Shown: positions 1 through 64,000 of the stretch, in pieces
How the letters are laid out: every line of letters starts with the position of its first letter
Position numbering within the stretch: position 1 is the stretch's first letter
Source of the DNA: a virus
Virus record (IMG/VR): IMGVR_UViG_3300014208_000003
Span: 94,263-158,262 of that record
Direction: 5' to 3' (one strand)
Length of the DNA stretch: 64,000 bases
Made by a program: the position numbers and the translations under genes
The notes under the pieces: model-generated
Told to the model about the DNA's origin: nothing
The model's input: only the letters and a program-made list of their open reading frames with translations
Database searches by the model: none

Positions 1-169
1 TGGTATAACGGATTCTCTTTTCTGAAACAGCATTCTTCCGGAGTTTTTCTAATACAAAGACTAATCATATCACCACACTCATTATGCTTCAAACAAAACC
101 ACCGCAAATCTTCTATCAATGGGTTAAGTTCTTTAATAGTGAACAACACACCTTTATTAAAATCATTTT

Positions 170-1126
170 TCATACGCACCCAATCAGTTCAAGAATACAC
201 GCTGCTATATGGATTTCTTTATCATTAGCGAAAGAATGCCATTTCATATAATCCGCAATAATTAATATAGCTTTTCCTTGATTTTCTTTAGGAAGCATTG
301 GAATAAGGTTGTCGAATAATTCTCTGTACAAATCATCTATATTAACGTTATTTTCGATTATATATTTTCTTGCATTAGTCAGATCCCTATCCATAATAAA
401 TTTAAAGAACTGTTCCTGTAAATTTATTGTTGTGAAAATATTCGAATCAATTTTCCCATACATTTCGGAATATAGAGAAAGAGTATTAATCATCCGTCTA
501 ATATCAGGATAAAATTTCTCGACAACTTTTACCAATACGTCTTCATCATAAATTACTTTTTCAAAATCCAATATCCCTTTAAGTCTCTTTAATATTTTTG
601 GTTTTAACTCTTCAACAACTTCTTTCAAATCAAACGCAAAAGGAATATTCTGGCAACGCGATTCTCTGAGAGGTTTAATAATTTTATGAATATTATTTGA
701 AGTAAGTATGAAACGACAATATTTATGATACTCTTCTATAAATGCTTTCAATGCGTCTTGGAACGTATCAGATGCACGATCACACTCATCTAATATCACA
801 ACCTTCATTTTTGTTTTAGACCCTATTCCGACACTCATTACAAACCGTTCTATTTCGTTCCTGAGTGTATCAATAGAACCGGACTTTGAAGCATTGATGT
901 AAAGATGTTGTGCACCTATTTCTGTACAAAGAGCTTTAGCAGTAGATGTTTTACCAGTTCCGGGACTTGTACTATAAAAAAGCATGTTCGGAATATCTTT
1001 TTTATTAACCTGTTTCGTGAAGAAGGTTTTTAATGTAGCGGGTAAAACAAGATCCTTAATAGATTTTGGTCGGAACTTTTCTACCCATAATATATTTGCC
1101 ATTTCTTGTTTACTCATTACATACAC
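170..1126 (-). CDS. Clamp loader AAA+ subunit (T4 gp44 / RFC-small-like)
   Basis: LWVEKFRPKSI N-terminus, Walker A PGTGKTS, Walker B VILDECD, ESRC motif. Confidence 0.93.
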   Translation of the reverse strand: MYVMSKQEMANILWVEKFRPKSIKDLVLPATLKTFFTKQVNKKDIPNMLFYSTSPGTGKTSTAKALCTEIGAQHLYINASKSGSIDTLRNEIERFVMSVGIGSKTKMKVVILDECDRASDTFQDALKAFIEEYHKYCRFILTSNNIHKIIKPLRESRCQNIPFAFDLKEVVEELKPKILKRLKGILDFEKVIYDEDVLVKVVEKFYPDIRRMINTLSLYSEMYGKIDSNIFTTINLQEQFFKFIMDRDLTNARKYIIENNVNIDDLYRELFDNLIPMLPKENQGKAILIIADYMKWHSFANDKEIHIAACILELIGCV

Positions 1127-1427
1127 TCTTTCTCAAATCTTTCGATGATACATATCCTATAAAAATCTTTTCTGTTTTATAATATTGGGAACATCTTACT
1201 AAAAATGATGCGTAGTAATTTCTAAGTTTTTCCGGAATTTCTACCCAACAAACAGGAGCTTTTTCTTTGGCTTCTTTAATACCTATTTCTAAATCAAATT
1301 TATCACCTTTTTTATAATTCACTAGAGAATATCCAATCTGAACTCCATTATTAACTTTTTCACCATAGAAGATTCCGAGTCGTTTTCCGTTATCATCTCG
1401 AATATAAGAATAAATAAAATTTTGCAT
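1110..1427 (-). CDS. Hypothetical phage protein
   Basis: ORF in operon with upstream AGGAC RBS-like sequence. Confidence 0.6.
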   Translation of the reverse strand: MQNFIYSYIRDDNGKRLGIFYGEKVNNGVQIGYSLVNYKKGDKFDLEIGIKEAKEKAPVCWVEIPEKLRNYYASFLVRCSQYYKTEKIFIGYVSSKDLRKSVCNE

Positions 1428-1434
1428 ACACGTC

Positions 1435-1824
1435 CTATTTTAAATTAAATGGCGAAGTTGTACTGTTATACGCATTTTCGCCCATAAATTTTTTAGCAAA
1501 CCGCAAATCCTCTATATTTGGTTTGAGTCTATTTTCTATCAACCCACACTTTGTACATTTAACTGTATACGCCTCTACGTACTTAAAAAGCCTTGTACCA
1601 TCATCTTTGAAGTGTCCAAACCAAAAGACTTCTCCCACACCATTATTATCGAAATACTTTAATTTGTGATGTTTAACTTTACACCCAATATTAATAAAAG
1701 GAAACGGTAAATATAGAATCCACCAACAAGTACACAAAAGAGGCAAGAGAAAGTAAACACTAAAGAAAAAAATAATATAAGTCATATATACCTCAAAAAT
1801 AAAGGTGATCCGATTAAAGACCAC
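1435..1824 (-). CDS. Hypothetical membrane-anchored protein
   Basis: Hydrophobic N-terminal segment and a CTKC motif; true start probably the internal Met (MTYII). Confidence 0.5.
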   Translation of the reverse strand: MVFNRITFIFEVYMTYIIFFFSVYFLLPLLCTCWWILYLPFPFINIGCKVKHHKLKYFDNNGVGEVFWFGHFKDDGTRLFKYVEAYTVKCTKCGLIENRLKPNIEDLRFAKKFMGENAYNSTTSPFNLK

Positions 1825-1835
1825 CTTTTTAATAA

Positions 1836-2084
1836 TTACTTCTTTTTTGCAGGATTCCGGAACAGCTTATAACCTCTTGTAGTTGGTTTAAGTCTTGATT
1901 CCGCTATTACTGTTTCTCTGCCTGTTTTAATATTTTCTACAAGAACATGCGATTGATGGATATGTAGAATTCTCAGGCTTCTCTTCTCTCTTCGTCTATC
2001 AGCATCCAACCAGATCTGACCTTTCCTAACAGTTTTCTTCTTTGTCATCGAAACTCCTATTTTTTGAGATTTTGGTATATACAT
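1836..2084 (-). CDS. Hypothetical basic protein
   Basis: Operonic ORF; likely start at MTKKK after GGAG. Confidence 0.5.
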   Translation of the reverse strand: MYIPKSQKIGVSMTKKKTVRKGQIWLDADRRREKRSLRILHIHQSHVLVENIKTGRETVIAESRLKPTTRGYKLFRNPAKKK

Positions 2085-2374
2085 TTACAGGCAATAGGAA
2101 CTTTATTGTTTCCATCCAAAGCAATTCCTGTATAACCTCTTCCGAAACATTTTTTACAATTTTTTTTCGGATTACTTATGGTTACAGAATATCTTTTAGC
2201 AGATTCAACAATTTTATCCCAAGGTGAAAGTTCCTCATAATTTTTAACAGTTCCGCTTTCTGGTTCAACAAAGACTACCTTTTCTTCTGGTAAAGTATAG
2301 TCTTCAAAGTTTTCCAATTCATCATTCATTCTTAACTCCTGCATAAATATTAAGATCAAACTCTTCCGAAACAA
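2057..2374 (-). CDS. Small zinc-binding protein (CKKCFGRG...CKC)
   Basis: DnaJ-like CxxCxGxG motif; likely start at MNDELE. Confidence 0.55.
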   Translation of the reverse strand: MFRKSLILIFMQELRMNDELENFEDYTLPEEKVVFVEPESGTVKNYEELSPWDKIVESAKRYSVTISNPKKNCKKCFGRGYTGIALDGNNKVPIACKCIYQNLKK

Positions 2375-3035
2375 GTTTGAATCTTACTATCGAACCATTA
2401 TAAACAAACACTTCATAATTACCTTTTGGAAGTGCTGTAAAAACATCCGCTGCTACTTTTGCATTTGGTTCTTCTGATTCAACCTTATAATCAAAATCCT
2501 GTTCAAAACTGTTATTGTGATTATGTGTGTGAAAAACAATCTTCAATTTACCTTCTTCTGATTTAATTTCTGTCCATACGATATCAGAACCCTTTTCACA
2601 TGTACGGATCAAATTAACCATCTTCTTTATTTCTACAAGTTCATTATCGGAAATATTGAACGTAGAAGAAAGTTTAAAATCATCGAGATTAATAAAAACT
2701 TCACATTCAATAATTTCTGGTTCGGCCAATACATAACTAAATTTTGACTTATCTTTCTTAATAGTTAGTTTATTTTCTTTTAGTGCGAGTACCGGTGCCT
2801 GAAAACTATTCATTATCTGGAAAAAATCATGAAAATTATTAAAAGCAATTTTCGGAATATCAAACAGGAATTTTTCAACGGGTGCAGATAGATCATAAAA
2901 CAATGTAGAATCTTTCCCAGCATTACCATTAAAGATTTTTACTCTCTCACCGTTCTCAATCACTACCTTAGAACTTATCACACACAACGAATCGATGAGT
3001 GATAAATAATTCTTGTCAAATGGAATCATGAACAT
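2322..3035 (-). CDS. Sliding clamp (T4 gp45-like)
   Basis: 237 aa, beta-rich, upstream of the clamp loader, C-terminal 'LPKGNYEV..YAG' resembling gp45. Confidence 0.7.
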   Translation of the reverse strand: MFMIPFDKNYLSLIDSLCVISSKVVIENGERVKIFNGNAGKDSTLFYDLSAPVEKFLFDIPKIAFNNFHDFFQIMNSFQAPVLALKENKLTIKKDKSKFSYVLAEPEIIECEVFINLDDFKLSSTFNISDNELVEIKKMVNLIRTCEKGSDIVWTEIKSEEGKLKIVFHTHNHNNSFEQDFDYKVESEEPNAKVAADVFTALPKGNYEVFVYNGSIVRFKLVSEEFDLNIYAGVKNE

Positions 3036-3184
3036 TCTCCTTTATAATTTGAATGAAGTTTACCGTCTTTAGTTAGTATTTTTGCTTCGATTAAACGCTG
3101 TTCTACTATTTTCGGATTTGTTTTTATTTCGGCTTTTAATTCTTTTAAAACTTTTCGCGCATCTTCTATATCATTCATAGTTTT

Positions 3185-3212
3185 AATATAAGCACTTTGA
3201 ATATAAAAACAA
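3185..3212 (-). promoter_or_regulatory. Promoter, TTGTTT-N16-TATATT class with CAAAGTGCT spacer motif
   Basis: Related copies at 14137, 33571, 47140 and 9185. Confidence 0.6.
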
Positions 3213-3216
3213 GAGG

Positions 3217-3789
3217 TTAACTGACTTGATCTTTTATTATGTAAATGTAATCGTAAAGTTTTAATCTGAATTCTTCTGTTTTATTATATCCACACGTTTT
3301 AAATTCTGGACACAAACCATTTCTATAGATACATTCCGGAACACAGACAGAAACTAATTCCGGTTCTTTTGTTTTAAGCATATCTAGAAATGATTGCCAT
3401 GCTTTTGTTGTTTCTGGATGAGCCTGTTTACAAAGACGTTTTCTGGATATGCTTATTATAGATTGTGCGTTGGCTATACAATTATGATTTACAGGAACGG
3501 ATTGAATTAAACTATCTCTATTCTTTCCTGTTCGATCATCTCTTTGTGTGGTGACGAAATGTTCTGTATTATTTTTAGAATGTCTCACAAAATGAACGGA
3601 TATCCAAGACTTTATTCCTTTCCATGTCCAATCTATCATCTTCTTTCTTATCGGGGAATGTTCGGAAAGATATAATTTCTTTAACCAACTTCTAGACGGT
3701 GGTTCTAATGCACTCGGTTTATTTACAGTGTTCCTAGCTGCATCTAACATCTCTTTATTGTTATTTGATATGTAATTTATTTTAATCAC
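3217..3789 (-). CDS. thyX: FAD-dependent thymidylate synthase ThyX-like
   Basis: SEHSPIR, SVHFVRH and SRKRLC motifs typical of phage Thy1 proteins. Confidence 0.7.
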   Translation of the reverse strand: MIKINYISNNNKEMLDAARNTVNKPSALEPPSRSWLKKLYLSEHSPIRKKMIDWTWKGIKSWISVHFVRHSKNNTEHFVTTQRDDRTGKNRDSLIQSVPVNHNCIANAQSIISISRKRLCKQAHPETTKAWQSFLDMLKTKEPELVSVCVPECIYRNGLCPEFKTCGYNKTEEFRLKLYDYIYIIKDQVS

Positions 3790-4340
3790 ATCTTCTCCAC
3801 TATTTTATCTGCAATACCGTATTTAATAGCTTCTTCGGGAGTTAACCATGTGTCGGTTGGTTGTAGTAAAAAATCAATAATTTTCTCTTTATTTTTCTTT
3901 ACTGTTAAATGTTTTCTATAATGATTTCTAATTTGTTTCGCTGTTATTTCGAATGCTTTTGTCGCTCCTAATAATTCATGTTCTTTTCCATGACTTCCCC
4001 AAGAATATTGATGAGAAAGGATCAAAGTGTTTTTTGTAATCGTTCTGGTGCCCTTTTCTCCTGTCATGAATATCAACAATCCACACGAACAAATCTCCCC
4101 TAAACCTATTGTCTGAATCGGTATTTTTGAAAATTCCATAAAATCAGTTAAACCAAAAGAGGCTGTTATTAATCCACCCGAAGAATTTATATATAATTTT
4201 AATTTAGATCTTTTTATAGGATTTATATTTTCTTCTATAATCCATTCTATGCTAGGTTTCACTGTCGCGGTTGATATATCTTCCGTCAATAACATTATAC
4301 CACAATCTTTTAAACTTTTTGAATCTTTAACTGGCTCCAT
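3786..4340 (-). CDS. clpP: ClpP-like serine protease (copy 1)
   Basis: YINSSGG, GEICSCG (Ser), ILSHQ (His), DTWLTPEEAIKYGIAD (Asp). Confidence 0.88.
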   Translation of the reverse strand: MEPVKDSKSLKDCGIMLLTEDISTATVKPSIEWIIEENINPIKRSKLKLYINSSGGLITASFGLTDFMEFSKIPIQTIGLGEICSCGLLIFMTGEKGTRTITKNTLILSHQYSWGSHGKEHELLGATKAFEITAKQIRNHYRKHLTVKKNKEKIIDFLLQPTDTWLTPEEAIKYGIADKIVEKM

Positions 4341-4660
4341 GTATTTCCTCTGTTTTAATTGTGATTCGTATATCTTGATTTTAAAATTTTTGGATTATCG
4401 TTTTCGTCAATGTATATTACCAATTCGCTTTTTGTGAATATATTAAAAGGACAAGTAAAACAATTCCTATTTATTACAGAAATATCATCCATTTTATTTT
4501 CTTTTCTCAAATCATTTTTGTCTAGATATATAACGATGCCTTTAAACAATATCATCCTCCTTTGTATATAATTCTCCAAAACATAATTGACAAAACCATA
4601 AAACTAATAATATTAAAAATGCAATCGGTAGAAAAATAATAACACGAAAATAATTTTTAA

Positions 4661-5149
4661 TCATGGTTTGAACGATAACGGATCTATTTTTTGTAAATTG
4701 CTTATATGATGTATTTCCGGATATCCATCATTACCCTTTACACAAATATATTCTATACCACCGTTCGTTAATTTTCTTAAACAACGGTAACAAGGATAAC
4801 ACTCGCTTCCAGATTTTTCTATGAATTCTCCAGTCTTAACACCAAAAGCTGATATATAAATAGTTGATCCTTTTCTATCTTGGGGACTAGAAAAAATTAT
4901 AGCATTTTCTTCTGCATGAATAGCCGGACAATCTTCAAAGCCAGTTCTGCTTTTAACACCTTCTCTTCTGCACACACCAGTATCACAACAATTAACCGCA
5001 CCTCTACACGATCCATTATATCCAGTAGATTTTATAACATCATCTTTTACTATAACAGCTCCGTACATACTTCTAATACAACTAGATCTCTTAGCAACAA
5101 CAGAAGCAATATTCAAATAATATAAATGAGTAGGTGTCCTTTGAATCAT
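4661..5149 (-). CDS. dCMP deaminase
   Basis: STGYNG, HAEENAI and PCYRC zinc motifs. Confidence 0.9.
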   Translation of the reverse strand: MIQRTPTHLYYLNIASVVAKRSSCIRSMYGAVIVKDDVIKSTGYNGSCRGAVNCCDTGVCRREGVKSRTGFEDCPAIHAEENAIIFSSPQDRKGSTIYISAFGVKTGEFIEKSGSECYPCYRCLRKLTNGGIEYICVKGNDGYPEIHHISNLQKIDPLSFKP

Positions 5150-5358
5150 TTGGATTTTCTCCGGAACAAAACCTTATTAAAAAAACCACAAGGAATAAAA
5201 TATCCTAGTGTAAACAATCCCAATACACTACCTCCAAACAGAGCAATCAACAAATCCGCTATTGTTATTTCACCATAATCATTTAAAATAGAATAAATCA
5301 TTACGGAAACACCCACGATACACCATAAACAAATTCCGATAATCCAAATCATATCCAC
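5146..5358 (-). CDS. Small two-TM membrane protein
   Basis: Two hydrophobic helices. Confidence 0.5.
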   Translation of the reverse strand: MDMIWIIGICLWCIVGVSVMIYSILNDYGEITIADLLIALFGGSVLGLFTLGYFIPCGFFNKVLFRRKSK

Positions 5359-5682
5359 CTCTTATTTTTAAATGTCAAAATAAAAACTATCAAAAAAGGA
5401 ACAATAGGAATCAAACCAATTATCATGACCAATCTAGTTTCTATTGAATGAAAATCACATAAATATATAATTAACTGAAATAAATACATAACAATTCCTA
5501 TAGCGATCAACCACTCCATTATTCCTCCACTTTCCAGAATATTTTATTACAACGAGAACACTTATTTATTTTTATTAAAGGTCTATTCAAAACATCTTTC
5601 AGAACAATTAGATCCATATCTCTTTCTAAAATTTTCTGTTTAATATGTCCTAATAATATACACACAATTTTTCTAAAAACTA

Positions 5683-6165
5683 TCAACAGGATCTCCATTT
5701 AATTTGTAGTTGATCGATTTCTTTAATACGTGCTTTCGACATTCCTCTTTTTGCTAATCTTCTTACTCGTTCTTTTTCATCACAACTGGCAAATAACACA
5801 GTATCAAACCTTTCACAAAATTTCGGTAATATTCCATCCATAATTATATCTGAATGTTTATAGAGAAGTGGTTTGAAAATTTGCTTGAATAATAGATTTT
5901 CTAACTGCTCTCGGAATAACTTATCACTAATCAAAACTTTTATCAACCTATCCTTATCCACAACCAATGTCTGAAATCCTTCTCTCGGATCTATACAAAT
6001 AACTTCTCCGTGATTCTTTGATATAAAATCCCTAATCACAGAATTACTTATATATGCCTCTTTTACCATCTCATCACAATTCACAATCTTATATCCAGAA
6101 TTCTTAAACAAAGCACTTATTGTAGTTTTTCCTGAACCTGCTTTACCATATATTCCAATTTTCAT
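5683..6165 (-). CDS. coaE: Dephospho-CoA kinase
   Basis: IGIYGKAGSGKTT P-loop, NCDEMVK, and ERVRRLAKRG..RIKEIDQLQ C-terminus; adjacent to CoaD. Confidence 0.75.
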   Translation of the reverse strand: MKIGIYGKAGSGKTTISALFKNSGYKIVNCDEMVKEAYISNSVIRDFISKNHGEVICIDPREGFQTLVVDKDRLIKVLISDKLFREQLENLLFKQIFKPLLYKHSDIIMDGILPKFCERFDTVLFASCDEKERVRRLAKRGMSKARIKEIDQLQIKWRSC

Positions 6166-7106
6166 TTTAGTAGATACCTTTCTGCAAATTCTGGGTTAAA
6201 CTTCCGAAGACCTCTAATCTGACTCGAAGAAATATGTTCCAAATGCTTATCACAAAAGAAATACACAAATTGGATTTTATCATTTATATCCAGTACAGTT
6301 TTTCTTAAATTATCTTCATAGCCAATATCGTGAACATTCCTCAAACCACGTACAAAGAAAAATTCTACATTGTGAACTTTCTGAAATAATTCTGTTATCA
6401 ATCCGTCATATATCACAACCTCATTCAAAAGAGATTCCGGAATAGATTCTTTCTCTTGTTCTTTATCCGGATTAATCCCTCTCGCAATAATCACCTTATC
6501 AAACATGGCTTCTGCTTTTCGAACAATATTAAAATGCCCTATATGAAATGGACTAAATGATCCCGGATAAATGCCTATCTTATAAATTTTGTTAGATATA
6601 TATTCAATCAATTCCGGAACATGTGGTAAATTGTGCTTCTGGGAAATGTTATACAGAAATTCAATTCTCTTGTTTCTATATATTTCAATGTCCACAAACT
6701 GATATTCTTTAAAGATACCGTTCTCATACTTAATTAAATCGTTTAGAGGCTTTTTAAGGACACTAATATCCAAGTTAATCATTATATCGGTTAAAACATT
6801 TCCCGTGATTGTATGGTGTTTAGTCGCGTTTATGCAGTCAACTACTAAAGAATCTGGTTCCAATCCTTCTAACGTCATAAACCATTCATATCTTTTTATT
6901 GATTCTTCTTCATTGTTGGATTGCCTTGGATCATAAACACAATCATGAAACAGAATAGCCATAGAAAGAACTTCGGTATCTGCTTCGTGTAATTTTAAAA
7001 CATCCAATTCACCAAGCATTTCTATAATATGATTTCTGGAATGATAGTAAGGCTGTTTGTAAAAATTTTCAAAAACATATTTGGAAGCGGTTTCGAACAA
7101 AGTCAT
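6162..7106 (-). CDS. coaD: HD-domain phosphohydrolase fused to phosphopantetheine adenylyltransferase
   Basis: N-terminal YYH..H / FHDCVYDP; C-terminal GIYPGSFSPFHIGH, VRGLRN, HISSSQIR. Confidence 0.8.
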   Translation of the reverse strand: MTLFETASKYVFENFYKQPYYHSRNHIIEMLGELDVLKLHEADTEVLSMAILFHDCVYDPRQSNNEEESIKRYEWFMTLEGLEPDSLVVDCINATKHHTITGNVLTDIMINLDISVLKKPLNDLIKYENGIFKEYQFVDIEIYRNKRIEFLYNISQKHNLPHVPELIEYISNKIYKIGIYPGSFSPFHIGHFNIVRKAEAMFDKVIIARGINPDKEQEKESIPESLLNEVVIYDGLITELFQKVHNVEFFFVRGLRNVHDIGYEDNLRKTVLDINDKIQFVYFFCDKHLEHISSSQIRGLRKFNPEFAERYLLK

Positions 7107-7133
7107 CTAAAAACTCCTCTTGAAGAAAAAATA

Positions 7134-7219
7134 CAGAGAGGGTAGGATTCGAACCTACAAGGGATTATTACTCCCGGCACATTAGCAAAGTGCTGCGTTA
7201 CCAATTACGCTACCTCTCT
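7134..7219 (-). tRNA. tRNA-Ser(GCT), long variable arm, no encoded CCA
   Basis: Minus strand AGAGAGG-TAGCGTAATTGGTAACGC-...TTGCTAA...-GTAGGTTCGAATCCTAC-CCTCTCT-G. Confidence 0.9.
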
Positions 7220-7225
7220 AAAAAA

Positions 7226-7298
7226 TCCCATAGTACGAATTTGAATCGTAATCTTTAGTTCCACAAACTAAAACTCTAACCAATTGAGCTACTATAGG
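7226..7298 (-). tRNA. tRNA-His(GTG), non-canonical
   Basis: Cloverleaf with TTAGT-TTGTGGA-ACTAA anticodon arm; has A53-T61 and an A discriminator. Confidence 0.7.
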
Positions 7299-7308
7299 GG
7301 TGAAAATA

Positions 7309-7379
7309 TAGCGGAGAATGGAGTTGAACCATTTTGTCAAGCTTATGAGACTCGTGAGTGACCGTTACTCTACCCCGCT
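7309..7379 (-). tRNA. tRNA-Met(CAT)
   Basis: AGCGGGG acceptor, CGAGT-CTCATAA-GCTTG anticodon arm, AATGGTTCAACTCCATT T-arm. Confidence 0.8.
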
Positions 7380-7385
7380 TTGTTT

Positions 7386-8702
7386 TTAATCTTTCTCTAA
7401 CTCTCTTATGAAATTAACACAAGATTCAGACCATCCGTTAATATGTATCCAAGAACCATATCCTACACCATTTTTATCAGGAGAAACATTAATAATATAT
7501 CCTTTAACATTCTTGGGACAGTTTGGAACAGCATCTTGACTCTGTTCGTCTGTAATAACAATCATTCTTTCAATATCTGATTCACTTCCAAAAGTTGCGT
7601 TAATAGCTGCACCCATAGCCGTTCCACCGTGATCCTGAGAATTGTGCATTAGATCTTTCAAAGCAAATCCTCTTCTCGGAGCCATTTTACATAATTGATT
7701 AGAAAAAGTGAATATCGAAACATCATCACAAATTTCTCTGGCTAATATTGCGACACCATAAGCAGCATCTAATCTTGTTAATTCACTTTTTGCTGAAACT
7801 GTTGCATCCATACTTCCGGAAACATCAACCAGAATAACTGTCTTCCCTTTAATCTTTTCTTCAGCAATAACACTCTTAAACATCAACTGCTCTAATTCTG
7901 GTTCAAGATCAGGAGCATATTTAGCAGCACTTAAAAATCTAAAAGGCAATACTCTATCAATCTTCATGGTATTCAAAGCATTCTTAATAGCAGTTTTCGG
8001 AACATTCTTTTCAATCATATTCCGGAGATTTCTTAATAATGCTAAAGAACCCAATTTATTTTCAGAAAGCAATCTTACCCATGAATCTTTATTATTACCT
8101 TTTCCAGAAATTTCAACTTCCCATGTATCAGGAGTTTTCAGTTCATCTTTTACTAACCGATTCCAAATATCCTGTTGTTCGTCGTTATCTGGTTTTGGAT
8201 GAGATATGAATAAAACATCTTTAAGAGTAACTGTATTTTTTCGATTATATTTTGCAAGAGAATATTCGTTAAACTTCTTGAATGCTTTCGCTAATCCTTT
8301 TTTAATTTGATTTGCAACTGGTGTTTTTCCTTCTTTCCAATATATCGATAAAAATTCTGTCAACTCATCCGGACGCTGTATAATCCGTTGTAATGTATCA
8401 GCAACTTCAGAACGATGCTTTTCGGAACGTGCCATCTCTCTAACTAACAATAAAGGTACATGTCTAAGCTTTTGTTCATTCCTTGCTTTTATAGCCATTT
8501 CCTTAATATCTTTTGTAGATACTTTCGGAACAAGGTCTTTAATACGATCAGCAACAGAAACACCATCCTCATAGAAATTATTTTCCCATAACATACAAGT
8601 CATTACGGTTCTTTCTAATTCCTGCTTTGCTGAAATGTTTGATGCTTTTGCGCCTTCGTGTGTGATTCTTTTTGAGACTGTTTTCTTGTTAGTAGATGCC
8701 AT
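7386..8702 (-). CDS. Ro60/Rsr TROVE-domain RNA-binding protein with vWA domain
   Basis: THEGA N-terminus, LWENNFYEDG, LAKYNR, TPDTWE, ALLRNLRN, vWA MIDAS VDVSGSM, ITDEQ. Confidence 0.93.
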   Translation of the reverse strand: MASTNKKTVSKRITHEGAKASNISAKQELERTVMTCMLWENNFYEDGVSVADRIKDLVPKVSTKDIKEMAIKARNEQKLRHVPLLLVREMARSEKHRSEVADTLQRIIQRPDELTEFLSIYWKEGKTPVANQIKKGLAKAFKKFNEYSLAKYNRKNTVTLKDVLFISHPKPDNDEQQDIWNRLVKDELKTPDTWEVEISGKGNNKDSWVRLLSENKLGSLALLRNLRNMIEKNVPKTAIKNALNTMKIDRVLPFRFLSAAKYAPDLEPELEQLMFKSVIAEEKIKGKTVILVDVSGSMDATVSAKSELTRLDAAYGVAILAREICDDVSIFTFSNQLCKMAPRRGFALKDLMHNSQDHGGTAMGAAINATFGSESDIERMIVITDEQSQDAVPNCPKNVKGYIINVSPDKNGVGYGSWIHINGWSESCVNFIRELEKD

Positions 8703-8725
8703 TACAAAACTCCTTTAAAAAAATA

Positions 8726-8784
8726 TCGGGGTACAAACGTTTAGAGGCTTGTTTGAAAGAAGTAACTCTGAACTACGCCACCGA
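8726..8784 (-). ncRNA. Minimal Y RNA-like hairpin (Ro-binding stem only)
   Basis: TCGG-TGGCGTA-GTTCAGAG-TTACTTC...CTCTAAAC-GTTTGTACC-CCGA; shares stem motifs with the neighbouring Y RNAs. Confidence 0.65.
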
Positions 8785-8800
8785 AAATATAAACAAAATG

Positions 8801-8862
8801 GTGCGGAATAAGCGTTAACGGGTTTATTTCCCCAAGAAGTATCCGTTAACATTCGCCAGCAC
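8801..8862 (-). ncRNA. Minimal Y RNA-like hairpin
   Basis: GTGC-TGGCGAAT-GTTAACGG-ATACTTC...CCGTTAAC-GCTTATTCC-GCAC. Confidence 0.65.
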
Positions 8863-8874
8863 TTATACTAAAAA

Positions 8875-9007
8875 TCTCTGGAACAAACGAATAGACTCTA
8901 AAGCTTCTGCTCTGCCAACTGAGCTAACACCCGATGAAACCGAGTGTGATGGATTCGAACCACCGACCCGAAGCGCCAATGAAGAAATTCTATTCTACGC
9001 CAAGAGA
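8875..9007 (-). ncRNA. YrlA-type Y RNA with permuted tRNA-like domain
   Basis: Terminal stem; T-arm GGTGGTTCGAATCCATC precedes a loop-closed acceptor-like stem and D-arm TAGCTCAGTTGGCAGAGC; lies upstream of Ro60. Confidence 0.85.
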
Positions 9008-9015
9008 AAATATTA

Positions 9016-9147
9016 AGAGAGGAACGTTCGGAAAGAGAGTTTAACGTTTTACCATTAAACTACGTTACAAGTTTGAATTGCAACGACCGGATTCGAACCG
9101 ATAACTTTTCATTAATAGTGAAGTATCTCTTTCCATTCACCATCTCT
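9016..9147 (-). ncRNA. YrlA-type Y RNA with permuted tRNA-like domain
   Basis: AGAGA-TGGTGAAT-GGAAAGAG-ATACTTC...ATCGGTTCGAATCCGGT...TAGTTTAATGGTAAAAC...CTCTTTCC-GAACGTTCC-TCTCT. Confidence 0.85.
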
Positions 9148-9184
9148 ATTTTTTTATTCAAAGAACTGATTTTTTGTATACCTT

Positions 9185-9213
9185 AATATAACCACAATTC
9201 GTAAAAACTACAA
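9185..9213 (-). promoter_or_regulatory. Sigma70-like promoter for the Y RNA/Ro60 operon (TTGTAG-N17-TATATT)
   Basis: Spacing and position just upstream of the first Y RNA. Confidence 0.6.
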
Positions 9214-9224
9214 GAAAAATCTTT

Positions 9225-9431
9225 TTACCCAAGTAAAATAGGTTTATCTGATTCTACAACTTCTGTAATAGCCGTTTCCTGCATTGGTTTCATGATATGT
9301 ATATGACCACATTCTGAACAATGCATCTCGAGTATATCTTTTTCTTTATTGAATTTTTTGTTAGTAAGAATAGTCCCACATTTCACACACATATAAACTT
9401 TTTTATTTTCAAAAATTTCCATTAGAACCAC
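9225..9431 (-). CDS. Small zinc-ribbon protein
   Basis: CVKCG...CSECG. Confidence 0.55.
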   Translation of the reverse strand: MVLMEIFENKKVYMCVKCGTILTNKKFNKEKDILEMHCSECGHIHIMKPMQETAITEVVESDKPILLG

Positions 9432-9443
9432 CTTTTTAAAAGT

Positions 9444-9530
9444 CTAAATAATATTGAAGGTTAGATTACCGCTTGTTACGGAAATCAATCTAAGGGAGAG
9501 TTAGACTGTCCCTTCAACATCAATATTTAG
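9444..9530 (+). promoter_or_regulatory. Three-way-junction element with inverted CTAAATA boxes (copy A)
   Basis: GAAGG-TTA-P2-AA-TCTAA/TTAGA-CTGTC-CCTTC; matches the copies at 34936 and 48881. Confidence 0.75.
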
Positions 9531-9541
9531 AGGGAGATATC

Positions 9542-10546
9542 ATGGGAAAGAAAAGATTAACAACAGAAGAATTCGTTCAAAGAGCAACAGAAATTCATGG
9601 CGATAAGTACGATTATTCAAAGGTAATATATCTTAATACAATGGCTAAAGTCAATATAATTTGTAAAATACACGGAGAATTTCAACAAACACCAAATAAA
9701 CATTTAAGTCATGAGCATGGTTGTCCGTATTGTGGTAATAATGTGATATTAACAACAGAAATATTTTTAGATCGATCAAAAGTAGCTCTTGGTGATAGAT
9801 ATGATTATAGTCAATCTGTATATGTGAATAGTTCAACACTTATTAAAATAAGATGTAAAGAACATGATCTTTGGTTTAATCAAAGACCGAGAGAACATAT
9901 TCTAGGTCAATTAGGTTGTAAAACATGTAGAGATATAATAGCTCATAATAAATTCGCCAAAACCACCGAACAATTTATAAAAGAAGCACAAGAACTACAT
10001 GGCAGTATAAGATATTCTTATCATAAAACAAAATATAATAAGGCGTTGGAAAAAGTAGAGATTGTTTGTAATAAACATAACATGTCTTTCTTTGTAAAAC
10101 CGTCACACCATTTAAGAGGAATAGGATGTCCTTTATGCAATTCTTCGTTCGGAGAGAGAATTATTAAACTATTTTTAGATAATAATAAAATACAACACAT
10201 ACACCAAAAACGTTTTTATGATTGCAGAAACAAAAAACCGCTACCGTTTGATTTTTATTTACCGGAACACAATACATGTATTGAATATGACGGTGAACAA
10301 CATTATTTTCCAGTTATAAGATTTCAGAAACATTACGTTACAGAACAAAATGCAATAAAAATACACGAAACTGTAAAAATACACGATTCTATTAAAACAA
10401 AATATTGCGAAGATAATAATATAAAATTACTAAGAATATCATATACACAAAGAGATGATATAAAAAATATTCTTAGTAAATATTTATTAAATAATCATCC
10501 ACATTTAGAAAATGTACACTGTGAACATTTTACACAACCATCGTAA
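9542..10546 (+). CDS. Free-standing homing endonuclease (repeated YDYSK/CxxHG..CPxC modules plus C-terminal PD-(D/E)xK/Vsr-like domain)
   Basis: Repeats 'HGDKYDYSKV..ICKIHGEF..GCPYC'; catalytic 'PFDFYLPEHNTCIEYDGEQH'; overlaps the nrdJ 3' end in antisense. Confidence 0.85.
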   Translation: MGKKRLTTEEFVQRATEIHGDKYDYSKVIYLNTMAKVNIICKIHGEFQQTPNKHLSHEHGCPYCGNNVILTTEIFLDRSKVALGDRYDYSQSVYVNSSTLIKIRCKEHDLWFNQRPREHILGQLGCKTCRDIIAHNKFAKTTEQFIKEAQELHGSIRYSYHKTKYNKALEKVEIVCNKHNMSFFVKPSHHLRGIGCPLCNSSFGERIIKLFLDNNKIQHIHQKRFYDCRNKKPLPFDFYLPEHNTCIEYDGEQHYFPVIRFQKHYVTEQNAIKIHETVKIHDSIKTKYCEDNNIKLLRISYTQRDDIKNILSKYLLNNHPHLENVHCEHFTQPS

Positions 10547-13500
10547 TAAATCATTTTTGAACCACAAGATTCACATATTTCTTTATATGATTCACCATCT
10601 TTGATATACTGTTTAAGAACTCTAGAAACGCTTTTATCGAACGAAGTAAAGTCGTCGCTCTTATTAAGTTGCTCAACTATGAATCTCAGGGGTACACCAT
10701 GACGGATTGACATTGAGATAAATCTTGCTAAACTTCTTTCTACCGTACTTCCAAATTTACCCAAATTATCAATAAGGATTTCTTCGTTGCATAACAATCT
10801 ATAATGATTTGTTTTTACTTTACGAATTATTCCCGATGTATGTTTTTCGTATTTTTCTTTATCTTTTTCATCTATAATAGCTACAAACATTTCATAAAGC
10901 ATACCATTCAATTTACCAACGAGAATTACCATATGATCGGATTTTACTTTTAATACCTTTATATCACATTCCAAGTCTTGCGGTCTTTTAGGTGCATCTC
11001 TACGACTAACATTTTCATTCTCTTTTACATCACTAGAAGCATGTCCTAATATATTATTTCTACATTCATCGCGATATACTGTAACACCGATTACACCTTT
11101 TTTATAAGCATCTAGATAAACCTTGGCAACCTGTTCTTTGGTAGCTTCTTTAGGCATGTTGATTGTCTTACTTACTGATAAAGATACATAGTTAGCAAAT
11201 GGTTCTAATATTTCGAGATGCCATTCGGGAGATATATCATTAGCAACTACGAATGTATCTTTTTCTTCTTTAGTTAGATATTTACAACTTTGAACAGAAC
11301 CGTTATGTTTAGTTACATGTGCGAGAATTTCTTCTTTATATTTAAGATATTTTTCATCAATAAACTTTTCAAAAACAGGATCTGCTATAAACATTTCGGT
11401 GTATTCTTTATTTCCTGTTTCTACTTTGCGAATATATACCAATCCAAATACAGGTTCGATACCAGAAGATGTGTTGACAATCGTAGAAATACTTCCTGTT
11501 GGAGCTATACTTGACAAACTGGAATTATATACTCCGTGTTTTTTAATATCTTCCACAAGATTATTATTAACAAGCATCCCGAATCGTTTAACAAAAGAAT
11601 CGTATTGACTAAAAAGTCTTTCGTTAGCTTTCAAATATATTTTTTCGTCATACCACTCAAACGTTTTTTTATTTTCTTTAGCTATTACACAACTTTCATC
11701 CATACCAACTAGCGTAATAAATTTCATTAGATCTTCTGCTATAGTTTTTGCTTGTATGGAATTATATTTAATTTTCATTTCGTATAAAGCATGAGCAAAA
11801 CCCATTAATCCTAAACCAATGGGACGAGATGAGTGCGATACTTTTTTTATCTTCTCTAATGGATAATTATTATTATCGATCACTGCATTTAGATAACGTA
11901 CAGCTTTTCTAACAATGATATTTAAACGATCATAATCAAAATCATTTTTTGAAACAAATTTAGAAACATCTATTGAACCAAGATTACAAGAAGTATAAGG
12001 AACAGTTGTGACAAACTCGGAACAATTTGAAATATTAAAACCATTACACCAAAAAGTATGAGAATCATTATCAACCGTTATATCAAAAACCGAATTTATA
12101 CCCATTGATTCTGTAGAAATTATTTCAAATTGTCTTTTTTTACGAGTAGTTTTTCGTTCCTCATTTAAAATAGTAATAACTTTTTCATTTTTATATTTTT
12201 GTAAAAATTTTATTTTATTAAAAAATTTATCTTTATCAGAACAAACATTTAAGTCATAAGATTCTTTAGATTTATATATTCCATTATCCCAAGTAATATT
12301 AGATGCTTTATTAGTTGTATAATATGACATGATTCCAATAGAATTTAACATTAATTGAACTTGATTTATCAATTCTTTACATGTAGATTTGAGAGTGATT
12401 CGTCCACCTGTAACAGAACCATTTGCGGAATATAAGCCTATTAAAAATCCAATTTTTTTAGAAGTATTTCCATAAAAAAATCTATCAGGTACTTTTCTAA
12501 CAGGTAACAAAGGAAGTTCAGCAATAGTTATAGTGGTTTTTATTTCGTAAATTTTATCAGATGATGGATATAAAGTACCTATTATTTTATCTTTTATATC
12601 AGAAATAAAATAATCACTATCATTAGCTCCTATTATTAACCCAATATCTTTGTTTCTATTGCTTAAATTTTTAAAATTTTTAGAATTGGTTGTTCCATCA
12701 CCCACAACAAGACCATCCATTATATCTCGAGGATCTATATTTTCAAATATATTTTCTCCAACTATCACATCTAACATTTCAGCATCTTTAATTTCTATCT
12801 TGATATCATCATTAACAATTCTATGATTATCAGTAGATTCTAAATAACCTGCTCTAGTTGTATATTTATAAACTTCCTTTTCACCTGTATACCATTTATT
12901 AATTACTGTAGTCCATCCTTCATTAGACCAAATTTCATCACCAATATTAATATCTTTTAATTGAACAATACCTTGCTTAGACAATAGAAGCGCGGTATCC
13001 ATCAAACATGGGTTTGTAAGTGCTTTATTATCAATATGTATTAGTGTGCTTCTATCCTTTATAAAATCTTCGTTAATAATTCCCGGTTCTGCTACACTCC
13101 ATGCCTGTTCAATAATTATATCCCACAACATTTCATAAGTATATTCTTTTCCGGAACTATCTTTTAAAACATTTTCCTGACCATTTGTTATGTTAATTGT
13201 TTTAAATATTTTTTTCGGATTTGCTTTTAAAACATTATAAAAATCATTATCTATCTTTATTGAAAAATTACTTCTGTTATATTCATTTAAGTTTTTCTTT
13301 GCATTTATAAAATCTAATATTTGTGGATGATATATTGACAAAAGGGACATGCCAGCTCCGCGCCTTATTCCTTGACGAATGCCACTTAAAACCGCATCAT
13401 AAATTCCCACAAAAGAAAGTACACCACCGGATTTTTTACCAGTTCCTTTCACCAATTCTTCTTTACCTCTTAATACAGAAAAATCAAGACCAACACCACC

Positions 13501-13794
13501 ACACGCTTTTGTCACTAGCGCAACTTCTTTCATCGATTCCATTATATCTTCCATATTGTCAGCAATATCCATAGGAAAACAAGATGATAGTGTACCTTTT
13601 CTTTCTCCGTTTGTATTAGCATTCATTAAAGTTGGAGATGATGGTACGAATTCCATTTTTTCTATATGTTCCGACATTGGTTCATATAATTTTCCTACAC
13701 GTTTTGCTAATTGTTGCCAAGAAGTTTCGTCATCTAAAAAATATCTATCTTTAAGTAGTTTTAAAATTTCTGGTGTCATAATCTCATTCCCCAT
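10495..13794 (-). CDS. nrdJ: Class II (B12-dependent) ribonucleotide reductase, intein-containing
   Basis: PSSPTLMNA, LSSCF, RRGAGM, NP[intein]CSE, SCNLGS, IAPTGSIS, C-terminal Zn ribbon; no beta subunit nearby. Confidence 0.88.
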   Translation of the reverse strand: MGNEIMTPEILKLLKDRYFLDDETSWQQLAKRVGKLYEPMSEHIEKMEFVPSSPTLMNANTNGERKGTLSSCFPMDIADNMEDIMESMKEVALVTKACGGVGLDFSVLRGKEELVKGTGKKSGGVLSFVGIYDAVLSGIRQGIRRGAGMSLLSIYHPQILDFINAKKNLNEYNRSNFSIKIDNDFYNVLKANPKKIFKTINITNGQENVLKDSSGKEYTYEMLWDIIIEQAWSVAEPGIINEDFIKDRSTLIHIDNKALTNPCLMDTALLLSKQGIVQLKDINIGDEIWSNEGWTTVINKWYTGEKEVYKYTTRAGYLESTDNHRIVNDDIKIEIKDAEMLDVIVGENIFENIDPRDIMDGLVVGDGTTNSKNFKNLSNRNKDIGLIIGANDSDYFISDIKDKIIGTLYPSSDKIYEIKTTITIAELPLLPVRKVPDRFFYGNTSKKIGFLIGLYSANGSVTGGRITLKSTCKELINQVQLMLNSIGIMSYYTTNKASNITWDNGIYKSKESYDLNVCSDKDKFFNKIKFLQKYKNEKVITILNEERKTTRKKRQFEIISTESMGINSVFDITVDNDSHTFWCNGFNISNCSEFVTTVPYTSCNLGSIDVSKFVSKNDFDYDRLNIIVRKAVRYLNAVIDNNNYPLEKIKKVSHSSRPIGLGLMGFAHALYEMKIKYNSIQAKTIAEDLMKFITLVGMDESCVIAKENKKTFEWYDEKIYLKANERLFSQYDSFVKRFGMLVNNNLVEDIKKHGVYNSSLSSIAPTGSISTIVNTSSGIEPVFGLVYIRKVETGNKEYTEMFIADPVFEKFIDEKYLKYKEEILAHVTKHNGSVQSCKYLTKEEKDTFVVANDISPEWHLEILEPFANYVSLSVSKTINMPKEATKEQVAKVYLDAYKKGVIGVTVYRDECRNNILGHASSDVKENENVSRRDAPKRPQDLECDIKVLKVKSDHMVILVGKLNGMLYEMFVAIIDEKDKEKYEKHTSGIIRKVKTNHYRLLCNEEILIDNLGKFGSTVERSLARFISMSIRHGVPLRFIVEQLNKSDDFTSFDKSVSRVLKQYIKDGESYKEICESCGSKMIYYDGCVKCSQCTFSKCG
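12025..13008 (-). mobile_element. LAGLIDADG intein (328 aa) inserted at the catalytic NPCxE motif of NrdJ
   Basis: Starts CLMDTALL; STDNH block B; GLVVGDG and GLYSANGSV endonuclease blocks; ends VFDITV..HTFWCNGFNISN/C. Confidence 0.92.
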
Positions 13795-14116
13795 CTTTTT
13801 CTGTAATAATGTTTTCCAAGGTTGGTTTAATCATTTCTTCTAGTTCTTCTATTTTACTTTGAAGTTTTTCGTTCTGTTCTTCTAGTCTCTCATTTGCTGT
13901 TTCTAATTCCTCGATCCGTTCTTCTGCGTCATTCAATTCTTCTTGTGCTTCGTCCAAGCGTTCTTTTTCATAATTATTCCGATTAATTTCTTCCAGCAGT
14001 TTTTCGATACCTTCTTCCGTGACCTTATTTGAAATAGCTCCATCGAATAAGATTTTGTATTCGTTACCTAGATTAAAATCATGTCTATCGATAATGTTTT
14101 GGATATTATTTTGCAT
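13784..14116 (-). CDS. Hypothetical coiled-coil protein
   Basis: E/L-rich heptads. Confidence 0.6.
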   Translation of the reverse strand: MQNNIQNIIDRHDFNLGNEYKILFDGAISNKVTEEGIEKLLEEINRNNYEKERLDEAQEELNDAEERIEELETANERLEEQNEKLQSKIEELEEMIKPTLENIITEKDGE

Positions 14117-14136
14117 TATGTTTTTCTCCTGATATT

Positions 14137-14164
14137 AATATAAGCACATTGAACTAGGAATCAA
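14137..14164 (-). promoter_or_regulatory. Promoter TTGATT-N16-TATATT
   Basis: Near-identical to 33571-33598. Confidence 0.6.
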
Positions 14165-14616
14165 GATGGAAAAAGAGATGTTTCGGAAATAACTACGAAT
14201 TCAAAACCTCTATCGGAACAGAATTCTTTAGCAGTTTTCCATTTATTTTGATTTTTGATATAGGTAGCGCATTCATTTAGATAATTTGCTTTTGATTTTT
14301 GAGTAACATTTTTTGGTTTTCTTGGTGGAATCATTTGTTTTTGTGGTTTGATTTCTACTATGAATTTCCGGATCTTTTTAAATTTATCTATAGCTTCGAA
14401 GTAGAAATCCGGATAATATTTATGAGTCTTTTTATCTAGTTCATAATAATAGGGAATTACTAAACATTCCGATCCCCATTTCAATACATTCGGGGAGTGA
14501 TCGAAATATTGTATTGCTCTTAATTCCCATGATGATCTATAGTGAGGTGGTTTTTCTCCTATATATTTACTTTTATTAACCACCTCATAATCACCATCAA
14601 GCCACTGTTTTCCCAT
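14161..14616 (-). CDS. Head completion nuclease (T4 gp4-like)
   Basis: YRSSWE, WGSE..IPY, YYPDF, VEIKP, NQNKW. Confidence 0.88.
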   Translation of the reverse strand: MGKQWLDGDYEVVNKSKYIGEKPPHYRSSWELRAIQYFDHSPNVLKWGSECLVIPYYYELDKKTHKYYPDFYFEAIDKFKKIRKFIVEIKPQKQMIPPRKPKNVTQKSKANYLNECATYIKNQNKWKTAKEFCSDRGFEFVVISETSLFPS

Positions 14617-15245
14617 TAGATTATCTCGTCAACTAGTCCATATTCCAAGCATGTTTTTGAATCGAACATTATATCATGCTTTAGAAGTTCGTTTAATTTT
14701 GCTTTAGGAATTTTTGTGTGTTCCAGATATATTTCTTTAATCAGTTTCATTTCATCGTGAACATTACTCATACCATCTTTTAATTCTTCATATTTTCCCC
14801 ATACACCTCCAGATAATTGGTGTATAAGAATTCTGGAATGTTTGTGCATGAGTCTTCTGGAGCATACGCAAGATATAAGTGATCCAGCAGAAGCAGCCAC
14901 GCCATCGACAATAGAAACAACATCTACTTTTTTCTTTAGGTTTATAATATGATCTACACAAGCAAGTCCAGCATATAATTCGCCACCGTTAGAATTGATA
15001 TGTAGAAAAACTTTATCCTGAACACCTTCTACGATAATTGCTTGTGTAATGACTTGATTAGATATACCATGAAGAGTTTTATTTAATTTTAGAACAGAGT
15101 CTCTAGTAATTTCGGAATAAAAATAAACTCTATTATCGACCACTTCTAGATAGGTTGGTTCGAGAAAAGATAAATCTGGAGTTATATCGGGAGTTGGTTC
15201 GCATCTGTTAAAACTAAATTTCTTACTTCCAAAATTACTATGCAT
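14616..15245 (-). CDS. clpP: ClpP-like serine protease (copy 2)
   Basis: HINSNGG, GVAASAGS (Ser), ILIHQLSGG (His), HDIMF..CLEYGLVDEI. Confidence 0.88.
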   Translation of the reverse strand: MHSNFGSKKFSFNRCEPTPDITPDLSFLEPTYLEVVDNRVYFYSEITRDSVLKLNKTLHGISNQVITQAIIVEGVQDKVFLHINSNGGELYAGLACVDHIINLKKKVDVVSIVDGVAASAGSLISCVCSRRLMHKHSRILIHQLSGGVWGKYEELKDGMSNVHDEMKLIKEIYLEHTKIPKAKLNELLKHDIMFDSKTCLEYGLVDEII

Positions 15246-16104
15246 TTAGAACCTCTGTTGTTAAGTGTTTGATTGATTCAGTGTAAAGAGCAAAATCATC
15301 CTTAATCTTTTTTAGGCTATTGGTAACACAAAATTCTAAAAATTTCATATAACCAAAGGACTCTAAACGGATGCTATCGAATGTATTTAACACCGATTTT
15401 TTAACATCTTCCGGAATCTCTTCAAACGATATTAACAATCTATTTCTTTTAATATTTTCTTTTACTTCGTCTGGTTGTTTATCATCGTACAAAATACCTT
15501 CATTAAAATATTTTGTAGCTTTTACTGGCCCTGTTTTTGGAAGAATTGCTGGAATATTATCACCGGAATCTCCCATTATAATTTTTACATCTAGATCTGT
15601 TAGGGGATTAAGACTTTCAAGATAATCGGCAGCGCAAGGACTGAATATTTTTACACCTTCAAATTTTAGTAGTTGTATAAAATCCTTATCAGAAGAAACT
15701 ATTGTAATATCTCCCAAATCTCTTTCTTTAGTTAGGATCGCAACAATATCATCACACTCAGAATCTTTAACTCTCATCCAATAAAAATTTGGGAATACTT
15801 TCTTTAACTCTTCTACAAAACCATCATTCACTTTATAGAACTGTTCATAATCGATTAGAGAGGCTTTACGTGCGTCTAAACGTTGTGCCTTATATTCCGG
15901 ATATACTTTCTTTCTCCATGACTTTGAATCGATTGCTATGACCACTCTATCAGGTTTAAATTTCAAAACATAATCCAGAATAGTTTTTGTCATTAAATGC
16001 TTCCAACCACCATAATTATCATCTATCAACATATTTTTATAAGCAATATATAAATTACGATACATTATATTATGCCAGTCAATCATTATTGTTTTTTTTC
16101 TCAT
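15238..16104 (-). CDS. rnh: RNase H / 5'-3' flap exonuclease (T4 rnh-like)
   Basis: SWRKKVYPEYKAQR, ECDDIVA, SSDKDFIQL, GDSGDNIP. Confidence 0.9.
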   Translation of the reverse strand: MRKKTIMIDWHNIMYRNLYIAYKNMLIDDNYGGWKHLMTKTILDYVLKFKPDRVVIAIDSKSWRKKVYPEYKAQRLDARKASLIDYEQFYKVNDGFVEELKKVFPNFYWMRVKDSECDDIVAILTKERDLGDITIVSSDKDFIQLLKFEGVKIFSPCAADYLESLNPLTDLDVKIIMGDSGDNIPAILPKTGPVKATKYFNEGILYDDKQPDEVKENIKRNRLLISFEEIPEDVKKSVLNTFDSIRLESFGYMKFLEFCVTNSLKKIKDDFALYTESIKHLTTEVLNA

Positions 16105-16424
16105 TAGTTTTCCTTAAATGTGTTGTGGATGGTGGTTATATATTTTAAACAATCTATTTCTAAGAACGGATCCGAAAGCATGTTCAGAACAACTTTTTCA
16201 ACACTGTCCGGAACTTGGTTTATTGCTCTCTGTTTGTTATCTAAATTGTGATCCCATGCTAATTCTGGTTCCGAACATTCTCCCATATTAGTTTCTACTC
16301 TTATCGCAATTACATATTCTCTATCTTCTATTTTTATTAGATTGTCAAAATAGTAGTAATAAATGATCCAATCATCCTCTATCCTGTCCATATTTATAGC
16401 GTACCAGAAACCTTCTAACGCCAT
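16104..16424 (-). CDS. PFFEIDL-tag family member (divergent)
   Basis: C-terminal QVPDSVEKVVLNMLSDPFLEIDCL. Confidence 0.65.
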   Translation of the reverse strand: MALEGFWYAINMDRIEDDWIIYYYYFDNLIKIEDREYVIAIRVETNMGECSEPELAWDHNLDNKQRAINQVPDSVEKVVLNMLSDPFLEIDCLKYITTIHNTFKEN

Positions 16425-16545
16425 TTTCTAACATCTATACAATTAAATTTTGTACTATCACAATCATCTGTTTTGGAATTATAATGTCTATCTTGTTTAA
16501 TACCCGCACAAGAACAAATTAGTAAAAGAGCTACTATTATTTTTA

Positions 16546-17349
16546 TCATTGTCTCTCCATGAATTCTTTGTTTCTGAATGAAATATTTGGAATCATATTT
16601 AACTTATGTTTTTCAATTCTATCTATCGCTATCTTCCAGTATTTCTCTTCTTTTTCAATTCCAATGAAATTTCTTTTGGTAGATAAACACGCTATTGCGG
16701 TTGTTCCGGAACCTATGCAATTATCTAAAACAGTATCACCTTCATTCGTATATGTTTTAATCAAATATTCAAATAACGCAACTGGCTTTTGAGTAGGATG
16801 TACAGCGTTTTTATCATTAGGAAAGTAAATTAAATCTATAGGATAATTTTCAAACTCTTGTATATATGCTTTATGTGAAGGTCTTGGTGCTTTAAAAGAA
16901 TGTTCGTTTGTTGTACTATAATCACAACCACTTCTTTTCTTAGTACATGGAGTTAAACCTTGTGGATTATATAACATTCTTCTTTCTGATTTGTTAGCTG
17001 TTGTACCATTAGAAAAAACTAAAATATCTTCATGCTTTTTCATTGGTTTATTTTTCACATTCATACAATCACCAGCGTTTGATTTTTCCCAACACCAAGC
17101 ATATTTCAGCATTTCTATATTTGATGCTCCTAAAGCTGTTGTAAAAGGTTGACTTGCTGTTAAAACTATAGCACGATTATCTTTTATTATTCTTTTATAT
17201 TGTTCCCAAAGAGGTTTAAAAGGAATTACTGTGTCCCATTTACAAGCAGTAGTTCCATAAGGCAAATCACAAAGTATCATATCCACACTTTTATCTGGAA
17301 TGTACATCATCGCCTCGAGACAATCACCTAAAATTATTTCATTTAGCAT
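16546..17349 (-). CDS. DNA amino-methyltransferase (N4/N6 class beta)
   Basis: CDLPYG, HPTQKP, VLDNCIGSGTT. Confidence 0.9.
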   Translation of the reverse strand: MLNEIILGDCLEAMMYIPDKSVDMILCDLPYGTTACKWDTVIPFKPLWEQYKRIIKDNRAIVLTASQPFTTALGASNIEMLKYAWCWEKSNAGDCMNVKNKPMKKHEDILVFSNGTTANKSERRMLYNPQGLTPCTKKRSGCDYSTTNEHSFKAPRPSHKAYIQEFENYPIDLIYFPNDKNAVHPTQKPVALFEYLIKTYTNEGDTVLDNCIGSGTTAIACLSTKRNFIGIEKEEKYWKIAIDRIEKHKLNMIPNISFRNKEFMERQ

Positions 17350-18002
17350 ACTCTCTCCATGAATTCTTTGGTTAAAACATTCTCCGGACTTTTTTTGGAA
17401 ACTTTCTGGAATACTTGTTGTTGTTTAGGATTTAATGTACTCAGATCAATTATATTATTTCTTAGCTTCAATTCTGTTTGTAATAATTTTGCTATCCACC
17501 ATGCATCTATTATATCACTTTTAGGAGAATCAAAATCATTCAACCAGTTCAAATCAATCTGTTCATCTTTATTCGGATACATATTATAAGCACTTTGCAT
17601 GGCCACTTTATTAGAATTGCCTTTTAACGTCGAAAATAATTTTATCGTTGTCGGCTCGTACACTCTCATTTTAATACCCATCATGTAAACAGAAAGCTTG
17701 ACATTTCCGCAATATTCCGCTATGTCAAAAACAAGACCTTTAGATGAACCAAAAGAATATCCTTCGACTGCCGCATAATCCGATCCAAAAACAAATTCGG
17801 AATATTCTCCTTGCATAAATTCAAACTGGTCATAATTATTGTTAAAATCCTTCTTCCGGAAATAATGTATATGATCATTCGTTAATTTTTTTACAGTATT
17901 AAATCCGAGATAATCTACTTTTGTTATTTCTAATTTATCATCAAGAACAAACTTTACAAAACCGGGGCTGTTGATACTTAAATCCAAACCACATATAATC
18001 AT
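17343..18002 (-). CDS. RuvC-like Holliday junction resolvase
   Basis: GLDLSINSPG, AVEGYSFGS, KGNSNK, DIIDAW. Confidence 0.8.
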   Translation of the reverse strand: MIICGLDLSINSPGFVKFVLDDKLEITKVDYLGFNTVKKLTNDHIHYFRKKDFNNNYDQFEFMQGEYSEFVFGSDYAAVEGYSFGSSKGLVFDIAEYCGNVKLSVYMMGIKMRVYEPTTIKLFSTLKGNSNKVAMQSAYNMYPNKDEQIDLNWLNDFDSPKSDIIDAWWIAKLLQTELKLRNNIIDLSTLNPKQQQVFQKVSKKSPENVLTKEFMERVC

Positions 18003-18976
18003 TTTCTTTCCTTAAACTGAATTGATGGGATCTTGTTCTGTTTATATTTAAGGATTCTATTTTCTGCTATTTGTATATATTCCGGATTTAATTCACAACC
18101 AACATAATTCCGATTATTTTTAAGAGCAACGATAGCAGTAGTTCCGGAACCCATGAAAGGATCTAATATCAAACCATTTTCCGGACATCCTGCTTTAATA
18201 GGTGTTTCAATCAATTCTTCCGGAAATACTGCGAAATGAGCTTCTGTAAAAGGTTTTGTAGGAATATCCCAAACACATCTTTTATTTTTCGTGGTATAAT
18301 TATTATGAACAAGACCACCCATTTTAGTTCTACCGGGTGTGTTATTTAATCTTGTATCGTCTCTATTCCGAAAAGTGTTATCTGTACTGGTTGCTTCTTC
18401 TTTTACCGAATCCTGATCAAAATAATACTTCTTAGATTTTACCAGAAAGAAAATTTCCTCAAAGTCAACCGTGAATCTGTCTTGAACACTCTGAGGCATT
18501 GCATTTCTTTTATACCAGATTATTTTGTTTCTTAAAATCCACCCTCTATTAGTCATTTCAATAGCAAATCTAGAAGGAATTTGTAATAGGCATTTATCAG
18601 AAGAATAACTATCACCCAAATTTACAAAGCATGTTCCTTCTGATTTCAATACTCTCTTTACCTCTTCAAACAAATCACACAACTTATTCACATATTCTTC
18701 CGGAGTATTTTCAAGACCTATTTGTTGATCTATTCTTTTTGCACCACATTTTTTACATATACCAGTAAATACACCATAAGTAACACGTCCAAAACAATTC
18801 TTACCACCTTTATTATCTCTCATATGATTACAGTCACTATTTCCACCTTCCCAATTCGCTGTTTTATAATCTCGGAGTCCGTAATAGGGAGGACTAGTAA
18901 CACAGCAATCAATAGAGTCATCCGGAAGTGTTTTCAAAATGTCTAAGTTATTGCCTTGGAATATTTTGTTCGTCAT
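17999..18976 (-). CDS. DNA methyltransferase, probably N4-cytosine
   Basis: VTSPPYYG, HFAVFP, ILDPFMGSGTT. Confidence 0.88.
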   Translation of the reverse strand: MTNKIFQGNNLDILKTLPDDSIDCCVTSPPYYGLRDYKTANWEGGNSDCNHMRDNKGGKNCFGRVTYGVFTGICKKCGAKRIDQQIGLENTPEEYVNKLCDLFEEVKRVLKSEGTCFVNLGDSYSSDKCLLQIPSRFAIEMTNRGWILRNKIIWYKRNAMPQSVQDRFTVDFEEIFFLVKSKKYYFDQDSVKEEATSTDNTFRNRDDTRLNNTPGRTKMGGLVHNNYTTKNKRCVWDIPTKPFTEAHFAVFPEELIETPIKAGCPENGLILDPFMGSGTTAIVALKNNRNYVGCELNPEYIQIAENRILKYKQNKIPSIQFKERK

Positions 18977-19977
18977 ATTAAAACCTTATCATAAAGACTA
19001 TTGGTGAAATATGTTCTCAATTCGCGAAACGAGAATGAAAACTTGTTCAAAGCCAAACACACATCGTTCATATCCCATTTCTTCCGTTCACCTAATCCGT
19101 TATCTTTCAAAAATTTATTCCATAAGAAAACATATTTACCATGATTTAACATTTTCTTACTGGCTATTCTTCCTGCTTCATCTCCGTCCAATAAGTAATA
19201 GCATTTTAACGGTTCTAATTTTTGTTTAACACTATTCGTAAAAGCTGTTCCTAAAACTGCTACGGAATTTTCTATCATCAAAGAATCGATAATGCCTTCT
19301 GTTACAATTACCGGATTTTTAATATCAATAAAATCTATGTTATATATTGCTTTATCCCTATCCAATAACCGATTTAAATATTTCGGTTCCTGTTCTTTTA
19401 ATGCTCTTGCCTGATAATAATAGATCTTGTTCTTTGAATCATAAAACGGAATCACTAATCTATCCTTATAACTACCATCAACGGCTATAAACCATTTCTT
19501 CCAAACATTTTCCGGAATATGCCTTTCAATACAATATTTTATAGCATTATCGAAAAGATCTCCGGAACCTTTTAGAATATTAACAAAATGAATTACTTGT
19601 TCCTGTTCATATTCTAATTTCTGTATTCTTTGGATAGCTTCTTCTTTTTCTAATTCCTGTTTTAAATTCCTCTCATACTCTTTCAAATTAACAGGATTTT
19701 CTAAAATACATTCTCTAAGATAGGACTGATATTCTGAGAAAAAATATTCCTTTAACCATTTTTCAACAGGGATCGAAACATTACAATTATGACAGATATA
19801 TGTTGGATGCTTATTAAAAAGAAAATATCCTCTACGTTTAAAAGAATTTGTCTTGGAATCACCACAAACGTTACACCTGATATTTATATATTCTGATGTT
19901 ATTTTTGACTTTCTAAAATTATTCCGGACAACCTGTAATATGTATTTTTTTAAAAGAGAAGTTTTGAATAAGTTCAT
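18973..19977 (-). CDS. DNA primase (T4 gp61-like)
   Basis: RCNVCGDS..CHNC zinc domain, RLVIPF, YQARAL, TEGIIDS, DGDEAG TOPRIM. Confidence 0.92.
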   Translation of the reverse strand: MNLFKTSLLKKYILQVVRNNFRKSKITSEYINIRCNVCGDSKTNSFKRRGYFLFNKHPTYICHNCNVSIPVEKWLKEYFFSEYQSYLRECILENPVNLKEYERNLKQELEKEEAIQRIQKLEYEQEQVIHFVNILKGSGDLFDNAIKYCIERHIPENVWKKWFIAVDGSYKDRLVIPFYDSKNKIYYYQARALKEQEPKYLNRLLDRDKAIYNIDFIDIKNPVIVTEGIIDSLMIENSVAVLGTAFTNSVKQKLEPLKCYYLLDGDEAGRIASKKMLNHGKYVFLWNKFLKDNGLGERKKWDMNDVCLALNKFSFSFRELRTYFTNSLYDKVLI

Positions 19978-20495
19978 CTTGGTTTTAAAATAGATGTTAA
20001 AGATGGAGTTGGATCGTTGTTTATATATGCGTCTAATTGTTCCGAAGTTATTTTTAAGACATCCGTTCTACCATCAAAAACCACTATCATAGAATCGTGC
20101 ATTGGTGCCGACCCTTCACCTACCATTACACCATAAGTATTGATTCCCTTGAAAGAAACCCTGCCTTCAATAAAACACATAGATGTATAATTTGGTTTTA
20201 TAACTTCATGGAATAATTTTGTTGATGTGCTAACGGGGATGAGAAAAACACATAATTTATTCTTACAACTTTCTTCAACACCTTTCTTAACAAAATTATC
20301 TTTAGACGGTGTGGAATATGGAGGATTAATAAAATTTCTTGTTTTCCAATCTATATGTATACCATTCCACGCTGAAAGATCATGATTTATCGGACAAGGA
20401 TCAAATTGAAAATCAAACAATGTATTAAGTTTATTATAAAGATATTTCGGTGTTTTCCAATTATCCTTATGTTCTATATTTCTGTTTTTCATCAA
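19974..20495 (-). CDS. Phage N6-adenine DNA methyltransferase
   Basis: DNWKTP, FDPCP, FINPPYS, LIPVSTST, GRVSF. Confidence 0.85.
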   Translation of the reverse strand: MMKNRNIEHKDNWKTPKYLYNKLNTLFDFQFDPCPINHDLSAWNGIHIDWKTRNFINPPYSTPSKDNFVKKGVEESCKNKLCVFLIPVSTSTKLFHEVIKPNYTSMCFIEGRVSFKGINTYGVMVGEGSAPMHDSMIVVFDGRTDVLKITSEQLDAYINNDPTPSLTSILKPR

Positions 20496-20504
20496 TTCTC
20501 CAAA

Positions 20505-20538
20505 AAAGAAACCCTCCTACTATATTTCAGAGGGTTTT
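20505..20538. terminator. Intrinsic terminator downstream of the SSB gene
   Basis: AAACCCTC...GAGGGTTT stem flanked by A/T runs. Confidence 0.55.
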
Positions 20539-20551
20539 TAACAAGAAAGAG

Positions 20552-21466
20552 TCAGTTATCTTGACGTAGACTATTCAGGAAATCATCATCGTTATCGTGT
20601 GTATTAGAAGTATCAGCAGGTTCATCGCTAGTGGGTTCCTGATAATCTTCTGCCTTTACCATATCGTTCTTAACTGCTACGGATGCCTTTTTAACACCCA
20701 TAACTTTCCTGAATCGTTCATTGCATTTGTCTGTAATATTATCTTCCAACTTAGTGAGATAAGACATATCAATAAGTTTAAGAGCGGCCATATCAACAGC
20801 ATTCATTTCCTTAGAGAATTCGGATTTGAGATACTGAGGCAAAACAATATAATCGCTGGGATTCTTTTTCGTTTTGTTAGTATTTGGCATCTTCTTAGGA
20901 GTAATAGTAAGTTTGAAATCCGGTGCAGAAAGAGGATTCCAAGGTATAAATGGGCTAGGCGTTTCCCCAAGATCTTCATCAACTACTGGGAACATAGCAT
21001 TATCCAGAATCTTTTTAATTTCATTTCCAAAACTAAACAATTTCACTTGACCTTCTAATTCTGGTGTCAATACGTCTTTTTTAATAAGGAGATTCGTGAC
21101 CTGATCATACTTTCTCTTAAATATCTTACCCTCTTCAGTACCGTATAATTTGTTTTCATATACGTGCTGACAAACCGGACAAGAGCCATTTACCTTTGTA
21201 TAATACTGAGGGCAAAGAGCAGCATACCACATACCATTGATCTGAAAAAAGTGTTTTGCAACGGTGGTAATAAAATTTTCTGAATCTGTAACAAAACGTA
21301 CCAATTTTCGAGTTATGGGATAAATACCTTTGTCGTCTGGTTCTGCATTAAAAACAGGCTTATAGAAATTGTGATCCGTATAATCTTTTTTAGTATTAGT
21401 TCCGGAAGATGCTTTCTGATCCTGAATCTTCTTCAACATATTATCCCAATTAAGTGTTCCAGCCAT
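20552..21466 (-). CDS. Single-stranded DNA-binding protein (T4 gp32-like)
   Basis: HFF..C...CPVC zinc site, EGQVKLFSFG, acidic tail DDDFLNSL. Confidence 0.85.
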   Translation of the reverse strand: MAGTLNWDNMLKKIQDQKASSGTNTKKDYTDHNFYKPVFNAEPDDKGIYPITRKLVRFVTDSENFITTVAKHFFQINGMWYAALCPQYYTKVNGSCPVCQHVYENKLYGTEEGKIFKRKYDQVTNLLIKKDVLTPELEGQVKLFSFGNEIKKILDNAMFPVVDEDLGETPSPFIPWNPLSAPDFKLTITPKKMPNTNKTKKNPSDYIVLPQYLKSEFSKEMNAVDMAALKLIDMSYLTKLEDNITDKCNERFRKVMGVKKASVAVKNDMVKAEDYQEPTSDEPADTSNTHDNDDDFLNSLRQDN

Positions 21467-22142
21467 TTAGATTCTCCTTTTGATTTTTGTAAATAGAATT
21501 AATTTTTTTCATACATTTTTTGAATAATTTAAAATCGTCAGTTTGTTCGTTATTATTTTTGTTATCTTCCTCCTCGTTCACATAATTGGTAACATATAGA
21601 TTTTCTGTTAAATACCTGTTTTTAATAAGTTCGTAAAATATATTTGAACCAGTTTTTCGTATACTTAGAAAATCCTTTATTGGTTTTTTTAATTGTGTCT
21701 GGTATTGCGAAAGAACTTCTGAATCTATTTTCTTTTGTTCATCAGACATCATTCGAATAACTGTATCTATATTATAATCACAAAAATCAAAAGCACGACC
21801 TTTTTTTTCATTTATTTTCTTCCAAGGCAATATATAGAAAGCCATGCCTAGAAGAATGTCGTGTATCGTGTAATTCTTATATTTGATAGACTGGTATAAT
21901 CCCTCATAATATTTTATAAGGTGTACAGTAGCGTTAGATTCCTCTATAACAGCAGGACAATCGAAAGCAGCATGAAGAAGTTTCGGAACATTCATCTCAG
22001 TATTGTTTTTAAGATACCATCCCAGAAAACGATTAATCTTGTATAACCGAAAACTGTCCAGAATAAACTTATCACCATTACAAGTAAAAACCATTATTTC
22101 AAGACTTTCTTCCGGATCTATAACCCAACATATATCCAACAA
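21450..22142 (-). CDS. Hypothetical protein in the gp59 (helicase loader) syntenic position
   Basis: Lies directly upstream of gp32; function inferred from synteny only; start uncertain. Confidence 0.35.
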   Translation of the reverse strand: MLDICWVIDPEESLEIMVFTCNGDKFILDSFRLYKINRFLGWYLKNNTEMNVPKLLHAAFDCPAVIEESNATVHLIKYYEGLYQSIKYKNYTIHDILLGMAFYILPWKKINEKKGRAFDFCDYNIDTVIRMMSDEQKKIDSEVLSQYQTQLKKPIKDFLSIRKTGSNIFYELIKNRYLTENLYVTNYVNEEEDNKNNNEQTDDFKLFKKCMKKINSIYKNQKENLNGWNT

Positions 22143-22186
22143 AAAAATTCAATAAAAATATAAACCAGATAATTATAAAATCCATA

Positions 22187-22612
22187 TCAACCCTCTATTG
22201 GTAATCCGTCCTTTTTCTTTTCCCTAATAAATTTTGAAAGAGTTACAGGAATTTCTATTGCATATTTTTCAGAAAGTTCGTTTTTAATAATTTGTACATT
22301 CTCTTCGTCTAATAATGTTTTGATTCTTTGGACTGTTGTATAATTTTCTTCGAAGTATAATAGAACATCAACTAATGGAACTTTTGAGTCTGTAGAAATT
22401 TTCCGGAGGTGGTGGTTAAATGTGTATAGTGTTCTTAGCGGTAGTCTTTCATAATTAAAAAATATAGAAACATCAAATCCTATTTCTTTGACTATCTTTG
22501 CGACTTTATTTTTATTAATATTTGTTTGTTGCTGGTTTTCATAATAATCACAATTGGTACTATCTGTCATAATTAATTTAGGCCGCTCTTCAACATACAA
22601 ACGTTCTTCCAT
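22187..22612 (-). CDS. Possible late-transcription co-activator (gp33-like)
   Basis: Synteny 33-59-32 and C-terminal VTLSKFI clamp-binding-like motif. Confidence 0.4.
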   Translation of the reverse strand: MEERLYVEERPKLIMTDSTNCDYYENQQQTNINKNKVAKIVKEIGFDVSIFFNYERLPLRTLYTFNHHLRKISTDSKVPLVDVLLYFEENYTTVQRIKTLLDEENVQIIKNELSEKYAIEIPVTLSKFIREKKKDGLPIEG

Positions 22613-22620
22613 TTAAAACC

Positions 22621-24000
22621 TCATTTGAAAATTATTGGTGAATCTTTTTTAATAACATCTTTAATCAAACTAACACCTTCATCTACTTTTTGTTGGCTAG
22701 TAACTGGTTGTTTTACATTAGGATTTTTCAGCTTTTCTAATTCAACGTCATCATCCCAAATACGCATCTTATAAAAATCAATATTAACAGGGAACTTAAT
22801 CTTATTTAGTCCGTACCTATTCTTAACAATATTGAACATGTACTTTCCGTTGGTTCTTAGATCATCATTTTGAGTAGCTGCAATAACAACATCAGAATCA
22901 AATGCAACACCTATAGAATCAGAAATATCATCCATATCAATATCCAATTTACCGAAACCATCTCTATTAACCTGTATCGAAGAAATTACCGGAATACTCA
23001 TCTCCATACTTAATGCTCTTAATTCTTGGGCTATACGCTTCTGTTCCGAATAACTATTATCAGATTTACCCATAGCATTAGGACAAAGAATGGCTAAGTA
23101 ATCAACAAAAATAATGTCCGGAATAAACTTCTTTTTAACTCTTAATTCTTTCAGCAGATTTCGGATATAATTTGTGTTTGCTGATTTTGTCGGGAACTCT
23201 CTAATAATAAACTTTGTATTGAATGTCTTTTTACTCTGATTGAACTTATCCAGAAATTGTTCTTTATTCAGTTTTCTTAGTTCTGCTCTATTCAAATTAA
23301 AAACATTAAACATAACCCTTTCGGAAATCTTCTCTTCGGCCATTTCAAGAGTAACATATAAAACCTTCTTATTGTTCATTATACAGTTTGAAGCAATAGC
23401 AGTTTTAATAGCAGTTTTTCCACCGTTTACCTGACACAATATTAATGATAAACTCTTCTCGTGAAAACCTCCGTCTAGCCAATAATCCAAAACCTTTAAT
23501 CCGGAAGATACCGTAAAATCATCTGTGTTAAAATATGTCCAAAGCCTTTCACCATCCTCAAAAAAATCTAATCCAACCCTATCATCAAGAGTAAACGCCA
23601 TCGCTTCTCTTAACTGTTCCGGAGTATTCTTTAACTTACTTAGATCTTCTTCTTTTAAACCAGTCGCAATATCAGTAATAAAAGAATATAACAGCTTCTT
23701 CTTAAAAAAATTCTCAATCTCTATCTTTAATACCTCTTGCGAATATTCCGAAACATCCTTATTCAAAATTTCTGTTAATGAGTCAAACACTTCCCTATCT
23801 GTTAGTTTCAATTTCAAATCACTAACTGTAGGAAACTTCTGGAACTTATTCTCAAAATACAGAATATGCTTGACGAGTTCTTTACAATCAAAATCATCAA
23901 ACAAATCTACTCTTAAAATCGGAACTACTTTATCTCTAACCTCTGTATTTTGAAATAAGAGTTTGACCAATATTGATTCAAACTCTATTGGATCTATCAT
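22621..24000 (-). CDS. Replicative DnaB-like helicase (T4 gp41)
   Basis: VNGGKT, YVTLEMAE, IFVDYL, IQVNRDG, IVKNRYG. Confidence 0.93.
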   Translation of the reverse strand: MIDPIEFESILVKLLFQNTEVRDKVVPILRVDLFDDFDCKELVKHILYFENKFQKFPTVSDLKLKLTDREVFDSLTEILNKDVSEYSQEVLKIEIENFFKKKLLYSFITDIATGLKEEDLSKLKNTPEQLREAMAFTLDDRVGLDFFEDGERLWTYFNTDDFTVSSGLKVLDYWLDGGFHEKSLSLILCQVNGGKTAIKTAIASNCIMNNKKVLYVTLEMAEEKISERVMFNVFNLNRAELRKLNKEQFLDKFNQSKKTFNTKFIIREFPTKSANTNYIRNLLKELRVKKKFIPDIIFVDYLAILCPNAMGKSDNSYSEQKRIAQELRALSMEMSIPVISSIQVNRDGFGKLDIDMDDISDSIGVAFDSDVVIAATQNDDLRTNGKYMFNIVKNRYGLNKIKFPVNIDFYKMRIWDDDVELEKLKNPNVKQPVTSQQKVDEGVSLIKDVIKKDSPIIFK

Positions 24001-25073
24001 GCTTCCTCTTTAACTGATTCTTCTTCGGAGATTTCTTCTTCACCCATTTCTCTTTCTTCACCCGTATTTCCAAGAGAGAGTGTATTTTTTATATTCTCAT
24101 TAATTTTATTTAACAAGGTTTCATCCCACTCCATTTTCCATAATTCTTTTTCGGAAATAGATTTACCTCCTACCGACCATCCTCTAGTTTCTTTTTTGAG
24201 ATATGTACCACCAAATTCCTGAAGACCATAATATTTATGTAATCCATTAAAGAAATCGAGATACGTAATCACTTTTGCTTGTTCTCTGGCTGTACGGTTT
24301 TTAACATTTTTTGCTGTTATATAGAATCCAAGCAAATTTCCATCTTTATCTTTTGCATTCTTTTTCTTCAAATCAATCATAACACTCGCAATATATTCTG
24401 GCCCTTGACCTCCGGAACCTTTTGTAGTAGGAACATAACTTCCGATGATTGAGTATGTGTGATTAGTTACCAGCATAGGAATTTTTGCTTTTGCTAATTT
24501 AAGATTTATTGAACGGTAAATTGATCTAATGATTTTAGCTCTGGTCATATCACTTACATTTTTACCTTCTTCGGCATCTGCAATTTCTTTGTTTGTTGAT
24601 AAATTACCAAGAGAATCTAAAATGATTAGTAATTTGGGTCTTTTTGGATCTGTGTTGTTATTATAATCATTAATTACTTTTATTAATTGATTTCTGAAAT
24701 TTTCTACAGTATCGATCGGAACATACATCACTTTATTCGGATCAATACCACGAGAAACAAACATAGATTTTTCGGTAGCATTTTCAGAATCAAAATAAAC
24801 AATATAATATCCCTTTTCTATTGCTTTCTTTGCTATTGATAACACCATATAAGTTTTACCACAGGATTTCTCACCTTGAAACAAAACCACCTTATTATTC
24901 GGAATGCCTTTGTTTATATCCGCTGTCATCAATCCATTCAAAGCCATAGAACCCGTATCGATCCAATCTGTTGTATTAGATAAAGCATCGTCTTCCAAAA
25001 TACTCGCTAACTCATTCCCAGATGCTTTCAATAATCCTTTTAAAAAACTGTCAGTCACACCTTTTTTAGCCAT
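23997..25073 (-). CDS. uvsX: RecA-like recombinase UvsX
   Basis: IDTGSMALN, GEKSCGKT, FDSE, LDSLGNL, DMTRAK, VTNHTY. Confidence 0.92.
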   Translation of the reverse strand: MAKKGVTDSFLKGLLKASGNELASILEDDALSNTTDWIDTGSMALNGLMTADINKGIPNNKVVLFQGEKSCGKTYMVLSIAKKAIEKGYYIVYFDSENATEKSMFVSRGIDPNKVMYVPIDTVENFRNQLIKVINDYNNNTDPKRPKLLIILDSLGNLSTNKEIADAEEGKNVSDMTRAKIIRSIYRSINLKLAKAKIPMLVTNHTYSIIGSYVPTTKGSGGQGPEYIASVMIDLKKKNAKDKDGNLLGFYITAKNVKNRTAREQAKVITYLDFFNGLHKYYGLQEFGGTYLKKETRGWSVGGKSISEKELWKMEWDETLLNKINENIKNTLSLGNTGEEREMGEEEISEEESVKEEA

Positions 25074-25386
25074 TAAACACCCCTTGCTTCATTAAAAACC
25101 TTTTCACATAATTTCAAGCATTTTATCTGATTATTTATTTTTGATAATGATTCTGGATTTCTATTTTCTCTTATCATCATATCTCTCTTATCTAAAAAAT
25201 ATTGCAAATCTGTTCGCATCTATTCTCCTATATGTTCCAAAAGTTCTTCACTACATATCTTAAAAGTTTCTCCGCCATATCTTAAACTCATTGATATAGC
25301 GTCCGTTTTTCCTTCGTTTTGTTTAATTAATATATCGCCTCGCTTATTCCAATTTTCGGCTAGTTCTTTTAGAGTCATTTTATCCC

Positions 25387-26016
25387 CTATATGTTCGCGG
25401 TGTAAATTCTTTTTAGTTCTGACTTATTTTCCGACAATACTTTTTTAACATCTTTTACTACTGTTTTCAGATCCTTTGACAGATAATCACAACAACCAAG
25501 AACCCATTTCGGAAGTTCAGTATAATCATCTATATCACAAACTAATAGAACCGGTATATCAAACATTTTCGCAACTGTTAATTCAGCAGGAGTGCCATAA
25601 GTAGCAACACCTTTTATCCAATAACATAACACAACATCACTTTTAATCAATGCCGAAAGATCTGTCTGAATAATATTATATGCCCATTTCTTTACTTCAG
25701 AATATTTCAACTCATGTCGGGAACACTTATCGAATAATTGCAGTTCACCATTCAGTTTATTTTTCTCAGCGGGATTGAAAGAGTCTATATTGTGTTTCTG
25801 CAATTTCTTCTCGACTATTTTTCTCCAATCCGCACCGTAATCTGTCAAGTATTCCATTGCGCCGCATAAATAGCAATTTTTATTTTTTATTTCTATCCGA
25901 TTTAAAGTTCTGATTGTTTTGGTAAAAGACATTAATCGATTTATTCCGGATGATTCGTGATCCTTATAATTATTTTCTAATTTAATCACATTTTTCTCCT
26001 TTAATGTTTTTTTCAA
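25387..26016 (-). CDS. Nucleoside 2-deoxyribosyltransferase-like protein
   Basis: YLCGAM, WRK, FNP, DLSALIKSDVV, GTPAEL. Confidence 0.7.
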   Translation of the reverse strand: MKKTLKEKNVIKLENNYKDHESSGINRLMSFTKTIRTLNRIEIKNKNCYLCGAMEYLTDYGADWRKIVEKKLQKHNIDSFNPAEKNKLNGELQLFDKCSRHELKYSEVKKWAYNIIQTDLSALIKSDVVLCYWIKGVATYGTPAELTVAKMFDIPVLLVCDIDDYTELPKWVLGCCDYLSKDLKTVVKDVKKVLSENKSELKRIYTANI

Positions 26017-26200
26017 TTTTATTTAATAATTGTTTTATAATCAATATATTTTCTAAATTTGAATCGATGTATTCTACCATAATAGTTTTAGTATTTTTAT
26101 TTTGATAAGAATTTAATATCTTTCCTTTTTTGAACCAATTGAAAGCAGTTTTGTAACACACATTTTTAATTTTAGCATATTCTGATAATTTTATTATCAT
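25982..26200 (-). CDS. Small MerR-type HTH protein (resembles the IS607 TnpA N-terminal HTH)
   Basis: KLSEYAK..VCYKTAFNWFKKGKI. Confidence 0.65.
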   Translation of the reverse strand: MIIKLSEYAKIKNVCYKTAFNWFKKGKILNSYQNKNTKTIMVEYIDSNLENILIIKQLLNKIEKNIKGEKCD

Positions 26201-26913
26201 ATATTTTTTCCTAATATAGTTTGGATACTATTTATTTTATTATAATGTATTCTTATTAATTTTATACCTTTTTGTTTACAATATTTTGTTTTTATTTTAT
26301 CGTGCTTTTGTGTTATTAAAACATTTTTCATACCGTCTTCATTTTTGTGTTTAAAATAAGGATAATAATGTTGTTTTCCGTCAAACTCTATACATATATT
26401 TTTATCGGGTAAATAAAAATCAAATGGTAAAGGATTTTTATTCTTGCAATCTTCAAATCTATAATTATGATTATATCTTATATTGTTTTTTTCTAACCAC
26501 GTTAATATTGAACGTTCTCCTCTGGATATTCTACACAATTTACAACCAGTACCTAATAATAATCGTTTAGGGTTAACTAAAATTTCACCGTGTTTTTTAC
26601 AGATTATGATTATTTTGGTTTTATTGTTGATATAATTAACTTTTGAATAATCATACTCCTCTCCGTATATTTCTTTAACTTGCTTTATGAATATATTTAA
26701 TGGTTTTGGTTGAAGAATTTTAGATTTCATCCATATACATTTTCTACAATCATGGTGTTGTAAATGATTTTTATAATTACATTCAAATTCACCGTGAACA
26801 GGACAAATCACAATTATTTTATTTTTTACTCTGTTTTCCATGTTTGTTTTCGAATAATCAAATTTACCGTTCCAAATTTTTGATGCCTTTTCTATAAATT
26901 CTTTTGTAGTCAT
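26197..26913 (-). CDS. Homing endonuclease, paralogue of 9542-10546
   Basis: FDYSK..ICPVHGEF repeats; PFDFYLPDKNICIEFDGKQH. Confidence 0.85.
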   Translation of the reverse strand: MTTKEFIEKASKIWNGKFDYSKTNMENRVKNKIIVICPVHGEFECNYKNHLQHHDCRKCIWMKSKILQPKPLNIFIKQVKEIYGEEYDYSKVNYINNKTKIIIICKKHGEILVNPKRLLLGTGCKLCRISRGERSILTWLEKNNIRYNHNYRFEDCKNKNPLPFDFYLPDKNICIEFDGKQHYYPYFKHKNEDGMKNVLITQKHDKIKTKYCKQKGIKLIRIHYNKINSIQTILGKNI

Positions 26914-26960
26914 ATAAATCTCCTTTAGAAGTATTTATATATCTAACAAAGAATTTATAC
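26914..26960 (-). promoter_or_regulatory. Late promoter TATAAATA inside an RBS-occluding hairpin
   Basis: TATAAATTCTTTGTTAGA...TCTAAAGGAGATTTATA pairs over AGGAG (T4 I-TevI-type control). Confidence 0.65.
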
Positions 26961-26975
26961 ATATTTTTCTATATT

Positions 26976-27518
26976 TTATTTTCTAAAGTAATCATTATAA
27001 GCCTTCTGTTGTGATGTTGATAATTCTTCTTTATAAAACTTCCGAGAATTATCTTTAGCCCATTCGTATTCATCCATAAACCAGTTACGGAAAACATTCT
27101 TAGAGAACCGATTCATGGCTACTTGTCTGGCATTATGTTCATAAGATTCTTTTAACCACATATCTTTTTTCGTTTCGTTTTCTGTCATTATTTCGTTTTC
27201 TACTTTAATGACATCTATATACAGTTTTTTCTCTGCTTCTTCTTTAGTGCGGTCAAACCAATCATATTCTTTCTCGATCAATTCTTTAGAAACCTTATGA
27301 ATAATCGCAACTAATGTTCTCGGGATCTTTACTTCTTCATAACCATAACCATAATAAACATCAATAGTGGGTGGTTCATAATTGTAACAATATTTTTTGG
27401 TCGCCATTTTAGAAACTTTACAGCATTTTTTAACACCAGAAATAATTATATCTCCATCTTTCAAAACCACTTTAGAACCAACATACGCCTCTTTGTTTTG
27501 CAATGTAACAGCTACCAT
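26976..27518 (-). CDS. Hypothetical protein
   Basis: ORF with AGGAG RBS. Confidence 0.6.
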   Translation of the reverse strand: MVAVTLQNKEAYVGSKVVLKDGDIIISGVKKCCKVSKMATKKYCYNYEPPTIDVYYGYGYEEVKIPRTLVAIIHKVSKELIEKEYDWFDRTKEEAEKKLYIDVIKVENEIMTENETKKDMWLKESYEHNARQVAMNRFSKNVFRNWFMDEYEWAKDNSRKFYKEELSTSQQKAYNDYFRK

Positions 27519-27526
27519 TTTAACTC

Positions 27527-27811
27527 CTACTGTTCAAGAATTCCTATATCACCATTTTCAAGCATTTTTTTGTCTTCATATGGCGCAACAACACTTCTAT
27601 TAAACTCTGCTAGAACGTCTGTAAGCACTCCTGTTACATCAGAAAGATTGGAATAGGTAATGCCCTTCTTTTTAATATATAGATGAACCAAGCGCGTTAT
27701 AGAGTAGTTTAAAGCCCCTCTGTTCAGATCAGTTCCGTCCCAAAGTGCATAAAAAAGATTATCAACATGTGTATCTATCTTTTTTCGTTCAAACTGTTTT
27801 ATATATGGCAT
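27527..27811 (-). CDS. Conserved phage hypothetical protein (MPYIK...GALNY type)
   Basis: MPYIKQ, GALNYSIT, VAPYEDKK..NGD. Confidence 0.65.
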   Translation of the reverse strand: MPYIKQFERKKIDTHVDNLFYALWDGTDLNRGALNYSITRLVHLYIKKKGITYSNLSDVTGVLTDVLAEFNRSVVAPYEDKKMLENGDIGILEQ

Positions 27812-28125
27812 TTATTCATTCTCCAAAATTTTCATATCTTCTACTTTTTCAAAATCCATCTTTAACAGATCCAATGCTTCTTTCTCATGGATTCCGAATG
27901 ATTTCTGTAATTCGTTTAGTGTGCTTCTCTTAATAGTTGTTTTAGTGACTTCCATATCATTCCTTAATTGTTTGAACCACTATTTCAGAAGTTTTTCCAG
28001 ACCAAGGATCAACAAAGAATATTTTAGTAAGTCCGAGAACATTATTAACTTCTACGTCTGTTACTATGTCGTTTTTGTGCGGGAGGTTATCGAGTCTGTT
28101 CAAAGCCATTTTAGACCACCTTTCT

Positions 28126-28437
28126 TTAAATTACTTCGACACCATTATTCGTACACCATTTTTCATAACTTTTATCCATATCTCTTTTCAGGTCGTTAAT
28201 AATATAAGCACAATTTTTAAAATCGGCGTGAGATAAAACTATTTGATCTGCCCAAGGATTTCCGGTTCTAATTATTTTCCATATCCATCTTAATCTTTCT
28301 TTAAAACTAAGTGGTCGAACATCATTACCTAGCTTCCACATGCTTACATAAACTAATGGTGAAATAGGTTCGGAATCATCTAAACAAAACTCAATTGCTT
28401 CTTGACCATCTGTACATTTTAAGAATCGCGATTTCAT
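28126..28437 (-). CDS. Hypothetical protein
   Basis: Operonic ORF. Confidence 0.5.
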   Translation of the reverse strand: MKSRFLKCTDGQEAIEFCLDDSEPISPLVYVSMWKLGNDVRPLSFKERLRWIWKIIRTGNPWADQIVLSHADFKNCAYIINDLKRDMDKSYEKWCTNNGVEVI

Positions 28438-28438
28438 A

Positions 28439-28735
28439 TTATTTGCTCCATGATTTATTATCGTTAAACCATCGATTAGTTTGTATTATTGTATCTCCTT
28501 CATTTCCCCATAATCCATCTAATTTAACAAAGGTATTTTCCGGAATCTTTTTAACATACGTAGCTGCTTTAATTTCATTCCAACCAGCAGACGGTAACTG
28601 TGTTCTAATAATTACAGCAATACATTTTTGATTCATTCTATTATGGTATTCTTGATTAGCTTTCTCATTAGCAGAAAAATCACAAGAACAAAAAATCCCA
28701 AGACTAACAATACACATTAAAACTTTTGCTTTCAT
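28439..28735 (-). CDS. Putative lipoprotein
   Basis: Signal peptide with lipobox-like IFCSC. Confidence 0.5.
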   Translation of the reverse strand: MKAKVLMCIVSLGIFCSCDFSANEKANQEYHNRMNQKCIAVIIRTQLPSAGWNEIKAATYVKKIPENTFVKLDGLWGNEGDTIIQTNRWFNDNKSWSK

Positions 28736-28871
28736 AATTTCTCCATTGTATCCAGAATAAATGCAATTGTAAGACTAACAGATATGACAAATTCAAAACC
28801 AAATTCCCAAAAAGGTGCCAGCAGCATACTTAAAATTATTGAATATCCAATGATTCTTAATAAAGCTCTAA

Positions 28872-31133
28872 TCATTTTTCCTTCTTTCTTAAAAATGTTG
28901 ATAATGTTGGTTTTACTAGATTTATAACACCCCAGCCCATTACATCATAAAATCTTTGAATCTTATCCTGAAATGTTTTGTTCCATTGTATTTCAAAATC
29001 TATCTTGAAATTATTTTTGATATATTCCGGACAGTTCCCAATAAATCCAATGACATCTTGTTTCAGAATATTGTTTGTAGTACAGTAATAATATCTAATC
29101 TTACTTCCGGAATCTACTTGCTGATTAGGTATGTTAAAATGTTTTATTATAGCATTGTAATTGATACCTGCTCTTGAAGCCATTGGTGTATGAGGTTTGA
29201 AACAATTACCTTCAAGAATTGTTTTCATTATATTTTGGGATTGAATATCGTACTTACCAAAATCAGATATACCTTTAGGAGAAGCAATTTTTTCAATGGA
29301 CTGTTTACAAAATTCTGCTTTAAGTTTAGTTAGATATTCGGTGACTTTAATCCGATCCTTACTTTCCATAATCAATTCAATCATAGACAATAATTTTTCT
29401 CTGCACCATGAAGGAGTATCGGATCTTACAACTTCTATTCCGGTAATTGCTAGTTTAGGTTTATCGTATATTTTATGTTCTTTTGCAAGCATTCTAATAG
29501 CATATTTTTTCTTGGCTTGTATGAACATCGCATCGGCTATTTTATCACGTTGGAATTTAATACGATTTTCAATATTATACTTAGCACAAAATATATCCAG
29601 CATCTTCTTGAATAATGGTTCCAAAACTGTTTTATCCAAGTCTAAAGCAAAATCTAAAAATGAACGTTTATCCTCTAATGTCTCTTGAAGTTCCTTTACA
29701 GAATAATAATTGCTGTCCGTATCGATAAGTTGACATGGTGCGAGTTTCAAAGGTTGCTTCCCGAACTTTTTTGGATAATGGTTCTGAAGATAATCATTAG
29801 TATTGTTCGCAAGATATTTTATAATAGTCTGCCCGAAACCCGTAATAACTCTGGCATGGTTTATATTATAGAAGTTAAAATAGGGACTTGACATGATGCC
29901 ATACAAACTATTTATTGCGATCTTTCGGATATACTGCATACGATCATAATATTCTTCTCCTACCTTATCTCCTTTTAAACCACACTCTTTCTGCAATTTT
30001 TTAAAACGAATTCTATCATTAAAAATATTCTCAGTAACTTCCGCAATAATTCCCTTTTTAGATTTATCATAATACACACCAGCGATAGGAGTTTTTATTA
30101 ACATTCCTTTTGCTTCTAACTCTGCTCTTCTCTCACACTCATCTTGCATAACAATAGTAGTAGCACACATATTCGTTGCCATAATAATTGACGGATAAAG
30201 GCTCTGAACATCATAACTAATAATATTCTCATAAAAGCCTTGATTCGCCATAACATAAGCACCATCAAATTGTTCTTTATGAAAATCTCCTTTATCAGAC
30301 ACTACCATATTTTTATTGTGCAATGCCTTCATAACATAACCAGTCAAAACCGCTACAGAAGAAAAGATAGATTCAAACGGACATAATGATTCGTAACACA
30401 TTGTAATAGCTAATCCGATATATTTCATCTTAGCATCTAGTTTAATTATTAGATTTACGTCCTGAATATTATACTCTACAAACTTATTCCAATCAGTTTT
30501 CCAAATAGTGTTTATCGTACCATCAAATTCTAACTTACCCTCATTAATTTCATGCATACAAACAGAATTCAAATTATATGACTCTAGTTTCTCTTGCTGG
30601 AATTTTTTATAAAGATCCATATAATCTAAACAGGCAATTCCACCTATCTTATTTTCCCATACTTTAGTCATCTTCCCTTTAGAATCATATTTTTCTTTTT
30701 GTTCTGTTTTCCATTTGTGTATAGGCGACATCGTTCCTTCAACACCTAATTTCTGGCATCGATTTATTAAGTAAGGTATATCAAATTGTGAAGAAAACCA
30801 TCCCGAAAGAACTTGTATATTAGACTTCCGGAACCATCTACAAAACTTCTCTAACATTTCCTTTTCATCGGGATTGTAATAATAGTTTTTTGTAATAGTA
30901 GTATCATCAAGAGGGTATAGACCAAATGTATAGAACTCACTTGTTTTTGATAAGTAAACCGTTATTAGATTGATAGGGAAATTAGCATCTTCTGGCTTGG
31001 GAAAAACGGGTGCAACATAATAACAACTATCTTTAAATAAACACCATTTATTAGATTTTTCATCCCATATTTCATAATCATTAGAATTATATCGTTGTTC
31101 AAACTCTTTTATGGATATGTATGTTTCCGACAT
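28872..31133 (-). CDS. Family B DNA polymerase, large C-terminal fragment (gp43-like)
   Basis: FDIPYL, YNIQDV, YDVQSLYPS, KIAINSLYG, IDTDS, KKKYA; lacks the ExoI DIE motif. Confidence 0.93.
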   Translation of the reverse strand: MSETYISIKEFEQRYNSNDYEIWDEKSNKWCLFKDSCYYVAPVFPKPEDANFPINLITVYLSKTSEFYTFGLYPLDDTTITKNYYYNPDEKEMLEKFCRWFRKSNIQVLSGWFSSQFDIPYLINRCQKLGVEGTMSPIHKWKTEQKEKYDSKGKMTKVWENKIGGIACLDYMDLYKKFQQEKLESYNLNSVCMHEINEGKLEFDGTINTIWKTDWNKFVEYNIQDVNLIIKLDAKMKYIGLAITMCYESLCPFESIFSSVAVLTGYVMKALHNKNMVVSDKGDFHKEQFDGAYVMANQGFYENIISYDVQSLYPSIIMATNMCATTIVMQDECERRAELEAKGMLIKTPIAGVYYDKSKKGIIAEVTENIFNDRIRFKKLQKECGLKGDKVGEEYYDRMQYIRKIAINSLYGIMSSPYFNFYNINHARVITGFGQTIIKYLANNTNDYLQNHYPKKFGKQPLKLAPCQLIDTDSNYYSVKELQETLEDKRSFLDFALDLDKTVLEPLFKKMLDIFCAKYNIENRIKFQRDKIADAMFIQAKKKYAIRMLAKEHKIYDKPKLAITGIEVVRSDTPSWCREKLLSMIELIMESKDRIKVTEYLTKLKAEFCKQSIEKIASPKGISDFGKYDIQSQNIMKTILEGNCFKPHTPMASRAGINYNAIIKHFNIPNQQVDSGSKIRYYYCTTNNILKQDVIGFIGNCPEYIKNNFKIDFEIQWNKTFQDKIQRFYDVMGWGVINLVKPTLSTFLRKKEK

Positions 31134-31153
31134 ATTAACCTTTATGTAAAAAT

Positions 31154-32032
31154 TTATTTCTCAATTTTATCATTCTTGTGCGCGGTTTTGGTTTTTTTTT
31201 CCTTTAGAAATAGTTCAAATTCTTCATCTGTCATGGAAGCGTATCGTTTACCCATAATTGTTTGTTGATTTGTTTGTTTCCCCTTTTTTCCAGCAGATAT
31301 AGATAGTCCACGTTGTATAGGATCTGCTGTTCGTAACGATTTGTCTAATCTTGCGATTTGTTCTTCTTTGGTTAATTTATTTATAAATTTTTTGATAGAT
31401 ATTGAACTTTTAATATACATTTCGGGTGGATGATTTTTTTTATATTCTTCTTGACGAATTTTCTTATTCTCTTCTGATTCATTCTCGTAAAATTTTCTCA
31501 GGGATGATATTCTTTTTTCTCTAACTTCTGGTCTCAGTTGAATCATTCTTATTCTCTCGGATCTACAACGTTTCGATTCTTCTGGTTCATTCGCATAAAA
31601 CTTTTTCATTCCTTCTACAGACTTTTTAATACGTGCTTGGTTTTCTTCTTCGGACAAAGAAGCATAATATTTTCTAACACCAATCGAAATTTTTTCTGCT
31701 ATTTCTTTGTTTTTGGTTGGATGATTTTCCGCATATAATTTTCTCATATATTCAATATCCTGCAAACCCATTCTATTTCCATTATGACTATCTACCGACA
31801 TATATCTAAATGCACATATTAATTTCATTCTATATTCTGTATTATAATAAATTTTTACTAATAAATGATGAGCTACATAATGTTCTTTTACTCTTAACTT
31901 AACAATATTTTCTGCGCCGTTATTTCCTCCTACACATTTTGGTATTATATGATGTTTTTCATAATATCCATCGGTATAATCTCGTTTCTTTGCGGTTTCT
32001 ATCAAATTATCATAACATTTTTTGTAATTCAT
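31154..32032 (-). mobile_element. MobE-like HNH homing endonuclease splitting the polymerase gene
   Basis: MNYKKCYDNLI..EKHHIIPKCVGG..ENIVKL..EHYVAHHLL. Confidence 0.88.
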
Positions 32033-32035
32033 GTT

Positions 32036-32076
32036 GACTCCTTTTATAACTATTTAGATTAGTTATAAAGGGAATC
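32036..32076 (-). promoter_or_regulatory. Late promoter CTAAATA in an RBS-occluding hairpin
   Basis: GATTCCCTTTATAACTA-ATCTAAA-TAGTTATAAAAGGAGTC hairpin just before the HNH ATG. Confidence 0.7.
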
Positions 32077-32083
32077 TCTATAT

Positions 32084-32479
32084 CTACCTCTTTCTTATTT
32101 TTATTTTATGAGAAGAAGAAAATCCGGTGTCCCCTACTCCGATCTCTATGTCAAAAAAAGCAACATTAAAATTATTCAGATTCGGTGTTATATCTCTTTT
32201 TTCGTATTTGTGTTGTAAAAAGGAGAGTTCTTTCTGAATATCTGTTTCGCAAAGATAAACATTGGCAGCTTTCTTATTCTTTATTTCCTGATATTCTTCC
32301 TGATATTTTTTTATAACAGGTACACCATATATATCTGTTATTTCCGATTGTCCTGTTTGATCCTTTTCGTAATATATATGTCTGTATTTGTCTATATGAT
32401 GTTTGACTTTTCCGTTAGCATCAAATTCCCAAAAATGAAATTTCCTGTCATCATAATCATAGTAAGTTCCTGCAAACAT
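32084..32479 (-). CDS. Family B DNA polymerase, N-terminal fragment
   Basis: TDIYGVPV, ETDI and ExoI VAFFDIEI motif near the C-terminus. Confidence 0.85.
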   Translation of the reverse strand: MFAGTYYDYDDRKFHFWEFDANGKVKHHIDKYRHIYYEKDQTGQSEITDIYGVPVIKKYQEEYQEIKNKKAANVYLCETDIQKELSFLQHKYEKRDITPNLNNFNVAFFDIEIGVGDTGFSSSHKIKIRKR

Positions 32480-32486
32480 TAACCCT

Positions 32487-32918
32487 CTATTTCTTTTTTA
32501 ATTCTGGATTCTCAAAAATATTCCCGACAATTTTCACATATTGCTCCTCGTAAACACTTTCTCCACCATTTTTTTCAACACACCAACTAGACCATCTTGA
32601 ACAAACATCGTCTTTAGAACGAGGAAAATAATAAGTATATCCGTTATCTTCTTTCTCCCATACATCACAACCATCTTTTCCGTCGTTACTTGTTACCAGA
32701 ATGTCACCTTCATATATTCTTTTACCAGTCTTATCTTTAAAATCGGTTTCAAAACATACTACAAAATATTTTTCTATACACGAAATTATATTACCGTCAA
32801 TATTTTTATGATACAACTTTCCATCTTGTCCTATAAAGAAATCAGGAACTATATCTTTTTTAGTTCTCTTATTAATAAAAAGTTTGTTTTGTTTATCCCA
32901 TACTCTAAATTTTTTCAT
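32487..32918 (-). CDS. YopX-family protein
   Basis: KFRVWDK, KDKTGKRIYEGDI, IVGNIFENPEL. Confidence 0.85.
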   Translation of the reverse strand: MKKFRVWDKQNKLFINKRTKKDIVPDFFIGQDGKLYHKNIDGNIISCIEKYFVVCFETDFKDKTGKRIYEGDILVTSNDGKDGCDVWEKEDNGYTYYFPRSKDDVCSRWSSWCVEKNGGESVYEEQYVKIVGNIFENPELKKK

Positions 32919-33570
32919 TCGTGTTCCTCCAAATCAATAACATTATTCTCAAAAAATACTTCAGGCATTCCGTTAAACATTCCATCACCAAAAATAAGCA
33001 TAACATCCCACAATTCGGTTATCAAATATCCATCTTTCAAAGGAGGAATACGAACGGGCATTCTAGATATACTATATAGTTTTTTATAATGATTTTCGTA
33101 ATGCTTCAGACCACTTTTCGTAAGCTTGATTTTAACAGTATCATTTATGTTTATTCGCATTCAATCTCCGTTATAAAACCCAAATGTCTCAAAACTTCAT
33201 CTAATATCAAATCAAGTTTATAGTAATCGCCTTGTGAAACTTTTATACCGTCGATAAAAACATCAGTACCGAAAGTAGTACAACATCCATCTCCGCAAGT
33301 GTGCTCCCAATCAGAAAGCTTTATTTTTATTTTCTTGTTCTTTGGCATTTTTTATTATTGTGTAAAGTTTATCGAGATTTTCTAGTGTTGAGAATGATCT
33401 GTATGCAAAAATACCCAACGATGCACCTAATATTTGTCCACCATATTTTATCTCGAAGAAGTAAAAAAATAAGGAAACAATTAACAAAAAATAAGCCATT
33501 GTCCAAGAAAACAATCCATCAAAAATCTTTTCAATAATCTTCATACAAACTCCTTTAATAATGTGATATT

Positions 33571-33598
33571 AATATAACCACATTGTATCAGGAATCAA
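33571..33598 (-). promoter_or_regulatory. Promoter TTGATT-N16-TATATT
   Basis: Near-identical to 14137-14164. Confidence 0.6.
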
Positions 33599-33646
33599 GA
33601 CCCTTTACCGAGAATTTTTTCAGTTTCTTTTCTTTTTCCATCTGAC

Positions 33647-34924
33647 TCAAAAAAGTTCCGCAAACAGCACAATCCAAAACAACATTAAACTGACATTCTC
33701 CCACGAATGAATTCGTGAGGTTCTTGTTTCCCTGAATCCGTTCGATAGGAACACGGATGTTCTTCTCTCGCGTTTGTTTGATTCTCCACAAGCGTAAATT
33801 CCCCTCTGCCCGAGGGTACTCAATCCTTCAGTTTCTATATTCCAACTTGCCTGTTCATCTCTGTCCTGTGTATGACCACAGCTAGGACAAACGAAGATTC
33901 TATCTTTTAGTGTTAACCCCTTATGGATTTCACCACAGACACTACAAAGTTTAGAGGAGGGAAACCATCTATTGATTTTAACTATCTCCCCTCCGTACCA
34001 TTTGACTTTGTATTCAAGTTGTTTCTTGATCTCCGAGAAAGAGGCATCCGCTACTGACTTTGACAGTTTGCGGTTCTTCAACATGCCTTTAACATTGAGA
34101 TCTTCTATAACAATATACCTCGGTTTGGTTTTCACCAAGTTAGATGTTATTTTATGTAAATTGTCTTTTCTGCAATTTGAAATTTTGTAGTGGATCTTCT
34201 GGACTCTCTTGATGGCTTTCTTTCTGTTTTGAGATCCTTTCTTCGTTCTGGATAGCCTTCTCTGCTGTCTACGGAGTTTCTTGGCGTACTTTCTGGTATT
34301 CTTTGGATTATCGAACGTCTGCCCATTTGAAGCAACCACAAGGGTTTTAATTCCGACGTCAATTCCAATAGCTGTCTCTGGCTTTGGTGCATCATGCATT
34401 TTAACTTCACAGTTTACAGATGCAAAATATCTCCCTGCTTGTTTTGAGATTGCGACGCTATAATATTTCACTGCGTTCAATGGGATGTAGTCCAATTCTT
34501 TTAATTTAACATCTCCGAGTTTTGCAAGGAAAATAGAATTGTCGTTTAGATGAAATCCGTTGTTCTGGAGTCTGAAAGAATCTCTGCTTTTGCCTTTACA
34601 TTTGAATTGAGGAAAACCAACTTTTCCTTTCTTTAAACCACGGAAGAAGTTCTTATATGCAACGTCTACATTTTTTAGAGACTGTTGGAGTGTTATAACA
34701 GAAACGTCATTTAAGTAGGAAAATTCTTCTGTTTCTTTCAATTTGGTTAGATCTTTACACAAGCTAAAGAAGGATAGAGACTTCTTTGTTTCCTCGTAGA
34801 ATTTCTTCTTCCGTTCTAAACCCATATTGAAGACTTTCCTGACACAACCAAACGTTTGTTCCATTAAGATCTTTTGTTCTTCTGTGGGATTTAATTCTAC
34901 TCTGAAGGCTCTAGAAACTATCAT
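33647..34924 (-). CDS. tnpB: TnpB RNA-guided endonuclease (IS200/IS605 OrfB)
   Basis: HTH_OrfB N-terminus, GIDVGIK, IVIEDLNV, CSVCG..CPSCG, DRDEQAS; RuvC D-E-D intact. Confidence 0.93.
   Translation of the reverse strand: MIVSRAFRVELNPTEEQKILMEQTFGCVRKVFNMGLERKKKFYEETKKSLSFFSLCKDLTKLKETEEFSYLNDVSVITLQQSLKNVDVAYKNFFRGLKKGKVGFPQFKCKGKSRDSFRLQNNGFHLNDNSIFLAKLGDVKLKELDYIPLNAVKYYSVAISKQAGRYFASVNCEVKMHDAPKPETAIGIDVGIKTLVVASNGQTFDNPKNTRKYAKKLRRQQRRLSRTKKGSQNRKKAIKRVQKIHYKISNCRKDNLHKITSNLVKTKPRYIVIEDLNVKGMLKNRKLSKSVADASFSEIKKQLEYKVKWYGGEIVKINRWFPSSKLCSVCGEIHKGLTLKDRIFVCPSCGHTQDRDEQASWNIETEGLSTLGQRGIYACGESNKRERRTSVFLSNGFRETRTSRIHSWENVSLMLFWIVLFAELF
33691..33830 (-). ncRNA. Putative TnpB omega-RNA scaffold
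   Basis: Overlaps the tnpB 3' end up to the right-end hairpin; the guide would start near GTTTAATGTTG; 5' boundary approximate. Confidence 0.55.
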
Positions 34925-34935
34925 CTGCTTCCTCT

Positions 34936-35020
34936 CTAAATATTTCCGGTGAGACAGATAGATTACTTCCGTCTATTTGGTTACTGATTATAACCTAATC
35001 ACCACTTTAATAGTATTTAG
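34936..35020 (-). promoter_or_regulatory. Three-way-junction element with inverted CTAAATA boxes (copy B)
   Basis: GGTGA-TTA-GGTTA/TAACC-AA-ATAGA/TCTAT-CTGTC-TCACC. Confidence 0.75.
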
Positions 35021-35119
35021 TATTCAAAAAACCAAGTGAGTATACGAAATTACAATCATTCTTGTTCGCTTTCATCCCACGACTGTTTCCCGCTATAGAT
35101 CGTAATCTGAGTTTTGATA

Positions 35120-36004
35120 TCAACCATTTTCTGACATCTTGGACACCATCTCATCCCGAATTCCTTTGCTAATCTTCTCCACCATTTCCATCACATCATT
35201 TCCGACTACCTGTTTAGTACCAGCAGCTTTCGCATGACCACCACCAACATCTAATTTCCGGAGAAGTACACCAATATTTAAATTTGTTACAGTCCTTATT
35301 GAGATAGTGCTTCGTTTAACATTATAACAGAAAGAAAACTTATATCCTTTTTCTTCCATCATTCTGTGACATAAATCATTCAGGAAATCTTCGGCAAAAA
35401 AGAAACAACCATTAATATCCTTAAGTTCTACAATATCCAGATTATTATAAAGATTATTCAAAACCTCTTTCTGAGCATTTACATAATCATTTTCTTCATC
35501 ATTAAAAACCATATTACCATCAAGGAACCGTTCAAAAAATAATTTCTCTTTATACTTCTGGAACATACAATTCAGATCCCACGAAAACGGATATTTCAGA
35601 ATCCACATATCATAATCATTAACAAGCTGTACAAAAGAATGAAACGGAGTATAATCAAAATCAAAAGTCTTATCCAACCATTCAGCAACTAAAGCAGTAC
35701 CACACCTAGTAATATCAATAAAACGGTTTTCTTTTGGACAACTTAATTCGATAGCAGATTCATGATGATCTATGTATATAATTTTTGGATGTTTTAATAG
35801 CTCGTGATTTGTTGGAGAAAGGTCTGAAACAATAACATAATCAAAGGCATTAAAATCAATATTCTGGAACTTCTCGTCGATTTCATAATAGCCCCAATTA
35901 TAGTACGAAATATTATGAAAATAGTTTGCTAATAAAATCTGACAACCAACACCATCTAAATCATTGTGTGAAATAGATAATACTTTAGAATTTTTATTTA
36001 TCAT
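35120..36004 (-). CDS. DHH-family phosphoesterase
   Basis: SHNDLDG, VSDL, IDHH, GGGHAKAAG. Confidence 0.88.
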   Translation of the reverse strand: MINKNSKVLSISHNDLDGVGCQILLANYFHNISYYNWGYYEIDEKFQNIDFNAFDYVIVSDLSPTNHELLKHPKIIYIDHHESAIELSCPKENRFIDITRCGTALVAEWLDKTFDFDYTPFHSFVQLVNDYDMWILKYPFSWDLNCMFQKYKEKLFFERFLDGNMVFNDEENDYVNAQKEVLNNLYNNLDIVELKDINGCFFFAEDFLNDLCHRMMEEKGYKFSFCYNVKRSTISIRTVTNLNIGVLLRKLDVGGGHAKAAGTKQVVGNDVMEMVEKISKGIRDEMVSKMSENG

Positions 36005-36243
36005 CTGTTCTCCTCTTTAAATCTTTCTAAATCAATTTCGAAAAAAGGATCTTGTAACACTTTATCAAACTTTTTTATAACTTCTTTCGGAACATCCTTT
36101 TCAGCGATTTCAAACATTTTATTGAATTTAAGCAGATTGAGAATTGGTATAGATTTTTTTTCGTACCACCCAACAATTATCAAACAAATATTATCTTCAA
36201 TCTTCATCCAATAATTCGATCCCATCCTCTCCCAATATCTCAT
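36001..36243 (-). CDS. PFFEIDL-tag family
   Basis: EKDVPKEV..LQDPFFEIDLERF. Confidence 0.8.
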   Translation of the reverse strand: MRYWERMGSNYWMKIEDNICLIIVGWYEKKSIPILNLLKFNKMFEIAEKDVPKEVIKKFDKVLQDPFFEIDLERFKEENR

Positions 36244-36470
36244 TTATTATTTTCCGACCATCTTTTCAAATCTATCTCAAAGTATGGATCTTTAGTATAT
36301 TTGATGAACTTATTTTTAATCTGCTCTGGAACATTATAGTCACCTTCTTCTTCAAAACGTTTACAAAAATTAACACCGCTAATTGTAAAAGGAGCCGAAT
36401 ACATTACTATTCCTTTCCACCTACAATAATAGAAAAGACCGAATGAACCAAACTCATATTGATTCTGCAT
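36240..36470 (-). CDS. PFFEIDL-tag family
   Basis: NVPEQI..DPYFEIDLKRW. Confidence 0.8.
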   Translation of the reverse strand: MQNQYEFGSFGLFYYCRWKGIVMYSAPFTISGVNFCKRFEEEGDYNVPEQIKNKFIKYTKDPYFEIDLKRWSENNK

Positions 36471-36471
36471 T

Positions 36472-36729
36472 TTAACCTATCCACTTTGCTAAATCAATTT
36501 CGAAAAAAGGATTATCAATATAGTTCCGGAATGCTTCTTGAATATGGTTCGGAATATCGTTGTTGTGGTGTTCTCTGTATTCATTAATATAATTTCTAAA
36601 TCCCAGAATTCCACCACGATATATTAACCAAATATCTACGGTTTTTTTGTGACATAAAAATATTCTGGCATATTCGGGCGCATTGGAAAAACCTCCTAGA
36701 AAGAAACCTTTCGTAACATCAATTTTCAC
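36472..36729 (-). CDS. PFFEIDL-tag family
   Basis: DIPNHI..NPFFEIDLAKW. Confidence 0.8.
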   Translation of the reverse strand: MKIDVTKGFFLGGFSNAPEYARIFLCHKKTVDIWLIYRGGILGFRNYINEYREHHNNDIPNHIQEAFRNYIDNPFFEIDLAKWIG

Positions 36730-36994
36730 TAATAAACCTCGCTAAATCTATCTCAAAGAAAGGATCATTAATATAATTCAGGAATAATTTTTTAATAAAT
36801 TCCGGAAGAGGGATTCCCAACACGTTTTTTGTAAATTCCCATATAAAATAAACTCTTTGTGATTGTTCGTTCCATTTTAAAAATAAATGTCTATAATTAC
36901 TTTTTTTATAATTCAAATCCAGTAACGCATAATTTGTCATAGTAGAACAAGTATATATTCCTTTTGTAATATCTATATTTTCAAGAATTTTCAC
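36719..36994 (-). CDS. PFFEIDL-tag family
   Basis: LPEFI..DPFFEIDLARF. Confidence 0.8.
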   Translation of the reverse strand: MKILENIDITKGIYTCSTMTNYALLDLNYKKSNYRHLFLKWNEQSQRVYFIWEFTKNVLGIPLPEFIKKLFLNYINDPFFEIDLARFISEN

Positions 36995-37298
36995 TGATAA
37001 ACCTTTCCAAATCTATCTCAAAGAATGGATCCGAAATCTTATCATTAACTGCTTTTCGAACTTCTTCCGGAACATCTTTTTCATCATATTCTAACATACC
37101 ATTATTATCACTGTATTTTCTATCATTCCAACTATCCCAAGTAAATTCAAATATTACCTTTCCTCCAAACATAGTAACATATTGTAATCCGAAACTTTTG
37201 GTATATTTTTTATCTATCTTAACTCTTTTCAAAATAATAAACCAGTCATTATCCGGAGGTGCAAAAAGATAAATCGGTTTCAAAATGATCGAATCCAT
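36981..37298 (-). CDS. PFFEIDL-tag family
   Basis: EKDVPEEV..DPFFEIDLERF. Confidence 0.8.
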   Translation of the reverse strand: MDSIILKPIYLFAPPDNDWFIILKRVKIDKKYTKSFGLQYVTMFGGKVIFEFTWDSWNDRKYSDNNGMLEYDEKDVPEEVRKAVNDKISDPFFEIDLERFISENS

Positions 37299-38074
37299 TT
37301 TTCAAGATCTATTTCGAAAAAAGGATCGGCAAGCTTTTCTTTAACACCTTTCACAATATCTTCCGGAACATCTTTTTCAAAAATTGGCTTGCAATGCTGT
37401 TCAAAAATTCTTTTATTTATTCTTTTAAATTTGATGTTATTCTTCCCACGATAATCTAATGCTATTAAATAATCAGAAATGCCCGATATAAAAGATTTCC
37501 CAAGCATATAATTGTTAAAACTCACATTTGTACTTATAAAACAAAACCATCTTCCTTCAATCTCTTTTAATTTATGTTGTTCAAGCATTTTCCGTAATTC
37601 TGGCACGTGATTTTCTACAGGTAATTTTCCACAACAATCTGCCTCACATAATTTTAAAATGTATTCCAGATCATCTCCACATTTTAACAGGAATTTTTTA
37701 ATAGCCTTTCTTGTAGGATTCTTCCGGATTAAATGTGGTCTCATGTGATTGTCAATAATATTCGAAACCTTTATTGCAATATCTTTTTCAATTCCTTCTC
37801 TCTTCATTATTTCATAAGCAAGTCTGGAACCTATTTTCTCGTGATTGTAAAAAGTAATCTTATCACCGTTTATTGATTGTGCTTTTGGTTTACCTATATC
37901 ATGAAACAATGCCGCTAACTGTAAAATATAATCATCCGGAAAATGGGTTTGAACATATTCCAAAACTAGCATTGAATGTATATGTGGGTCGCCTTCGCAA
38001 TGATGTTTTCCATGTTCAACGCCTATCATTGCAAGAACTTCCGGAAGTGCCTTTAAATGGTCTATATCGGTCAT
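37280..38074 (-). CDS. HD-domain protein fused to a PFFEIDL-tag module
   Basis: HHCEGD..HS, LFHDIGK, FYNHE, NHM, EAD; C-terminal EKDVPEDI..DPFFEIDLEKW. Confidence 0.8.
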   Translation of the reverse strand: MTDIDHLKALPEVLAMIGVEHGKHHCEGDPHIHSMLVLEYVQTHFPDDYILQLAALFHDIGKPKAQSINGDKITFYNHEKIGSRLAYEIMKREGIEKDIAIKVSNIIDNHMRPHLIRKNPTRKAIKKFLLKCGDDLEYILKLCEADCCGKLPVENHVPELRKMLEQHKLKEIEGRWFCFISTNVSFNNYMLGKSFISGISDYLIALDYRGKNNIKFKRINKRIFEQHCKPIFEKDVPEDIVKGVKEKLADPFFEIDLEKWIRSF

Positions 38075-38307
38075 TTATTAACCTTACTACTTTTAAATTT
38101 TGCTAATTCAATTTCAAAAAATGGATTCTCGATATATTCCCGAACACTTTTTACAATCTCTTCCGGAACATCTTTTTCTAGAATTTTGAATTCGATATTG
38201 CTAATTCCATACGATAATGATTTTAATCCATCGTGCCTTACATATATCCAAAAATTTGGTTCTACTTTATACCAATACGCATCCGACACAGTTTCCCAAT
38301 AATTCAT
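38071..38307 (-). CDS. PFFEIDL-tag family
   Basis: EKDVPEEI..NPFFEIELAKF. Confidence 0.8.
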   Translation of the reverse strand: MNYWETVSDAYWYKVEPNFWIYVRHDGLKSLSYGISNIEFKILEKDVPEEIVKSVREYIENPFFEIELAKFKSSKVNK

Positions 38308-38703
38308 TTATTCACCAAGAAATTTCAGATATTTAATGTCTAGATCCACTCCGAAATCACGTTTAACAGAAGCTACTAAATCTTTTTCTGTTATTTCGTT
38401 TCGCGATAATTCTTTAACATTATAACTGTAAAAATCAAGAGCAAACATTTTTATTTTACTGTTCAATTTCCAGAATTTATTGGCTTCTGATTTTAGAGAA
38501 CTGGTCTTTTGTTTTCCGCCTTCAAATCTGTACCACAACACCTTTTTAGCATTTGTGTATGTTTTGTAGCCATATCCCTGAGCATCGTCTAGAATTTCTC
38601 CTGTGTCTTTATCAATAATCACGAATCTTTCTTCTGGTCTATTCCAAGGCTCTTCATTATGATTTTTATTCGAAGGCATTTTAACAATAATTTTTTCAGT
38701 CAT
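38308..38703 (-). CDS. Hypothetical phage protein
   Basis: ILDDAQGYGYKT motif; GAGG RBS. Confidence 0.6.
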   Translation of the reverse strand: MTEKIIVKMPSNKNHNEEPWNRPEERFVIIDKDTGEILDDAQGYGYKTYTNAKKVLWYRFEGGKQKTSSLKSEANKFWKLNSKIKMFALDFYSYNVKELSRNEITEKDLVASVKRDFGVDLDIKYLKFLGE

Positions 38704-38869
38704 AAAAACCTCTTATTTTGTAATATTATCTTTCGGATCTGGTTCTTTGTCGATTGCTGTTATTATAATTGCTACTATGAAAAATATTAAACCAACAAAT
38801 AATAGAGAAATACCACTATAAAATAAAACTATTCCGAGACCTTCCATTATAACTCCTTAACTAAAATGG

Positions 38870-39181
38870 CTAAAAAATAAATGTTTGTGGTTCTTTTGGA
38901 GGTTTTATTTTGAATATGGTTTTGAATACTTTTTTCATATCGTTTACATCACAACTAATATCATTCAAAAATATAAAATCCCATCCTTCATCAGACGAAA
39001 CAGAAATTACTTTTCCAAAAACCATATATGCACCAGACATTCCATCACCAATTATTTGATATTTTACTTTTTCATTCCCACCAAGATAATCTTCTAAATG
39101 ATCAGCCCAAACATCTATATCATTAAATTTGTAAGGTAATTTCCAACCATGTACAATAAAATCAGTTCTATCCACACTCAT
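38870..39181 (-). CDS. Hypothetical protein
   Basis: AAGGAG RBS. Confidence 0.55.
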   Translation of the reverse strand: MSVDRTDFIVHGWKLPYKFNDIDVWADHLEDYLGGNEKVKYQIIGDGMSGAYMVFGKVISVSSDEGWDFIFLNDISCDVNDMKKVFKTIFKIKPPKEPQTFIF

Positions 39182-39473
39182 GATTTACTCCTTATTTTCC
39201 GAATCTTCTTGTTTTAGATCCTCTGTGCTATTTTTTGTAAGGACTCCAATCGTCCGGAAATTCCTTTGTATAATTATCTTTAGGATATTTCTTCTCGTAC
39301 TCATCTATCCAACAAAGAACTGTTTTTAATCCGAATCCACATATTATCGAACACACAATCACCAAGATCAAACTCCATACAGAAATATACATCAAAACCT
39401 CCTGAGAAAAAATTAAGGAAAACTGTTGAAACAATCTTCCTTAAGATACTTCATTCAAATCTCAAAAACAAGT

Positions 39474-39757
39474 TTAATCACAAATGATTTCGACTCTGTT
39501 TAAGAATTCCACACCATAACCAATTCCGTTTTCTCTAGCAATTTTTTTCCGATATATGGCTTTCCTTTAACGGTCAAAATAATTAATTCACCCATTTTGT
39601 AAGTAAAATTCGTTTTTAATTTGCACCCAGTTTTAGAAATATTTACTATTGATTCGTCTACACCCTGTTCCCAAATGTGCGATCTCGTATTAATATCTAC
39701 TCGGTGTCTGATCGATTCTCTACATTCTTTATTTGGGGCTTTTAAATGTTTCTTCAT
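39474..39757 (-). CDS. PilZ-domain (c-di-GMP-binding) protein, apparently frameshifted at an A7 run
   Basis: RESIR (RxxxR) and NISKTG (D/NxSxxG); removing one base at 39542-39548 restores GKIARENGIGYGVEF. Confidence 0.7.
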
Positions 39758-39926
39758 AGTTAATCATCAATTTCTTCTAATGATTTTCCTAATGCTTCTG
39801 AAGGTTTAGACACAATGTTCGTTAGTCTCTTTGTTCCGGTCACTTCTCCAACAGCACCGGTAACATCAGAAACTATTTTAAAAGGTGCTGACAATAAATC
39901 TCCGAATAATCCCATAGAAAATCTCC

Positions 39927-41096
39927 TTAAATAATGCTGGTCAAATGTCTAATGAACTTAGGTGATTCTGTCCATCTTGCTTCATCTTCTAGTTTCTGAT
40001 AGCCTTTTGCAACAGTTAAATTATATTCATCTTTCTGAGAATATTTTCTGATAACTTCTTCAATATCTTCTACGGTACAATTATCAAAGACTTTCACCAA
40101 ATTGTTATCATAAGGACTTTCTTCACCATTACTAAAAACAGTTCCGATTGGTATTGCTCCTATTGCCTGTGCTTCTATAGTTTTAATATCTGATTTTGAC
40201 TGGTTGAAATGATTATATGTTAAAGGTGAAATAACAAAATCCGGATTGATCTGTTTCATAGCAAAAGGATAATTGAAAGCGGGTAGCCAATCAATAACAC
40301 GAATTTTATCTTTAATCTCTTCCCAAAACCAAGGACAACCACCCATACAAACAAATGTAATCTTATCTTCTTTTACTGCTTTCAATACCCAATCAGACCA
40401 TGCATTATTCAAATCACCTTTCATCTTTTTAGTATTGGAATAGTGTGTAGGAGAACCATTATAAAGTACAACTGGTTTTTCGATATCTTTCTGGATCTCT
40501 TGTTTCTCAATCTTTCCGGAATACATATATCTTGGAACAGTATTCAGAACCACTTCAATACGCGTTTTAACACCCATATTTTCAAGGTATTTCTTTAAGT
40601 AAGGTGTTGAGACGGTTACTATATCTACCACGTCCATACACTCTCTTACAACGTCTCTATTCTCATCTGTTACTCTATCACTCGCGAAATTATAACTGGG
40701 AATGCCTTCAATATCCGTTCCACCCCATTCTTCATTATGACCGAAAACAAGATCATCCATATCATACACCATACGATATTGTAATTTTTCCTGAAGTCTA
40801 CGATATTCTTTCATTACTGTGAGATGTTCCGGACTCATATTGCGTTGAAACCACATAGTACGTACTCTAATCAATATATCAGACTGCCTTGTGAATAATT
40901 GTGTTAGATGGGGAAGTAATGTTCCCTGTTTCCCGAATAACGATCCCAAATAATTAAATGGCCAAATAGCGCGAATAGTTCCGGAACCAACATGATCGGA
41001 ATAATGTGCTAGAACCACGTTTTTAACTACCTTGATTACATTCTGTTTTTCTGCATGTTTCGTATCTTCTGCTTTAACCTCATCAACTATTCTCAT
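39927..41096 (-). CDS. Glycosyltransferase-like protein
   Basis: WFQR, VYDMDD, VTVST, ISPL..FNQSKSDIKTIEA (GT-B-like). Confidence 0.65.
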   Translation of the reverse strand: MRIVDEVKAEDTKHAEKQNVIKVVKNVVLAHYSDHVGSGTIRAIWPFNYLGSLFGKQGTLLPHLTQLFTRQSDILIRVRTMWFQRNMSPEHLTVMKEYRRLQEKLQYRMVYDMDDLVFGHNEEWGGTDIEGIPSYNFASDRVTDENRDVVRECMDVVDIVTVSTPYLKKYLENMGVKTRIEVVLNTVPRYMYSGKIEKQEIQKDIEKPVVLYNGSPTHYSNTKKMKGDLNNAWSDWVLKAVKEDKITFVCMGGCPWFWEEIKDKIRVIDWLPAFNYPFAMKQINPDFVISPLTYNHFNQSKSDIKTIEAQAIGAIPIGTVFSNGEESPYDNNLVKVFDNCTVEDIEEVIRKYSQKDEYNLTVAKGYQKLEDEARWTESPKFIRHLTSII

Positions 41097-41320
41097 CGTG
41101 TGCCTTTCAAAATGAATTGTTTTCTTTTTTTATTTTGTAGATCGTAAATATCGGATTCTATTAATGTTAATCTTTCCTCGGTAGTTAGATTTGATCTTGT
41201 TATCAAAAACGCCTCTTTAGAATTTTTATATTCTTCGGACAAGCACAATACACATTTAAAATTGTAGTGAGGCGTTGAACTATTACACTTCGGACAAAAA
41301 GTTAAAAATGCCATATTACC

Positions 41321-41773
41321 TCAATAGCAATCTACATTTAAGATTTCTAAAATTTTATTATAATCACTAAATGTCAAACCCTCTATCGGATCTACCATAA
41401 TAAAAAACGGTTCTTGTTCCGGAAGCATTTCTTCGCGATCATCCAGAATCACATATTCTTCATGACCATTTCTTTTTAACCAGTCTTGAATCTCTTCTCC
41501 ACGATTACAAGAGAAGCATCGAGTATATTTATCTTCATGCAAATGCTCTTCCAAACCATATTTCTGTAATTGTTTATGAAGATCTTTTTGATTTGATTCA
41601 CCTACACGCCACGATGAGGATATTACTATTTTTGTATTACTTTTCTCACAAATTGTTTTTAAAAATTTACAAGCCAAATCATCCCAGTCAAACATCATTC
41701 CCTGTGTTGCATAAGCTGTATAGGATTTATCTGTGCATATAGTTCCGTCAATATCCAAAAAAACTATTTTCAT
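41321..41773 (-). CDS. HAD-superfamily phosphatase (HAD_SAK RNA-repair type)
   Basis: FLDIDG, ISSSWR, RGEEIQDWL, YVILDD. Confidence 0.82.
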   Translation of the reverse strand: MKIVFLDIDGTICTDKSYTAYATQGMMFDWDDLACKFLKTICEKSNTKIVISSSWRVGESNQKDLHKQLQKYGLEEHLHEDKYTRCFSCNRGEEIQDWLKRNGHEEYVILDDREEMLPEQEPFFIMVDPIEGLTFSDYNKILEILNVDCY

Positions 41774-42281
41774 TATCTCCCCAATCTGTATTTTAAACGT
41801 CTAATCCAAATAACAATTCGATGTCTAATGAACATTCCTAGATTTTCTTTATAACCAACAGTAAAGCAACAAAAGTCTTTACAAACATTTAGACTATCTT
41901 TATCCTCAAAATGTTTTAAACAATATCCATCTCCTGTTTCTTCTCTGTCTAGATCAATCCCGTTTCTAAAATACAGGCAAAAATCACAAATAGGTTCACA
42001 GAAGTTTTTACATTTTAACATTTAATCTTCGTCCGTTAAAGTTCCGTTATCAGCACCTTTATAGTTATCTTCTTCAAATGTTAAAACTTCTAATGTCATT
42101 TTTTTATCAAGTAACAAAACCTTATTTTCTTCCAAGCCTCTTTTTAATGATTTATATATTTCATTTCCTTGTAGAGTATTAAGAAAACCATCATATCTAA
42201 AAACAAGAATATCCTTTTTAGATATTTTCAAGCTATGTTCTATAGAGATTCCGGAATTATCAACAACACGAATTTTCATCA

Positions 42282-43316
42282 TCATTCTCCTTTATTTGCT
42301 CTATTGTATAATTCCAAAAGCTTCTTCAAAACATTCTCTTTATTATCTATTGTTTGAATGTTTATGTATTCTCTTATTAAATCTTCACTGGAATTAATTT
42401 TAGAAAAGTCCATACCATCAATAAGATCATCACCAAGGATTTCATTATTGATTTTTAGAACGGGAGGAAAAGCAGGTTTATACTCTTCAATTTTCTTAAT
42501 ATATTCCTGAACTTTTTCTTCATCAACTTCACCATCATATTTTACATTAACGTCTACAAAATTATTCCGGATAGTTTCTTCAGTAAATTCTTCCGGAAAA
42601 TTCAATATCTTAAACTGCATGGAAACTTTATTCTCTACAAATTCAAAAGTATTATCGTTCTTTAAAATTGTATAGCCTCGTGGTTCGTTAATATCTCCTC
42701 TTGTAATCTGATATGGAGAACCTATGTAAACAATATTCGTACTAGCAATTTCTTTAATACTTCTTGAATGAAAATGTCCAGTAAAAACATTCTTAAACTT
42801 ATCAACAAAAATATCTAGTGTTAGTCCATCTTCGGTAACTACATCTTTATTCATTGCAAAACCAAATAGATGAAAATGTCCGAAACAATTATTATACTTC
42901 TTTCCGCAAAATTCTAGATGTTCTATAAATGGTTTATCTTCTACTAGCCACGGAACAAATAAATCTTTTCCTATCTCTGTAATTTTATCTATTATCTGTA
43001 CATTTGGAAATTTAGACAAGAACTTTAATGAATGAACATCTATTGTCGAGTTGTAATAAATATCATGATTACCAAGAAGGATTATAACATTAAATTCCGC
43101 AAGATCTATCTCAAAAAGGTCATGAAGAATATTGAAGACTTTAATATTTACTGTTTGCCTTGTATCTAAAATATCACCTAGAATATAAATGTCCTTAATC
43201 TTCTTTGCTTTTGCTTCCGGAATTAGTTGCTCTCTTATGAATTTTAACTGAGAATCTAAAAATATTTCGTTTGCTTTCTTTACACCAAAATGCAGATCAG
43301 ATATTAAAATTTTCAT
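42282..43316 (-). CDS. Recombination nuclease (gp47, Mre11/SbcD-like)
   Basis: SDLHFG, LGD, GNHD, GHFH, YIGSPYQ. Confidence 0.92.
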   Translation of the reverse strand: MKILISDLHFGVKKANEIFLDSQLKFIREQLIPEAKAKKIKDIYILGDILDTRQTVNIKVFNILHDLFEIDLAEFNVIILLGNHDIYYNSTIDVHSLKFLSKFPNVQIIDKITEIGKDLFVPWLVEDKPFIEHLEFCGKKYNNCFGHFHLFGFAMNKDVVTEDGLTLDIFVDKFKNVFTGHFHSRSIKEIASTNIVYIGSPYQITRGDINEPRGYTILKNDNTFEFVENKVSMQFKILNFPEEFTEETIRNNFVDVNVKYDGEVDEEKVQEYIKKIEEYKPAFPPVLKINNEILGDDLIDGMDFSKINSSEDLIREYINIQTIDNKENVLKKLLELYNRANKGE

Positions 43317-43685
43317 CTATACTATCCTTGATTTATATAGGCTTGCTAATTCTTTTTCTATTGTTTCAATCAACTCCGGAATCTTTTCATATTGCTTTCT
43401 AAAAAGATATGCCTTGATTCCAGCTATAGCGTCTTTTATTAATTTTTTATCAACCAAATCTTCTAAAATATTTTCTGTCATCAACGTTTCACTGTCTTTA
43501 TCATATCCCATTCTGTTCACTAATTTATCTACTTCGTCTTTATGTATTTTAAACTGTCCTCTTGGTGGTCTGATTGCTTTTATAGTACCATCTACACACC
43601 AATTAGAAACGGTCTGTCTCGATGTTCCTATAATATGGGCGACTGTTCCGGTTGTGTAGTATAGTTTATTTGGTCTACTACTCAT
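43317..43685 (-). CDS. Excisionase/MerR-type HTH protein
   Basis: YYTTGTVAHIIGTSRQTVSNW..G.IKA.R. Confidence 0.7.
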   Translation of the reverse strand: MSSRPNKLYYTTGTVAHIIGTSRQTVSNWCVDGTIKAIRPPRGQFKIHKDEVDKLVNRMGYDKDSETLMTENILEDLVDKKLIKDAIAGIKAYLFRKQYEKIPELIETIEKELASLYKSRIV

Positions 43686-44043
43686 TTTCTCTGGCCATCT
43701 CCTCTATGAAAGACAACGATATAATTTTTTGATTCCTTCTGTTTATTGCGCCTAGATAATGAGTAAATGTTTTAAAGGCAATCTCTGAGAAATAAGCAAA
43801 AGGATTTCCCCTAGTAATATCATAAGACTTAATATACCGTACCATGTAATAAGTAGCATCCGAAGTCATTTCATCTTTATAATCTTTAGAGTAATTCATG
43901 AAACCGGGCTTCTGTAAAATATTGGAAGTTATCTGAAGAAATATTTTACCAATCTCGTTAAAGCTATACCGATCCTTTTCATTAAACCATTTTTCCAATA
44001 ATTCCTGAAACCTCTTATTGTCCACATAATGCTTCTTTTTCAT
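43678..44043 (-). CDS. Late-transcription sigma factor (T4 gp55-like)
   Basis: HYVDNK, FMNYS..KDEM.SDA, NPFAYFS; located next to gp46/47. Confidence 0.85.
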   Translation of the reverse strand: MKKKHYVDNKRFQELLEKWFNEKDRYSFNEIGKIFLQITSNILQKPGFMNYSKDYKDEMTSDATYYMVRYIKSYDITRGNPFAYFSEIAFKTFTHYLGAINRRNQKIISLSFIEEMARENE

Positions 44044-44375
44044 ATTGGCTGTACATCCTCTACTGATATTTTACACCCATCAAAAACTTTTAAACATTTT
44101 TCATCGTTTATAACATTTTGTATTGTGTTTTCTTTATGATCAAAATTATCGAATACCCAATCATCGGCATTTATCTCAACCTCTAACTTCACAAGATATT
44201 TAGAAGACTTATTTCCGGATGCCTTTAAACAATCATCACAGACAAAAATTTTAAAACTCTCACCGTCAAATTCCGAACCATATTGACAATTAACATTTAC
44301 CTCAGTTCCGGAAGATATAGTGTTAGTCATTGTTATTATTTCCAACTCTTTTTCACATTTAATACATTTGTTCAT
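44040..44375 (-). CDS. Hypothetical Cys-rich protein
   Basis: CIKC...YGSEFD..CDDC. Confidence 0.55.
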   Translation of the reverse strand: MNKCIKCEKELEIITMTNTISSGTEVNVNCQYGSEFDGESFKIFVCDDCLKASGNKSSKYLVKLEVEINADDWVFDNFDHKENTIQNVINDEKCLKVFDGCKISVEDVQPI

Positions 44376-44398
44376 AATTTCTCCTACTTAAATAATAA

Positions 44399-44647
44399 TC
44401 ACTTTGTCGTAGAATGTCTGAATCTTTCTAAATCAATTTCGAAAAAAGGATCTTGTAACTTCTTATCAAACATTTTTACAACATCTTCCGGAACATCCGA
44501 TTCTGGAATTTCTAATATTTGTCGGTATCGCGATCTTTCAAATATCAAATCGCTGTTAGGAATCCTGTTTTTATCAATAGTTCTTAGTGCGATATGTTCA
44601 GTGATTGCCAAATAATAATTTCCAAGACATTCTTCCCAATATCTCAT
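44399..44647 (-). CDS. PFFEIDL-tag family
   Basis: SDVPEDV..LQDPFFEIDLERF. Confidence 0.8.
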   Translation of the reverse strand: MRYWEECLGNYYLAITEHIALRTIDKNRIPNSDLIFERSRYRQILEIPESDVPEDVVKMFDKKLQDPFFEIDLERFRHSTTK

Positions 44648-44910
44648 TTCAAACTTTCTTTGTAACGTATCAGATCAATTTCGAAAAAAGGATTTGAAAT
44701 ATATTCCCAAATCCTTTTCATCACTTCTTCCGGAACATCTTTTTCAAAAACCTCTTTATAATCACTTCTACCACCTTGTATTATCCTAGAACAATAATTA
44801 TTATCTTTGTATCTTTCGGACGTCAAACAAACACCAAACCAAATTTGATCTTCTACTTCTATCCACCATGCATCAGAGTGTTCAGAATATTCTATGTATA
44901 ATTCCTTCAT
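44644..44910 (-). CDS. PFFEIDL-tag family
   Basis: EKDVPEEV..NPFFEIDLIRY. Confidence 0.8.
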   Translation of the reverse strand: MKELYIEYSEHSDAWWIEVEDQIWFGVCLTSERYKDNNYCSRIIQGGRSDYKEVFEKDVPEEVMKRIWEYISNPFFEIDLIRYKESLK

Positions 44911-47096
44911 TCTATCTCTATTCGACTAAAACCATTCACTTTCTTTATTCCGATCCTTCTGTCAAATAATTCTGTATCAAATGTTCTGTGACTAATGATA
45001 TAATAGCTCTGGTTATCTTTGGACATTGCCTTTAAACATAACATCATTTTATCAAGACCTTCTCCATCAACAGCACCATCTAAAAGTTCATCAATAAAAA
45101 GAAGGTTACTATTCCAATTACAGATCATTTTAACAATCTCAATAAATGTAAACAGAATTGATATATCTACTCTTTTCTGTTCTCCTCCGCTCAAAGAATC
45201 ATAACCAACAGGATCGAATCTACTGGCTGTCATATTAAAAACCTTATCTTCCATCTGTTCATCAAAAATTACTTTCAAAGGTAATTCAAATTTATTCAGG
45301 TATTCATTTACTTTAACATTGAACAGAGGAATCAGCTTCTTCATAAAAAATGATTTGATACCAGTTTCGGATAAAATCTCTTGAACAACCAATGCTTCAT
45401 TCAAATCCTTATCAATAGTTTTTGTTGTTTCATATAGCTCTTTGTATTCAGAACATTTTCCTTTAAATGATTCCTCTAATTCTTCAATATTCATTTCAAA
45501 TTTTCTTTTACCGATATCCAGAATTCTATTATTACATTCAACCATCTCTTTTTCGGAATTACTTATTTTCAGACCAATCATTTTAATATCGTTTTCAATC
45601 TTCTGTTTCTGAATCTCTTTTGTCCGAATGCCTTTTACCAATTCTTCTTTCTCTTTCAAACCATCATTCAAAACAGTTACTTCGGAATCTATTTTTATAA
45701 TTTCTTCCTGAATCTCTTTTATCTTTTCGTCCGATATTTCTAATAACTGTTTCTGTATCTCTTTTAACTCATGTTCCAGACCAGCCCTTTCAACAGTCAA
45801 TACCTTTAATTCACTTTCTTTGGATGATCTTGACTCATTGTTCTGTTTAATAGTTTTGATTTTAAGAACCAACTCAGAAATATTTTTGGTGTTATCTGCT
45901 ATTTTCTTTTCACGATCTTCAATAGTAATTCTTAAACTATCTATCGTATCCATTTTATCCACACCATCTATCGCTTCTAATGATTGATAACAGGTAGGAC
46001 AAACATCATTATCCTGTAAAAACTTTCTTTTGGTTTTATCAGAAGAATTATTAGAAACCATTAATGCATTCTCTGTTTTATACTCGCTTACTTTTGTTTC
46101 TAATTCCTGATATTCTTCTTTCTTCAACCATTCAAAATCCTTTTCTATATCAACTTTTTTCAAATCATATTCCGAAATACTCTTCTGTAACTTTTCGGAT
46201 TTTTCTTTAAGAGTAGTTTTGGAAGATGCCTTTGTAACAATCTCTTTATTCAGAACTGTCTTGGATGATAATTTTTCGGCAATATCTTTCGTAAATTGCC
46301 GAATATTAGTTTCTGCTTCTTCTTTACTTTCAATTTTAATAGTGCTAAGAGTCGTTTCTAAAGAGGATAATTCAGAAGCATATATAGTGAGACGGTCTGA
46401 AATATCTTTAATTGTAGACTCTTCTTTTGTTGTATCATCTAATTTCTGCTTATCAAAATTTTCTAGGGCTTTCTTTGTCTGGGTTATATTATTTCGCATC
46501 TGTTTTATAGACTCTTCTAAAACAGTAATTATTTTTCCGTTAGTATCTTTTTGAATCTTTAATCCAGAAATATCCTTCTTAAGACTTTTCAACATCTCAC
46601 CGAAAACTTTTATATTAAAAATGCTTTCAACAATATCTCTTTTTTCCTGAAGCTGCATTTTTAAGAAAGGCTTATTCTGATTAACAGATAACACTAGGAT
46701 CTGCTTGAATAACGTGTAATCTATCCCAAGAATTTTATCAATCTCGTCCTGAATCAATTTTTTTGAAGAAAGCAATTCTAGTTCCTGATCATTCTTATAT
46801 ATTTTAACACTATCCGGTGACATGGTTCTGACTATTCTGTACTCTTCCGAAGCAATATTGAAAAAGCATTCCGTGAACAATCCTTTTTTATTTGTCTTGT
46901 TTATAAGCTCTTTTAATTTAATATCTCTGTAAGGTTTTCCGTAAAGATTGTATGTGAGTGCTTCGGTGATACTTGACTTTCCGCAACCATTCGCAGCAGA
47001 TACATTTATTAGTCCATCATCAAATACAACTTCTGTGATATTGTTTCCATAAGACATGATATTAGAGAATCTTATTTTCTTAAACTTAATGAACAT
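44907..47096 (-). CDS. Recombination ATPase (gp46, Rad50/SbcC-like)
   Basis: NGCGKSS, coiled coil with CPTC hook, LSGGE, FIDE, ISH. Confidence 0.93.
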   Translation of the reverse strand: MFIKFKKIRFSNIMSYGNNITEVVFDDGLINVSAANGCGKSSITEALTYNLYGKPYRDIKLKELINKTNKKGLFTECFFNIASEEYRIVRTMSPDSVKIYKNDQELELLSSKKLIQDEIDKILGIDYTLFKQILVLSVNQNKPFLKMQLQEKRDIVESIFNIKVFGEMLKSLKKDISGLKIQKDTNGKIITVLEESIKQMRNNITQTKKALENFDKQKLDDTTKEESTIKDISDRLTIYASELSSLETTLSTIKIESKEEAETNIRQFTKDIAEKLSSKTVLNKEIVTKASSKTTLKEKSEKLQKSISEYDLKKVDIEKDFEWLKKEEYQELETKVSEYKTENALMVSNNSSDKTKRKFLQDNDVCPTCYQSLEAIDGVDKMDTIDSLRITIEDREKKIADNTKNISELVLKIKTIKQNNESRSSKESELKVLTVERAGLEHELKEIQKQLLEISDEKIKEIQEEIIKIDSEVTVLNDGLKEKEELVKGIRTKEIQKQKIENDIKMIGLKISNSEKEMVECNNRILDIGKRKFEMNIEELEESFKGKCSEYKELYETTKTIDKDLNEALVVQEILSETGIKSFFMKKLIPLFNVKVNEYLNKFELPLKVIFDEQMEDKVFNMTASRFDPVGYDSLSGGEQKRVDISILFTFIEIVKMICNWNSNLLFIDELLDGAVDGEGLDKMMLCLKAMSKDNQSYYIISHRTFDTELFDRRIGIKKVNGFSRIEIE

Positions 47097-47139
47097 GGAA
47101 GACCTTTCTACTGTGTTTTATTGTTAAACGCACTCTTTT

Positions 47140-47167
47140 ATAATAAGCACTTTGAATAGAAAAGCAA
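47140..47167 (-). promoter_or_regulatory. Promoter TTGCTT-N16-TATTAT upstream of gp46
   Basis: Shares TTCAAAGTGCTTAT with 3185-3212. Confidence 0.6.
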
Positions 47168-47343
47168 GACCCTTTCTTTCTGTCTTATCTTTGAGAATCG
47201 GAATCACACTGTTTTAGTCTTTTTTTTTTATTAATATACTTCCCCATTCCTTACCGCTATTAGTAAAGAAGTGTTACAATCATTTTTCTATCATCAAACA
47301 GTCATTTTCAAGTAGTGTTTGATCGGAACGCATGCGCTGTGCA

Positions 47344-47497
47344 AAAATGCCTTATAACGGCATTTTTATCTGTTGTTTATCAAAGGCAGTTTATTTCTGA
47401 ATTCCTAAGTAATTACTGAGGCATTTCTAAAAACTTATTAAGGCATTCCAGAGTAAATTCTATATTAGTTTGATCTAGTATTTTATTAAGGCATTTC
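47344..47497. repeat. Cluster of AGGCATT-like short repeats in a ~580-bp non-coding gap
   Basis: Direct copies near 47357, 47383, 47418, 47435, 47483 and an inverted copy at 47344. Confidence 0.6.
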
Positions 47498-47682
47498 ATT
47501 TAAATATTCCCTAGTAACTTTGCAACAAGAAGAATTTATTGATATCTGACTAAGTTGTATACCGAAGTATCTTAAATATAGAAAGAATTATTGATGAGTT
47601 CTTTTTTACCAATATCTGTGATTAACCTGCTAAAAAATAACAGGAGATAAAAAAACTAACAAAGATGTTCTAAATCTATTTT

Positions 47683-48867
47683 TTAAAGAAGCGGATATTT
47701 ATTGATCCGATATCCTTTATACAATAGTTTCTTCTTAAAGTCTGTATTCGTAATAACAGTCTTTTCCCAACGCTTCTGATACTTAAATTTAGCTCCATCA
47801 GTGAAGAACGCGAAATTACTCGAATGGCATTTTCTTGAATAAATTATATATGCGAGACTAAGTAATTTTTCACGATCACTTTCCGGAGCATTTTTTATAA
47901 CAAAATTTAATTTATTATGTGATTCTACTAAGTTGTTCCAGTCCTTATTTCCATTATATACGTTATCAATACAAGGAAATTTTTTCTGGACATATTTATT
48001 TTTTATAGTTATTGCTGAATTAAAATCTTTTTGGTATATAGTTTTTGTTTGTATTTTTGCATTAATATTTTGTCTGTTAATTAAATGTTCCGTTCCTAAT
48101 AACAAGTCAGAATCTGTTTGTGCTAAATTTGCTGTAGTATTAATAATTCGTTTTGATAATGATTTAATGTCTTTAAAATGATATCTGTCTAATCCTGTTA
48201 TTTCTTGAATTTCTGAATAAGTAACAGGACGTTCAAAAAGTGTGTTGTTAATAAATATTGCGTTACAGTGATTTAAAAAAGTTGATTCGGAAGATAATGT
48301 TTTGTAATATTCAATTGTGTATTTCGTAATTAATAAAGTCTGATTGTAAAAATTGTTTTTAAGATGTAATAGTTTTTTAATTCGTTCAAAGCATTTTATG
48401 GAATCACTTATTGTAAAATTTGCGTTTAAAAGATTGTTTGGATTAGTTTCTTTAGTCGTTATAAATTTTTGTTGGCATAGAAATAATAATGATTTTTGTA
48501 ATTGAATATCGTTAATTTTATGTTTATCTATATTGTGAATTTTTATATTATCAGCAGTTATCGGAATATTTCTTGAACGTAAATGCCTAATTGTAACATA
48601 AACAGAGAAGATATAGGATTTAACTTTCAAGGCATTCATTGCAAAAATAGTGTTATAATCAATCTTGCAAATAGGTAACAATAGATGATTCTGGGGATCA
48701 TTCTCTATATACCATTCAAGAGGTTTCAAATCAGGATTAAAAGAAGGACTCGGAATATTGCCTAAACAGAATCTTTTACCATCTTCTACTGAGCGATATA
48801 TTTCAGAATTAGATTTCTCTTTTTCTTGGTATCTTTGGTCTCTGTTTAATTCTCTGTTAAAAATCAC
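47683..48867 (-). CDS. Orphan 394-aa basic protein, possibly DNA-binding
   Basis: GTG start; HTH-like YSEIQEITGLDR; preceded by element copy C. Confidence 0.55.
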   Translation of the reverse strand: MIFNRELNRDQRYQEKEKSNSEIYRSVEDGKRFCLGNIPSPSFNPDLKPLEWYIENDPQNHLLLPICKIDYNTIFAMNALKVKSYIFSVYVTIRHLRSRNIPITADNIKIHNIDKHKINDIQLQKSLLFLCQQKFITTKETNPNNLLNANFTISDSIKCFERIKKLLHLKNNFYNQTLLITKYTIEYYKTLSSESTFLNHCNAIFINNTLFERPVTYSEIQEITGLDRYHFKDIKSLSKRIINTTANLAQTDSDLLLGTEHLINRQNINAKIQTKTIYQKDFNSAITIKNKYVQKKFPCIDNVYNGNKDWNNLVESHNKLNFVIKNAPESDREKLLSLAYIIYSRKCHSSNFAFFTDGAKFKYQKRWEKTVITNTDFKKKLLYKGYRINKYPLL

Positions 48868-48880
48868 GTTTACCCTTGTT

Positions 48881-48971
48881 CTAAATATTGTTGGTAGGAC
48901 AGTTTGATTTTACCCGTCAAATTGGTTGAACTGATTTATTCAACCTAACTACCACTTTTAATTGTATTTAG
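48881..48971 (-). promoter_or_regulatory. Three-way-junction element with inverted CTAAATA boxes (copy C)
   Basis: GGTAG-TTA-GGTTGAA/TTCAACC-AA-TTTGA/TCAAA-CTGTC-CTACC. Confidence 0.75.
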
Positions 48972-49241
48972 TACGCAATTTTCCTATGTTGACAAAAAAC
49001 TTTTATTCATTCTTTCTATCTTTTTTAAAATCAAAACCTTATAAATGTAAAATAATTTCAAAAAGTTGTTCAAAACCTTATTTTTCAACATAACTACATA
49101 AAATCTCATTATCCTTATTTGTCTCTCCTCCAAAATAATTACAATAAACACTACAAGAAGCACCACCTACAAAATGTTCCGGAAGAAATGGACAAGGAGT
49201 AACACTAACCATTCCTTCTGTTTTAAATTTTATTTTTTTCA

Positions 49242-49511
49242 TTATTTCTCCTGTGCTATAAAACGTTTCAAATCAATTTCGAAAAAAGGATTATCAATAT
49301 AGTTCCGGAATGCTTCTTGAATGTGTATAGGAAGTTTGTCGTAGGCTTGTGATAGATTTAATATAGTGTAGTCCAAAGAGACATTAGAATTTTCATGACG
49401 CAACACATAGGAAATATTATTATGTCTATGAAGTTCAATAAAAACAAGATCCGAAAATCTTCTATCAAACCATCCAAAAGTTACATCAATTTCTTTATTC
49501 AAATCAATCAT
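49242..49511 (-). CDS. PFFEIDL-tag family
   Basis: LPIHIQEAFRNYIDNPFFEIDLKRF. Confidence 0.8.
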   Translation of the reverse strand: MIDLNKEIDVTFGWFDRRFSDLVFIELHRHNNISYVLRHENSNVSLDYTILNLSQAYDKLPIHIQEAFRNYIDNPFFEIDLKRFIAQEK

Positions 49512-49613
49512 TCAAACAATATAACCAAAATTTTCCGGAATGGCTTTAAAATAGATTATCTCCACTAATTTCAAAAAAGTGGAGATAGTTAATAGCAGAA
49601 AGAGGGTTATTTT

Positions 49614-49685
49614 TTAATGACATGCGGGCGAACAATGACCACGACCCGTATTTTTCAAGAGCATTCTACAAATTTTCGTCAGCAT
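49614..49685 (-). CDS. 23-aa Cys/His peptide MLTKICRMLLKNTGRGHCSPACH
   Basis: Start overlaps the radical SAM stop (ATGCTGA); followed by a hairpin at ~49558-49587. Confidence 0.45.
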   Translation of the reverse strand: MLTKICRMLLKNTGRGHCSPACH

Positions 49686-50527
49686 TTCTTAGACTCCCAT
49701 TTTGAGGTTATTGTTCCATCTTCATAAATTACACCAAAAGTATTCAAAGGCTTTTTCCGGAAGAACTTTTTGATAATGATTTTGAATAGGTCTTTGAACG
49801 ATGCTTTTAGAGAAGGTTCTACAGCAAAGCAGGATCTCTTCAATAATATTTTCATTCCATTATAATCAGGAACATATTCTGAACAACCATGATAATAAGG
49901 TGACTTGAATTTTTTACCCATTATCTTTTCAAACGAGACATATAATTCAGAACTATTTTGTAACTCGTTTATTTTAATATGTTTACAGCCAATCTCTTTT
50001 AAATCATCCAGTGCAAACAATAATTTATGCTTAGAATCAATTCCACCTTTTAGCAGATTAATACTTGTTCTAATTTTATCTGCGTGTTTTTCGTTCAGAG
50101 ATTTTAAAATAGATAGTCTGGAATGTTTTGAAGTAGCATTTAATAGATCGTTATTATCTTCATCATTAGTAGCTTGCAGTGAAACATTCAAACCATCTAT
50201 TAAATAAAGGATTGAAGCACATGTTTTGGAATTATCAAAGAAATTTTTCGGAAGACTGGTTGTGATAAATATTGTTTTTACTTTTTCGCGGATGCCTTCA
50301 ACATATTCCAATAATCTTTCTGGGTGATAAAATGGTTCTCCTCCTAATATAAGAACATCCCGAATACCTGATTGGAGAGTGGTTTGAATAAGGTTCGGAA
50401 CATTTGGGAGTCCTTTTGTAGGTATACCGTTCTTCTCAATACAAAACGGGCAATTATTATCACATAGCTTAGTAAATCGGATATCCAGAGAAGAATATAT
50501 ACCATCACATGAATTTTTGTAGATCAT
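49679..50527 (-). CDS. Radical SAM enzyme
   Basis: CDNNCPFC, ILGGEP. Confidence 0.88.
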   Translation of the reverse strand: MIYKNSCDGIYSSLDIRFTKLCDNNCPFCIEKNGIPTKGLPNVPNLIQTTLQSGIRDVLILGGEPFYHPERLLEYVEGIREKVKTIFITTSLPKNFFDNSKTCASILYLIDGLNVSLQATNDEDNNDLLNATSKHSRLSILKSLNEKHADKIRTSINLLKGGIDSKHKLLFALDDLKEIGCKHIKINELQNSSELYVSFEKIMGKKFKSPYYHGCSEYVPDYNGMKILLKRSCFAVEPSLKASFKDLFKIIIKKFFRKKPLNTFGVIYEDGTITSKWESKKC

Positions 50528-50790
50528 AGTGTTGACAGAGTTATTGGTTTATTACACTCGATACAGAAAATAGTATCTTTGTTTATATGGTAATGAATAA
50601 TGTGTTGGCAGCTTTGTTCACGAGCTTCTCTTTGTATTTGATCTTGCTGCAATAAATACGCGAGACGATCCTTCTTGTATGTTTCTAAATTATCGTATTT
50701 ATTAGGATCTGGTTTTTCTAATAATATTTTTTCTGACATTTTGATATCCTCTTTTCTTGTTTATATTAAATTTTTATATGTTGTTTTTTT

Positions 50791-51141
50791 TTACCATTTA
50801 TCGGTTCTATATTTTCTAAAGTCAAATCTGGAATCATCTTCATATTCATATTTTGGTATGTTAAGAAGTTCCGCTATTTTATTTTGGTGTTCCGCGTGAT
50901 TCTTACCTCTACAACACTCACAACCTTCAGAATATATGTAATTTGCAACAGCTTCTCGGATTTTCTTTTTGAATGTTCGTAAGTTTTCCTTTGGTTTTCC
51001 TGTATATCCGTTTCCCTTACAAGTATGACATTTAATTTTTCCGAAAGTGTATGTACCATTTTTTGAAGAATTATTTCGAAGCACTCTGGAACCTTCACAA
51101 TTCCAACATAATTTTGGTTTTTTATTTACTTTTTTGGTCAT
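50791..51141 (-). CDS. Cys-rich hypothetical protein
   Basis: CWNCEG, CHTCKGNG, SEGCECC. Confidence 0.55.
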   Translation of the reverse strand: MTKKVNKKPKLCWNCEGSRVLRNNSSKNGTYTFGKIKCHTCKGNGYTGKPKENLRTFKKKIREAVANYIYSEGCECCRGKNHAEHQNKIAELLNIPKYEYEDDSRFDFRKYRTDKW

Positions 51142-51559
51142 TTTTATTTCTCTGTTTTGTTACAATATAAGGGTTTAGTAATTTGAACATTTTAAAGGCT
51201 TCTTTTTCGTGTTTCGGAGTGATTTTTAATATTCTTTTTCCGGATTGGTTTGGATATAATTGTGTTTCGGAAATATTTGTTAAGAACCATTCTGCCTTAC
51301 CTCTTTGAATAGTCACTACAGTAGTTTTTCTTGGATATTTGTACGTATTTGCCACAGGTATTCCGGAACCATATACAAAAGATATTCCGGAAGTTTTTGA
51401 GTAAGGGATATACAAAGCTTTTATTTTATGATGCGTCACGGAAACAACATTTACAATCTCTTCAAAAGTTGTTAGAGTATGTTCCGTAGCATTTCCGTTA
51501 ATGGCTTTTAATGCCTGTTCGATTTTGTCTTTGTTTTCTATTGAGATTTTAATTTTCAT
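51122..51559 (-). CDS. Hypothetical phage protein
   Basis: Operonic ORF. Confidence 0.55.
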   Translation of the reverse strand: MKIKISIENKDKIEQALKAINGNATEHTLTTFEEIVNVVSVTHHKIKALYIPYSKTSGISFVYGSGIPVANTYKYPRKTTVVTIQRGKAEWFLTNISETQLYPNQSGKRILKITPKHEKEAFKMFKLLNPYIVTKQRNKNDQKSK

Positions 51560-51862
51560 AATGATTCCTTATACGGTACTTTAATGAAATAACCATCGAA
51601 GTTATTTTTCTTTGCTTCTTTATATTTTGTTAACCAGTGGTAATGTGAAGGAAGTACCCATCTATGCGTTCCATTTTTAATTTCATACATCCACCCACAT
51701 TTATCGCTATGAGAAGATTCACAAACAGCATCATGAAATTTTATTACTTTGGTTAAATCAATATCGTTGTTGTCTTTTTTCATACAGATTCCTTTCCACA
51801 CTCCGGACATTTTGTTAAAGACTTTCCTTTTCAAACCTCTTTTCTTGTTTAATGTCCTAGCT

Positions 51863-51890
51863 AAATATAATAGATGAAAGTTTTAAATCC
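51863..51890 (-). promoter_or_regulatory. Second promoter class GGAwTT-N5-TTTCATCTrTTATATTT
   Basis: Repeated at 54216-54243; both copies head minus-strand clusters of small genes. Confidence 0.5.
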
Positions 51891-51920
51891 AAAAGAAAAA
51901 TAAAATAAATTTAAAAGTAG

Positions 51921-52334
51921 GTGTTTATGACTGATATTGAATTTGCTCGTTTAAAGGCTATTGTGGAAAAAGAGCTAATAATTAACGAGGATAATTTGTC
52001 GGATAAGTCTTTGAAAATACCTAACTTACACCAGAAATATTTGGATATATACACTAAGGAAATGCGGATATTAAAAGACCTCTCGCTAAAAAAGACTAAA
52101 AAATATTCCGACTTATATCATAAAAATAAATTTGAAGGTGAATACAAATTAGATTATGCGAAAGAGATTGAAACATATGTAAACGGTGATCCTGATTATT
52201 ATAAAAATTGTCAGGAATTTAATTATCAGGACATTATCGTAAAATTTCTGGAATCAACATTAGAGAATATCCAGAAGATGAATTTCACTATAAAAAATTA
52301 TATTGAATGGAGAAAGTTTTTAGCTGGTGGGTGA
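51921..52334 (+). CDS. uvsY: Recombination mediator UvsY
   Basis: ELIINEDNL..SLKIPNLHQKYL...IKNYIEWRKFLAG. Confidence 0.85.
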   Translation: MFMTDIEFARLKAIVEKELIINEDNLSDKSLKIPNLHQKYLDIYTKEMRILKDLSLKKTKKYSDLYHKNKFEGEYKLDYAKEIETYVNGDPDYYKNCQEFNYQDIIVKFLESTLENIQKMNFTIKNYIEWRKFLAGG

Positions 52335-53360
52335 TTCTACAAAAACGAGAGATGGTATATACTTGGGAGTGATTCGATCCATTCTTCCCATTCCTTTTTC
52401 GTGAACCATTTTTCTGGAACGTTTGGACTAGAATAACGATGAGAACCACACTTACACATATAGTTTTCCGGAGAATCTTTTGAAACCCATCCAACTAATG
52501 ACATAGAAGTATTACAGAATTTGCATTTTAGAATCATAAATTTTTATTATGCGCTCTACAAACCGTACATGTTACCATTGTGCCACGCGGATTTTTACAC
52601 ATGGGACAAAGTTGTATATTTATTGGTTTTTCATTCTCTAGAGAGGTAATTGCTAATAATAACGCTTCTCGTAGCATAGTTAATTTTTCATCCGGCCAGT
52701 TGCTTTTAATAATTGTTATAGCTTCTGTATTCTTCATTTTAGATCTCTTTTTGTTTCTGTTTCGGGTTTTTGTATGGTTTTATGATTTCGCGGGTGTAAT
52801 GGACAGCATAGCATTTCACAAGTGGAACCACAATCGGTACATTTAGTAGATTCTTTAAGAACGGCATCAAGCGAATATAAACCCAACTCAAATCGCTGTA
52901 TTTGTGAGGGTGTTGCAGTTTCAAGTATGTCAATTTGAAGCTGTTTTAAATTAAGATAATCTTCATAGCACATATATTAATTATTTCCCATCATTACACC
53001 AACAACATAACACGCAACGATCATTCCTATCCTATAAATTTTTCACATAAAATGATCACTGTCGAGATTAATAGTAAAACCAGCTAATCCCATCACACAT
53101 GCCGCTAATAGGGTTTCTAATAGTATTTCCATTTTATTCTCCTAAAGGAATATAAGCAACAACCATCCCAATAGGAACACAAGGAATTCCGAACCCTCTG
53201 ATTATTTCTGCTTTATAGGGTGCTTTGAAATCACATATACAAAACCGGACAATATTTACAGGCCATGATATCAAAATCAATAAACCAATAAGTAAAATAA
53301 CTAATTGTGTCGAGTTTCTCATTTTCTTTTCTCCTTTAAATTTTTTTGTTGAAATACCTT

Positions 53361-53681
53361 TTAAACGAACAATACCAGAGAATCATTATCGGCATCATAT
53401 CGCACACCGCATCGAACTAAATATAAAATTTGTTCTTTTGTTAATTGTTCGATCTGTTCTCCGTCTATATCGAGCCATATTTCGTCATGCTCGGCGGAAG
53501 AAACTATATCCATTTTTTGTTTTGATGAAAATAGCTTATCCAGAAAAACAAAAGCGCATAAATCTGGGCGAGAAAAAGGAGGATTATCGATCTTATCAAA
53601 TTCACCGTACTCGTCTTCGAAAGAATCAAAAATCAATTCTATATTTTTATTTTCTGATTCGGTTTCTATTTCGTCTTCCAT
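53361..53681 (-). CDS. Hypothetical acidic protein
   Basis: SRPDLCAF, SAEHDEIW, LVRCGV; AGGAG RBS. Confidence 0.6.
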   Translation of the reverse strand: MEDEIETESENKNIELIFDSFEDEYGEFDKIDNPPFSRPDLCAFVFLDKLFSSKQKMDIVSSAEHDEIWLDIDGEQIEQLTKEQILYLVRCGVRYDADNDSLVLFV

Positions 53682-54215
53682 GTTTCTCCTTTTATTTTCC
53701 TAATGTGTTTGAATCGTATTTTACCCATTTAAGACCCGGCCCGCCATTAATTTCCGATTGTATATATCCTTTATTCATTGCGGTTGTTTTAATTTCTGCA
53801 TCATACTTTTCGGATATAGAGCATCCCTTAAGACAAAGCGTTACCAAACATGCAATTACAAAACATATTGTAAATGCTACTTTTGTTTCAGACGATCCCA
53901 TTTGATGTTCTCCTTTTTAATTTTTTAGACAATTTGTGGTTTTGCGTTTATTTCTTTGTTAAGTTCTTCGATTTTTTCTTCATACTCATTTATTTTTTGT
54001 ATATTTTCTTTTAGTTCTTCGTTTAGTTTTTCAATTATTTCCTCGATCTCATATATTCTTTGCTTGTCTTCTTTTAATTGTTTGGCTAACTGACTAATTT
54101 CTCCAGAACAAAATCCCATCATAAAAACGATAAACAAAACGATTATAGATAAAATTATGATAAAAATTGTCATGGTATACTCTTTCTTTTAATTGTTGGT
54201 GACGCTTAAGGATTA

Positions 54216-54243
54216 AAATATAACAGATGAAACCAGAAATTCC
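54216..54243 (-). promoter_or_regulatory. Second promoter class copy
   Basis: GGAATTTCTGGTTTCATCTGTTATATTT. Confidence 0.5.
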
Positions 54244-54333
54244 TAATAAATAATTATATTCCCGAAATATTTCTGATAATTACTAATTTATCATCTCATT
54301 AGTATTTTCTATATCTCTTTAATTTTCAACGTT

Positions 54334-54340
54334 CTAAATA
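54334..54340 (+). promoter_or_regulatory. Late promoter CTAAATA
   Basis: The same box precedes late genes at ~56437 and ~60117. Confidence 0.6.
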
Positions 54341-54345
54341 CTATT

Positions 54346-55878
54346 ATGATCGAATCTTTGCCTATAAAAATTGTTGATAATGTGTTTTTGGAAATCGAAT
54401 CTACACAAGCACAATCGTATGAACTTTCTGATTACTTTTCATATTTCGTAAAAGGTTATAAGTTCATGCCGAAATACAAATTTGGTCAGTGGGATGGTAA
54501 AGTCAGATTTTTCAATGGTCGTTCAAAGCAGCTTCCGATAGGTTTATTGCCAGAATTATTAAAGTTTTGTGATAGATACCAATACCAGCCCGAATATAAA
54601 TTTGATTTAGACATATTAAAACCGATCCCTTTTCCGGAAGATTGTTATAAAAAGTTTCTGGAAAAAATGCCTTTGAATCAGAAATATCAAATTAGGGATT
54701 ATCAGGAACATGCTTTTAAAAAATTGATTGAACATAGAAGAGGAGTCACACAATTAAATACGGGTCTCGGAAAATCATTAGTAATATATATGCTGACCAA
54801 TTTCATACTACAACAGGGAAAGAATATACTAATAATTGTTCCGAACATTACTTTGGTTACTCAGTTGTATGATGATTTTCGGGATTATGGTTTTGGTGAT
54901 AATGTTTCTAAAGCAGTTACCAGAGTATATTCCGGAAGTAAAGATGAAATGAAACCCGTTGTTATATCTACTTGGCAATCAATGTTCCGGAAAGAGAAAC
55001 CATTTTTTGATAAGTTTTCTGCTATAGTAATTGACGAAACACATACGCTCGTTAATGGTCAGATGAAAGTAAAAACGAAAGATGGTATTAAAACAGTTTC
55101 CGGAGCATCTATTAAACAGATTACGGAAAAATGTTCAAATGCAGTTTTCAGATGGGGATTAACAGGAACTCTTTCGGATGATAAATGTGATATGATGACT
55201 TTACGGGGATATATAGGTGAAGTTGTTATGGAAACCAGATCTTCAGAATATATTGAAAAAGGTATTCTCAGTAAAATGAAGGTGGTAAATTTATTTGCAA
55301 AGTATCCGGAAGAATTATGTAAAACTGTTCGAAAAGCAAAATTACAATATAACGATGAGCTAGATTTTACACTAGAATACTCCGGAAGAAACGATACATT
55401 AGATTTTATATTGAAGTGTGTTAAACCGGATGAGAATGTATTGTTGTTAGTATCAAAAATAGAAAAACAGATAAAACCATTAGAAACATATATTCGGGAA
55501 AAATATCCGGATAAAAAATTGTATATCATTTATGGAAAAACAGAAGGGGAAGAACGTGAAGAAATTCGTAAAACTATTGAAAAAGAAACTGGCTGTATTT
55601 TGCTTGCTTCTTATGGAACGCTTAGTACCGGAGTCAATATTCGGAAACTGCATCACATTATATTCTTCTCTTCCTACAAATCGAAAATCAAAGTCTTGCA
55701 ATCGATAGGAAGAGGACTCAGAACACACGCAGAAAAAACAATGCTGATCGTTTGGGATGTTGTTGATGATATGCGAGTAGGAAAATTCAGGAATCATCTT
55801 TTTAAGCATTGGGAAGAGAGGATTAAATATTACACAGAACAAGGATTCAAAACTATTAACAAGGAAATGAAGATATGA
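54346..55878 (+). CDS. uvsW: SF2 DNA helicase UvsW
   Basis: YKFMPKYKFGQWDG, RDYQ, TGLGKS, IDETH, GLTGT, QSIGRGLR. Confidence 0.93.
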   Translation: MIESLPIKIVDNVFLEIESTQAQSYELSDYFSYFVKGYKFMPKYKFGQWDGKVRFFNGRSKQLPIGLLPELLKFCDRYQYQPEYKFDLDILKPIPFPEDCYKKFLEKMPLNQKYQIRDYQEHAFKKLIEHRRGVTQLNTGLGKSLVIYMLTNFILQQGKNILIIVPNITLVTQLYDDFRDYGFGDNVSKAVTRVYSGSKDEMKPVVISTWQSMFRKEKPFFDKFSAIVIDETHTLVNGQMKVKTKDGIKTVSGASIKQITEKCSNAVFRWGLTGTLSDDKCDMMTLRGYIGEVVMETRSSEYIEKGILSKMKVVNLFAKYPEELCKTVRKAKLQYNDELDFTLEYSGRNDTLDFILKCVKPDENVLLLVSKIEKQIKPLETYIREKYPDKKLYIIYGKTEGEEREEIRKTIEKETGCILLASYGTLSTGVNIRKLHHIIFFSSYKSKIKVLQSIGRGLRTHAEKTMLIVWDVVDDMRVGKFRNHLFKHWEERIKYYTEQGFKTINKEMKI

Positions 55879-56432
55879 ATTTTTTGCAATATTTTTTAGA
55901 AAGCAAGGATAAGGAAAATTGGTTTGAAAAGAGAACTAAAAATCATATTGAACTTGTTAAAAAATATGCCGGAAAAATTAGCGAAGAACTTTTTAAACAA
56001 GCTGAACTCCATGATGCTTCTAAGTTTAATGATCCCGAAAGAACTCCTTATATTGAAATTTCTTGGGACTATAAATGTCAGGCAGATAATATTCCAAACA
56101 TTCTTCCGGAAAATATTAAGGAAACAATGTACGGAGCATCCTATCATCACGTAAAGAATAACAAGCATCATCCGGAATATTGGTCGGAACAAGAGGATGT
56201 CATAAATAAAGTTAATAGAGATGAACCTTTAGAAGAAATAATTGATTCAACAAAAATGCCAGATGAATATATTTTGGAAATGGTTTGTGATTGGTGTGCG
56301 ATGTCCGAAGAAAAGAAAAATTTCCCGAAAGATTGGGCGGATAAAAATGTCGGAATAAGATGGAAATTTACTCCGGAACAAACCAAATTGATATATAAAA
56401 CTATAGATGAGATTTGGGAACCTTCTAAATAA
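55875..56432 (+). CDS. HD-like (DUF5662-type) protein with capsid-targeting-like N-terminus
   Basis: HDASKF, HH..NKHHPEYW, EMVCDW; begins MNFLQYFLES. Confidence 0.65.
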   Translation: MNFLQYFLESKDKENWFEKRTKNHIELVKKYAGKISEELFKQAELHDASKFNDPERTPYIEISWDYKCQADNIPNILPENIKETMYGASYHHVKNNKHHPEYWSEQEDVINKVNRDEPLEEIIDSTKMPDEYILEMVCDWCAMSEEKKNFPKDWADKNVGIRWKFTPEQTKLIYKTIDEIWEPSK

Positions 56433-56474
56433 TTTTCTAAATACTACTGACTAAACTAAATTGGAGATATTATA

Positions 56475-57932
56475 ATGAAGAAATTAATGCTAACAGAACA
56501 GTATATGATGGAACAAAAGGATCTTGCTTCTATGGTTTACGAATATTTGAAAAGTAATCCTAATCCAAAAGATAAAGAACTACACGATTGGACCGAAAAG
56601 GAAAAATTAGATGTTCATGAAGTAGAATCCGAAATATACAAATTAGCAACCAAATTTGTACAGCATGGTAAAGAAGAAATTGGCGAAAGCATTGTTGAAG
56701 AATCTACTCTCTCGAAACAAGTTGTGGATTATTTAGACAAGAGACATTCCGGAGATGCTACAGAAGCTAAAAAAGTAAGAGATGCATTAAAGAAAAAGCT
56801 CGGTAATAACTTTGTGAAAACTCTTCTGAAACACGGTGATCCTGATACTGATGGTTTTGATGTTGTTAGAAAGAAATGGCTAGATGAAGATGTTGGTGTA
56901 CTTTCCGGAACTATTCAGAAAAGTATTCCGGAAGAAGTTGTTGAAGCTTATAAAGCAAAATTGGTTGTTGCTGATATGCCTTCTGTAATAAAAAATATGT
57001 TTCCAAAAAATAAATATACAAGCGCAGAGAAAACAGAATATTACTTGGTAACAGATTCTAATAATAAAGAAATTGGTAGAGTTAGTGTATACGATGCTAA
57101 TAATGAAAAAGAAGCGATAGAATTCATTAAAAATAAAGAATCTGTCAAAGAAGGTGTAGAAGAAGCTTATTCTGATTTGTCTGAACTTGAAAAAGAATAT
57201 GATTCCAAAAGTATAGAAGAATTGGTTAAGCTAAAAAAGAAACTATACTCTAATGTTGATATATCTTCTCCGAAGTCACCCGAAGAAAAAGCACTAGAAA
57301 GAATCATATCAAAAAAATTCAGTGATTTAAATCAAGAAGTTATAAAAAGAAGAAATGCTAAAAAAGAAGCTGTTAAAGAAGGCGTAGAAGCAGATCCGGA
57401 AGATATCGAAACAATGTTAAAAAATATGAAACCTAATACAGATACAGTTTTCGTTCTCCAAAAAACAGTCGGTGGATATAGTGCGGTTAGATATAATAAA
57501 AATCAAGTTGTATTAAATAAAGAACCTATTAAAGAATCTTTCGGAAGCTTTTTGAAACAGAAGGCATTTTTTAAAGAAGATGCTGGTGTAGATGGTTTTC
57601 CTTTTGCAACAGAAGCAGAAGCCCTAAAGGATCCGCAACCACTTCTAGACCCAACCTCTTCAACAGACAGAGAGATACGCGGGAGCACTTCAGATTCATT
57701 CAAAGGCATAGCTATAGCAAAGGGTGTCACTGAAAAAGATGTTAACGCCAAAGAGCTTAAAGACGGCATCAAGATAGAAATGGAACACACTAATGATCCT
57801 ATTGAAGCAAAACAGATAGCATTAGACCATTTAGCAGAAGTCGGGGAATGGAACGAAGATAAAACAAAATTCACTCATAAACCATATTACAAAGAATTAA
57901 AGAAGTTGGAAAAGAAACTGGAGAAAAAGTAA
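56475..57932 (+). CDS. Putative capsid-internal polyprotein (C-terminal DUF5661-like domain)
   Basis: Modules separated by (I/V/L)xE-(S/G/A); GIKIEMEHT..IALDHL.E..YY. Confidence 0.6.
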   Translation: MKKLMLTEQYMMEQKDLASMVYEYLKSNPNPKDKELHDWTEKEKLDVHEVESEIYKLATKFVQHGKEEIGESIVEESTLSKQVVDYLDKRHSGDATEAKKVRDALKKKLGNNFVKTLLKHGDPDTDGFDVVRKKWLDEDVGVLSGTIQKSIPEEVVEAYKAKLVVADMPSVIKNMFPKNKYTSAEKTEYYLVTDSNNKEIGRVSVYDANNEKEAIEFIKNKESVKEGVEEAYSDLSELEKEYDSKSIEELVKLKKKLYSNVDISSPKSPEEKALERIISKKFSDLNQEVIKRRNAKKEAVKEGVEADPEDIETMLKNMKPNTDTVFVLQKTVGGYSAVRYNKNQVVLNKEPIKESFGSFLKQKAFFKEDAGVDGFPFATEAEALKDPQPLLDPTSSTDREIRGSTSDSFKGIAIAKGVTEKDVNAKELKDGIKIEMEHTNDPIEAKQIALDHLAEVGEWNEDKTKFTHKPYYKELKKLEKKLEKK

Positions 57933-58249
57933 TGGACTACCAAAAAATCAGAAAACTATTAAATGAAGATACAACCAATCTCTTCTATTTCTTTAAAGAT
58001 AAAAAAGTAATTGGTGATATTGATATTAAAAAAGTAAATACAGACGATGGACTAAGATTATTGTTCAACCTAAAAATAAAAGCATCTGGTTTGTGGGATG
58101 ATGATTTAGTTCTCGAAGTGGGTAGTTTTGAAGTAGTTTCAGACGGTTCATTAAAAAATCCTACTGGTAGTTTTGATAGTGCGGAAGTAATGGAAAAAAT
58201 GACCAAATTCTTTACGGAAAATGGTTTTGACACAGGTTTTAAGAAATAA
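57932..58249 (+). CDS. Putative virion/internal protein
   Basis: Late operon; N-terminal ..KLLNE. Confidence 0.5.
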   Translation: MDYQKIRKLLNEDTTNLFYFFKDKKVIGDIDIKKVNTDDGLRLLFNLKIKASGLWDDDLVLEVGSFEVVSDGSLKNPTGSFDSAEVMEKMTKFFTENGFDTGFKK

Positions 58250-58267
58250 TTAACAAAAGGAAATATA

Positions 58268-58960
58268 ATGAACTTATTCGAAAATGCCCGAAGAATACTA
58301 GGGGAAAGCGTTGAAGAAGAAAAGATTGTAGAAGCAGTTTCTAAAGATGAAAAAACAAAGAAACTAGAATTTCTAAAATCAAGATTAGCAAGTGAATCTG
58401 GTGATGATGCCAAGGAAACTCAGAAAGAAATTGATGAACTTTCTAAGGATTCTATCAGTGAAGGTGTTGATGAAATAAAAGAATTAAAAACATTTATTGA
58501 TAACGAAGAATCTCTAAATTCCCAAAAAGAGACTATGTACAAGAATCTTTCAAACAAAAAATTAAAAGGTGTTTATGATAAAGAACTTGCTTCTAAACTT
58601 TTAATGTATTTGGTTGATTCCGGTTCTAAACTATATGCTAAAAAATTCAGTTCTAAAGACGCATTAGGATCAGAAATATTTTCAAAAGAAGATCGTAAAA
58701 ATGTCGCGAAACAAATGGTAGATGATTTTGAAGATGCCTTTGAAAATAAAGAATACGAATTCATGAAGAGTAAAGATGAGAAAAAGGTTGTTAAAGAAGG
58801 TGCGGAAGAAAAAACCGATGAAAAAATTCTTTCTGATTTGGATAATGCTTTAAATTACATGCTCGATAAAGACGTTAAGACAGCATTTAAATTACCACCA
58901 GAATTAAAAAAGAAGATCGAAGAATTATTTGGTAAGATTGATAGTAAGAAAGTTGATTAA
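58268..58960 (+). CDS. Putative capsid-internal protein
   Basis: LGES, IVEA, ISEG, VKEG sites. Confidence 0.55.
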   Translation: MNLFENARRILGESVEEEKIVEAVSKDEKTKKLEFLKSRLASESGDDAKETQKEIDELSKDSISEGVDEIKELKTFIDNEESLNSQKETMYKNLSNKKLKGVYDKELASKLLMYLVDSGSKLYAKKFSSKDALGSEIFSKEDRKNVAKQMVDDFEDAFENKEYEFMKSKDEKKVVKEGAEEKTDEKILSDLDNALNYMLDKDVKTAFKLPPELKKKIEELFGKIDSKKVD

Positions 58961-58990
58961 GAAGAAATTAAATAAAAGGAAATATAAACA

Positions 58991-60052
58991 ATGGCAAAGT
59001 TAAATTTAAAAAAAGTATTGGAAGATCTGGTTGAAGTAAAATGGTTGGAAGATGCTGAAGAAAAAGATAAGGCATTCGATCTTCTAAAGGCTATTTCACA
59101 AGATGATTCCGAAGAGGCTATAGAATTCATTACTAAACTTTATGATTCAATATCAGAAATAGTTAAGGGTGAAGATGCTGTAGAAACTGTTCCGGAAACA
59201 CCTCCTGAAGTAACTCCTGAAGAAACTACCGAAAAAGCTCCGGAAGAAAAAGAAGAAAAAGAACCGAAAGAAGAATTAGACGAAGCTACCGTGGCATTAA
59301 AGGACGATACTGTAGGTAAAACTTCTTCTAAAGCATCTGTTGGACAAAAGGTAACTATAAAATTACAAGATGAAAACGGAAATATTATAGAAAAAACAGG
59401 TATTGTAAAAGAAGTATTAGACGAAGCTACTAAAAAATCTGATCTCGAACAAGTAAAAGAAGTTATTGCTATAGATGAAAAATGCACACCTAAAAAGAAA
59501 ATGTGGAAAGTTGTTAAAGAAGGTGTTGTAGTAGATATGGAACAATTTGAAGAAAGCATGGATAAAGAAGCTGTTAAAAAGAAACTTTCGGAATGTGGTT
59601 CGGAATATGATGATGTAGAAGAAGAGATGGAAGAAGCAGAATCGAAAGAAGAACCAAAAGAAGCCGAAGAAGAACTAGATGAAGCCAAGAAGCCCATATC
59701 TTTATTTATAGGACATTTTGGTAATGGTTTGTCGATATCAGATCGGAACAGAGAAGAACACGGAGATTATAAGAAAATTGCACATATAGATCCAGACAGG
59801 AAGATCACTTGGTATGATGAAAAACTTCCGGATGATATAAAAAAGAAGATTGAAGATATAGCAAAGAACGATGATGGAACTATTTCAGCAACACAAGATC
59901 AAAAAATATTCCGAACAAGACCAGAGAAAGAAGTTGTAAAGGAATCTCTTACCGAATCAGTTTCTGAAAAAGCTGCTAGAATATTAGATGGAGATTATGA
60001 GAGTAAGATGTTAAGTTCAAATACAATGACTCACGCTGCAAATTTATTATAA
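58991..60052 (+). CDS. Putative capsid-internal or scaffold-like acidic protein
   Basis: LDEA x3, VKEG, VKES, LTES. Confidence 0.55.
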   Translation: MAKLNLKKVLEDLVEVKWLEDAEEKDKAFDLLKAISQDDSEEAIEFITKLYDSISEIVKGEDAVETVPETPPEVTPEETTEKAPEEKEEKEPKEELDEATVALKDDTVGKTSSKASVGQKVTIKLQDENGNIIEKTGIVKEVLDEATKKSDLEQVKEVIAIDEKCTPKKKMWKVVKEGVVVDMEQFEESMDKEAVKKKLSECGSEYDDVEEEMEEAESKEEPKEAEEELDEAKKPISLFIGHFGNGLSISDRNREEHGDYKKIAHIDPDRKITWYDEKLPDDIKKKIEDIAKNDDGTISATQDQKIFRTRPEKEVVKESLTESVSEKAARILDGDYESKMLSSNTMTHAANLL

Positions 60053-60074
60053 AACAATCATCAATTGTTATTTC

Positions 60075-60116
60075 AAAAAAGCCTCTTAGGGAATTCTCTG
60101 AGAGGTTTTTCTTTTT
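60075..60116 (+). terminator. Intrinsic terminator
   Basis: GCCTCTTAGGGAATTCTCTGAGAGGT followed by T runs. Confidence 0.65.
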
Positions 60117-60140
60117 CTAAATATGATTAAAGGAACATAA

Positions 60141-60833
60141 ATGGCAGATATAGATATAAACCCAAATTTTTCATCGAGTCCTTTCGAAAATTCTTACTTC
60201 CATCATCAATCGGAATTTTCTCCGGAGAAGCTTTTGTATGATTCTCTGTTAGCGGAATCTATTGCAAAATTTGGAGTTCCTTCTGTTTTTTACATCACAC
60301 AATATACAAACAGTGATTACAATGATATTTTTGGGGAGGATATAAATCAGCAGGTTCTTCGTTCGTTTAATATTATGATGAACTTAGAGCTACCTTTAGA
60401 AGAAGAAATTTTTGAAAAATACGGAATTGCTGGTTTAGACGTTCCTACTGCTTATTGTTCTATCAAGGCATTCACGTTAGCAAGTTCATATATATCTTCC
60501 GGATCAGAATATGTATCTGCTTTTGCGCCATATGTTCCGAAAGCTGGTGATTTTGTCAAGACGGTATATTCTCCAGTAATGTATAGAATAGTATCTGTTA
60601 AAACCAAATCCGATCAATTTTTACAGACACCTCATTCTTATAAATTTATTCTGAAGGTTGCACAAGACGAACATCTAACCGTTGATCCTTCATTGTCTGG
60701 AGATGATATAGCGAAGTTGATGGATATAGAAGACATTTTTAATATATCAGGTGCAATAGATAGAGAGAAGGGAACAGTATTATACGATGATTCCCAAGAA
60801 ACTCCGCCAGATAATCCGTTCAATAATTGGTAA
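60141..60833 (+). CDS. Neck protein (T4 gp14-like)
   Basis: E..LYDSLLAESI..FG, DIFGED, FEKYG, PKAGD, NPF C-terminus. Confidence 0.72.
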   Translation: MADIDINPNFSSSPFENSYFHHQSEFSPEKLLYDSLLAESIAKFGVPSVFYITQYTNSDYNDIFGEDINQQVLRSFNIMMNLELPLEEEIFEKYGIAGLDVPTAYCSIKAFTLASSYISSGSEYVSAFAPYVPKAGDFVKTVYSPVMYRIVSVKTKSDQFLQTPHSYKFILKVAQDEHLTVDPSLSGDDIAKLMDIEDIFNISGAIDREKGTVLYDDSQETPPDNPFNNW

Positions 60834-60857
60834 AAAAATATAAAAGGAGAACTGTTT

Positions 60858-61334
60858 ATGAAGTCAATTACAATGAAGAACAAAGAGATCCTAACACTAA
60901 CAAAACAACTAACTGAAATTAAGGATAAAAATCTAGGTAAATCCATTAAATTTCAATACGCTGTTCTAACCAATCTGAGGAAAGTCTTTACATTAAAGTC
61001 CGAACTAATAGAAGAATCAAAAGTAAGTAGATTAAAACAATTTGAATCTGATAAACAAGAACTTACTATAAAATATGCTTTGAAAGATGATTCCGGAAAA
61101 GCAATAGTCAGTCAAAATGAAAACGGTCAATTCGTAACTATTCCGGAAGATAACAAACCATTATTAAATAAAGAGATGATAGAACTTTTTGAAAAATATT
61201 CCGGAACGTTAAACGAAGTGGAATTATTTCTAAATACTAATGATGAGTTTGAAGTACATGATATTGATGTTGGCGATTGTGAAGGAATAGATATCAAAAC
61301 AATGGATGCTATATATCCGTTACTAAAAGAATAA
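60858..61334 (+). CDS. Hypothetical protein in the late operon
   Basis: AAGGAG RBS. Confidence 0.6.
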   Translation: MKSITMKNKEILTLTKQLTEIKDKNLGKSIKFQYAVLTNLRKVFTLKSELIEESKVSRLKQFESDKQELTIKYALKDDSGKAIVSQNENGQFVTIPEDNKPLLNKEMIELFEKYSGTLNEVELFLNTNDEFEVHDIDVGDCEGIDIKTMDAIYPLLKE

Positions 61335-61343
61335 GAGGGAAAT

Positions 61344-62201
61344 GTGACACGAATAGAAACTGGTAAAGCAATAAAAGATATAGTTAATTATAGAATTGAT
61401 GATATCGGTATTAGTGGTCTTCCTGTTAAACTTGATCTTTATAACGAGACAGCTAATACATGGTTTACTGGTTCTGTTTGGCAAGCATCAAAACCAACCA
61501 GTCTAACTATGACAGATGATGGTGCTAAATTCAATGGTAGATATTATTACGCATGGACACCGAATTTAGACGGCTATTATGTCGCGTTTTCATATTGTGT
61601 ATCCGGTGGTTTTGAATTTGAACACGAGAACGATTATGAAGCAGTTACTTTTGTTAATAATGTTCAAGCAATTTCGGGAACAATAACTACCGTAAACACT
61701 AATGTAAATACTGCCAATACAAATATTCTCGCACTTTCCGGAACATTAAAAACAGTAGATTCAAACGTAAATACTATATCAGGAAATATTAATACTGCTA
61801 ATGCAAATATATTAACAATCTCTGGTAATCTTAATACTGCCAATACAAATATTCTCGCACTTTCCGGAACATTAAAAACAGTAGATTCCAGAACAACTAG
61901 TATGCAAACGGTTCTGAATACTGTTGATTCAAATGTGGTTACTATATGCGCCGATATTGAAGATGATGTTTTCCTACAATTAGATACTATAGAAGATTTA
62001 GTGCGCTCTTTTGCAAATATAGGTTCAATTTCTGCTGATATACTTTCGGGAGGAATTTATGAACAAAATGTAATAATCAAAGACATAGATATAAACGGAA
62101 CAGATGTATATGTTGTTTATCAAAATGTTGACGGAAAATTAAAGGTAGTTCAAACTCCATTTAATCAAGGTGTTATTATAGCATCGGGAGTAGGACTATG
62201 A
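61344..62201 (+). CDS. Structural fibre/coiled-coil protein with N/T-rich 14-aa-period repeats
   Basis: Repeats NTANTNILALSGTL. Confidence 0.55.
   Translation: MTRIETGKAIKDIVNYRIDDIGISGLPVKLDLYNETANTWFTGSVWQASKPTSLTMTDDGAKFNGRYYYAWTPNLDGYYVAFSYCVSGGFEFEHENDYEAVTFVNNVQAISGTITTVNTNVNTANTNILALSGTLKTVDSNVNTISGNINTANANILTISGNLNTANTNILALSGTLKTVDSRTTSMQTVLNTVDSNVVTICADIEDDVFLQLDTIEDLVRSFANIGSISADILSGGIYEQNVIIKDIDINGTDVYVVYQNVDGKLKVVQTPFNQGVIIASGVGL
61707..61888 (+). repeat. 56-bp perfect direct repeat (61707-61762 = 61833-61888)
   Basis: Identical sequence offset by 126 bp (42 codons). Confidence 0.85.
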
Positions 62202-63484
62202 ACGAAAACACAATAAATAAAATACAGACATTTTTTAAACATTTTGAGGGTGTTGACAGTAACGGTGCTAGAATTATTTATTTCGATGCAACTGCTGTAA
62301 ATCAAGATAGCTATTTCATGGGTAATCTTGGTATTAGAAAAACAGATCCGGTATATAATTTTGATGTGTCTGGCTCTTCTAATTCGGATTCTCTGTATAT
62401 TAGTGGTGTACGTAAAGATTTAAATTGGAATACAGCATATACATTAACACAATCTTTATCAGCTACCAGTTTATCGGGAGTTAGTACAAATACAACATTA
62501 TTAGGAGTTGGTACTGTAGCAAATCCATTATATGTAAATCCTAATCTCAATCTTACTTCGTTAAGTGCTACAAATATTTCCGGAACTAACATAATATCTA
62601 GTAATTTTGGTTTATCTGTATCTGGTGACGTTTATATAAAAACAAATAATCTAAACAGACTGGTCGCAAAAGGTAATGGTTATATCGGAATAGGTACAAC
62701 GACACCAGCAGAACAGGTTGATGTGGTAAGTACTGCCGGAACCAATATCAGAATTGGTAACACAGCATTAGGAGATTATGGGCGAGTTTTGCTGCATGGC
62801 AATCGCACCGGAGCAGATCAGACAATTGGCGCGATTTTAACATATCAGAATTCTTCAGGCAGTCCCGTTTTAGGAGGAGAAATTCGATTTGCACACAGAG
62901 GAACATCAACAGACAGTAAGACCGGATTGATTATTCAGTTAAACGACGGAACAAATGTTAATTATGTCGGCTACATAGACGAAACGGGTAAGTGGGGACT
63001 CGGTACTTCTTCTCCTGGACAAAAGCTCTCGGTTGTTGGAGATGGATCTTTCACGACCGGACTAAATGGTAGACTGTATCTAATTTCTAACGACGGTACA
63101 AACGACACTGTACACACGGGCATAAGAGCACAAACAGATGTAACAGCAAGATATGCCGAAATAGTTGCTAAAAGAGGAGCATCTAGCAACGTATTAGGCT
63201 GGGAACTTAAAACATATAATTCTGCTTATATTGATGCCATGACAATTCTTGGTAATGGCAATGCTGGTTTTGGTACTACAGCACCGGCAGAAAAACTTGA
63301 AGTAGCAGGCAACATCAAGGGTAACGCTCTACAAATCAACGCCGACTCTGGCACGGCTGACACGGATGATGCTTTGTATTTTGGCGGTCGTACAACGGAC
63401 GGAAGCGGACGCATAAGGTATGATGCAGCAACGCAAACGTTTTATCTTGAGAAACGCGCCTCTGGAAGTTGGGTAGCTGCATGA
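62198..63484 (+). CDS. Tail fibre-like protein
   Basis: Repeated G.(I/L/F)G(I/T)..P...L.V.G beta motifs; G/S/T-rich. Confidence 0.7.
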   Translation: MNENTINKIQTFFKHFEGVDSNGARIIYFDATAVNQDSYFMGNLGIRKTDPVYNFDVSGSSNSDSLYISGVRKDLNWNTAYTLTQSLSATSLSGVSTNTTLLGVGTVANPLYVNPNLNLTSLSATNISGTNIISSNFGLSVSGDVYIKTNNLNRLVAKGNGYIGIGTTTPAEQVDVVSTAGTNIRIGNTALGDYGRVLLHGNRTGADQTIGAILTYQNSSGSPVLGGEIRFAHRGTSTDSKTGLIIQLNDGTNVNYVGYIDETGKWGLGTSSPGQKLSVVGDGSFTTGLNGRLYLISNDGTNDTVHTGIRAQTDVTARYAEIVAKRGASSNVLGWELKTYNSAYIDAMTILGNGNAGFGTTAPAEKLEVAGNIKGNALQINADSGTADTDDALYFGGRTTDGSGRIRYDAATQTFYLEKRASGSWVAA

Positions 63485-63921
63485 GTGGATTAGTCGTTGG
63501 AATATCCGACAGAGGGGACGATCTGTACGATACCACGAAAGCATACGCTACGGGCGGTCTAATAATCGGTACAATTACACGCGCTACTGATAAGTATGAG
63601 TTACAATTAAGTAAATCGTGGACGGCATCCAATACATGGCAAGACATATTGACACCACTGACCGGAGAGACAGGCGACATTCGATTGATATTTACAGACA
63701 CGGCAGATTCCAATAAGAAACATTTTCAGGTTTTTAAGTATAACAAAACCTCATCAACGGTCATAGCATTTACAACAAGCGGAACCGTTGGCGTTGTTGA
63801 CTTTGGAGAGTCTACTATAAAGCTACAGGTGCAAAACAGTTCTGGCACCATACAGGTACTACACACAGCCGGAGCAAACCGCACGTGCTCCGTGAAGATA
63901 GGGTTTATCCGCCATGCTTAA
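63481..63921 (+). CDS. Fibre-associated structural protein
   Basis: ATGA overlap with the upstream stop; T/S/G-rich. Confidence 0.5.
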   Translation: MSGLVVGISDRGDDLYDTTKAYATGGLIIGTITRATDKYELQLSKSWTASNTWQDILTPLTGETGDIRLIFTDTADSNKKHFQVFKYNKTSSTVIAFTTSGTVGVVDFGESTIKLQVQNSSGTIQVLHTAGANRTCSVKIGFIRHA

Positions 63922-64000
63922 ACTACACCATTTACAGTTTAATACACTGACACGCTCTGGAGATTATCACTATACCGGCTCGCAAGATGCATCTGCAAGC

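Follow-up and report, generated by a model that had tools for sequence, protein, structure and literature searches.

HIP1 (GCGATCGC) and the alternate highly iterated palindromes of cyanobacteria are 8-bp palindromes that recur about once per 0.5-1 kb in every reading frame and in spacers, with single-base variants at their two outer positions (Elhai 2015, PMC4390886). They are maintained at the DNA level despite codon preference, in genomes with an orphan methyltransferase. In E. coli, biased Dcm/Vsr very-short-patch repair over-represents the methylase target, as reflected in CCWGG frequency. Noc and ParB act at chromosome-scattered palindromes with TTTCC-type half-sites (NBS ATTTCCCGGGAAAT and parS), from which the reading protein spreads outward. 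Protein p6 of phage phi29 places a dimer every 24 bp and a monomer per 12 bp, contacts A/T-rich DNA through its minor groove, and begins assembly where the sequence has a bendability pattern (PMC10899789).

The T4-like phage genome analyzed here (158,262 bp, 31.7% GC; “the window” is the whole 64-kb stretch of it under study) carries the palindrome TCCGGA, often extended to the 8-mer TTCCGGAA, and resembles HIP1 genomes in all the respects listed for them. It differs from them in the word itself, in belonging to an AT-rich phage and not to a cyanobacterium, in lacking a C5 methylase and Vsr, and in having sites that are phase-locked to a 12.3-bp lattice and spaced at least 22 bp apart, with about 24 bp preferred; neither the lattice nor the spacing was reported for HIP1 in the literature searched. 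The lattice around an iterated palindrome is new. Other palindromes, namely AGTACT (jumbo coliphages), ACGGCCGT, GGCGCC, and CCCCCGGGGG, are different words in different phage groups. The likeness to p6 lies in a genome-wide phage DNA complex with 12 bp per contact and 24 bp per dimer, A/T-rich minor grooves, nucleation on a periodic sequence pattern, and roles in organization and regulation, all of which are proposed for the present phage. p6 reads bendability and no specific word, whereas the TCCGGA phage has a sharply defined palindromic core; its family and replication mode are unrelated to those of phi29, and the p6 family (PF17548) is absent from it. Relative to Noc/ParB sites, the TCCGGA site has a centre 2 bp shorter and far more copies per kb, and the phage encodes no ParB_N domain protein. 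A Vsr and C5-methylase gene pair, as in the Dcm/Vsr system, is found in the bacterium richest in TTCCGGAA, whereas both components are missing from the phage, in which the TCCGGA excess and long-range flank structure go well beyond known very-short-patch effects.

Enrichment of TCCGGA at the DNA level

An earlier note had estimated about 100 TCCGGA sites in the window against an expectation of about 4-5. The exact count is 102 (first start 37, last end 62584); the expectation rises to 7.6 +/- 2.8 (maximum 16) in dinucleotide shuffles, with the excess still large. Across the genome there are 301 sites versus 16-20 expected under a Markov-1 model, a mean density of one site about every 0.5 kb. 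TTCCGGAA accounts for about half of the window's sites and occurs 160 times in the genome (about 2.4-3 expected). TCCGGA ranks first among all hexamers by over-representation (z = 35 in the window, z = 63 in the genome) and is the only 6-bp palindrome clearly enriched, the majority of others being depleted. Genome-wide, 301 of 435 CCGG tetramers lie in the T_A context. Single-base variants of TTCCGGAA are concentrated at its two outer positions, marking the inner 6-mer as the hard core.

Sites fall in all codon phases, as first noted: 153 in frame xxT CCG GAx, 86 in TCC GGA, and 32 in xTC CGG Axx, with 30 more in intergenic DNA. The excess persists under codon shuffles, a kind of check that the earlier note had called for: coding sequence has 272 sites, where synonymous shuffling leaves 68 +/- 7.5 and shuffling of codon order 30 +/- 5.5. 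Codon choice follows the word: CCG makes up 18% of Pro codons overall and 66% within NNT-Pro-Glu/Asp, CGG makes up 5% of Arg codons overall and 45% within xTC-Arg-Axx, and 87 of 234 Ser-Gly pairs are written TCC-GGA (12.6 expected). The shuffles and the outer-position variants bear out the proposal of a HIP1-like highly iterated palindrome acting at the DNA level. Individual sites turn over rapidly between lineages (6 shared, 15 and 3 private).

A phased lattice and a spacing rule

Around the 301 sites, A-minus-T skew rises and falls antisymmetrically every ~12.3 bp, with TCCGGA as the dyad, for at least 50 bp on either side; the oscillation is found independently in the three reading frames and at intergenic sites. 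Genome-wide autocorrelation has maxima at lags of 12, 24, 36, and 48, which appear also in third codon positions and non-coding DNA and remain when +/-60 bp around each site is masked, and the maximum of the power spectrum, 2.2 times the median, is at 12.25-12.5 bp. The carrier is A/T strand asymmetry, not A+T content. The lattice index of the real sequence, 0.044, falls to 0.023 +/- 0.001 when synonymous codons are shuffled and to 0.000 when codon order is. Generic T-to-A junctions likewise belong to the lattice, and flank amplitude grows with core quality, from ~0.12 around generic TT....AA through 0.2-0.3 around single-base variants and TTC..GAA to 0.3-0.35 around TTCCGGAA. The flanks of individual sites show no mutual complementarity beyond that predicted by the average profile (953 matches versus 1019 +/- 22), so the dyad symmetry is statistical, as expected for independent half-sites of a dimer.

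Site and lattice are locked in phase. With the central 14 bp left out of the flank score and amino-acid context held fixed, contexts with a site scored 3.66 versus 0.94 for those without (P = 3e-19), and occupancy rose from 18% to 57% across flank-score quintiles, a dependence on flanks 7-42 bp from the core. Local lattice strength also correlates with local site density (rho = 0.48, P = 4e-4).

The sites also keep their distance from one another. No neighbouring pair in the genome lies 6-21 bp apart (9.0 expected), and separations of 22-26 bp occur 16 times (2.8 expected, 5.7-fold). Among permissive contexts, defined as amino-acid pairs able to hold TCCGGA with the protein unchanged, none of 27 is occupied when the nearest other site is closer than 22 bp, compared with 18 of 34 at 22-26 bp, 2 of 13 at 27-33 bp, and 8 of 14 at 47-51 bp. 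Centre-to-centre offsets of TT..AA, TC..GA, and TTC..GAA peak at 11-12, 23-25, 36, 48, and 60 bp. Examples from the site list, none assigned to a strand, are pairs spaced by 24 bp (51362..51391), 23 bp (56904..56932), and 26 bp (42566..42597); non-coding DNA holds arrays of three sites at 22-26 bp spacing, in which TTCTAGAA is placed 11 bp from TTCCGGAA.

The palindrome, lattice, and spacing features all recur in the sister lineage (L007 and L239; DNA polymerase 70% identical). None of them is found in T4 and relatives at 49% or lower DNA-polymerase identity, and the power spectrum of T4 is flat; the features are restricted to a single clade.

Candidate explanations

Neither chance nor coding seems to account for the 12-base rhythm centred on TCCGGA, which looks like the docking pattern of a genome-coating protein. 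The reading we favour, by analogy and at a little less than an even chance, is that the sites may be anchors of a dimeric protein lattice working like phi29 p6. (T)TCCGGA(A) would be a high-affinity, dyad-symmetric anchor for a putative DNA-binding factor, phage- or host-encoded, forming a regular array on the phage chromosome, in which contacts would recur at intervals of about 12 bp and each dimer would cover about 24 bp. The genome of the clade would have adapted to this array, with A-rich and T-rich runs alternating at ~12.3 bp throughout resident DNA and, roughly each 0.5 kb, one T-to-A junction of the rhythm bearing the perfect core TTCCGGAA, under a DNA-level pressure strong enough to overrule codon preference and alter amino acids. 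The phage chromosome would probably be organized, compacted, or marked in this way, and where diverging operons are separated by a large non-coding region, its short site arrays may also serve as regulatory or origin elements. That some protein reads the pattern, and to what purpose, we infer. Of the interpretations offered in the earlier note, protein binding is now strongly supported by the 12-bp lattice, the exclusion of sites within 22 bp, and the preference for a 24-bp spacing; nothing in the analysis points to a role in packaging. Against a protein lattice, no candidate reader was found, the genome encoding no HU or RHH_1 family member any more than p6 or ParB_N; the 12.3-bp period does not match the helical repeat of B-DNA and calls for a special geometry; and selection on about 300 sites and their flanks would be a heavy genome load.

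Elhai's model for HIP1, a mutational drive, is credible here but unlikely. TCCGGA would be the target of a methyltransferase, the phage's own or the host's, and, as the phage replicates in its host, methylation-linked biased mismatch repair would turn near-cognates into the palindrome; the lattice would be a separate genome property, at whose T-to-A junctions sites arise most easily. The outer-position variants, as in HIP1 (PMC4390886), and the fast turnover of sites are consistent with such a drive. So is the hyper-abundance of TTCCGGAA in some unrelated gut and rumen bacteria, at 9-34 times the same-composition control and up to 1.27 per kb (1481 versus 0 in G002). The 12-bp lattice is not present in these bacteria; a palindrome excess can thus exist without it, and palindrome and lattice could differ in cause, which also counts against the protein lattice. 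In the richest of these bacteria (G004), Vsr and C5-methylase genes are adjacent, although Vsr was seen in just one of the five palindrome-rich bacteria, whose assemblies are incomplete.

All three methyltransferase genes that had been described in the phage are present. The first encodes an orphan beta-class N6_N4 methyltransferase of 325 aa (17999..18976, minus strand; PF01555, E = 2e-52), whose motif IV, SPPY, is of the N4-cytosine type; this is the phage enzyme that a drive would invoke. Its gene carries 6 TCCGGA, among the top densities of the genome's genes, and the clade retains it at a conserved position (69% identical orthologue in L239). A second N6_N4 methyltransferase (267 aa, motif DLPY; 16546..17349, minus strand; PF01555, E = 3.5e-28) is not at the corresponding L239 position, and the third is a Dam-family enzyme (172 aa; 19974..20492, minus strand; PF05869, E = 1.5e-16; phrog_111). 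Contigs with homologues 54-56% identical to the SPPY enzyme lack the TCCGGA excess, which counts against the drive, and the palindrome-rich bacteria have no close homologue of it. Since the phage has neither Vsr nor a C5 methylase, a classical phage-encoded very-short-patch drive is excluded; N4-methylcytosine is not known to feed a T:G repair drive. A 6-8 bp patch process, moreover, predicts neither the absence of sites within 22 bp, nor the excess at 22-26 bp, nor a dependence of site occupancy on flanks 7-42 bp away.

We regard it as improbable that DNA architecture suffices with no dedicated reader, i.e., that alternating A and T runs hinged at CCGG encode a curved or superhelical form under selection for dense packaging or for topology, with TCCGGA as the favoured flexible junction. 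The genome-wide extent of the lattice, its carriage by strand asymmetry rather than A+T content, and the participation of generic junctions would fit such a shape code. However, the 315 TTCNNGAA have CG at the centre in 160 cases, TA in 8, and GC in 1, a specificity so extreme that mechanics alone are an insufficient explanation; a strict 22-bp exclusion zone is not required by shape, and phage genomes are generally without curvature-related periodicity (Abel and Mrazek 2012, PMC3431218).

Dense self-marking appears more doubtful still: a phage methyltransferase would modify TCCGGA, enrichment would guarantee a mark about every 0.5 kb, and a phage nuclease or other discriminating system would spare phage DNA. 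Restriction enzymes of the BspEI/Kpn2I/AccIII class have TCCGGA as their target, and besides three methyltransferases, one of N4-cytosine type, there are phage nuclease genes (RuvC-like and gp46/47-like, with a TnsA-like one in L239). Against this, none was identified as a cognate nuclease, marking needs neither phased flanks nor a 24-bp spacing rule, and among known systems none is reported to have its own target enriched so. A Chi-like, one-sided signal, in which the half-word CGGAA/TTCCG (about 2.2-fold enriched outside the palindrome, 452 versus about 206 expected) would, for example, tame a host exonuclease and the palindrome would compactly display it on both strands, is very improbable even though asymmetric CCGGAA and TTCCGG outscore TCCGGA in the palindrome-rich bacteria, given that palindrome enrichment is far above the product of its two halves, that Chi has neither symmetric phased flanks nor a spacing rule, and that T4-like phages have their own recombination system and DNA-end protection.

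Resident and imported DNA

TCCGGA density had been suggested as a means of telling resident from recently acquired DNA, and it does set the two apart: both sites and lattice vanish in apparently imported segments. As the earlier note observed, sites are absent from the three homing-endonuclease genes, the intein, tnpB, and the tail-fibre end; these segments total 6,641 bp, in which 12.6 sites are expected (P = 3e-6). The endonuclease genes are a homing-endonuclease-like gene (9542..10546, plus strand), whose translation resembles that of the HNH/homing endonuclease at 26197..26913 (minus strand; phrog_559, E = 2e-54), and a third (31154..32032, minus strand; phrog_655, E = 2e-35) that interrupts the DNA polymerase gene, which is unsplit in L007. 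The LAGLIDADG intein (approximate limits 11628..12978, minus strand) lies within the ribonucleotide reductase gene, whose sole TCCGGA, at 13150, is in the N-extein. The lattice is absent from tnpB (IS605 OrfB family by Pfam; 33647..34924, minus strand; index -0.0075, 38% GC) and from the GC-richer fibre end (62590..64000, plus strand; phrog_9942, tail fibre; index -0.017, 44% GC). Site-free imported DNA would also be expected under a mutational drive if sites accumulate slowly in resident DNA. The gp46-like SbcC/Rad50 ATPase gene (44907..47096, minus strand; Pfam), rightly listed earlier as having no TCCGGA, nevertheless carries the lattice (index 0.050).

An enriched octamer in a T4-like phage genome

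The virus record is complete (158,262 bp, with direct terminal repeats), and the window is its final 64 kb. The window and two sister-lineage contigs, L007 and L239, encode a T4-type replication and recombination gene set, comprising a family-B DNA polymerase, a gp44-like clamp loader, a gp61-like primase, and gp46/47-like nucleases in the phage, with UvsX, gp41, and gp32 found in the syntenic sister contigs. No near relative was found in the phage collection. An earlier note, made from the sequence alone, had claimed that TCCGGA is over-represented in all codon phases and that the signal lies at the level of DNA, and both claims were confirmed: the window holds 102 sites (copies of TCCGGA) versus 7.6 ± 2.8 in dinucleotide shuffles, and the whole genome (158 kb) holds 301 versus 16 to 20 expected. 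Chance and base composition were rejected as the source of this excess. TCCGGA ranked top among hexamers and was the sole 6-bp palindrome with clear enrichment, palindromes being otherwise avoided in this genome. Nearly all other 6-bp palindromes were depleted in the window (AGTACT, 1 versus 10.8 expected; TGATCA, 7 versus 28.6; CAATTG, 8 versus 27), and GC-containing palindromes with no copy at all numbered more than 15; the phage is under ordinary restriction-avoidance pressure while one palindrome is enriched.

The true unit is the octamer TTCCGGAA, the palindromic extension of the site, with 160 copies in the whole genome where 2.4 to 2.9 are expected. All of its single-base variants were enriched, 9- to 32-fold for changes at the outer positions and 2- to 7-fold at the inner ones, and CG formed the center in 160 of the 315 copies of TTCNNGAA, making the core sharply specific. 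Coding sequences carried 272 sites, an excess that survived both codon controls, as 68 ± 7.5 remained after shuffling synonymous codons within genes and 30 ± 5.5 after shuffling codon order. Sites were distributed 153/86/32 over the three reading frames, with 30 more in intergenic DNA. Codon choice followed the word: the share of CCG among Pro codons rose from 18% to 66% in the context NNT-Pro-Glu/Asp, that of CGG among Arg codons rose from 5% to 45% in xTC-Arg-Axx, and 87 of 234 Ser-Gly pairs were written TCC-GGA (12.6 expected). Even the Pro-Glu dipeptide was over-represented, 2.17-fold. The TCCGGA excess is therefore a DNA-level signal, codon and amino-acid usage being ruled out as its cause by the two types of shuffle and the codon-context tables, and the constraint has enough force to alter both synonymous positions and pairs of amino acids over a 158-kb genome. 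A set of small paralogues ending in VPE...DPFFEID, whose C-terminal tag VPE is written GTT CCG GAA, was rejected as the source, since it contributes only about 30 to 40 sites and the flank pattern described below remains without the small genes. The literature searched gave no relevant record of either TCCGGA or TTCCGGAA acting as a signal in microbes or phages.

A 12-bp rhythm and a spacing rule

The averaged flanks of all sites showed a damped, antisymmetric oscillation of A versus T, in which A was favored at +1 to +3, +12, and +25 (counted from the motif end) and T at +6 to +7, +18, and +31, continuing to about +50, with the left flank mirroring the right. Sites of each frame, taken separately, and the 30 sites between genes all showed the oscillation, whose amplitude rose with the quality of the core, from generic TT....AA through the single-base variants to TTCCGGAA. 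The rhythm ran through the whole genome: the autocorrelation of A minus T was 0.047 at lag 12, nearly equal to that at lag 1, with further peaks at lags 24, 36, and 48 and troughs at 6, 18, and 30, and the 12-bp signal remained when ±60 bp around every site was masked. The power spectrum had a broad peak at 12.25 to 12.5 bp (2.2 times the median) and not a sharp line at 12.0, which excludes a codon artifact; A+T content had no 12-bp period. We refer to this alternation of A-rich and T-rich DNA, with the sites at its dyads, as the lattice, and to its strength as the lattice index. The index was 0.044 in the genome, 0.023 ± 0.001 after a synonymous shuffle, and 0.000 after a codon-order shuffle, so that about half of the signal resides in synonymous choices. 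Amphipathic-helix periodicity was rejected as the source, the period being about 12.3 bp and not 10.8, and is also countered by the presence of the rhythm in third codon positions and noncoding DNA and by the loss of half of it on synonymous shuffling. T4 and relatives had no more than the weak signal commonly seen at lags 9, 12, and 21, and the T4 spectrum was flat. Phage genomes have been reported generally to be without strong periodic signals (PMC3431218); this phage clade is an exception.

Sites also obeyed a spacing rule. Across the genome, no neighboring sites lay 6 to 21 bp apart (9.0 expected), and 16 pairs lay 22 to 26 bp apart (2.8 expected). Junction palindromes of the forms TT..AA, TC..GA, and TTC..GAA clustered at 11 to 12, 23 to 25, 36, 48, and 60 bp from a site, center to center. 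Among permissive contexts (amino-acid pairs able to carry a site with the protein unchanged), occupancy depended on the distance to the nearest site: 0 of 27 were occupied within 22 bp, 18 of 34 at 22 to 26 bp, 2 of 13 at 27 to 33 bp, and 8 of 14 at 47 to 51 bp, against a baseline of about 35%. A flank score, which measured lattice phase only outside the central 14 bp, separated site-carrying from empty contexts (3.66 versus 0.94; P = 3e-19), and occupancy climbed from 18% to 57% over its quintiles.

Complementarity between the left and right flanks of individual sites (953) was not above the 1019 ± 22 expected from the mean profile, which ruled out a hairpin, cruciform, or template-switch origin; with that value, and with about 30 to 40 sites coming from one family, the sites do not qualify as a dispersed repeat, MITE, or hairpin element, whose copies would have flanking sequence in common or would each form an extended inverted repeat. 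Flanks with no complementarity beyond the mean profile fit two independent half-sites. Outside the window, a large noncoding region between diverging operons holds short arrays of sites at 22- to 26-bp spacing, in which TTCTAGAA lies 11 bp from TTCCGGAA. This region (G000:C1:61891-62186 and 64328-64856 in the whole phage genome), whose flanking operons consist of small genes, contains 15 sites, including triplets at 22 to 26 bp and repeated TTCTAGAA-N3-TTCCGGAA units; it looks like an operator or origin array.

Sister lineage, imported DNA, and bacteria with the same word

The DNA polymerase of L007 is 70% identical to that of the phage, and L239 is 90 to 96% identical to L007 in nucleotide sequence. 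Both contigs are rich in sites (37 in 14 kb of L007 and 53 in 17.7 kb of L239, where about 1 to 1.5 are expected), and both show the lattice index and flank phase of the phage, with a smallest gap between sites of 23 bp. Palindrome excess and lattice were both missing from T4 and from five relatives whose polymerases were at most 49% identical. Individual sites turn over between lineages: in orthologous genes, 6 sites were common to both, 15 were private to L007, and 3 were private to the phage, many of the private ones with amino-acid changes. L239 and L007 had 16 sites in common and few differences, all in locally divergent tracts; the three that could be aligned give no evidence either way on isolated templated conversion.

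The earlier note had suggested telling resident from imported DNA by site density, and this idea proved sound. Three homing-endonuclease genes, the intein, tnpB, and the GC-richer fiber end together contained no sites in 6,641 bp (12.6 expected), and the lattice was missing from the same six segments as well (index, -0.005). Along the genome, local site density correlated with lattice strength (rho = 0.48, P = 4e-4), and the two jointly flag recently imported DNA. One site-free homing endonuclease gene splits the phage DNA polymerase gene (window 28872-32479, minus strand), leaving an N-terminal part of 131 aa and a second part of 753 aa, where the L007 polymerase is one 827-aa protein. The tnpB gene (window 33647-34924; L007:2-1237) adjoins a DHH phosphoesterase gene in both lineages, and the two TnpB proteins are 37% identical, which suggests insertions that were independent or replaced at one hotspot. 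Outside the window, a 3-kb segment of four genes (G000:C1:42001-45000) lacks sites, shows a lattice index below zero, and is the part of the genome poorest in GC (28.7%); it is probably another import. The phage has two separate ClpP-family protease genes (window 3786-4340 and 14616-15245, both minus strand), and TCCGGA occurs in neither.

A search for three copies of TTCCGGAA within short gaps returned mostly tandem repeats, plus bacterial genomes with a dispersed excess. In the gut and rumen assemblies G001 to G005 (loci L024, L051, L048, L109, and L113; samples L218-L237), whole-genome counts were compared with those of the reversed word of the same composition: 1219 versus 64 in Ruminococcus G001, 1481 versus 0 in Ruminococcus G002, 376 versus 40 in Bacteroidales G003, 3692 versus 108 in Bacteroidota G004, and 310 versus 20 in Clostridium G005. 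Apart from G002, with its control of 0, this is 9 to 34 times the control, with up to 1.27 copies/kb across the five, and CCGGAA, TTCCGG, and TCCGGA were among their most over-represented hexamers. In several bacterial assemblies from gut and rumen, TTCCGGAA thus qualifies as a highly iterated palindrome, of which no description was found in the literature searched, and its presence there may help narrow down the phage host. These bacteria showed no 12-bp rhythm, no flank pattern past +2, and no exclusion zone; palindrome excess and lattice are therefore separable in principle, and their coupling is found only in the phage clade. In G004, the assembly richest in TTCCGGAA, a Vsr endonuclease gene adjoins a C5 cytosine methylase gene (L242:2-1731, on G004:C46), a pair that could drive the excess in that genome; Vsr was not seen in the other four.

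Known systems and candidate readers

The earliest descriptions of highly iterated palindromes date back decades. What such palindromes do has yet to be explained (Elhai 2015, PMC4390886). As defined there, such a palindrome is an octamer far above expectation, at about one per kb or denser, that occurs in every frame and in noncoding DNA beyond what codon and amino-acid usage explain and whose single-base deviations are biased to its first and last positions; the phage octamer shares all of these properties. The definition also includes a methyltransferase, in the same genome, specific for the inner sequence; a candidate in the phage is an orphan enzyme with the motif SPPY that is conserved in the clade. 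The accompanying model postulates a methylcytosine-dependent mismatch repair that creates sites, whereas the phage genome has neither Vsr (PF03852) nor a C5 methylase (PF00145), the two components of the Dcm/Vsr very-short-patch system, which among the genomes compared are paired in G004 only. With respect to METHYLTRANSFERASES, the phage encodes three methyltransferases: a Dam-family enzyme (window 19974-20492), the orphan beta-class SPPY enzyme (17999-18976), whose motif is typical of N4-cytosine methylases, and a second PF01555 enzyme with the motif DLPY (16546-17349). The SPPY enzyme has a counterpart in L239 at the corresponding position. Its target is not readable from sequence; among its closest solved relatives are enzymes of the N6-adenine as well as the N4-cytosine type. 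A TCCGGA excess was absent from contigs with 54 to 56% identical SPPY homologues, and the five palindrome-rich bacteria had no close homologue of the enzyme.

As the main rival explanation, a repair drive linked to methylation, like that proposed for HIP1 (PMC4390886), accounts for the bacterial cases, for the turnover of sites, and for their build-up in resident DNA, but it leaves the spacing rule and the long-range dependence on flanks unexplained. The grammar of the phage palindrome (a dyad-symmetric core, independent half-flanks, a subperiod of about 12 bp, spacing of about 24 bp, strict exclusion, and short arrays in one control region) is such as would be imposed by a dimeric protein that binds DNA cooperatively, and it points to a protein lattice over a pure repair artifact. 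The two could also coexist, with a host-type drive supplying the word and the phage lattice deciding where it is kept. Under the protein-lattice reading, the genome-wide 12.3-bp A/T lattice, in which TTCCGGAA anchors occur about every 0.5 kb, would be read by a new kind of dimeric protein that has no relation to phi29 p6, has a footprint of about 24 bp, and coats or organizes the whole T4-like chromosome. That the clade carries a sequence-encoded “chromatin code” of this kind, with lattice and anchors read by such a protein, is a tentative proposal to which we give somewhat less than an even chance; if true, no earlier iterated palindrome would have had a structural grammar that can be deciphered, and this one would offer a clue to the role of such palindromes generally. 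The grammar is measurable, in that the sites keep a constant phase within the 12.3-bp rhythm, show a 22-bp exclusion zone, and prefer a spacing of 24 bp, which makes the question testable.

The closest functional parallel, and a parallel only, is protein p6 of phi29, which binds as one dimer per 24 bp and one monomer per 12 bp, contacts A/T minor grooves, and coats the whole genome (PMC10899789). Unlike the phage palindrome with its sharply specific core, p6 reads a pattern of bendability and not a specific sequence, and against its 12- and 24-bp contacts the phage offers a counterpart in sequence alone, namely, the 12.25- to 12.5-bp peak and the 22- to 26-bp spacing with none below 22 bp. A p6-type complex has a p6-family protein, whereas the phage had no match to PF17548 at E ≤ 1. 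ParB/Noc systems with parS/NBS likewise encode a ParB_N protein alongside their sites, whereas no homologue of ParB_N (PF02195), nor of HU or RHH_1, was found in the phage genome. Adjoining the clamp and clamp-loader genes is a gene for a very basic 82-aa protein (window 1836-2084, minus strand; pI 11.3), confidently predicted to form an SH3/Tudor-like small barrel with basic tails (pLDDT 83). It matched only generic SH3/Tudor barrels (E ~0.05) and, weakly, DUF6354. This protein may bind nucleic acid, and it is a weak candidate for the reader because its family is widespread. Finally, an unrelated 111-kb viral contig (L185; IMGVR_UViG_3300044959_000237) carries at its end (9178-11976) an array of about 2.8 kb built of a 24-bp tandem repeat, AAAATGTTCCGGAACATATCGGGT, with the same palindrome core and the same 24-bp spacing that the phage prefers.

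Follow-up and report, generated by a model that had tools for sequence, protein, structure and literature searches.

Our analysis of a 64,000-nucleotide window, which is part of the genome of a 158-kb T4-like phage, reveals that a compact element in front of three genes is a widespread, phage-only, three-way-junction RNA that was previously uncatalogued, with the reservation that an unnamed entry in the 2023 IMG/VR structured-RNA catalogue (PMC10690425) is not excluded. The hairpin loops of the element track the Shine–Dalgarno (SD) region of the neighbouring gene and covary with it. The analysis demonstrates the structure, its covariation, its gene association, the positional behaviour of a promoter motif, and the matching of loops to SD regions.

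The window contains three copies of the element, which are the only copies in the whole genome: copy A (9444–9531, + strand), copy B (34935–35020, − strand), and copy C (48880–48971, − strand). All three share the layout P1-TTA-P2-AA-P3-CTGTC-P1′, bracketed by inverted CTAAATA boxes, and AATATTTAGA leads straight into the ribosome-binding site (RBS). The earlier note had described three copies with this layout at these positions, and direct inspection agrees. The P1 stems are GAAGG/CCTTC, GGTGA/TCACC, and GGTAG/CTACC, and the P3 stems are TCTAA/TTAGA, ATAGA/TCTAT, and TTTGA/TCAAA. The earlier note had also called the junction linkers TTA, AA, and CTGTC invariant, which holds inside this genome but not family-wide, where TTA, TAA, or TGA occurs and CTGTC has variants. 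The composite CTGTC-N(6–20)-AATATTTAG occurs 3 times, versus 0.02 expected. Identity between the copies is 65–87%, and a covariance model built from copies B and C only recovers copy A at an E value of 4e-8, with no other match in the window or genome. The features are as follows.

9444..9450, + strand: CTAAATA late-promoter box of copy A, reading into the element (CUGUC strand), predicted start at about 9456
9454..9517, + strand: core three-way junction of copy A, with P1 (9454–9460/9511–9517), TTA (9461–9463), P2 (9464–9486), AA (9487–9488), P3 (9489–9505; loop L3, 9494–9500), and CTGTC (9506–9510)
9524..9530, − strand: second CTAAATA box of copy A, 5 nt from the extended P1; predicted start of an antisense (GACAG-strand) RNA
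9531..9544, + strand: SD region and endonuclease ATG; AGGGAGA is a copy of loop L3
9542..10546, + strand: homing endonuclease gene (DUF4379 treble-clef; PHROG 559 HNH endonuclease)
35014..35020, − strand: CTAAATA box of copy B, reading into the element towards tnpB
34947..35004, − strand: core three-way junction of copy B, with P1 (35004–34999/34952–34947), TTA, P2 (34995–34979), AA, P3 (34976–34958), and CTGTC (34957–34953)
34936..34942, + strand: opposite-strand CTAAATA box of copy B, 5 nt from P1, with about 3 kb downstream without a gene
34922..34935, − strand: SD region and tnpB ATG; GGAAG also occurs in loop L3
33647..34924, − strand: tnpB (OrfB_IS605, Cas12f1-like TNB)
48965..48971, − strand: CTAAATA box of copy C, reading into the element
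48892..48954, − strand: core three-way junction of copy C, with P1 (48954–48949/48897–48892), TTA, P2 (48945–48924), AA, P3 (48921–48903), and CTGTC (48902–48898)
48881..48887, + strand: opposite-strand CTAAATA box of copy C, 5 nt from P1, with about 3 kb downstream without a gene
48865..48880, − strand: SD region and GTG start; GGGTAAA (48875–48869) is a copy of loop L3
47683..48867, − strand: 394-aa orphan ORF, with one 52%-identical homologue

Folding of each window copy beats that of its own shuffles (z of −2.5 to −4.6), although it is mainly the antisense strand whose minimum-free-energy structure reproduces the three-way junction exactly. Across the family alignment, 92.4% of cells are paired versus 62.8% in shuffled alignments, and 219 cells are altered on both sides versus 68.5. 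In particular, P1 is 100% paired, with four pair types; slid controls are 35–47% paired; and P0, formed by the box and its complement, is 85% paired. An independent MAFFT/RNAalifold run recovered P1 and P2; MAFFT misaligns copy A and P3, and model-based alignments were therefore used. Many of the homologues are mutually related, so the permutation counts overstate independence. The covariance-model search proposed in the earlier note finds homologues in uncultured phages with covarying stems, and covariation over more than 50 of them bears out the structure-level selection that the note had inferred from three copies. The pairs comprise 801 Watson–Crick, 14 G–U, and 29 A–C, so that A–C mismatches, which are G–U pairs on the GACAG strand, exceed G–U pairs by 29:14. 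The argument for the antisense strand from a G–U pair in one copy is weak by itself, but the family-wide bias points in the same direction.

A combination of the covariance model and pattern scans identified more than 50 further copies in uncultured phages, with 1–7 per genome, and a pattern scan of 185,579 prokaryote genomes gave 117 matches, just 1 of which has the stems. At the gathering threshold, no Rfam 15 family matches the element on either strand, and only three tRNAs pass in the window; at E values up to 10, no match overlaps copy A, B, or C or the copy in another phage locus (L082), in line with the earlier note, which did not recognise the element as a named RNA motif. Marginal model matches in L131 and L132 were discarded on inspection, and the strict flank pattern CTAAATA...CTGTC...AATATTTAG gave 19 matches in IMG/VR, all attributable to chance. 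Megablast of phage records revealed no close relatives of the window phage (UvsW is at most 38% identical), and a BLAST search of cultured phages with two element loci had no matches.

Homing-endonuclease-type domains are present in at least 30 of 45 genes adjacent to the element. Specifically, NUMOD3 is present in 14, DUF7487 in 11, GIY-YIG in 7, and DUF4379 in 3, with single matches to TnpB, HNH, and a TnsA-like protein; the proposed association with selfish nucleases thus holds in a tabulation of neighbouring genes. The 394-aa orphan has no match in Pfam, PHROG, or PDB and no relatives found among viral contigs, and an Atlas search yields only weak winged-helix hints. The suggestion that copy B lies inside the insertion sequence is not supported: none of 9 loci with TnpB relatives from other phages has a copy, which speaks against the element being an IS200/IS605 left end. 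Copies A and C, like nearly all copies outside the window, adjoin genes other than tnpB.

The CTAAATA motif behaves as a late promoter of the window phage. Genome-wide, 24 of 49 sites are intergenic, where the non-coding share of the genome is 6.3%, and 21 sites have a co-oriented start at most 110 nt downstream, including those of the sheath, gp25 (baseplate), and M15 lysin genes; control heptamers have just 1–8 intergenic sites out of 40–114. The signal is positional, and the raw count in the window is not enriched (19 versus 23 expected). This positional bias upholds the claim that CTAAATA precedes late genes. Seven genes have the arrangement CTAAATA-N5-ATG, as leaderless late genes, which fixes the position of the transcript start. 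In all three copies, the inverted CTAAATA box is exactly 5 nt from P1, the spacing of the leaderless late genes, and the predicted antisense start is therefore the first base of P1. The sense-strand box is 3–10 nt from P1, and a CTAAATA box is 90–98 nt upstream of each of the three gene starts. Two convergent late promoters per element, as put forward in the earlier note, are thus supported by motif position, in the absence of transcript data. In AT-rich phages, promoter boxes are partly palindromic, which leaves CTAAATA and TATAAATA as the only boxes with an unambiguous direction.

The loops match SD regions in two arrangements. In most phages, loop L2 of the GACAG strand is complementary to an SD downstream on the same RNA; in the window, with the genes on the CUGUC strand, the SD repeats the sequence of loop L3, which leaves an RNA from the opposite strand as its only possible partner. 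We scored shared stretches of at least 7 nt between each loop and its own flank, as compared to the flanks of other elements (n = 41): L2 matched the inverted left flank in 22/41 (other elements' flanks, 13.8%), L3 matched the inverted left flank in 12/41 (3.5%), and L3 matched the direct right flank in 11/41 (2.6%), with the remaining five loop/flank combinations at null level. For paralogues within one genome, matched versus mismatched values are 6.9 versus 4.5 (G060) and 7.4 versus 5.2 (G057). Duplexes of the antisense L3 loop with the cognate SD are predicted at a mean of −10.3 kcal/mol, versus −5.2 when mismatched, with the own SD ranked first or second in 15/17 cases; the window duplexes are predicted at −11.7, −7.1, and −9.4 kcal/mol (ranks 1, 1, and 2 of 17). 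The L3/SD-region identity reaches 7–13 nt past the SD core and covaries among paralogues; loop–SD identity in the window is just 5–7 nt, with 5 contiguous bases in copy B. No same-strand complement of the shared L3/SD stretch is present within 300 nt, and the SD, one base beyond the outer stem P0, is unpaired in every predicted fold. Two further ideas, that CUGUCC serves as an anti-SD in cis or that L3 forms a pseudoknot with the junction, suit copy A and the L268 clade but fail for copies B and C and for most other members, and a mini-ORF beginning in P3 was dropped, having its start codon in one clade only.

We propose that this phage-specific junction of about 60 nt accompanies free-standing selfish nuclease genes as they move and restrains their translation. 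It lies between two inward-facing promoter boxes, from which, in the T4-like window phage, both strands would be transcribed starting at P1, and it holds two arms with "programmable" loops that match the SD region of the neighbouring gene. In most phages, with the gene downstream on the GACAG strand, L2 would pair with the complementary SD, which, often being positioned in the loop of its own small hairpin, could form a kissing complex, and L3 would pair with a helper hairpin and, together with L2, hide the RBS in cis. In the window, GACAG-strand RNA from the second CTAAATA box would be the partner, proposed because the SDs copy L3 and have no complement on the CUGUC strand: a small late antisense RNA would pair with the leaders of the endonuclease, tnpB, and orphan mRNAs and, via its L3 loop, with their SDs. 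The earlier note had offered a cis-regulatory RNA, a late antisense RNA, or a portable cassette; loop–SD matching favours the antisense option here. Without transcript data, production of both RNAs, formation of the pairing, and the repressive effect are inferred, and we consider a portable translation-repressor cassette, acting in the window through a small late antisense RNA, an evenly balanced proposition. The broader reading, a new widespread class of phage riboregulator in which a portable junction module with two programmable loops throttles selfish nucleases of at least five families, by cis SD–hairpin kissing or by trans late antisense RNA, we advance more tentatively, at slightly under even chances. 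A weak point is that the two arrangements use different partners for the SD, L2 acting in cis and L3 acting in trans, so that the unity of mechanism is not obvious. Copies B and C have no clear terminator after the antisense RNA, and, apart from a presumed role in arm geometry, the best model offers no explanation for the conserved junction bases.

Homing endonuclease genes of the T4 family (I-TevI, I-TevII, I-TevIII, segB, Aeh1 mobE, and seg43(25)) are under late-promoter/hairpin translational control, and the precedents include a hairpin that lies against the RBS but leaves it uncovered (PMC2988022). As in those systems, the element is an RNA structure directly 5′ of a homing endonuclease ORF, with a late promoter at its base and the RBS as its proposed target. 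Unlike those hairpins, which are simple, gene-specific, and hold the RBS in a stem, a criterion that the unpaired, complement-free SD does not meet, the element folds as a conserved three-way junction whose junction bases hardly vary, carries a second inverted promoter box, is shared by dozens of phages and by nuclease genes of at least five families, and would reach the SD through a loop, either on the same RNA or from the opposite strand. In IS10, the antisense RNA-OUT controls translation of the transposase mRNA, RNA-IN, and physically overlaps the RBS. The element resembles IS10 in having predicted promoters that face each other in front of a selfish gene and in the proposed short structured antisense RNA with a loop that pairs with the ribosome-binding region, and it meets the criterion of RBS complementarity (L3 reverse complement with cognate SD, predicted −7.1 to −11.7 kcal/mol); it differs in that its antisense RNA would start upstream of the RBS, reaching it only via the SD-copying loop, and in folding as a three-way junction, not a single hairpin. 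IS605-orfB, HEARO, RAGATH, and ribozyme families in Rfam 15 are likewise structured RNAs beside mobile nuclease genes, and none of their models matches the element.

An expression cassette acting only in cis, with a late promoter followed by a stable 5′-terminal junction that protects or tunes the mRNA, is unlikely but deserves weight. The inverted box would pair with the promoter box (as P0) only in early or middle read-through transcripts, a large structure against the SD would delay translation until late, and L3 would be an SD mimic or ribosome standby site. The box and complement on either side of the junction, present in L150 (TATAAATA/TATTTATA) as in the window, the family-wide pairing of P0, the nearby sense-strand promoter, and the T4 precedents I-TevI, segB, mobE, and seg43(25) (PMC2988022) fit this reading; however, no predicted stem contains the SD, a standby site needs none of the extended, covarying L3/SD identity, both orientations of the element with respect to the nuclease gene are found, and the exact 5-nt spacing of the opposite-strand box is kept.

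Those two orientations, together with an HNH gene flanked by two copies (L166), a sheath/tube junction found both interrupted by an endonuclease gene and uninterrupted (L289 and L297), and the scarcity of G–U pairs, which leaves both strands foldable, would also suit a role in DNA, in which a branched single-stranded or extruded structure, or a conserved linker, promotes recombination and shuffling of nuclease cassettes. The precedent is the promoter-early stem-loop (PeSL) mobile regulatory cassettes of T4-type phages (PMC2839356, PMC4122927), which are likewise multi-copy, portable, intergenic units of promoter and structure, associated with non-core genes and able to flank an insert on both sides. 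PeSLs, however, combine a sigma-70 early promoter with a GC-rich terminator hairpin, are near-identical within a genome, and act by homologous recombination; the element has CTAAATA late-type boxes, three covarying AT-rich helices, and SD-matched loops, so PeSL criteria are not met. The identity between same-genome copies is too low for good recombination substrates, and covarying loop–SD complementarity is an RNA-level signature, which makes this role improbable. A terminator or insulator separating the inserted gene from its neighbours, for which we see slightly less chance still, would account for elements that often begin 2–20 nt past an upstream stop codon on the gene strand and for T or A runs before or after some copies (e.g. 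both L166 copies); but T-runs are inconsistent, for which reason this reading was dropped, with none abutting P1 in the window, divergent intergenic regions offer nothing to terminate, and the conserved junction bases and SD-matched loops are left unexplained. Least credible is a mere hitch-hiker beside the nuclease genes, either a self-cleaving ribozyme or a small RNA that acts in trans on another target (e.g. a host defence factor). A compact junction with conserved unpaired bases, beside mobile genes where ribozymes are common, and a sub-threshold RAGATH-18 match nearby invite it, but the Rfam search up to E of 10 matched no ribozyme or other RNA family on either strand, the junction strands of 3, 2, and 5 nt read directly lack a hammerhead core, and the loops follow the neighbouring SD, not a common external target.

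Free-standing homing endonucleases and TnpB are toxic passengers that need restrained expression, and, to our knowledge, such restraint has so far been described only as gene-specific hairpins in a few T-even phages. The element would add a new family to RNA databases and could offer a compact, designable part for translation control. A shared RNA module, with loops that can be retuned to any RBS, would account for the domestication of unrelated nuclease genes when they enter a phage genome.

Direct reading of the window bears out the layout that the earlier note had described for copies A (9444-9531, plus strand, before the homing endonuclease gene at 9542-10546), B (34935-35020, minus strand, before tnpB) and C (48880-48971, minus strand, before a 394-aa orphan ORF, for which searches gave no assignment): each is a three-way junction, P1-TTA-P2-AA-P3-CTGTC-P1′, between inverted CTAAATA boxes. 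The composite CTGTC-N(6-20)-AATATTTAG is present 3 times in the window (expected: 0.02). The same note proposed a covariance model of all three copies; one trained on B and C alone recovers full-length A (E 4e-8); neither this model nor a later 32-sequence model finds a copy beyond the three in the window or the genome. The view that this is not a named RNA motif also stands: at gathering score, Rfam 15 reports only three tRNAs in the window, and at E up to 10, on both strands, nothing overlapping the element. The 158,262-bp IMG/VR virus record, of which the window is the final 64 kb, bears terminal repeats, and its phage encodes UvsW, UvsY, gp25, tail sheath, and neck protein, indicating that it is T4-like.

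Searching phage databases, likewise suggested, revealed a large family. A fourth copy, found with the first model, lies in a 224-kb phage contig (L082), beside a homologue of the copy-A endonuclease. We performed two IMG/VR pattern scans on the core blocks, filtering matches by P1, P2, and P3 pairing; those listed split cleanly into unpaired chance matches and at least about 30 true copies. The final model, run on whole contigs, raises the count to more than 50 distinct copies; single genomes hold 1-7, with seven in one 405-kb phage and seven in one 205-kb phage. Many homologues are mutually related, so that permutation counts overstate their independence. In prokaryotes (one genome per species, 185,579 species), only 1 of 117 pattern matches has the stems, indicating that the element is essentially confined to phages.

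The alignments support the proposed structure-level selection. In a model-based alignment of 32 sequences, standard pairs fill 92.4% of cells (62.8% when shuffled, 35-47% with slid partners), and both-side changes occur in 219 cells, compared with 68.5 in shuffles. P1 pairs in 100% of cases, with four pair types; P2 also covaries fully once more distant members are included; and RNAalifold, applied to an independently made MAFFT alignment, identifies P1 and P2 again, with 11 compensated pairs. The truly conserved positions are the G-C pair closing P1, the U-N-A linker, AA, and (C)UGUC-C. In the core helices of 52 sequences, 801 pairs are Watson-Crick, 14 are G-U, and 29 are A-C, which reads as G-U on the opposite strand. 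Because wobble pairs are so scarce, either strand can fold; the GACAG strand (antisense to the window genes) is modestly favoured, in agreement with the earlier inference from a single G-U pair in copy A.

The CTAAATA box is not enriched in raw count. Its placement is distinctive: 24 of 49 sites genome-wide fall in the 6.3% of DNA that is non-coding, compared with 1-8 intergenic among 40-114 sites for six control heptamers, and 21 stand no more than 110 nt ahead of a co-oriented start. The genes behind it include tail sheath, baseplate gp25, M15 lysin, neck protein, and uvsW. Placement and genes served fit a T4-type late promoter, as the note had proposed, with no transcript data. At seven genes the box stands five nucleotides before the start codon (CTAAATA-N5-ATG), implying leaderless transcripts whose first base would be the sixth past the box and suggesting, at the level of sequence, leaderless late mRNAs in this T4-like phage. 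One such site precedes the long ORF of uvsW (window 54334-54348, plus strand); the other six lie at genome positions 18388, 19565, 55730, 57735, 62194, and 76405. Six of the 24 intergenic boxes are the elements' own, inward-facing and on both strands, so that the claimed pair of convergent boxes is present in all three copies. The distance from the GACAG-strand box to P1 is exactly 5 nt in A, B, C, and L150, another phage locus with the element, in which both boxes are the canonical T4 TATAAATA; an opposite-strand RNA would thus begin at the first base of P1, although no expression data exist. In copies B and C, about 3 kb downstream of the second box carries no gene. For sigma-70-type hosts, box direction cannot be read, because the boxes are partly palindromic.

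The element is intergenic and directly precedes a gene, either on one side or on both. As tabulation of the adjacent genes shows, nuclease families dominate among 45: NUMOD3 (14), DUF7487 (11, with a C2H2 finger as frequent companion), GIY-YIG (7), DUF4379 (3), and one match each to TnpB, HNH, and TnsA-like families; PHROGs labels those tested as homing endonucleases. The usual sites are the DNA following ribonucleotide reductase or RtcB genes, the interior of a split nrdD, and the tail sheath/tail tube junction, where one locus (L297) has the element without an endonuclease gene and another (L289) has both. One HNH gene has a copy on either side, and both orientations relative to the nuclease gene are about equally frequent. 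In the IMG/VR fragment L336, an inserted 394-aa ORF splits nrdD into N- and C-terminal ORFs, with an element directly after the N-terminal piece, a genes-in-pieces layout resembling Aeh1 nrdA/mobE. Elsewhere in the genome, beyond the window, a further TnpB-like gene (TNB domain, G000:C1:18388-19464, just past the tail sheath gene) and a gene for an HNH_3 endonuclease (G000:C1:63544-64295) have a CTAAATA box and no three-way junction, indicating that the element is not used by every selfish gene of the phage.

Other features of the window
7134-7379, minus strand: three tRNA genes, after the Ro60 gene
7386-8702, minus strand: Ro60/TROVE-vWA gene
8878-8995 and 9014-9143, minus strand: two YrlA-like Y-RNA matches before the Ro60 gene, sub-threshold (28 bits, gathering score 69)
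10495-13794, minus strand: ribonucleotide reductase large subunit, with a LAGLIDADG insert as an intein-like interruption of the barrel domain
33721-33792, minus strand: RAGATH-18 match within the tnpB 3′ end, sub-threshold (36 bits, threshold 44.9, E 7e-4)

The Ro60 gene, Y-RNA-like matches, and tRNAs (7134-9143, minus strand) resemble a Ro/Y-RNA module carried by the phage; copy A's antisense promoter aims at this region, across a 68-aa ORF (9225-9431). About 50 nt are shared between the reductase 3′ end and the endonuclease gene (9542-10546), which converges on it. The tnpB 3′ end is the expected place of the TnpB guide (omega) RNA scaffold.

The loops of P2 and P3 (L2 and L3) track the Shine-Dalgarno (SD) sequence of the adjacent gene, a new observation absent from the original finding. 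Each element's loops were compared with its own flanks and with the flanks of every other element; a shared stretch of at least 7 nt counted as a match. Three combinations exceed the null: L2 with the inverted left flank (22/41, null 13.8%), L3 with the inverted left flank (12/41, null 3.5%), and L3 with the direct right flank (11/41, null 2.6%); the remaining five are at null level. In one arrangement, with the GACAG strand as the reading strand, the SD of the gene that follows on the same RNA complements L2, and L3 finds its complement in the loop of a further small hairpin between element and SD. In particular, the seven paralogues of the 205-kb phage present a 7-nt SD in the loop of an AT-rich hairpin, different in each copy and always matching its own L2 (6.9 matched, 4.5 mismatched), the sequence signature of a kissing loop that would mask the SD in cis. 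All seven (L500-L505 of this phage, G060) share the P3 hairpin GGG-AGCTA-CCC, whose self-complementary loop (AGCU) could allow loop-loop dimerisation. In the other arrangement, which includes A, B, C, L150, and all seven paralogues in the 405-kb phage, the CUGUC strand carries the gene, and L3 recurs as a copy in the SD region. The stretch in common is 7-13 nt long, reaches past the SD core, and covaries among paralogues (7.4 matched, 5.2 mismatched). Its complement is absent from the CUGUC strand within 300 nt, leaving the L3 loop of an opposite-strand RNA as the sole available SD partner. The duplexes predicted for that loop with its own SD have a mean of -10.3 kcal/mol, compared with -5.2 for mismatched pairs; those of A, B, and C are -11.7, -7.1, and -9.4 kcal/mol, ranking 1, 1, and 2 of 17.

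Several other explanations were weighed. A cis-only late cassette, in which a box/anti-box helix would form in read-through transcripts alone and crowd the SD, is modelled on the T4 I-TevI family and seg43(25) (PMC2988022); we consider it unlikely. A DNA-level recombination linker of the PeSL kind (PMC2839356, PMC4122927) seems improbable, a terminator or insulator slightly more so, and a ribozyme or unrelated small RNA very improbable. In its logic, the element resembles IS10 RNA-OUT and the T4 control of endonuclease genes by hairpin and late promoter; as a portable cassette, it resembles PeSLs. It lacks defining features of the T4 hairpins and of PeSLs; for IS10-like antisense control, the complementarity to the SD is present and the opposite-strand RNA is inferred from the inverted box alone. 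A full-text literature search on control of phage homing endonucleases by kissing loops or three-way junctions returned nothing relevant; it did not cover the tables of a catalogue from 2023 (PMC10690425), whose roughly 8,500 IMG/VR structured-RNA candidates without names could include the element.

Translation control by paired RNAs has its own weak points: the loop-SD matches in the window are short (5-7 nt), the conserved junction bases are left unexplained, and different loops serve the cis and trans arrangements. Fold, family, gene association, promoter-motif positioning, and loop-SD matching are observed; the existence of both RNAs, the formation of contacts, and repression as their effect are inferred, without expression data. 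In the proposed mechanism, the left CTAAATA box would drive late transcription of the endonuclease, tnpB, or orphan gene, with the junction as leader of the mRNA; the right box would drive a short antisense RNA starting at P1, which would fold into the mirror junction and could dock on the leader loops and SD. The element may be a portable cassette that controls the translation of selfish nuclease genes and acts here via late mRNA and antisense RNA, a reading to which we give about even odds.

What the first reader, a model, noticed from the sequence alone, without database searches (positions are those of the whole stretch)
36001..49511. Eleven-member family with divergent N-termini and a constant C-terminal 'VPE...DPFFEIDL' tag
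Seen: ORFs at 16104, 36001, 36240, 36472, 36719, 36981, 37280, 38071, 44399, 44644 and 49242 all end in roughly (EKD)VPEE(V/I)xxxxxxx(I/L)x(D/N)PFFEIDLx(R/K)(F/W). Their 50-80-aa aromatic-rich N-termini are barely alignable, although sub-types exist (MRYWE/MNYWE; ID(V/I)T(K/F)G). Seven form a tightly packed tandem array at 36001-38307. Inference: a modular adaptor repertoire with variable target-binding heads and a shared docking peptide for one hub. Candidate hubs are the two phage ClpP proteases (hydrophobic-pocket docking like ClpX IGF loops), the gp45 clamp, or a host complex. A host-takeover or anti-defence role is possible but not shown.
Basis: partly seen in the sequence, partly recalled or inferred. 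Interest (0 to 1): 0.85.

Follow-up and report, generated by a model that had tools for sequence, protein, structure and literature searches.

The report
Huge orphan small-protein family in phage
A T4-like phage spends about 6% of its genome on at least 37 copies of a previously undescribed small protein that pairs a fast-changing front half with a nearly constant back half, which looks like a set of binders used against the host, though its function is not shown.

Summary
All 11 ORFs end in (D)VPE-x11-DPFFEIDLxR, and the complete 158-kb phage genome holds 37 such domains (6.4% of the DNA), mostly in tandem, start/stop-overlapping arrays. Other first readers of this scan noted the same family in other windows of this genome; none had followed it up.

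The family matches nothing in Pfam, PHROGs, NCBIfam, PADLOC, PDB or 50,697 phage records. Among 1.84 billion representative proteins, only about 60 foreign relatives exist, all small and metagenomic.

Conservation acts on the protein. Synonymous codons in the tail are close to random.

AlphaFold2 models of two subfamilies give the same small domain: a four-strand beta meander (the variable "head") followed by a helix-turn-helix made by the "tag". The tag is therefore predicted to be a folded part of the domain, not a loose docking peptide. However, helix 2 has hydrophobic residues on several faces and invariant acidic residues, so a shared contact surface remains plausible.

The heads evolve fast:
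- Copy number differs between related phages.
- Two 99.9%-identical strains differ by four nonsynonymous changes in one head.
- Chimeras show crossovers inside DPFFEID.

My best reading is an early-region repertoire of diversified binders for host takeover or anti-defence, on a new scaffold. ClpP or clamp docking is untested, and the clamp looks unlikely.

The parts
36001..36243 (-). Family member, 80 aa (MRYWE subtype). Its stop overlaps the start of the downstream DHH phosphoesterase gene.
   Evidence: AF2 model (pLDDT 85.4, pTM 0.69): E3-7, E10-16, E19-24, E32-37, H53-63, H68-79.
36240..36470 (-). Family member, 76 aa (tail DPYFEIDL). Its orthologue P0094 (46% identity) sits next to a stand-alone HD gene in a related phage.
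36472..36729 (-). Family member, 85 aa, GTG start (ID[VI]T[KF]G subtype, paired with 49242).
36719..36994 (-). Family member, 91 aa, GTG start.
36981..37298 (-). Family member, 105 aa.
   Evidence: No tblastn match in 50,697 phage records.
37280..38074 (-). Fusion protein, 264 aa: N-terminal HD phosphohydrolase domain plus a complete family domain (residues 169-263).
   Evidence: PF01966, 1.8e-10; phrog_2244; family HMM 1.3e-17 on residues 169-263. In related phage L081 the HD is a separate 174-aa gene (67% identity) followed by a separate member.
38071..38307 (-). Family member, 78 aa (MNYWE subtype, tail NPFFEIEL).
44399..44647 (-). Family member, 82 aa (MRYWE subtype). It is the closest paralogue of 36001 (47.5% identity).
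44644..44910 (-). Family member, 88 aa, immediately downstream of the gp46-like SbcC gene. The related phage has four members at this spot instead of two.
49242..49511 (-). Family member, 89 aa, isolated copy next to a radical-SAM gene.
16104..16424 (-). Divergent family member, 106 aa (tail DPFLEIDC). It lies two genes upstream of one ClpP gene. Its orthologue P0072 occurs in another metagenome.
   Evidence: HMM E=2.2e-17

Best explanation
SHOWN. The ORFs belong to a lineage-specific family of at least 37 members. The proteins are small (76-106 aa), mostly acidic and lack hydrophobic leaders. They are encoded in translationally coupled tandem arrays inside the replication and accessory (T4 early/middle-type) regions of a complete 158-kb T4-like phage. 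The constant 28-residue C-terminal module is kept by purifying selection on the protein. The N-terminal 50-70 residues diverge beyond sequence recognition except within small subfamilies, some of which have orthologues in related phages.

PREDICTED. Each protein is one small alpha/beta domain. The variable part forms a four-strand antiparallel meander. The constant part forms a helix (starting at DVPE), a DPFF turn, and a second helix (EIDLxRF). So the 'tag' is the constant half of the fold.

INFERRED.
- The family is a diversified repertoire of binding proteins made early in infection for host takeover or anti-defence.
- The exposed sheet and loops give each paralogue its own target.
- The hairpin supplies the folding scaffold.
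- The hairpin may also supply a common contact surface for one shared partner or for self-association (about even odds). This rests on its contiguous invariant stretch P-F-F-E-I-D..R, which carries hydrophobic residues on more than one helical face.
- Arrays expand and contract by unequal recombination within the conserved tail-coding stretch.
For: Census and arrangement: searches give 37 domains, 10.1 kb, 6.4% of the genome, with 1-19-nt gene overlaps.

Orphan status: no Pfam, PHROG, NCBIfam or PADLOC match. No PDB sequence match. No fold match (best Z 4.3 and 4.9). No INPHARED match. Only 96 hits among 1.84e9 representatives, of which 36 are this phage's own and the rest are 35-122 aa, apart from one 712-aa repeat protein that I take to be spurious.

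Selection on the protein: at identical tail residues the codons agree 57.3% of the time, against 52.5% expected from codon usage. The maximum paralogue identity is 48%.

Fold: two AF2 models from different subfamilies share the topology of 4 strands plus a C-terminal helical hairpin, and the tail has the highest pLDDT. Helix 1 has hydrophobic moment 0.51 against 0.33 when shuffled. Helix 2 is not amphipathic (0.37 against 0.35). The tail is 43% hydrophobic. Information content is 3.3-4.1 bits at P, E, P, F, F, E, I, D and R.

Fast, target-like evolution of the heads:
- In syntenic phage fragment L081, core genes are 60-84% identical, but members are at most 46% identical and differ in number, 4 against 2 beside gp46.
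- L080 and L081 are 99.88% identical. Their 9 differences are 5 synonymous changes in gp46 and 4 nonsynonymous changes in codons 19-27 of one head.

Recombination: variants within 90% clusters are chimeras with the junction at DPFFEID.

Early or accessory context: the arrays run in the same direction as DNA polymerase, gp46/47, gp55, UvsX, helicase, an HD protein and a DHH protein. No TATAAATA late-promoter box lies near the arrays.
Against: - No function, partner or expression was measured.
- AF2 confidence is moderate: the five models of the first job range from 64 to 85 pLDDT, and the ESM Atlas's own model of the same protein is poor, with pTM 0.44.
- I could not inspect coordinates, so packing of the FF pair is inferred from periodicity only.
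- The heads of different subfamilies cannot be linked by sequence profiles. A common fold for all 37 rests on two models and on weakly conserved aromatic columns.
- The four clustered nonsynonymous differences could come from one recombination patch or a strain-mix assembly artefact rather than from selection.
- The early timing is inferred from position only. The sigma-70 scans were uninformative in this AT-rich DNA.
Confidence: 0.5

Rival explanations
1. The proteins are substrate adaptors. The variable head captures a host protein, and the constant module docks on a proteolytic hub, namely the phage's two ClpP paralogues working with a host Clp unfoldase. The target is then degraded. This would resemble F-box or PRANC receptor families.
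For: Two ClpP genes are present (window 3786-4340 and 14616-15245). The genome has no AAA_2 unfoldase, so the phage ClpPs must cooperate with host factors. One member lies two genes from a ClpP gene. The invariant hydrophobic and acidic stretch on a non-amphipathic helix could be a docking surface. A phage adaptor-like protein for ClpCP is known: SPO1 Gp53 (bioRxiv 10.1101/569657). Weak, noise-level structural resemblance to HspQ (5ycq) and PDIP38 (6zlx) appears with both models, at Z 3.3-4.0.
Against: The tail is predicted folded against the head, not as a linker plus peptide like the SspB XB tail. It contains no (I/L/V)-G-(F/L) tripeptide of the kind that docks on ClpP (established knowledge of ClpX/ClpA loops; motif). 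The Z scores lie below the tool's stated noise level of 7-8. Co-occurrence with ClpP could not be tested because all relatives are short fragments.
Confidence: 0.15
2. The constant module is only a folding scaffold and there is no shared partner. The family is simply a fast-evolving single-domain inhibitor or decoy family, and the sharp contrast between head and tail reflects diversifying selection on the sheet alone.
For: The predicted domain is compact. Helix 1 is amphipathic. Both helices begin with D/N/S-x-P-type capping sequences, and D..R spacing is compatible with an intrahelical salt bridge. Aromatic positions in the strands are semi-conserved.
Against: Six contiguous, near-invariant residues, including two acidic ones, on a helix whose hydrophobic residues point to several sides are more than a scaffold usually requires.
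Confidence: 0.2
3. The proteins bind small molecules or nucleic acids, for example as sponges for immune signalling nucleotides or as RNA binders. The aromatic-rich sheet would be the ligand site.
For: The sheets are aromatic-rich. The arrays are flanked by HD, DHH, NTP-transferase and RlaP genes. Noise-level fold resemblance to Sm-like, PUR, Tudor and KOW domains, and a TM of 0.43 to a Tad2-like cluster.
Against: Ligand-binding families normally conserve the pocket, and here the sheet is the least conserved part. Most members are acidic, with median pI 5.1, which argues against nucleic-acid binding. All structural resemblances are below the noise level.
Confidence: 0.08
4. The proteins are packaged internal proteins, analogous to T4 IPI-III and Alt. 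The constant module would be a capsid-targeting signal, and the proteins would be injected to disarm host defences.
For: T4 internal proteins are small, hypervariable between phages and share one short targeting sequence (established knowledge). Several window members carry (I/V)-x-E just before KDVPE, which resembles T4 prohead-protease sites.
Against: The constant part is C-terminal and predicted folded. The genes sit in replication or early-type blocks without TATAAATA boxes. Most members are acidic, unlike the basic T4 internal proteins. The (I/V)-x-E pattern occurs in only a minority.
Confidence: 0.05

Closest known systems
T4 internal proteins IPI/IPII/IPIII and Alt, which share a capsid-targeting sequence
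   Same: They occur in T4-type phages. Several small, otherwise divergent accessory proteins share one short conserved segment. They lie in plastic genome regions and have anti-defence roles (IPI*).
   Different: The T4 signal is an N-terminal peptide of about 10 aa that is cleaved off. Here the constant part is a C-terminal 28-aa module predicted to be a folded helical hairpin. There is no sequence similarity, there are 37 copies rather than 3-4, and no late promoters lie nearby.
Poxvirus ankyrin/PRANC and cellular F-box substrate-receptor families
   Same: Large paralogous families combine a variable target-binding part with a constant C-terminal module that docks on one hub.
   Different: There is no homology. 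The whole protein is only about 85 aa, the constant module appears integral to the single domain, and no hub has been identified or tested.
SPO1 Gp53 and bacterial Clp/Lon adaptors (SspB, ClpS, HspQ/YccV, PDIP38)
   Same: These are small proteins that redirect AAA+ proteases. Gp53 shows that phages do this (10.1101/569657). HspQ and PDIP38 appear among the weak structural neighbours of both models.
   Different: Z scores of 3.3-4.0 are at noise level. There is no sequence match, and the family has no flexible linker plus terminal docking peptide of the kind SspB has.
Tandem arrays of polymorphic-toxin immunity proteins (SUKH/Imm families)
   Same: Both are tandem arrays of many small, strongly diverged paralogues, each thought to neutralise a different protein.
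   Different: There is no Pfam match to any Imm or SUKH family. The genes are encoded by a lytic-type phage, and the family has its own sharply conserved C-terminal module.
SPO1/T4 'host-takeover' clusters of small early genes
   Same: Both are dense, co-directional, translationally coupled blocks of small early-region genes without database matches.
   Different: Those clusters consist of unrelated genes. Here a single family is amplified 37-fold.

Membership tests
Any curated protein family (Pfam-A, PHROGs v4, NCBIfam 20, PADLOC-DB 2) | A significant profile-HMM match of the small members. | tested here: not met
   No family is hit by more than one member. The single best hit is E=2.4e-4 in NCBIfam, for one of 36 members. 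The Pfam, PHROG and PADLOC hits on the small members are E>=0.004. Only the HD part of ORF 37280-38074 matches (PF01966).
HD-domain phosphohydrolases (N-terminal part of ORF 37280-38074 only) | A match to PF01966 above the gathering score. | tested here: met
   41.5 bits against a cut-off of 22, residues 33-124; phrog_6931 and phrog_2244.
SspB-type protease adaptors | A substrate-binding domain followed by a disordered linker and a short terminal docking peptide. | tested here: not met
   The constant tail is predicted as two helices with pLDDT 83-93, immediately after the sheet, with no low-confidence linker.
Clp/Lon adaptor folds (HspQ/YccV, PDIP38, ClpS) | Clear structural similarity to the adaptor domain. 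| tested here: inconclusive
   5ycq gives Z 4.0 and 3.3, and 6zlx gives Z 4.0 and 3.6. These tie with unrelated rows and are below the tool's stated noise level.
ClpP-docking loops (ClpX IGF, ClpA IGL type) | An (I/L/V)-G-(F/L) tripeptide on a flexible loop. | tested here: not met
   No conserved glycine occurs in the constant module. The conserved stretch is D-P-F-F-E-I-D.
T4-type sliding-clamp (gp45) interaction tails | An [ST]L[SD]xF[LI]-like motif at the extreme C-terminus, as on gp43, gp55 and gp33. | tested here: not met
   This phage's gp55 ends in ..SLSFIEEMARENE and its DNA polymerase ends in ..PTLSTFLRKKEK. The family motif lacks the (S/T)-L-x-x-F core and lies within a predicted helix.
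T4 internal proteins (capsid-targeting sequence) | A conserved N-terminal targeting peptide with an L/I-x-E cleavage site, plus late expression. | tested here: not met
   The conserved part is C-terminal. No TATAAATA box lies near the arrays. Expression itself was not measured.
Diversity-generating retroelement targets | A reverse transcriptase and a template repeat in the same genome. | tested here: not met
   PF00078 has no match in the complete genome.
Helix-turn-helix DNA-binding domains | A basic recognition helix and matches to HTH profiles. | tested here: not met
   The mean net charge of the tail is -1.4. Helix 2 carries invariant E and D. No HTH Pfam hit was found.

The most novel reading that the evidence does not exclude
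The phage carries a combinatorial 'substrate-receptor' system. About 37 receptors have hypervariable heads and share one folded docking module. That module recruits chosen host proteins, such as defence factors, to a common machine. The most exciting candidate machine is the phage's own pair of ClpP proteases working with a hijacked host unfoldase. This would be a bacterial-virus counterpart of F-box/SCF or poxvirus ANK-PRANC families.
Probability: 0.1. Interest if true: 0.9.

Novelty: new variant of a known kind. Interest (0 to 1): 0.62.

Why it matters
Large phages carry many small early genes of unknown function, and several of those have turned out to be inhibitors of host machines or immune systems. 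Here one unknown fold has been amplified to 37 diverged, intact copies (6.4% of the genome), with a sharp split between a hypervariable half and a constant half. Few natural cases separate the specificity part of a binder from its constant part so cleanly.

If the members bind different host targets, the family would offer three things:
- a ready-made panel of probes for host defence or physiology;
- a compact natural scaffold of about 80 aa for binder engineering;
- a case study of how phage gene families expand by unequal recombination.

If the constant module docks on a hub such as Clp, it would be the first multi-receptor targeting system described in a phage, as far as I know.

Tried and rejected
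- Complex prediction on two copies of the 36001 member returned no verdict. It counts neither for nor against self-association.
- Fold searches gave nothing above noise: Foldseek against PDB and BFVD, VIA-align wide for both models, and the ESM Atlas by shape and by features.
- The PDB sequence profile search gave nothing below E=0.6.
- The search for related loci could not use the family alignment. Used with the neighbouring 260-aa NTase-like protein, it found no IMG/VR relative.
- Degenerate DPFFEIDL DNA pattern scans of IMG/VR and JGI metagenomes returned only chance matches. A family HMM run over all fetched loci hit only L003.
- The 'longer' protein search found no fused forms, but it also missed the phage's own HD fusion, so this is weak evidence.
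No read-level or expression data could therefore be obtained, and read laying was not used.
- Host identification through the TnpB-like transposase failed: the best identity was 44%, across unrelated phyla.
- Sigma-70 promoter scans were no better than shuffles.
- Gene conversion as the cause of the constant tail is rejected, because synonymous sites are near random. Only a few pairs share nearly identical 33-mers.
- The idea that the over-represented TTCCGGAA palindrome drives VPE conservation is rejected as family-specific. CCG is used in 72% of family VPE codons against 65% in the same codon context genome-wide (p=0.39). Proline is also kept where the site is lost.
- A DGR mechanism is rejected, since the genome has no reverse transcriptase.
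- GIY-YIG nuclease and HTH DNA-binding ideas are rejected. There are no profile hits, the predicted topology is different, and the tail is acidic.

Full report
OBSERVATION

A six-frame regular-expression scan finds the PFFEID-type core at exactly these 11 places in the window and nowhere else. In a MAFFT alignment of the 11, two prolines, E and I are invariant, and F, F, D and L are at least 90% conserved.

The heads carry 15.7% F+W+Y, against 10.4% in the phage's long ORFs.

One item needs correction. ORF 37280-38074 is a 264-aa fusion of an HD phosphohydrolase domain (PF01966, E=1.8e-10) with a complete family domain at residues 169-263.

SIZE OF THE FAMILY

The window is the last 64 kb of a complete 158,262-bp virus record with direct terminal repeats. 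A profile of the 11 members, and later a profile of 83 sequences, finds 37 family domains in that genome. Eleven lie in the window, one lies at 86.6 kb, and about 25 lie in a second cluster at 58.5-69.3 kb, arranged as opposed arrays. Together they occupy 10.1 kb, or 6.4% of the genome.

One copy (L001:10242-10525) is broken by a 1-nt frameshift. Neighbouring genes overlap by 1-19 nt, or abut, which is typical of translationally coupled operons. Other first readers flagged the same family in other windows of this genome. None had been followed up.

WHAT KIND OF PHAGE AND WHICH REGION

The window encodes the following:
- a T4-type DNA polymerase, gp46/gp47-like nuclease subunits and a gp55-like late sigma factor;
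- UvsX, gp32, helicases and ribonucleotide reductase;
- two ClpP paralogues;
- homing endonucleases, a TnpB-like transposase and a radical-SAM protein.

gp46 is only 25-31% identical to that of cultured T4-like phages, and megablast finds no relative.

All window members run in the same direction as this replication and accessory block. The T4 late-promoter box TATAAATA is absent near the arrays. Early or middle expression is therefore an inference from position, not a measurement. Sigma-70 scans were uninformative.

IS IT A KNOWN FAMILY?

No. The evidence is:
- Pfam, PHROGs, NCBIfam and PADLOC give no family hit by more than one member. The best single hit is E=2.4e-4 for one of 36 members in NCBIfam, and Pfam, PHROG and PADLOC hits on the small members are E>=0.004.
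- The PDB sequence profile search gives nothing below E=0.6.
- tblastn against 50,697 phage records finds nothing at E<=1.
- An exhaustive HMM search of 1.84 billion representative proteins finds only 96 proteins at E<1e-3. Of these, 36 are this phage's own. The rest are unnamed metagenomic proteins of 35-122 aa, plus one 712-aa repeat protein that I take to be spurious.
- Pattern scans of IMG/VR and JGI contigs found no further true members.

SELECTION ACTS ON THE PROTEIN

Within the tail, pairs of members that share an amino acid use the same codon 57.3% of the time, against 52.5% expected from the phage's codon usage. Synonymous sites are therefore essentially randomised, so recent gene conversion or a DNA-level signal does not explain the constant tail. 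No two paralogues exceed 48% identity, so the copies are old and individually maintained.

Information content peaks at 3.3-4.1 bits in V-P-E and in the contiguous stretch P-F-F-E-I-D, plus R three residues later.

HEADS

With the tail removed, BLAST links heads only into groups of up to 5, and shuffled heads give no links. Iterated HMMs with 20-fold decoys extend groups to at most 6 without joining them.

Several groups contain proteins from other phages, for example the M-x-Y-W-E group with P0042 and P0045, 36240 with P0094, and 16104 with P0072. The subtypes therefore predate the split of these phages.

Weakly conserved aromatic and aliphatic columns recur along the heads.

STRUCTURE PREDICTION

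AlphaFold2 was run on two members:
- The 80-aa member 36001-36243, with the 36-paralogue alignment, gives pLDDT 85.4 and pTM 0.69. It has four strands (3-7, 10-16, 19-24, 32-37) and then helices 53-63 and 68-79.
- A 100-aa member of a different subfamily (L001:3998-4300), with an 83-sequence alignment, gives pLDDT 75 and pTM 0.62. It has the same order of elements plus one inserted helix.

In both models the tail is the most confident part. The 'tag' is thus predicted to be a helix, a DPFF turn and a second helix, belonging to one compact domain.

Helix 1 is amphipathic, with moment 0.51 against 0.33 for shuffles. Helix 2 is not (0.37 against 0.35), because its conserved F, F, I, L and F point to more than one side and alternate with invariant E and D. 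In an 80-residue two-layer protein such a helix cannot be buried on all sides. Part of the invariant stretch is therefore probably exposed. This keeps open a shared contact surface, whether for a partner or for self-association.

There are three caveats. I could not read coordinates, so burial is not measured. The spread among the five models is wide. The ESM Atlas model of the same protein is poor.

No fold match rises above noise. The best Z scores are 4.3 and 4.9. HspQ and PDIP38 recur at Z 3.3-4.0, tied with unrelated rows.

TURNOVER AND DIVERSIFICATION

Two metagenomic fragments (L081 from ENA and L080 from Logan) are syntenic with window 36-47 kb. In them gp46 is 65% identical, gp55 60%, gp47 76%, the glycosyltransferase 84% and the HD protein 67%. 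Family members reach at most 46% identity. There are four members beside gp46 instead of two, and the HD protein is a stand-alone 174-aa gene followed by a separate member. The HD fusion in the window is therefore lineage-specific and says little about function.

L080 and L081 are 99.88% identical over 7.46 kb. Their nine differences are five synonymous changes in gp46 and four nonsynonymous changes in codons 19-27 of one family head. By my own arithmetic, outside the tool calls, the 4:0 against 0:5 split has a chance of about 1 in 126. A single recombination patch or a mixed-strain assembly could also produce it.

Within 90%-identity clusters, variants share the head but switch to another member's C-terminal end exactly after DPFFEID, for example P0031 against P0098, whose end is close to that of P0048. 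Others are truncated. This is the footprint of unequal recombination in the conserved tail-coding stretch, and it gives a simple mechanism for array contraction and expansion.

A third fragment (L003) carries five or six members next to the homologue of the NTase-like gene that borders the second cluster.

The genome has no reverse transcriptase, so a DGR is excluded.

THE HUB CANDIDATES

Two ClpP genes exist (window 3786-4340 and 14616-15245), and the genome has no AAA_2-type unfoldase. The phage ClpPs would therefore need host partners.

The family tail has no (I/L/V)-G-(F/L) tripeptide and no flexible linker, so it does not look like known ClpP-docking or ClpX-docking elements. A folded module could still dock in another way. 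A phage adaptor-like protein for ClpCP has been described: SPO1 Gp53 (10.1101/569657).

For the clamp, the phage's own gp55 and DNA polymerase end in SLSFI-type and TLSTFL-type tails. These match the T4 rule for gp45-binding tails and do not resemble DPFFEIDL, so the clamp is unlikely.

The one complex job I could run tested two copies of one member and returned no verdict. It counts for nothing either way.

INTERPRETATION

Shown: this is a real, very large orphan paralogue family with a protein-level constant module and fast-evolving heads. It sits in tandem arrays in early-type regions, and its copy number changes by recombination.

Predicted: each protein is a single small alpha/beta domain, with the constant module as a helical hairpin.

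Inferred: the family is a repertoire of diversified binders for host takeover or anti-defence. The constant hairpin acts as the scaffold and, with about even odds, as a common interface.

The broader logic of variable heads on a constant module is supported. I give about 0.15 to the specific Clp-adaptor model and about 0.5 to the general binder-repertoire reading.

NOVELTY

I know of no described phage family with this architecture or this degree of amplification. The database searches above, two literature searches for such a family and one for the TTCCGGAA palindrome in phages found none. Because the function is unproven, I class it as a new variant of a known kind, namely lineage-specific families of small early accessory proteins, rather than as categorically new.

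Noticed in passing
Whole genome: window 1-64000 (102 sites), G000:C1:64296-64912 and L001:4830-5200: The palindrome TCCGGA occurs 301 times in the genome against 11.7 expected (26-fold), and 160 of these are TTCCGGAA. Most other GC-containing 6-bp palindromes occur 0-2 times. In the codon context xxT-CCN-GAx, CCG is used 65% of the time against 25% overall, so 26 of 36 family VPE motifs are GT-TCCGGA-A. The densest cluster in the genome (10 sites in 617 bp, plus half-site variants) is the non-coding DNA between the two divergent family arrays. A second cluster lies upstream of the 58.5-61.8 kb array. The related fragments L003, L080 and L081 show 60-80-fold enrichment. This looks like a binding site for a clade-specific DNA-binding protein, in the manner of a promoter, operator or iteron. 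Its function is unknown.
   Followed up: partly
window 37280-38074 compared with L081:7098-7872: The HD-domain protein is fused to a family domain in this phage. In a related phage it is a separate 174-aa gene followed by a separate member. The fusion probably arose by loss of the stop codon between overlapping genes.
   Followed up: yes
L001:10242-10525 (G000:C1:67242-67525): One family copy is split by a 1-nt frameshift near CGTTGGTTTATGG, which leaves a 47-aa ORF carrying only the tail. It is either a pseudogene or an assembly error.
   Followed up: partly
window 3786-4340 and 14616-15245: The genome has two ClpP paralogues (PF00574, E about 1e-27 and 1e-29) but no AAA_2 (ClpX/ClpA-type) unfoldase anywhere in the 158-kb genome.
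   Followed up: partly
window 33647-34924, 31154-32032 and 26197-26913; L001:6579-7295: Mobile elements lie inside the replication block: a TnpB/IS605-type transposase-like gene (at most 44% identical to any of 185,579 species genomes) and three HNH or homing endonuclease genes. One of these sits between the divergent family arrays.
   Followed up: partly
window 35120-36004; L001:747-1529 and L001:11033-12043: The arrays are bordered by nucleotide- or RNA-handling accessory genes: a DHH phosphoesterase whose start overlaps the stop of the last array gene, an NTP-transferase-like protein, and an RlaP (RNA-repair-associated pol-beta family) nucleotidyltransferase.
   Followed up: no
window 28872-28991 and 43678-43800: The C-termini of the DNA polymerase (..PTLSTFLRKKEK) and of gp55 (..SLSFIEEMARENE) share an [ST]LSxF[LI] element. 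This is probably the phage's sliding-clamp-binding motif.
   Followed up: no
L080:1-1184 compared with L081:1-381: Two otherwise 99.88%-identical phage fragments diverge upstream of the gp46 C-terminal part. L081 carries a DnaB-like fragment there, which suggests a rearrangement or an insertion within gp46.
   Followed up: no
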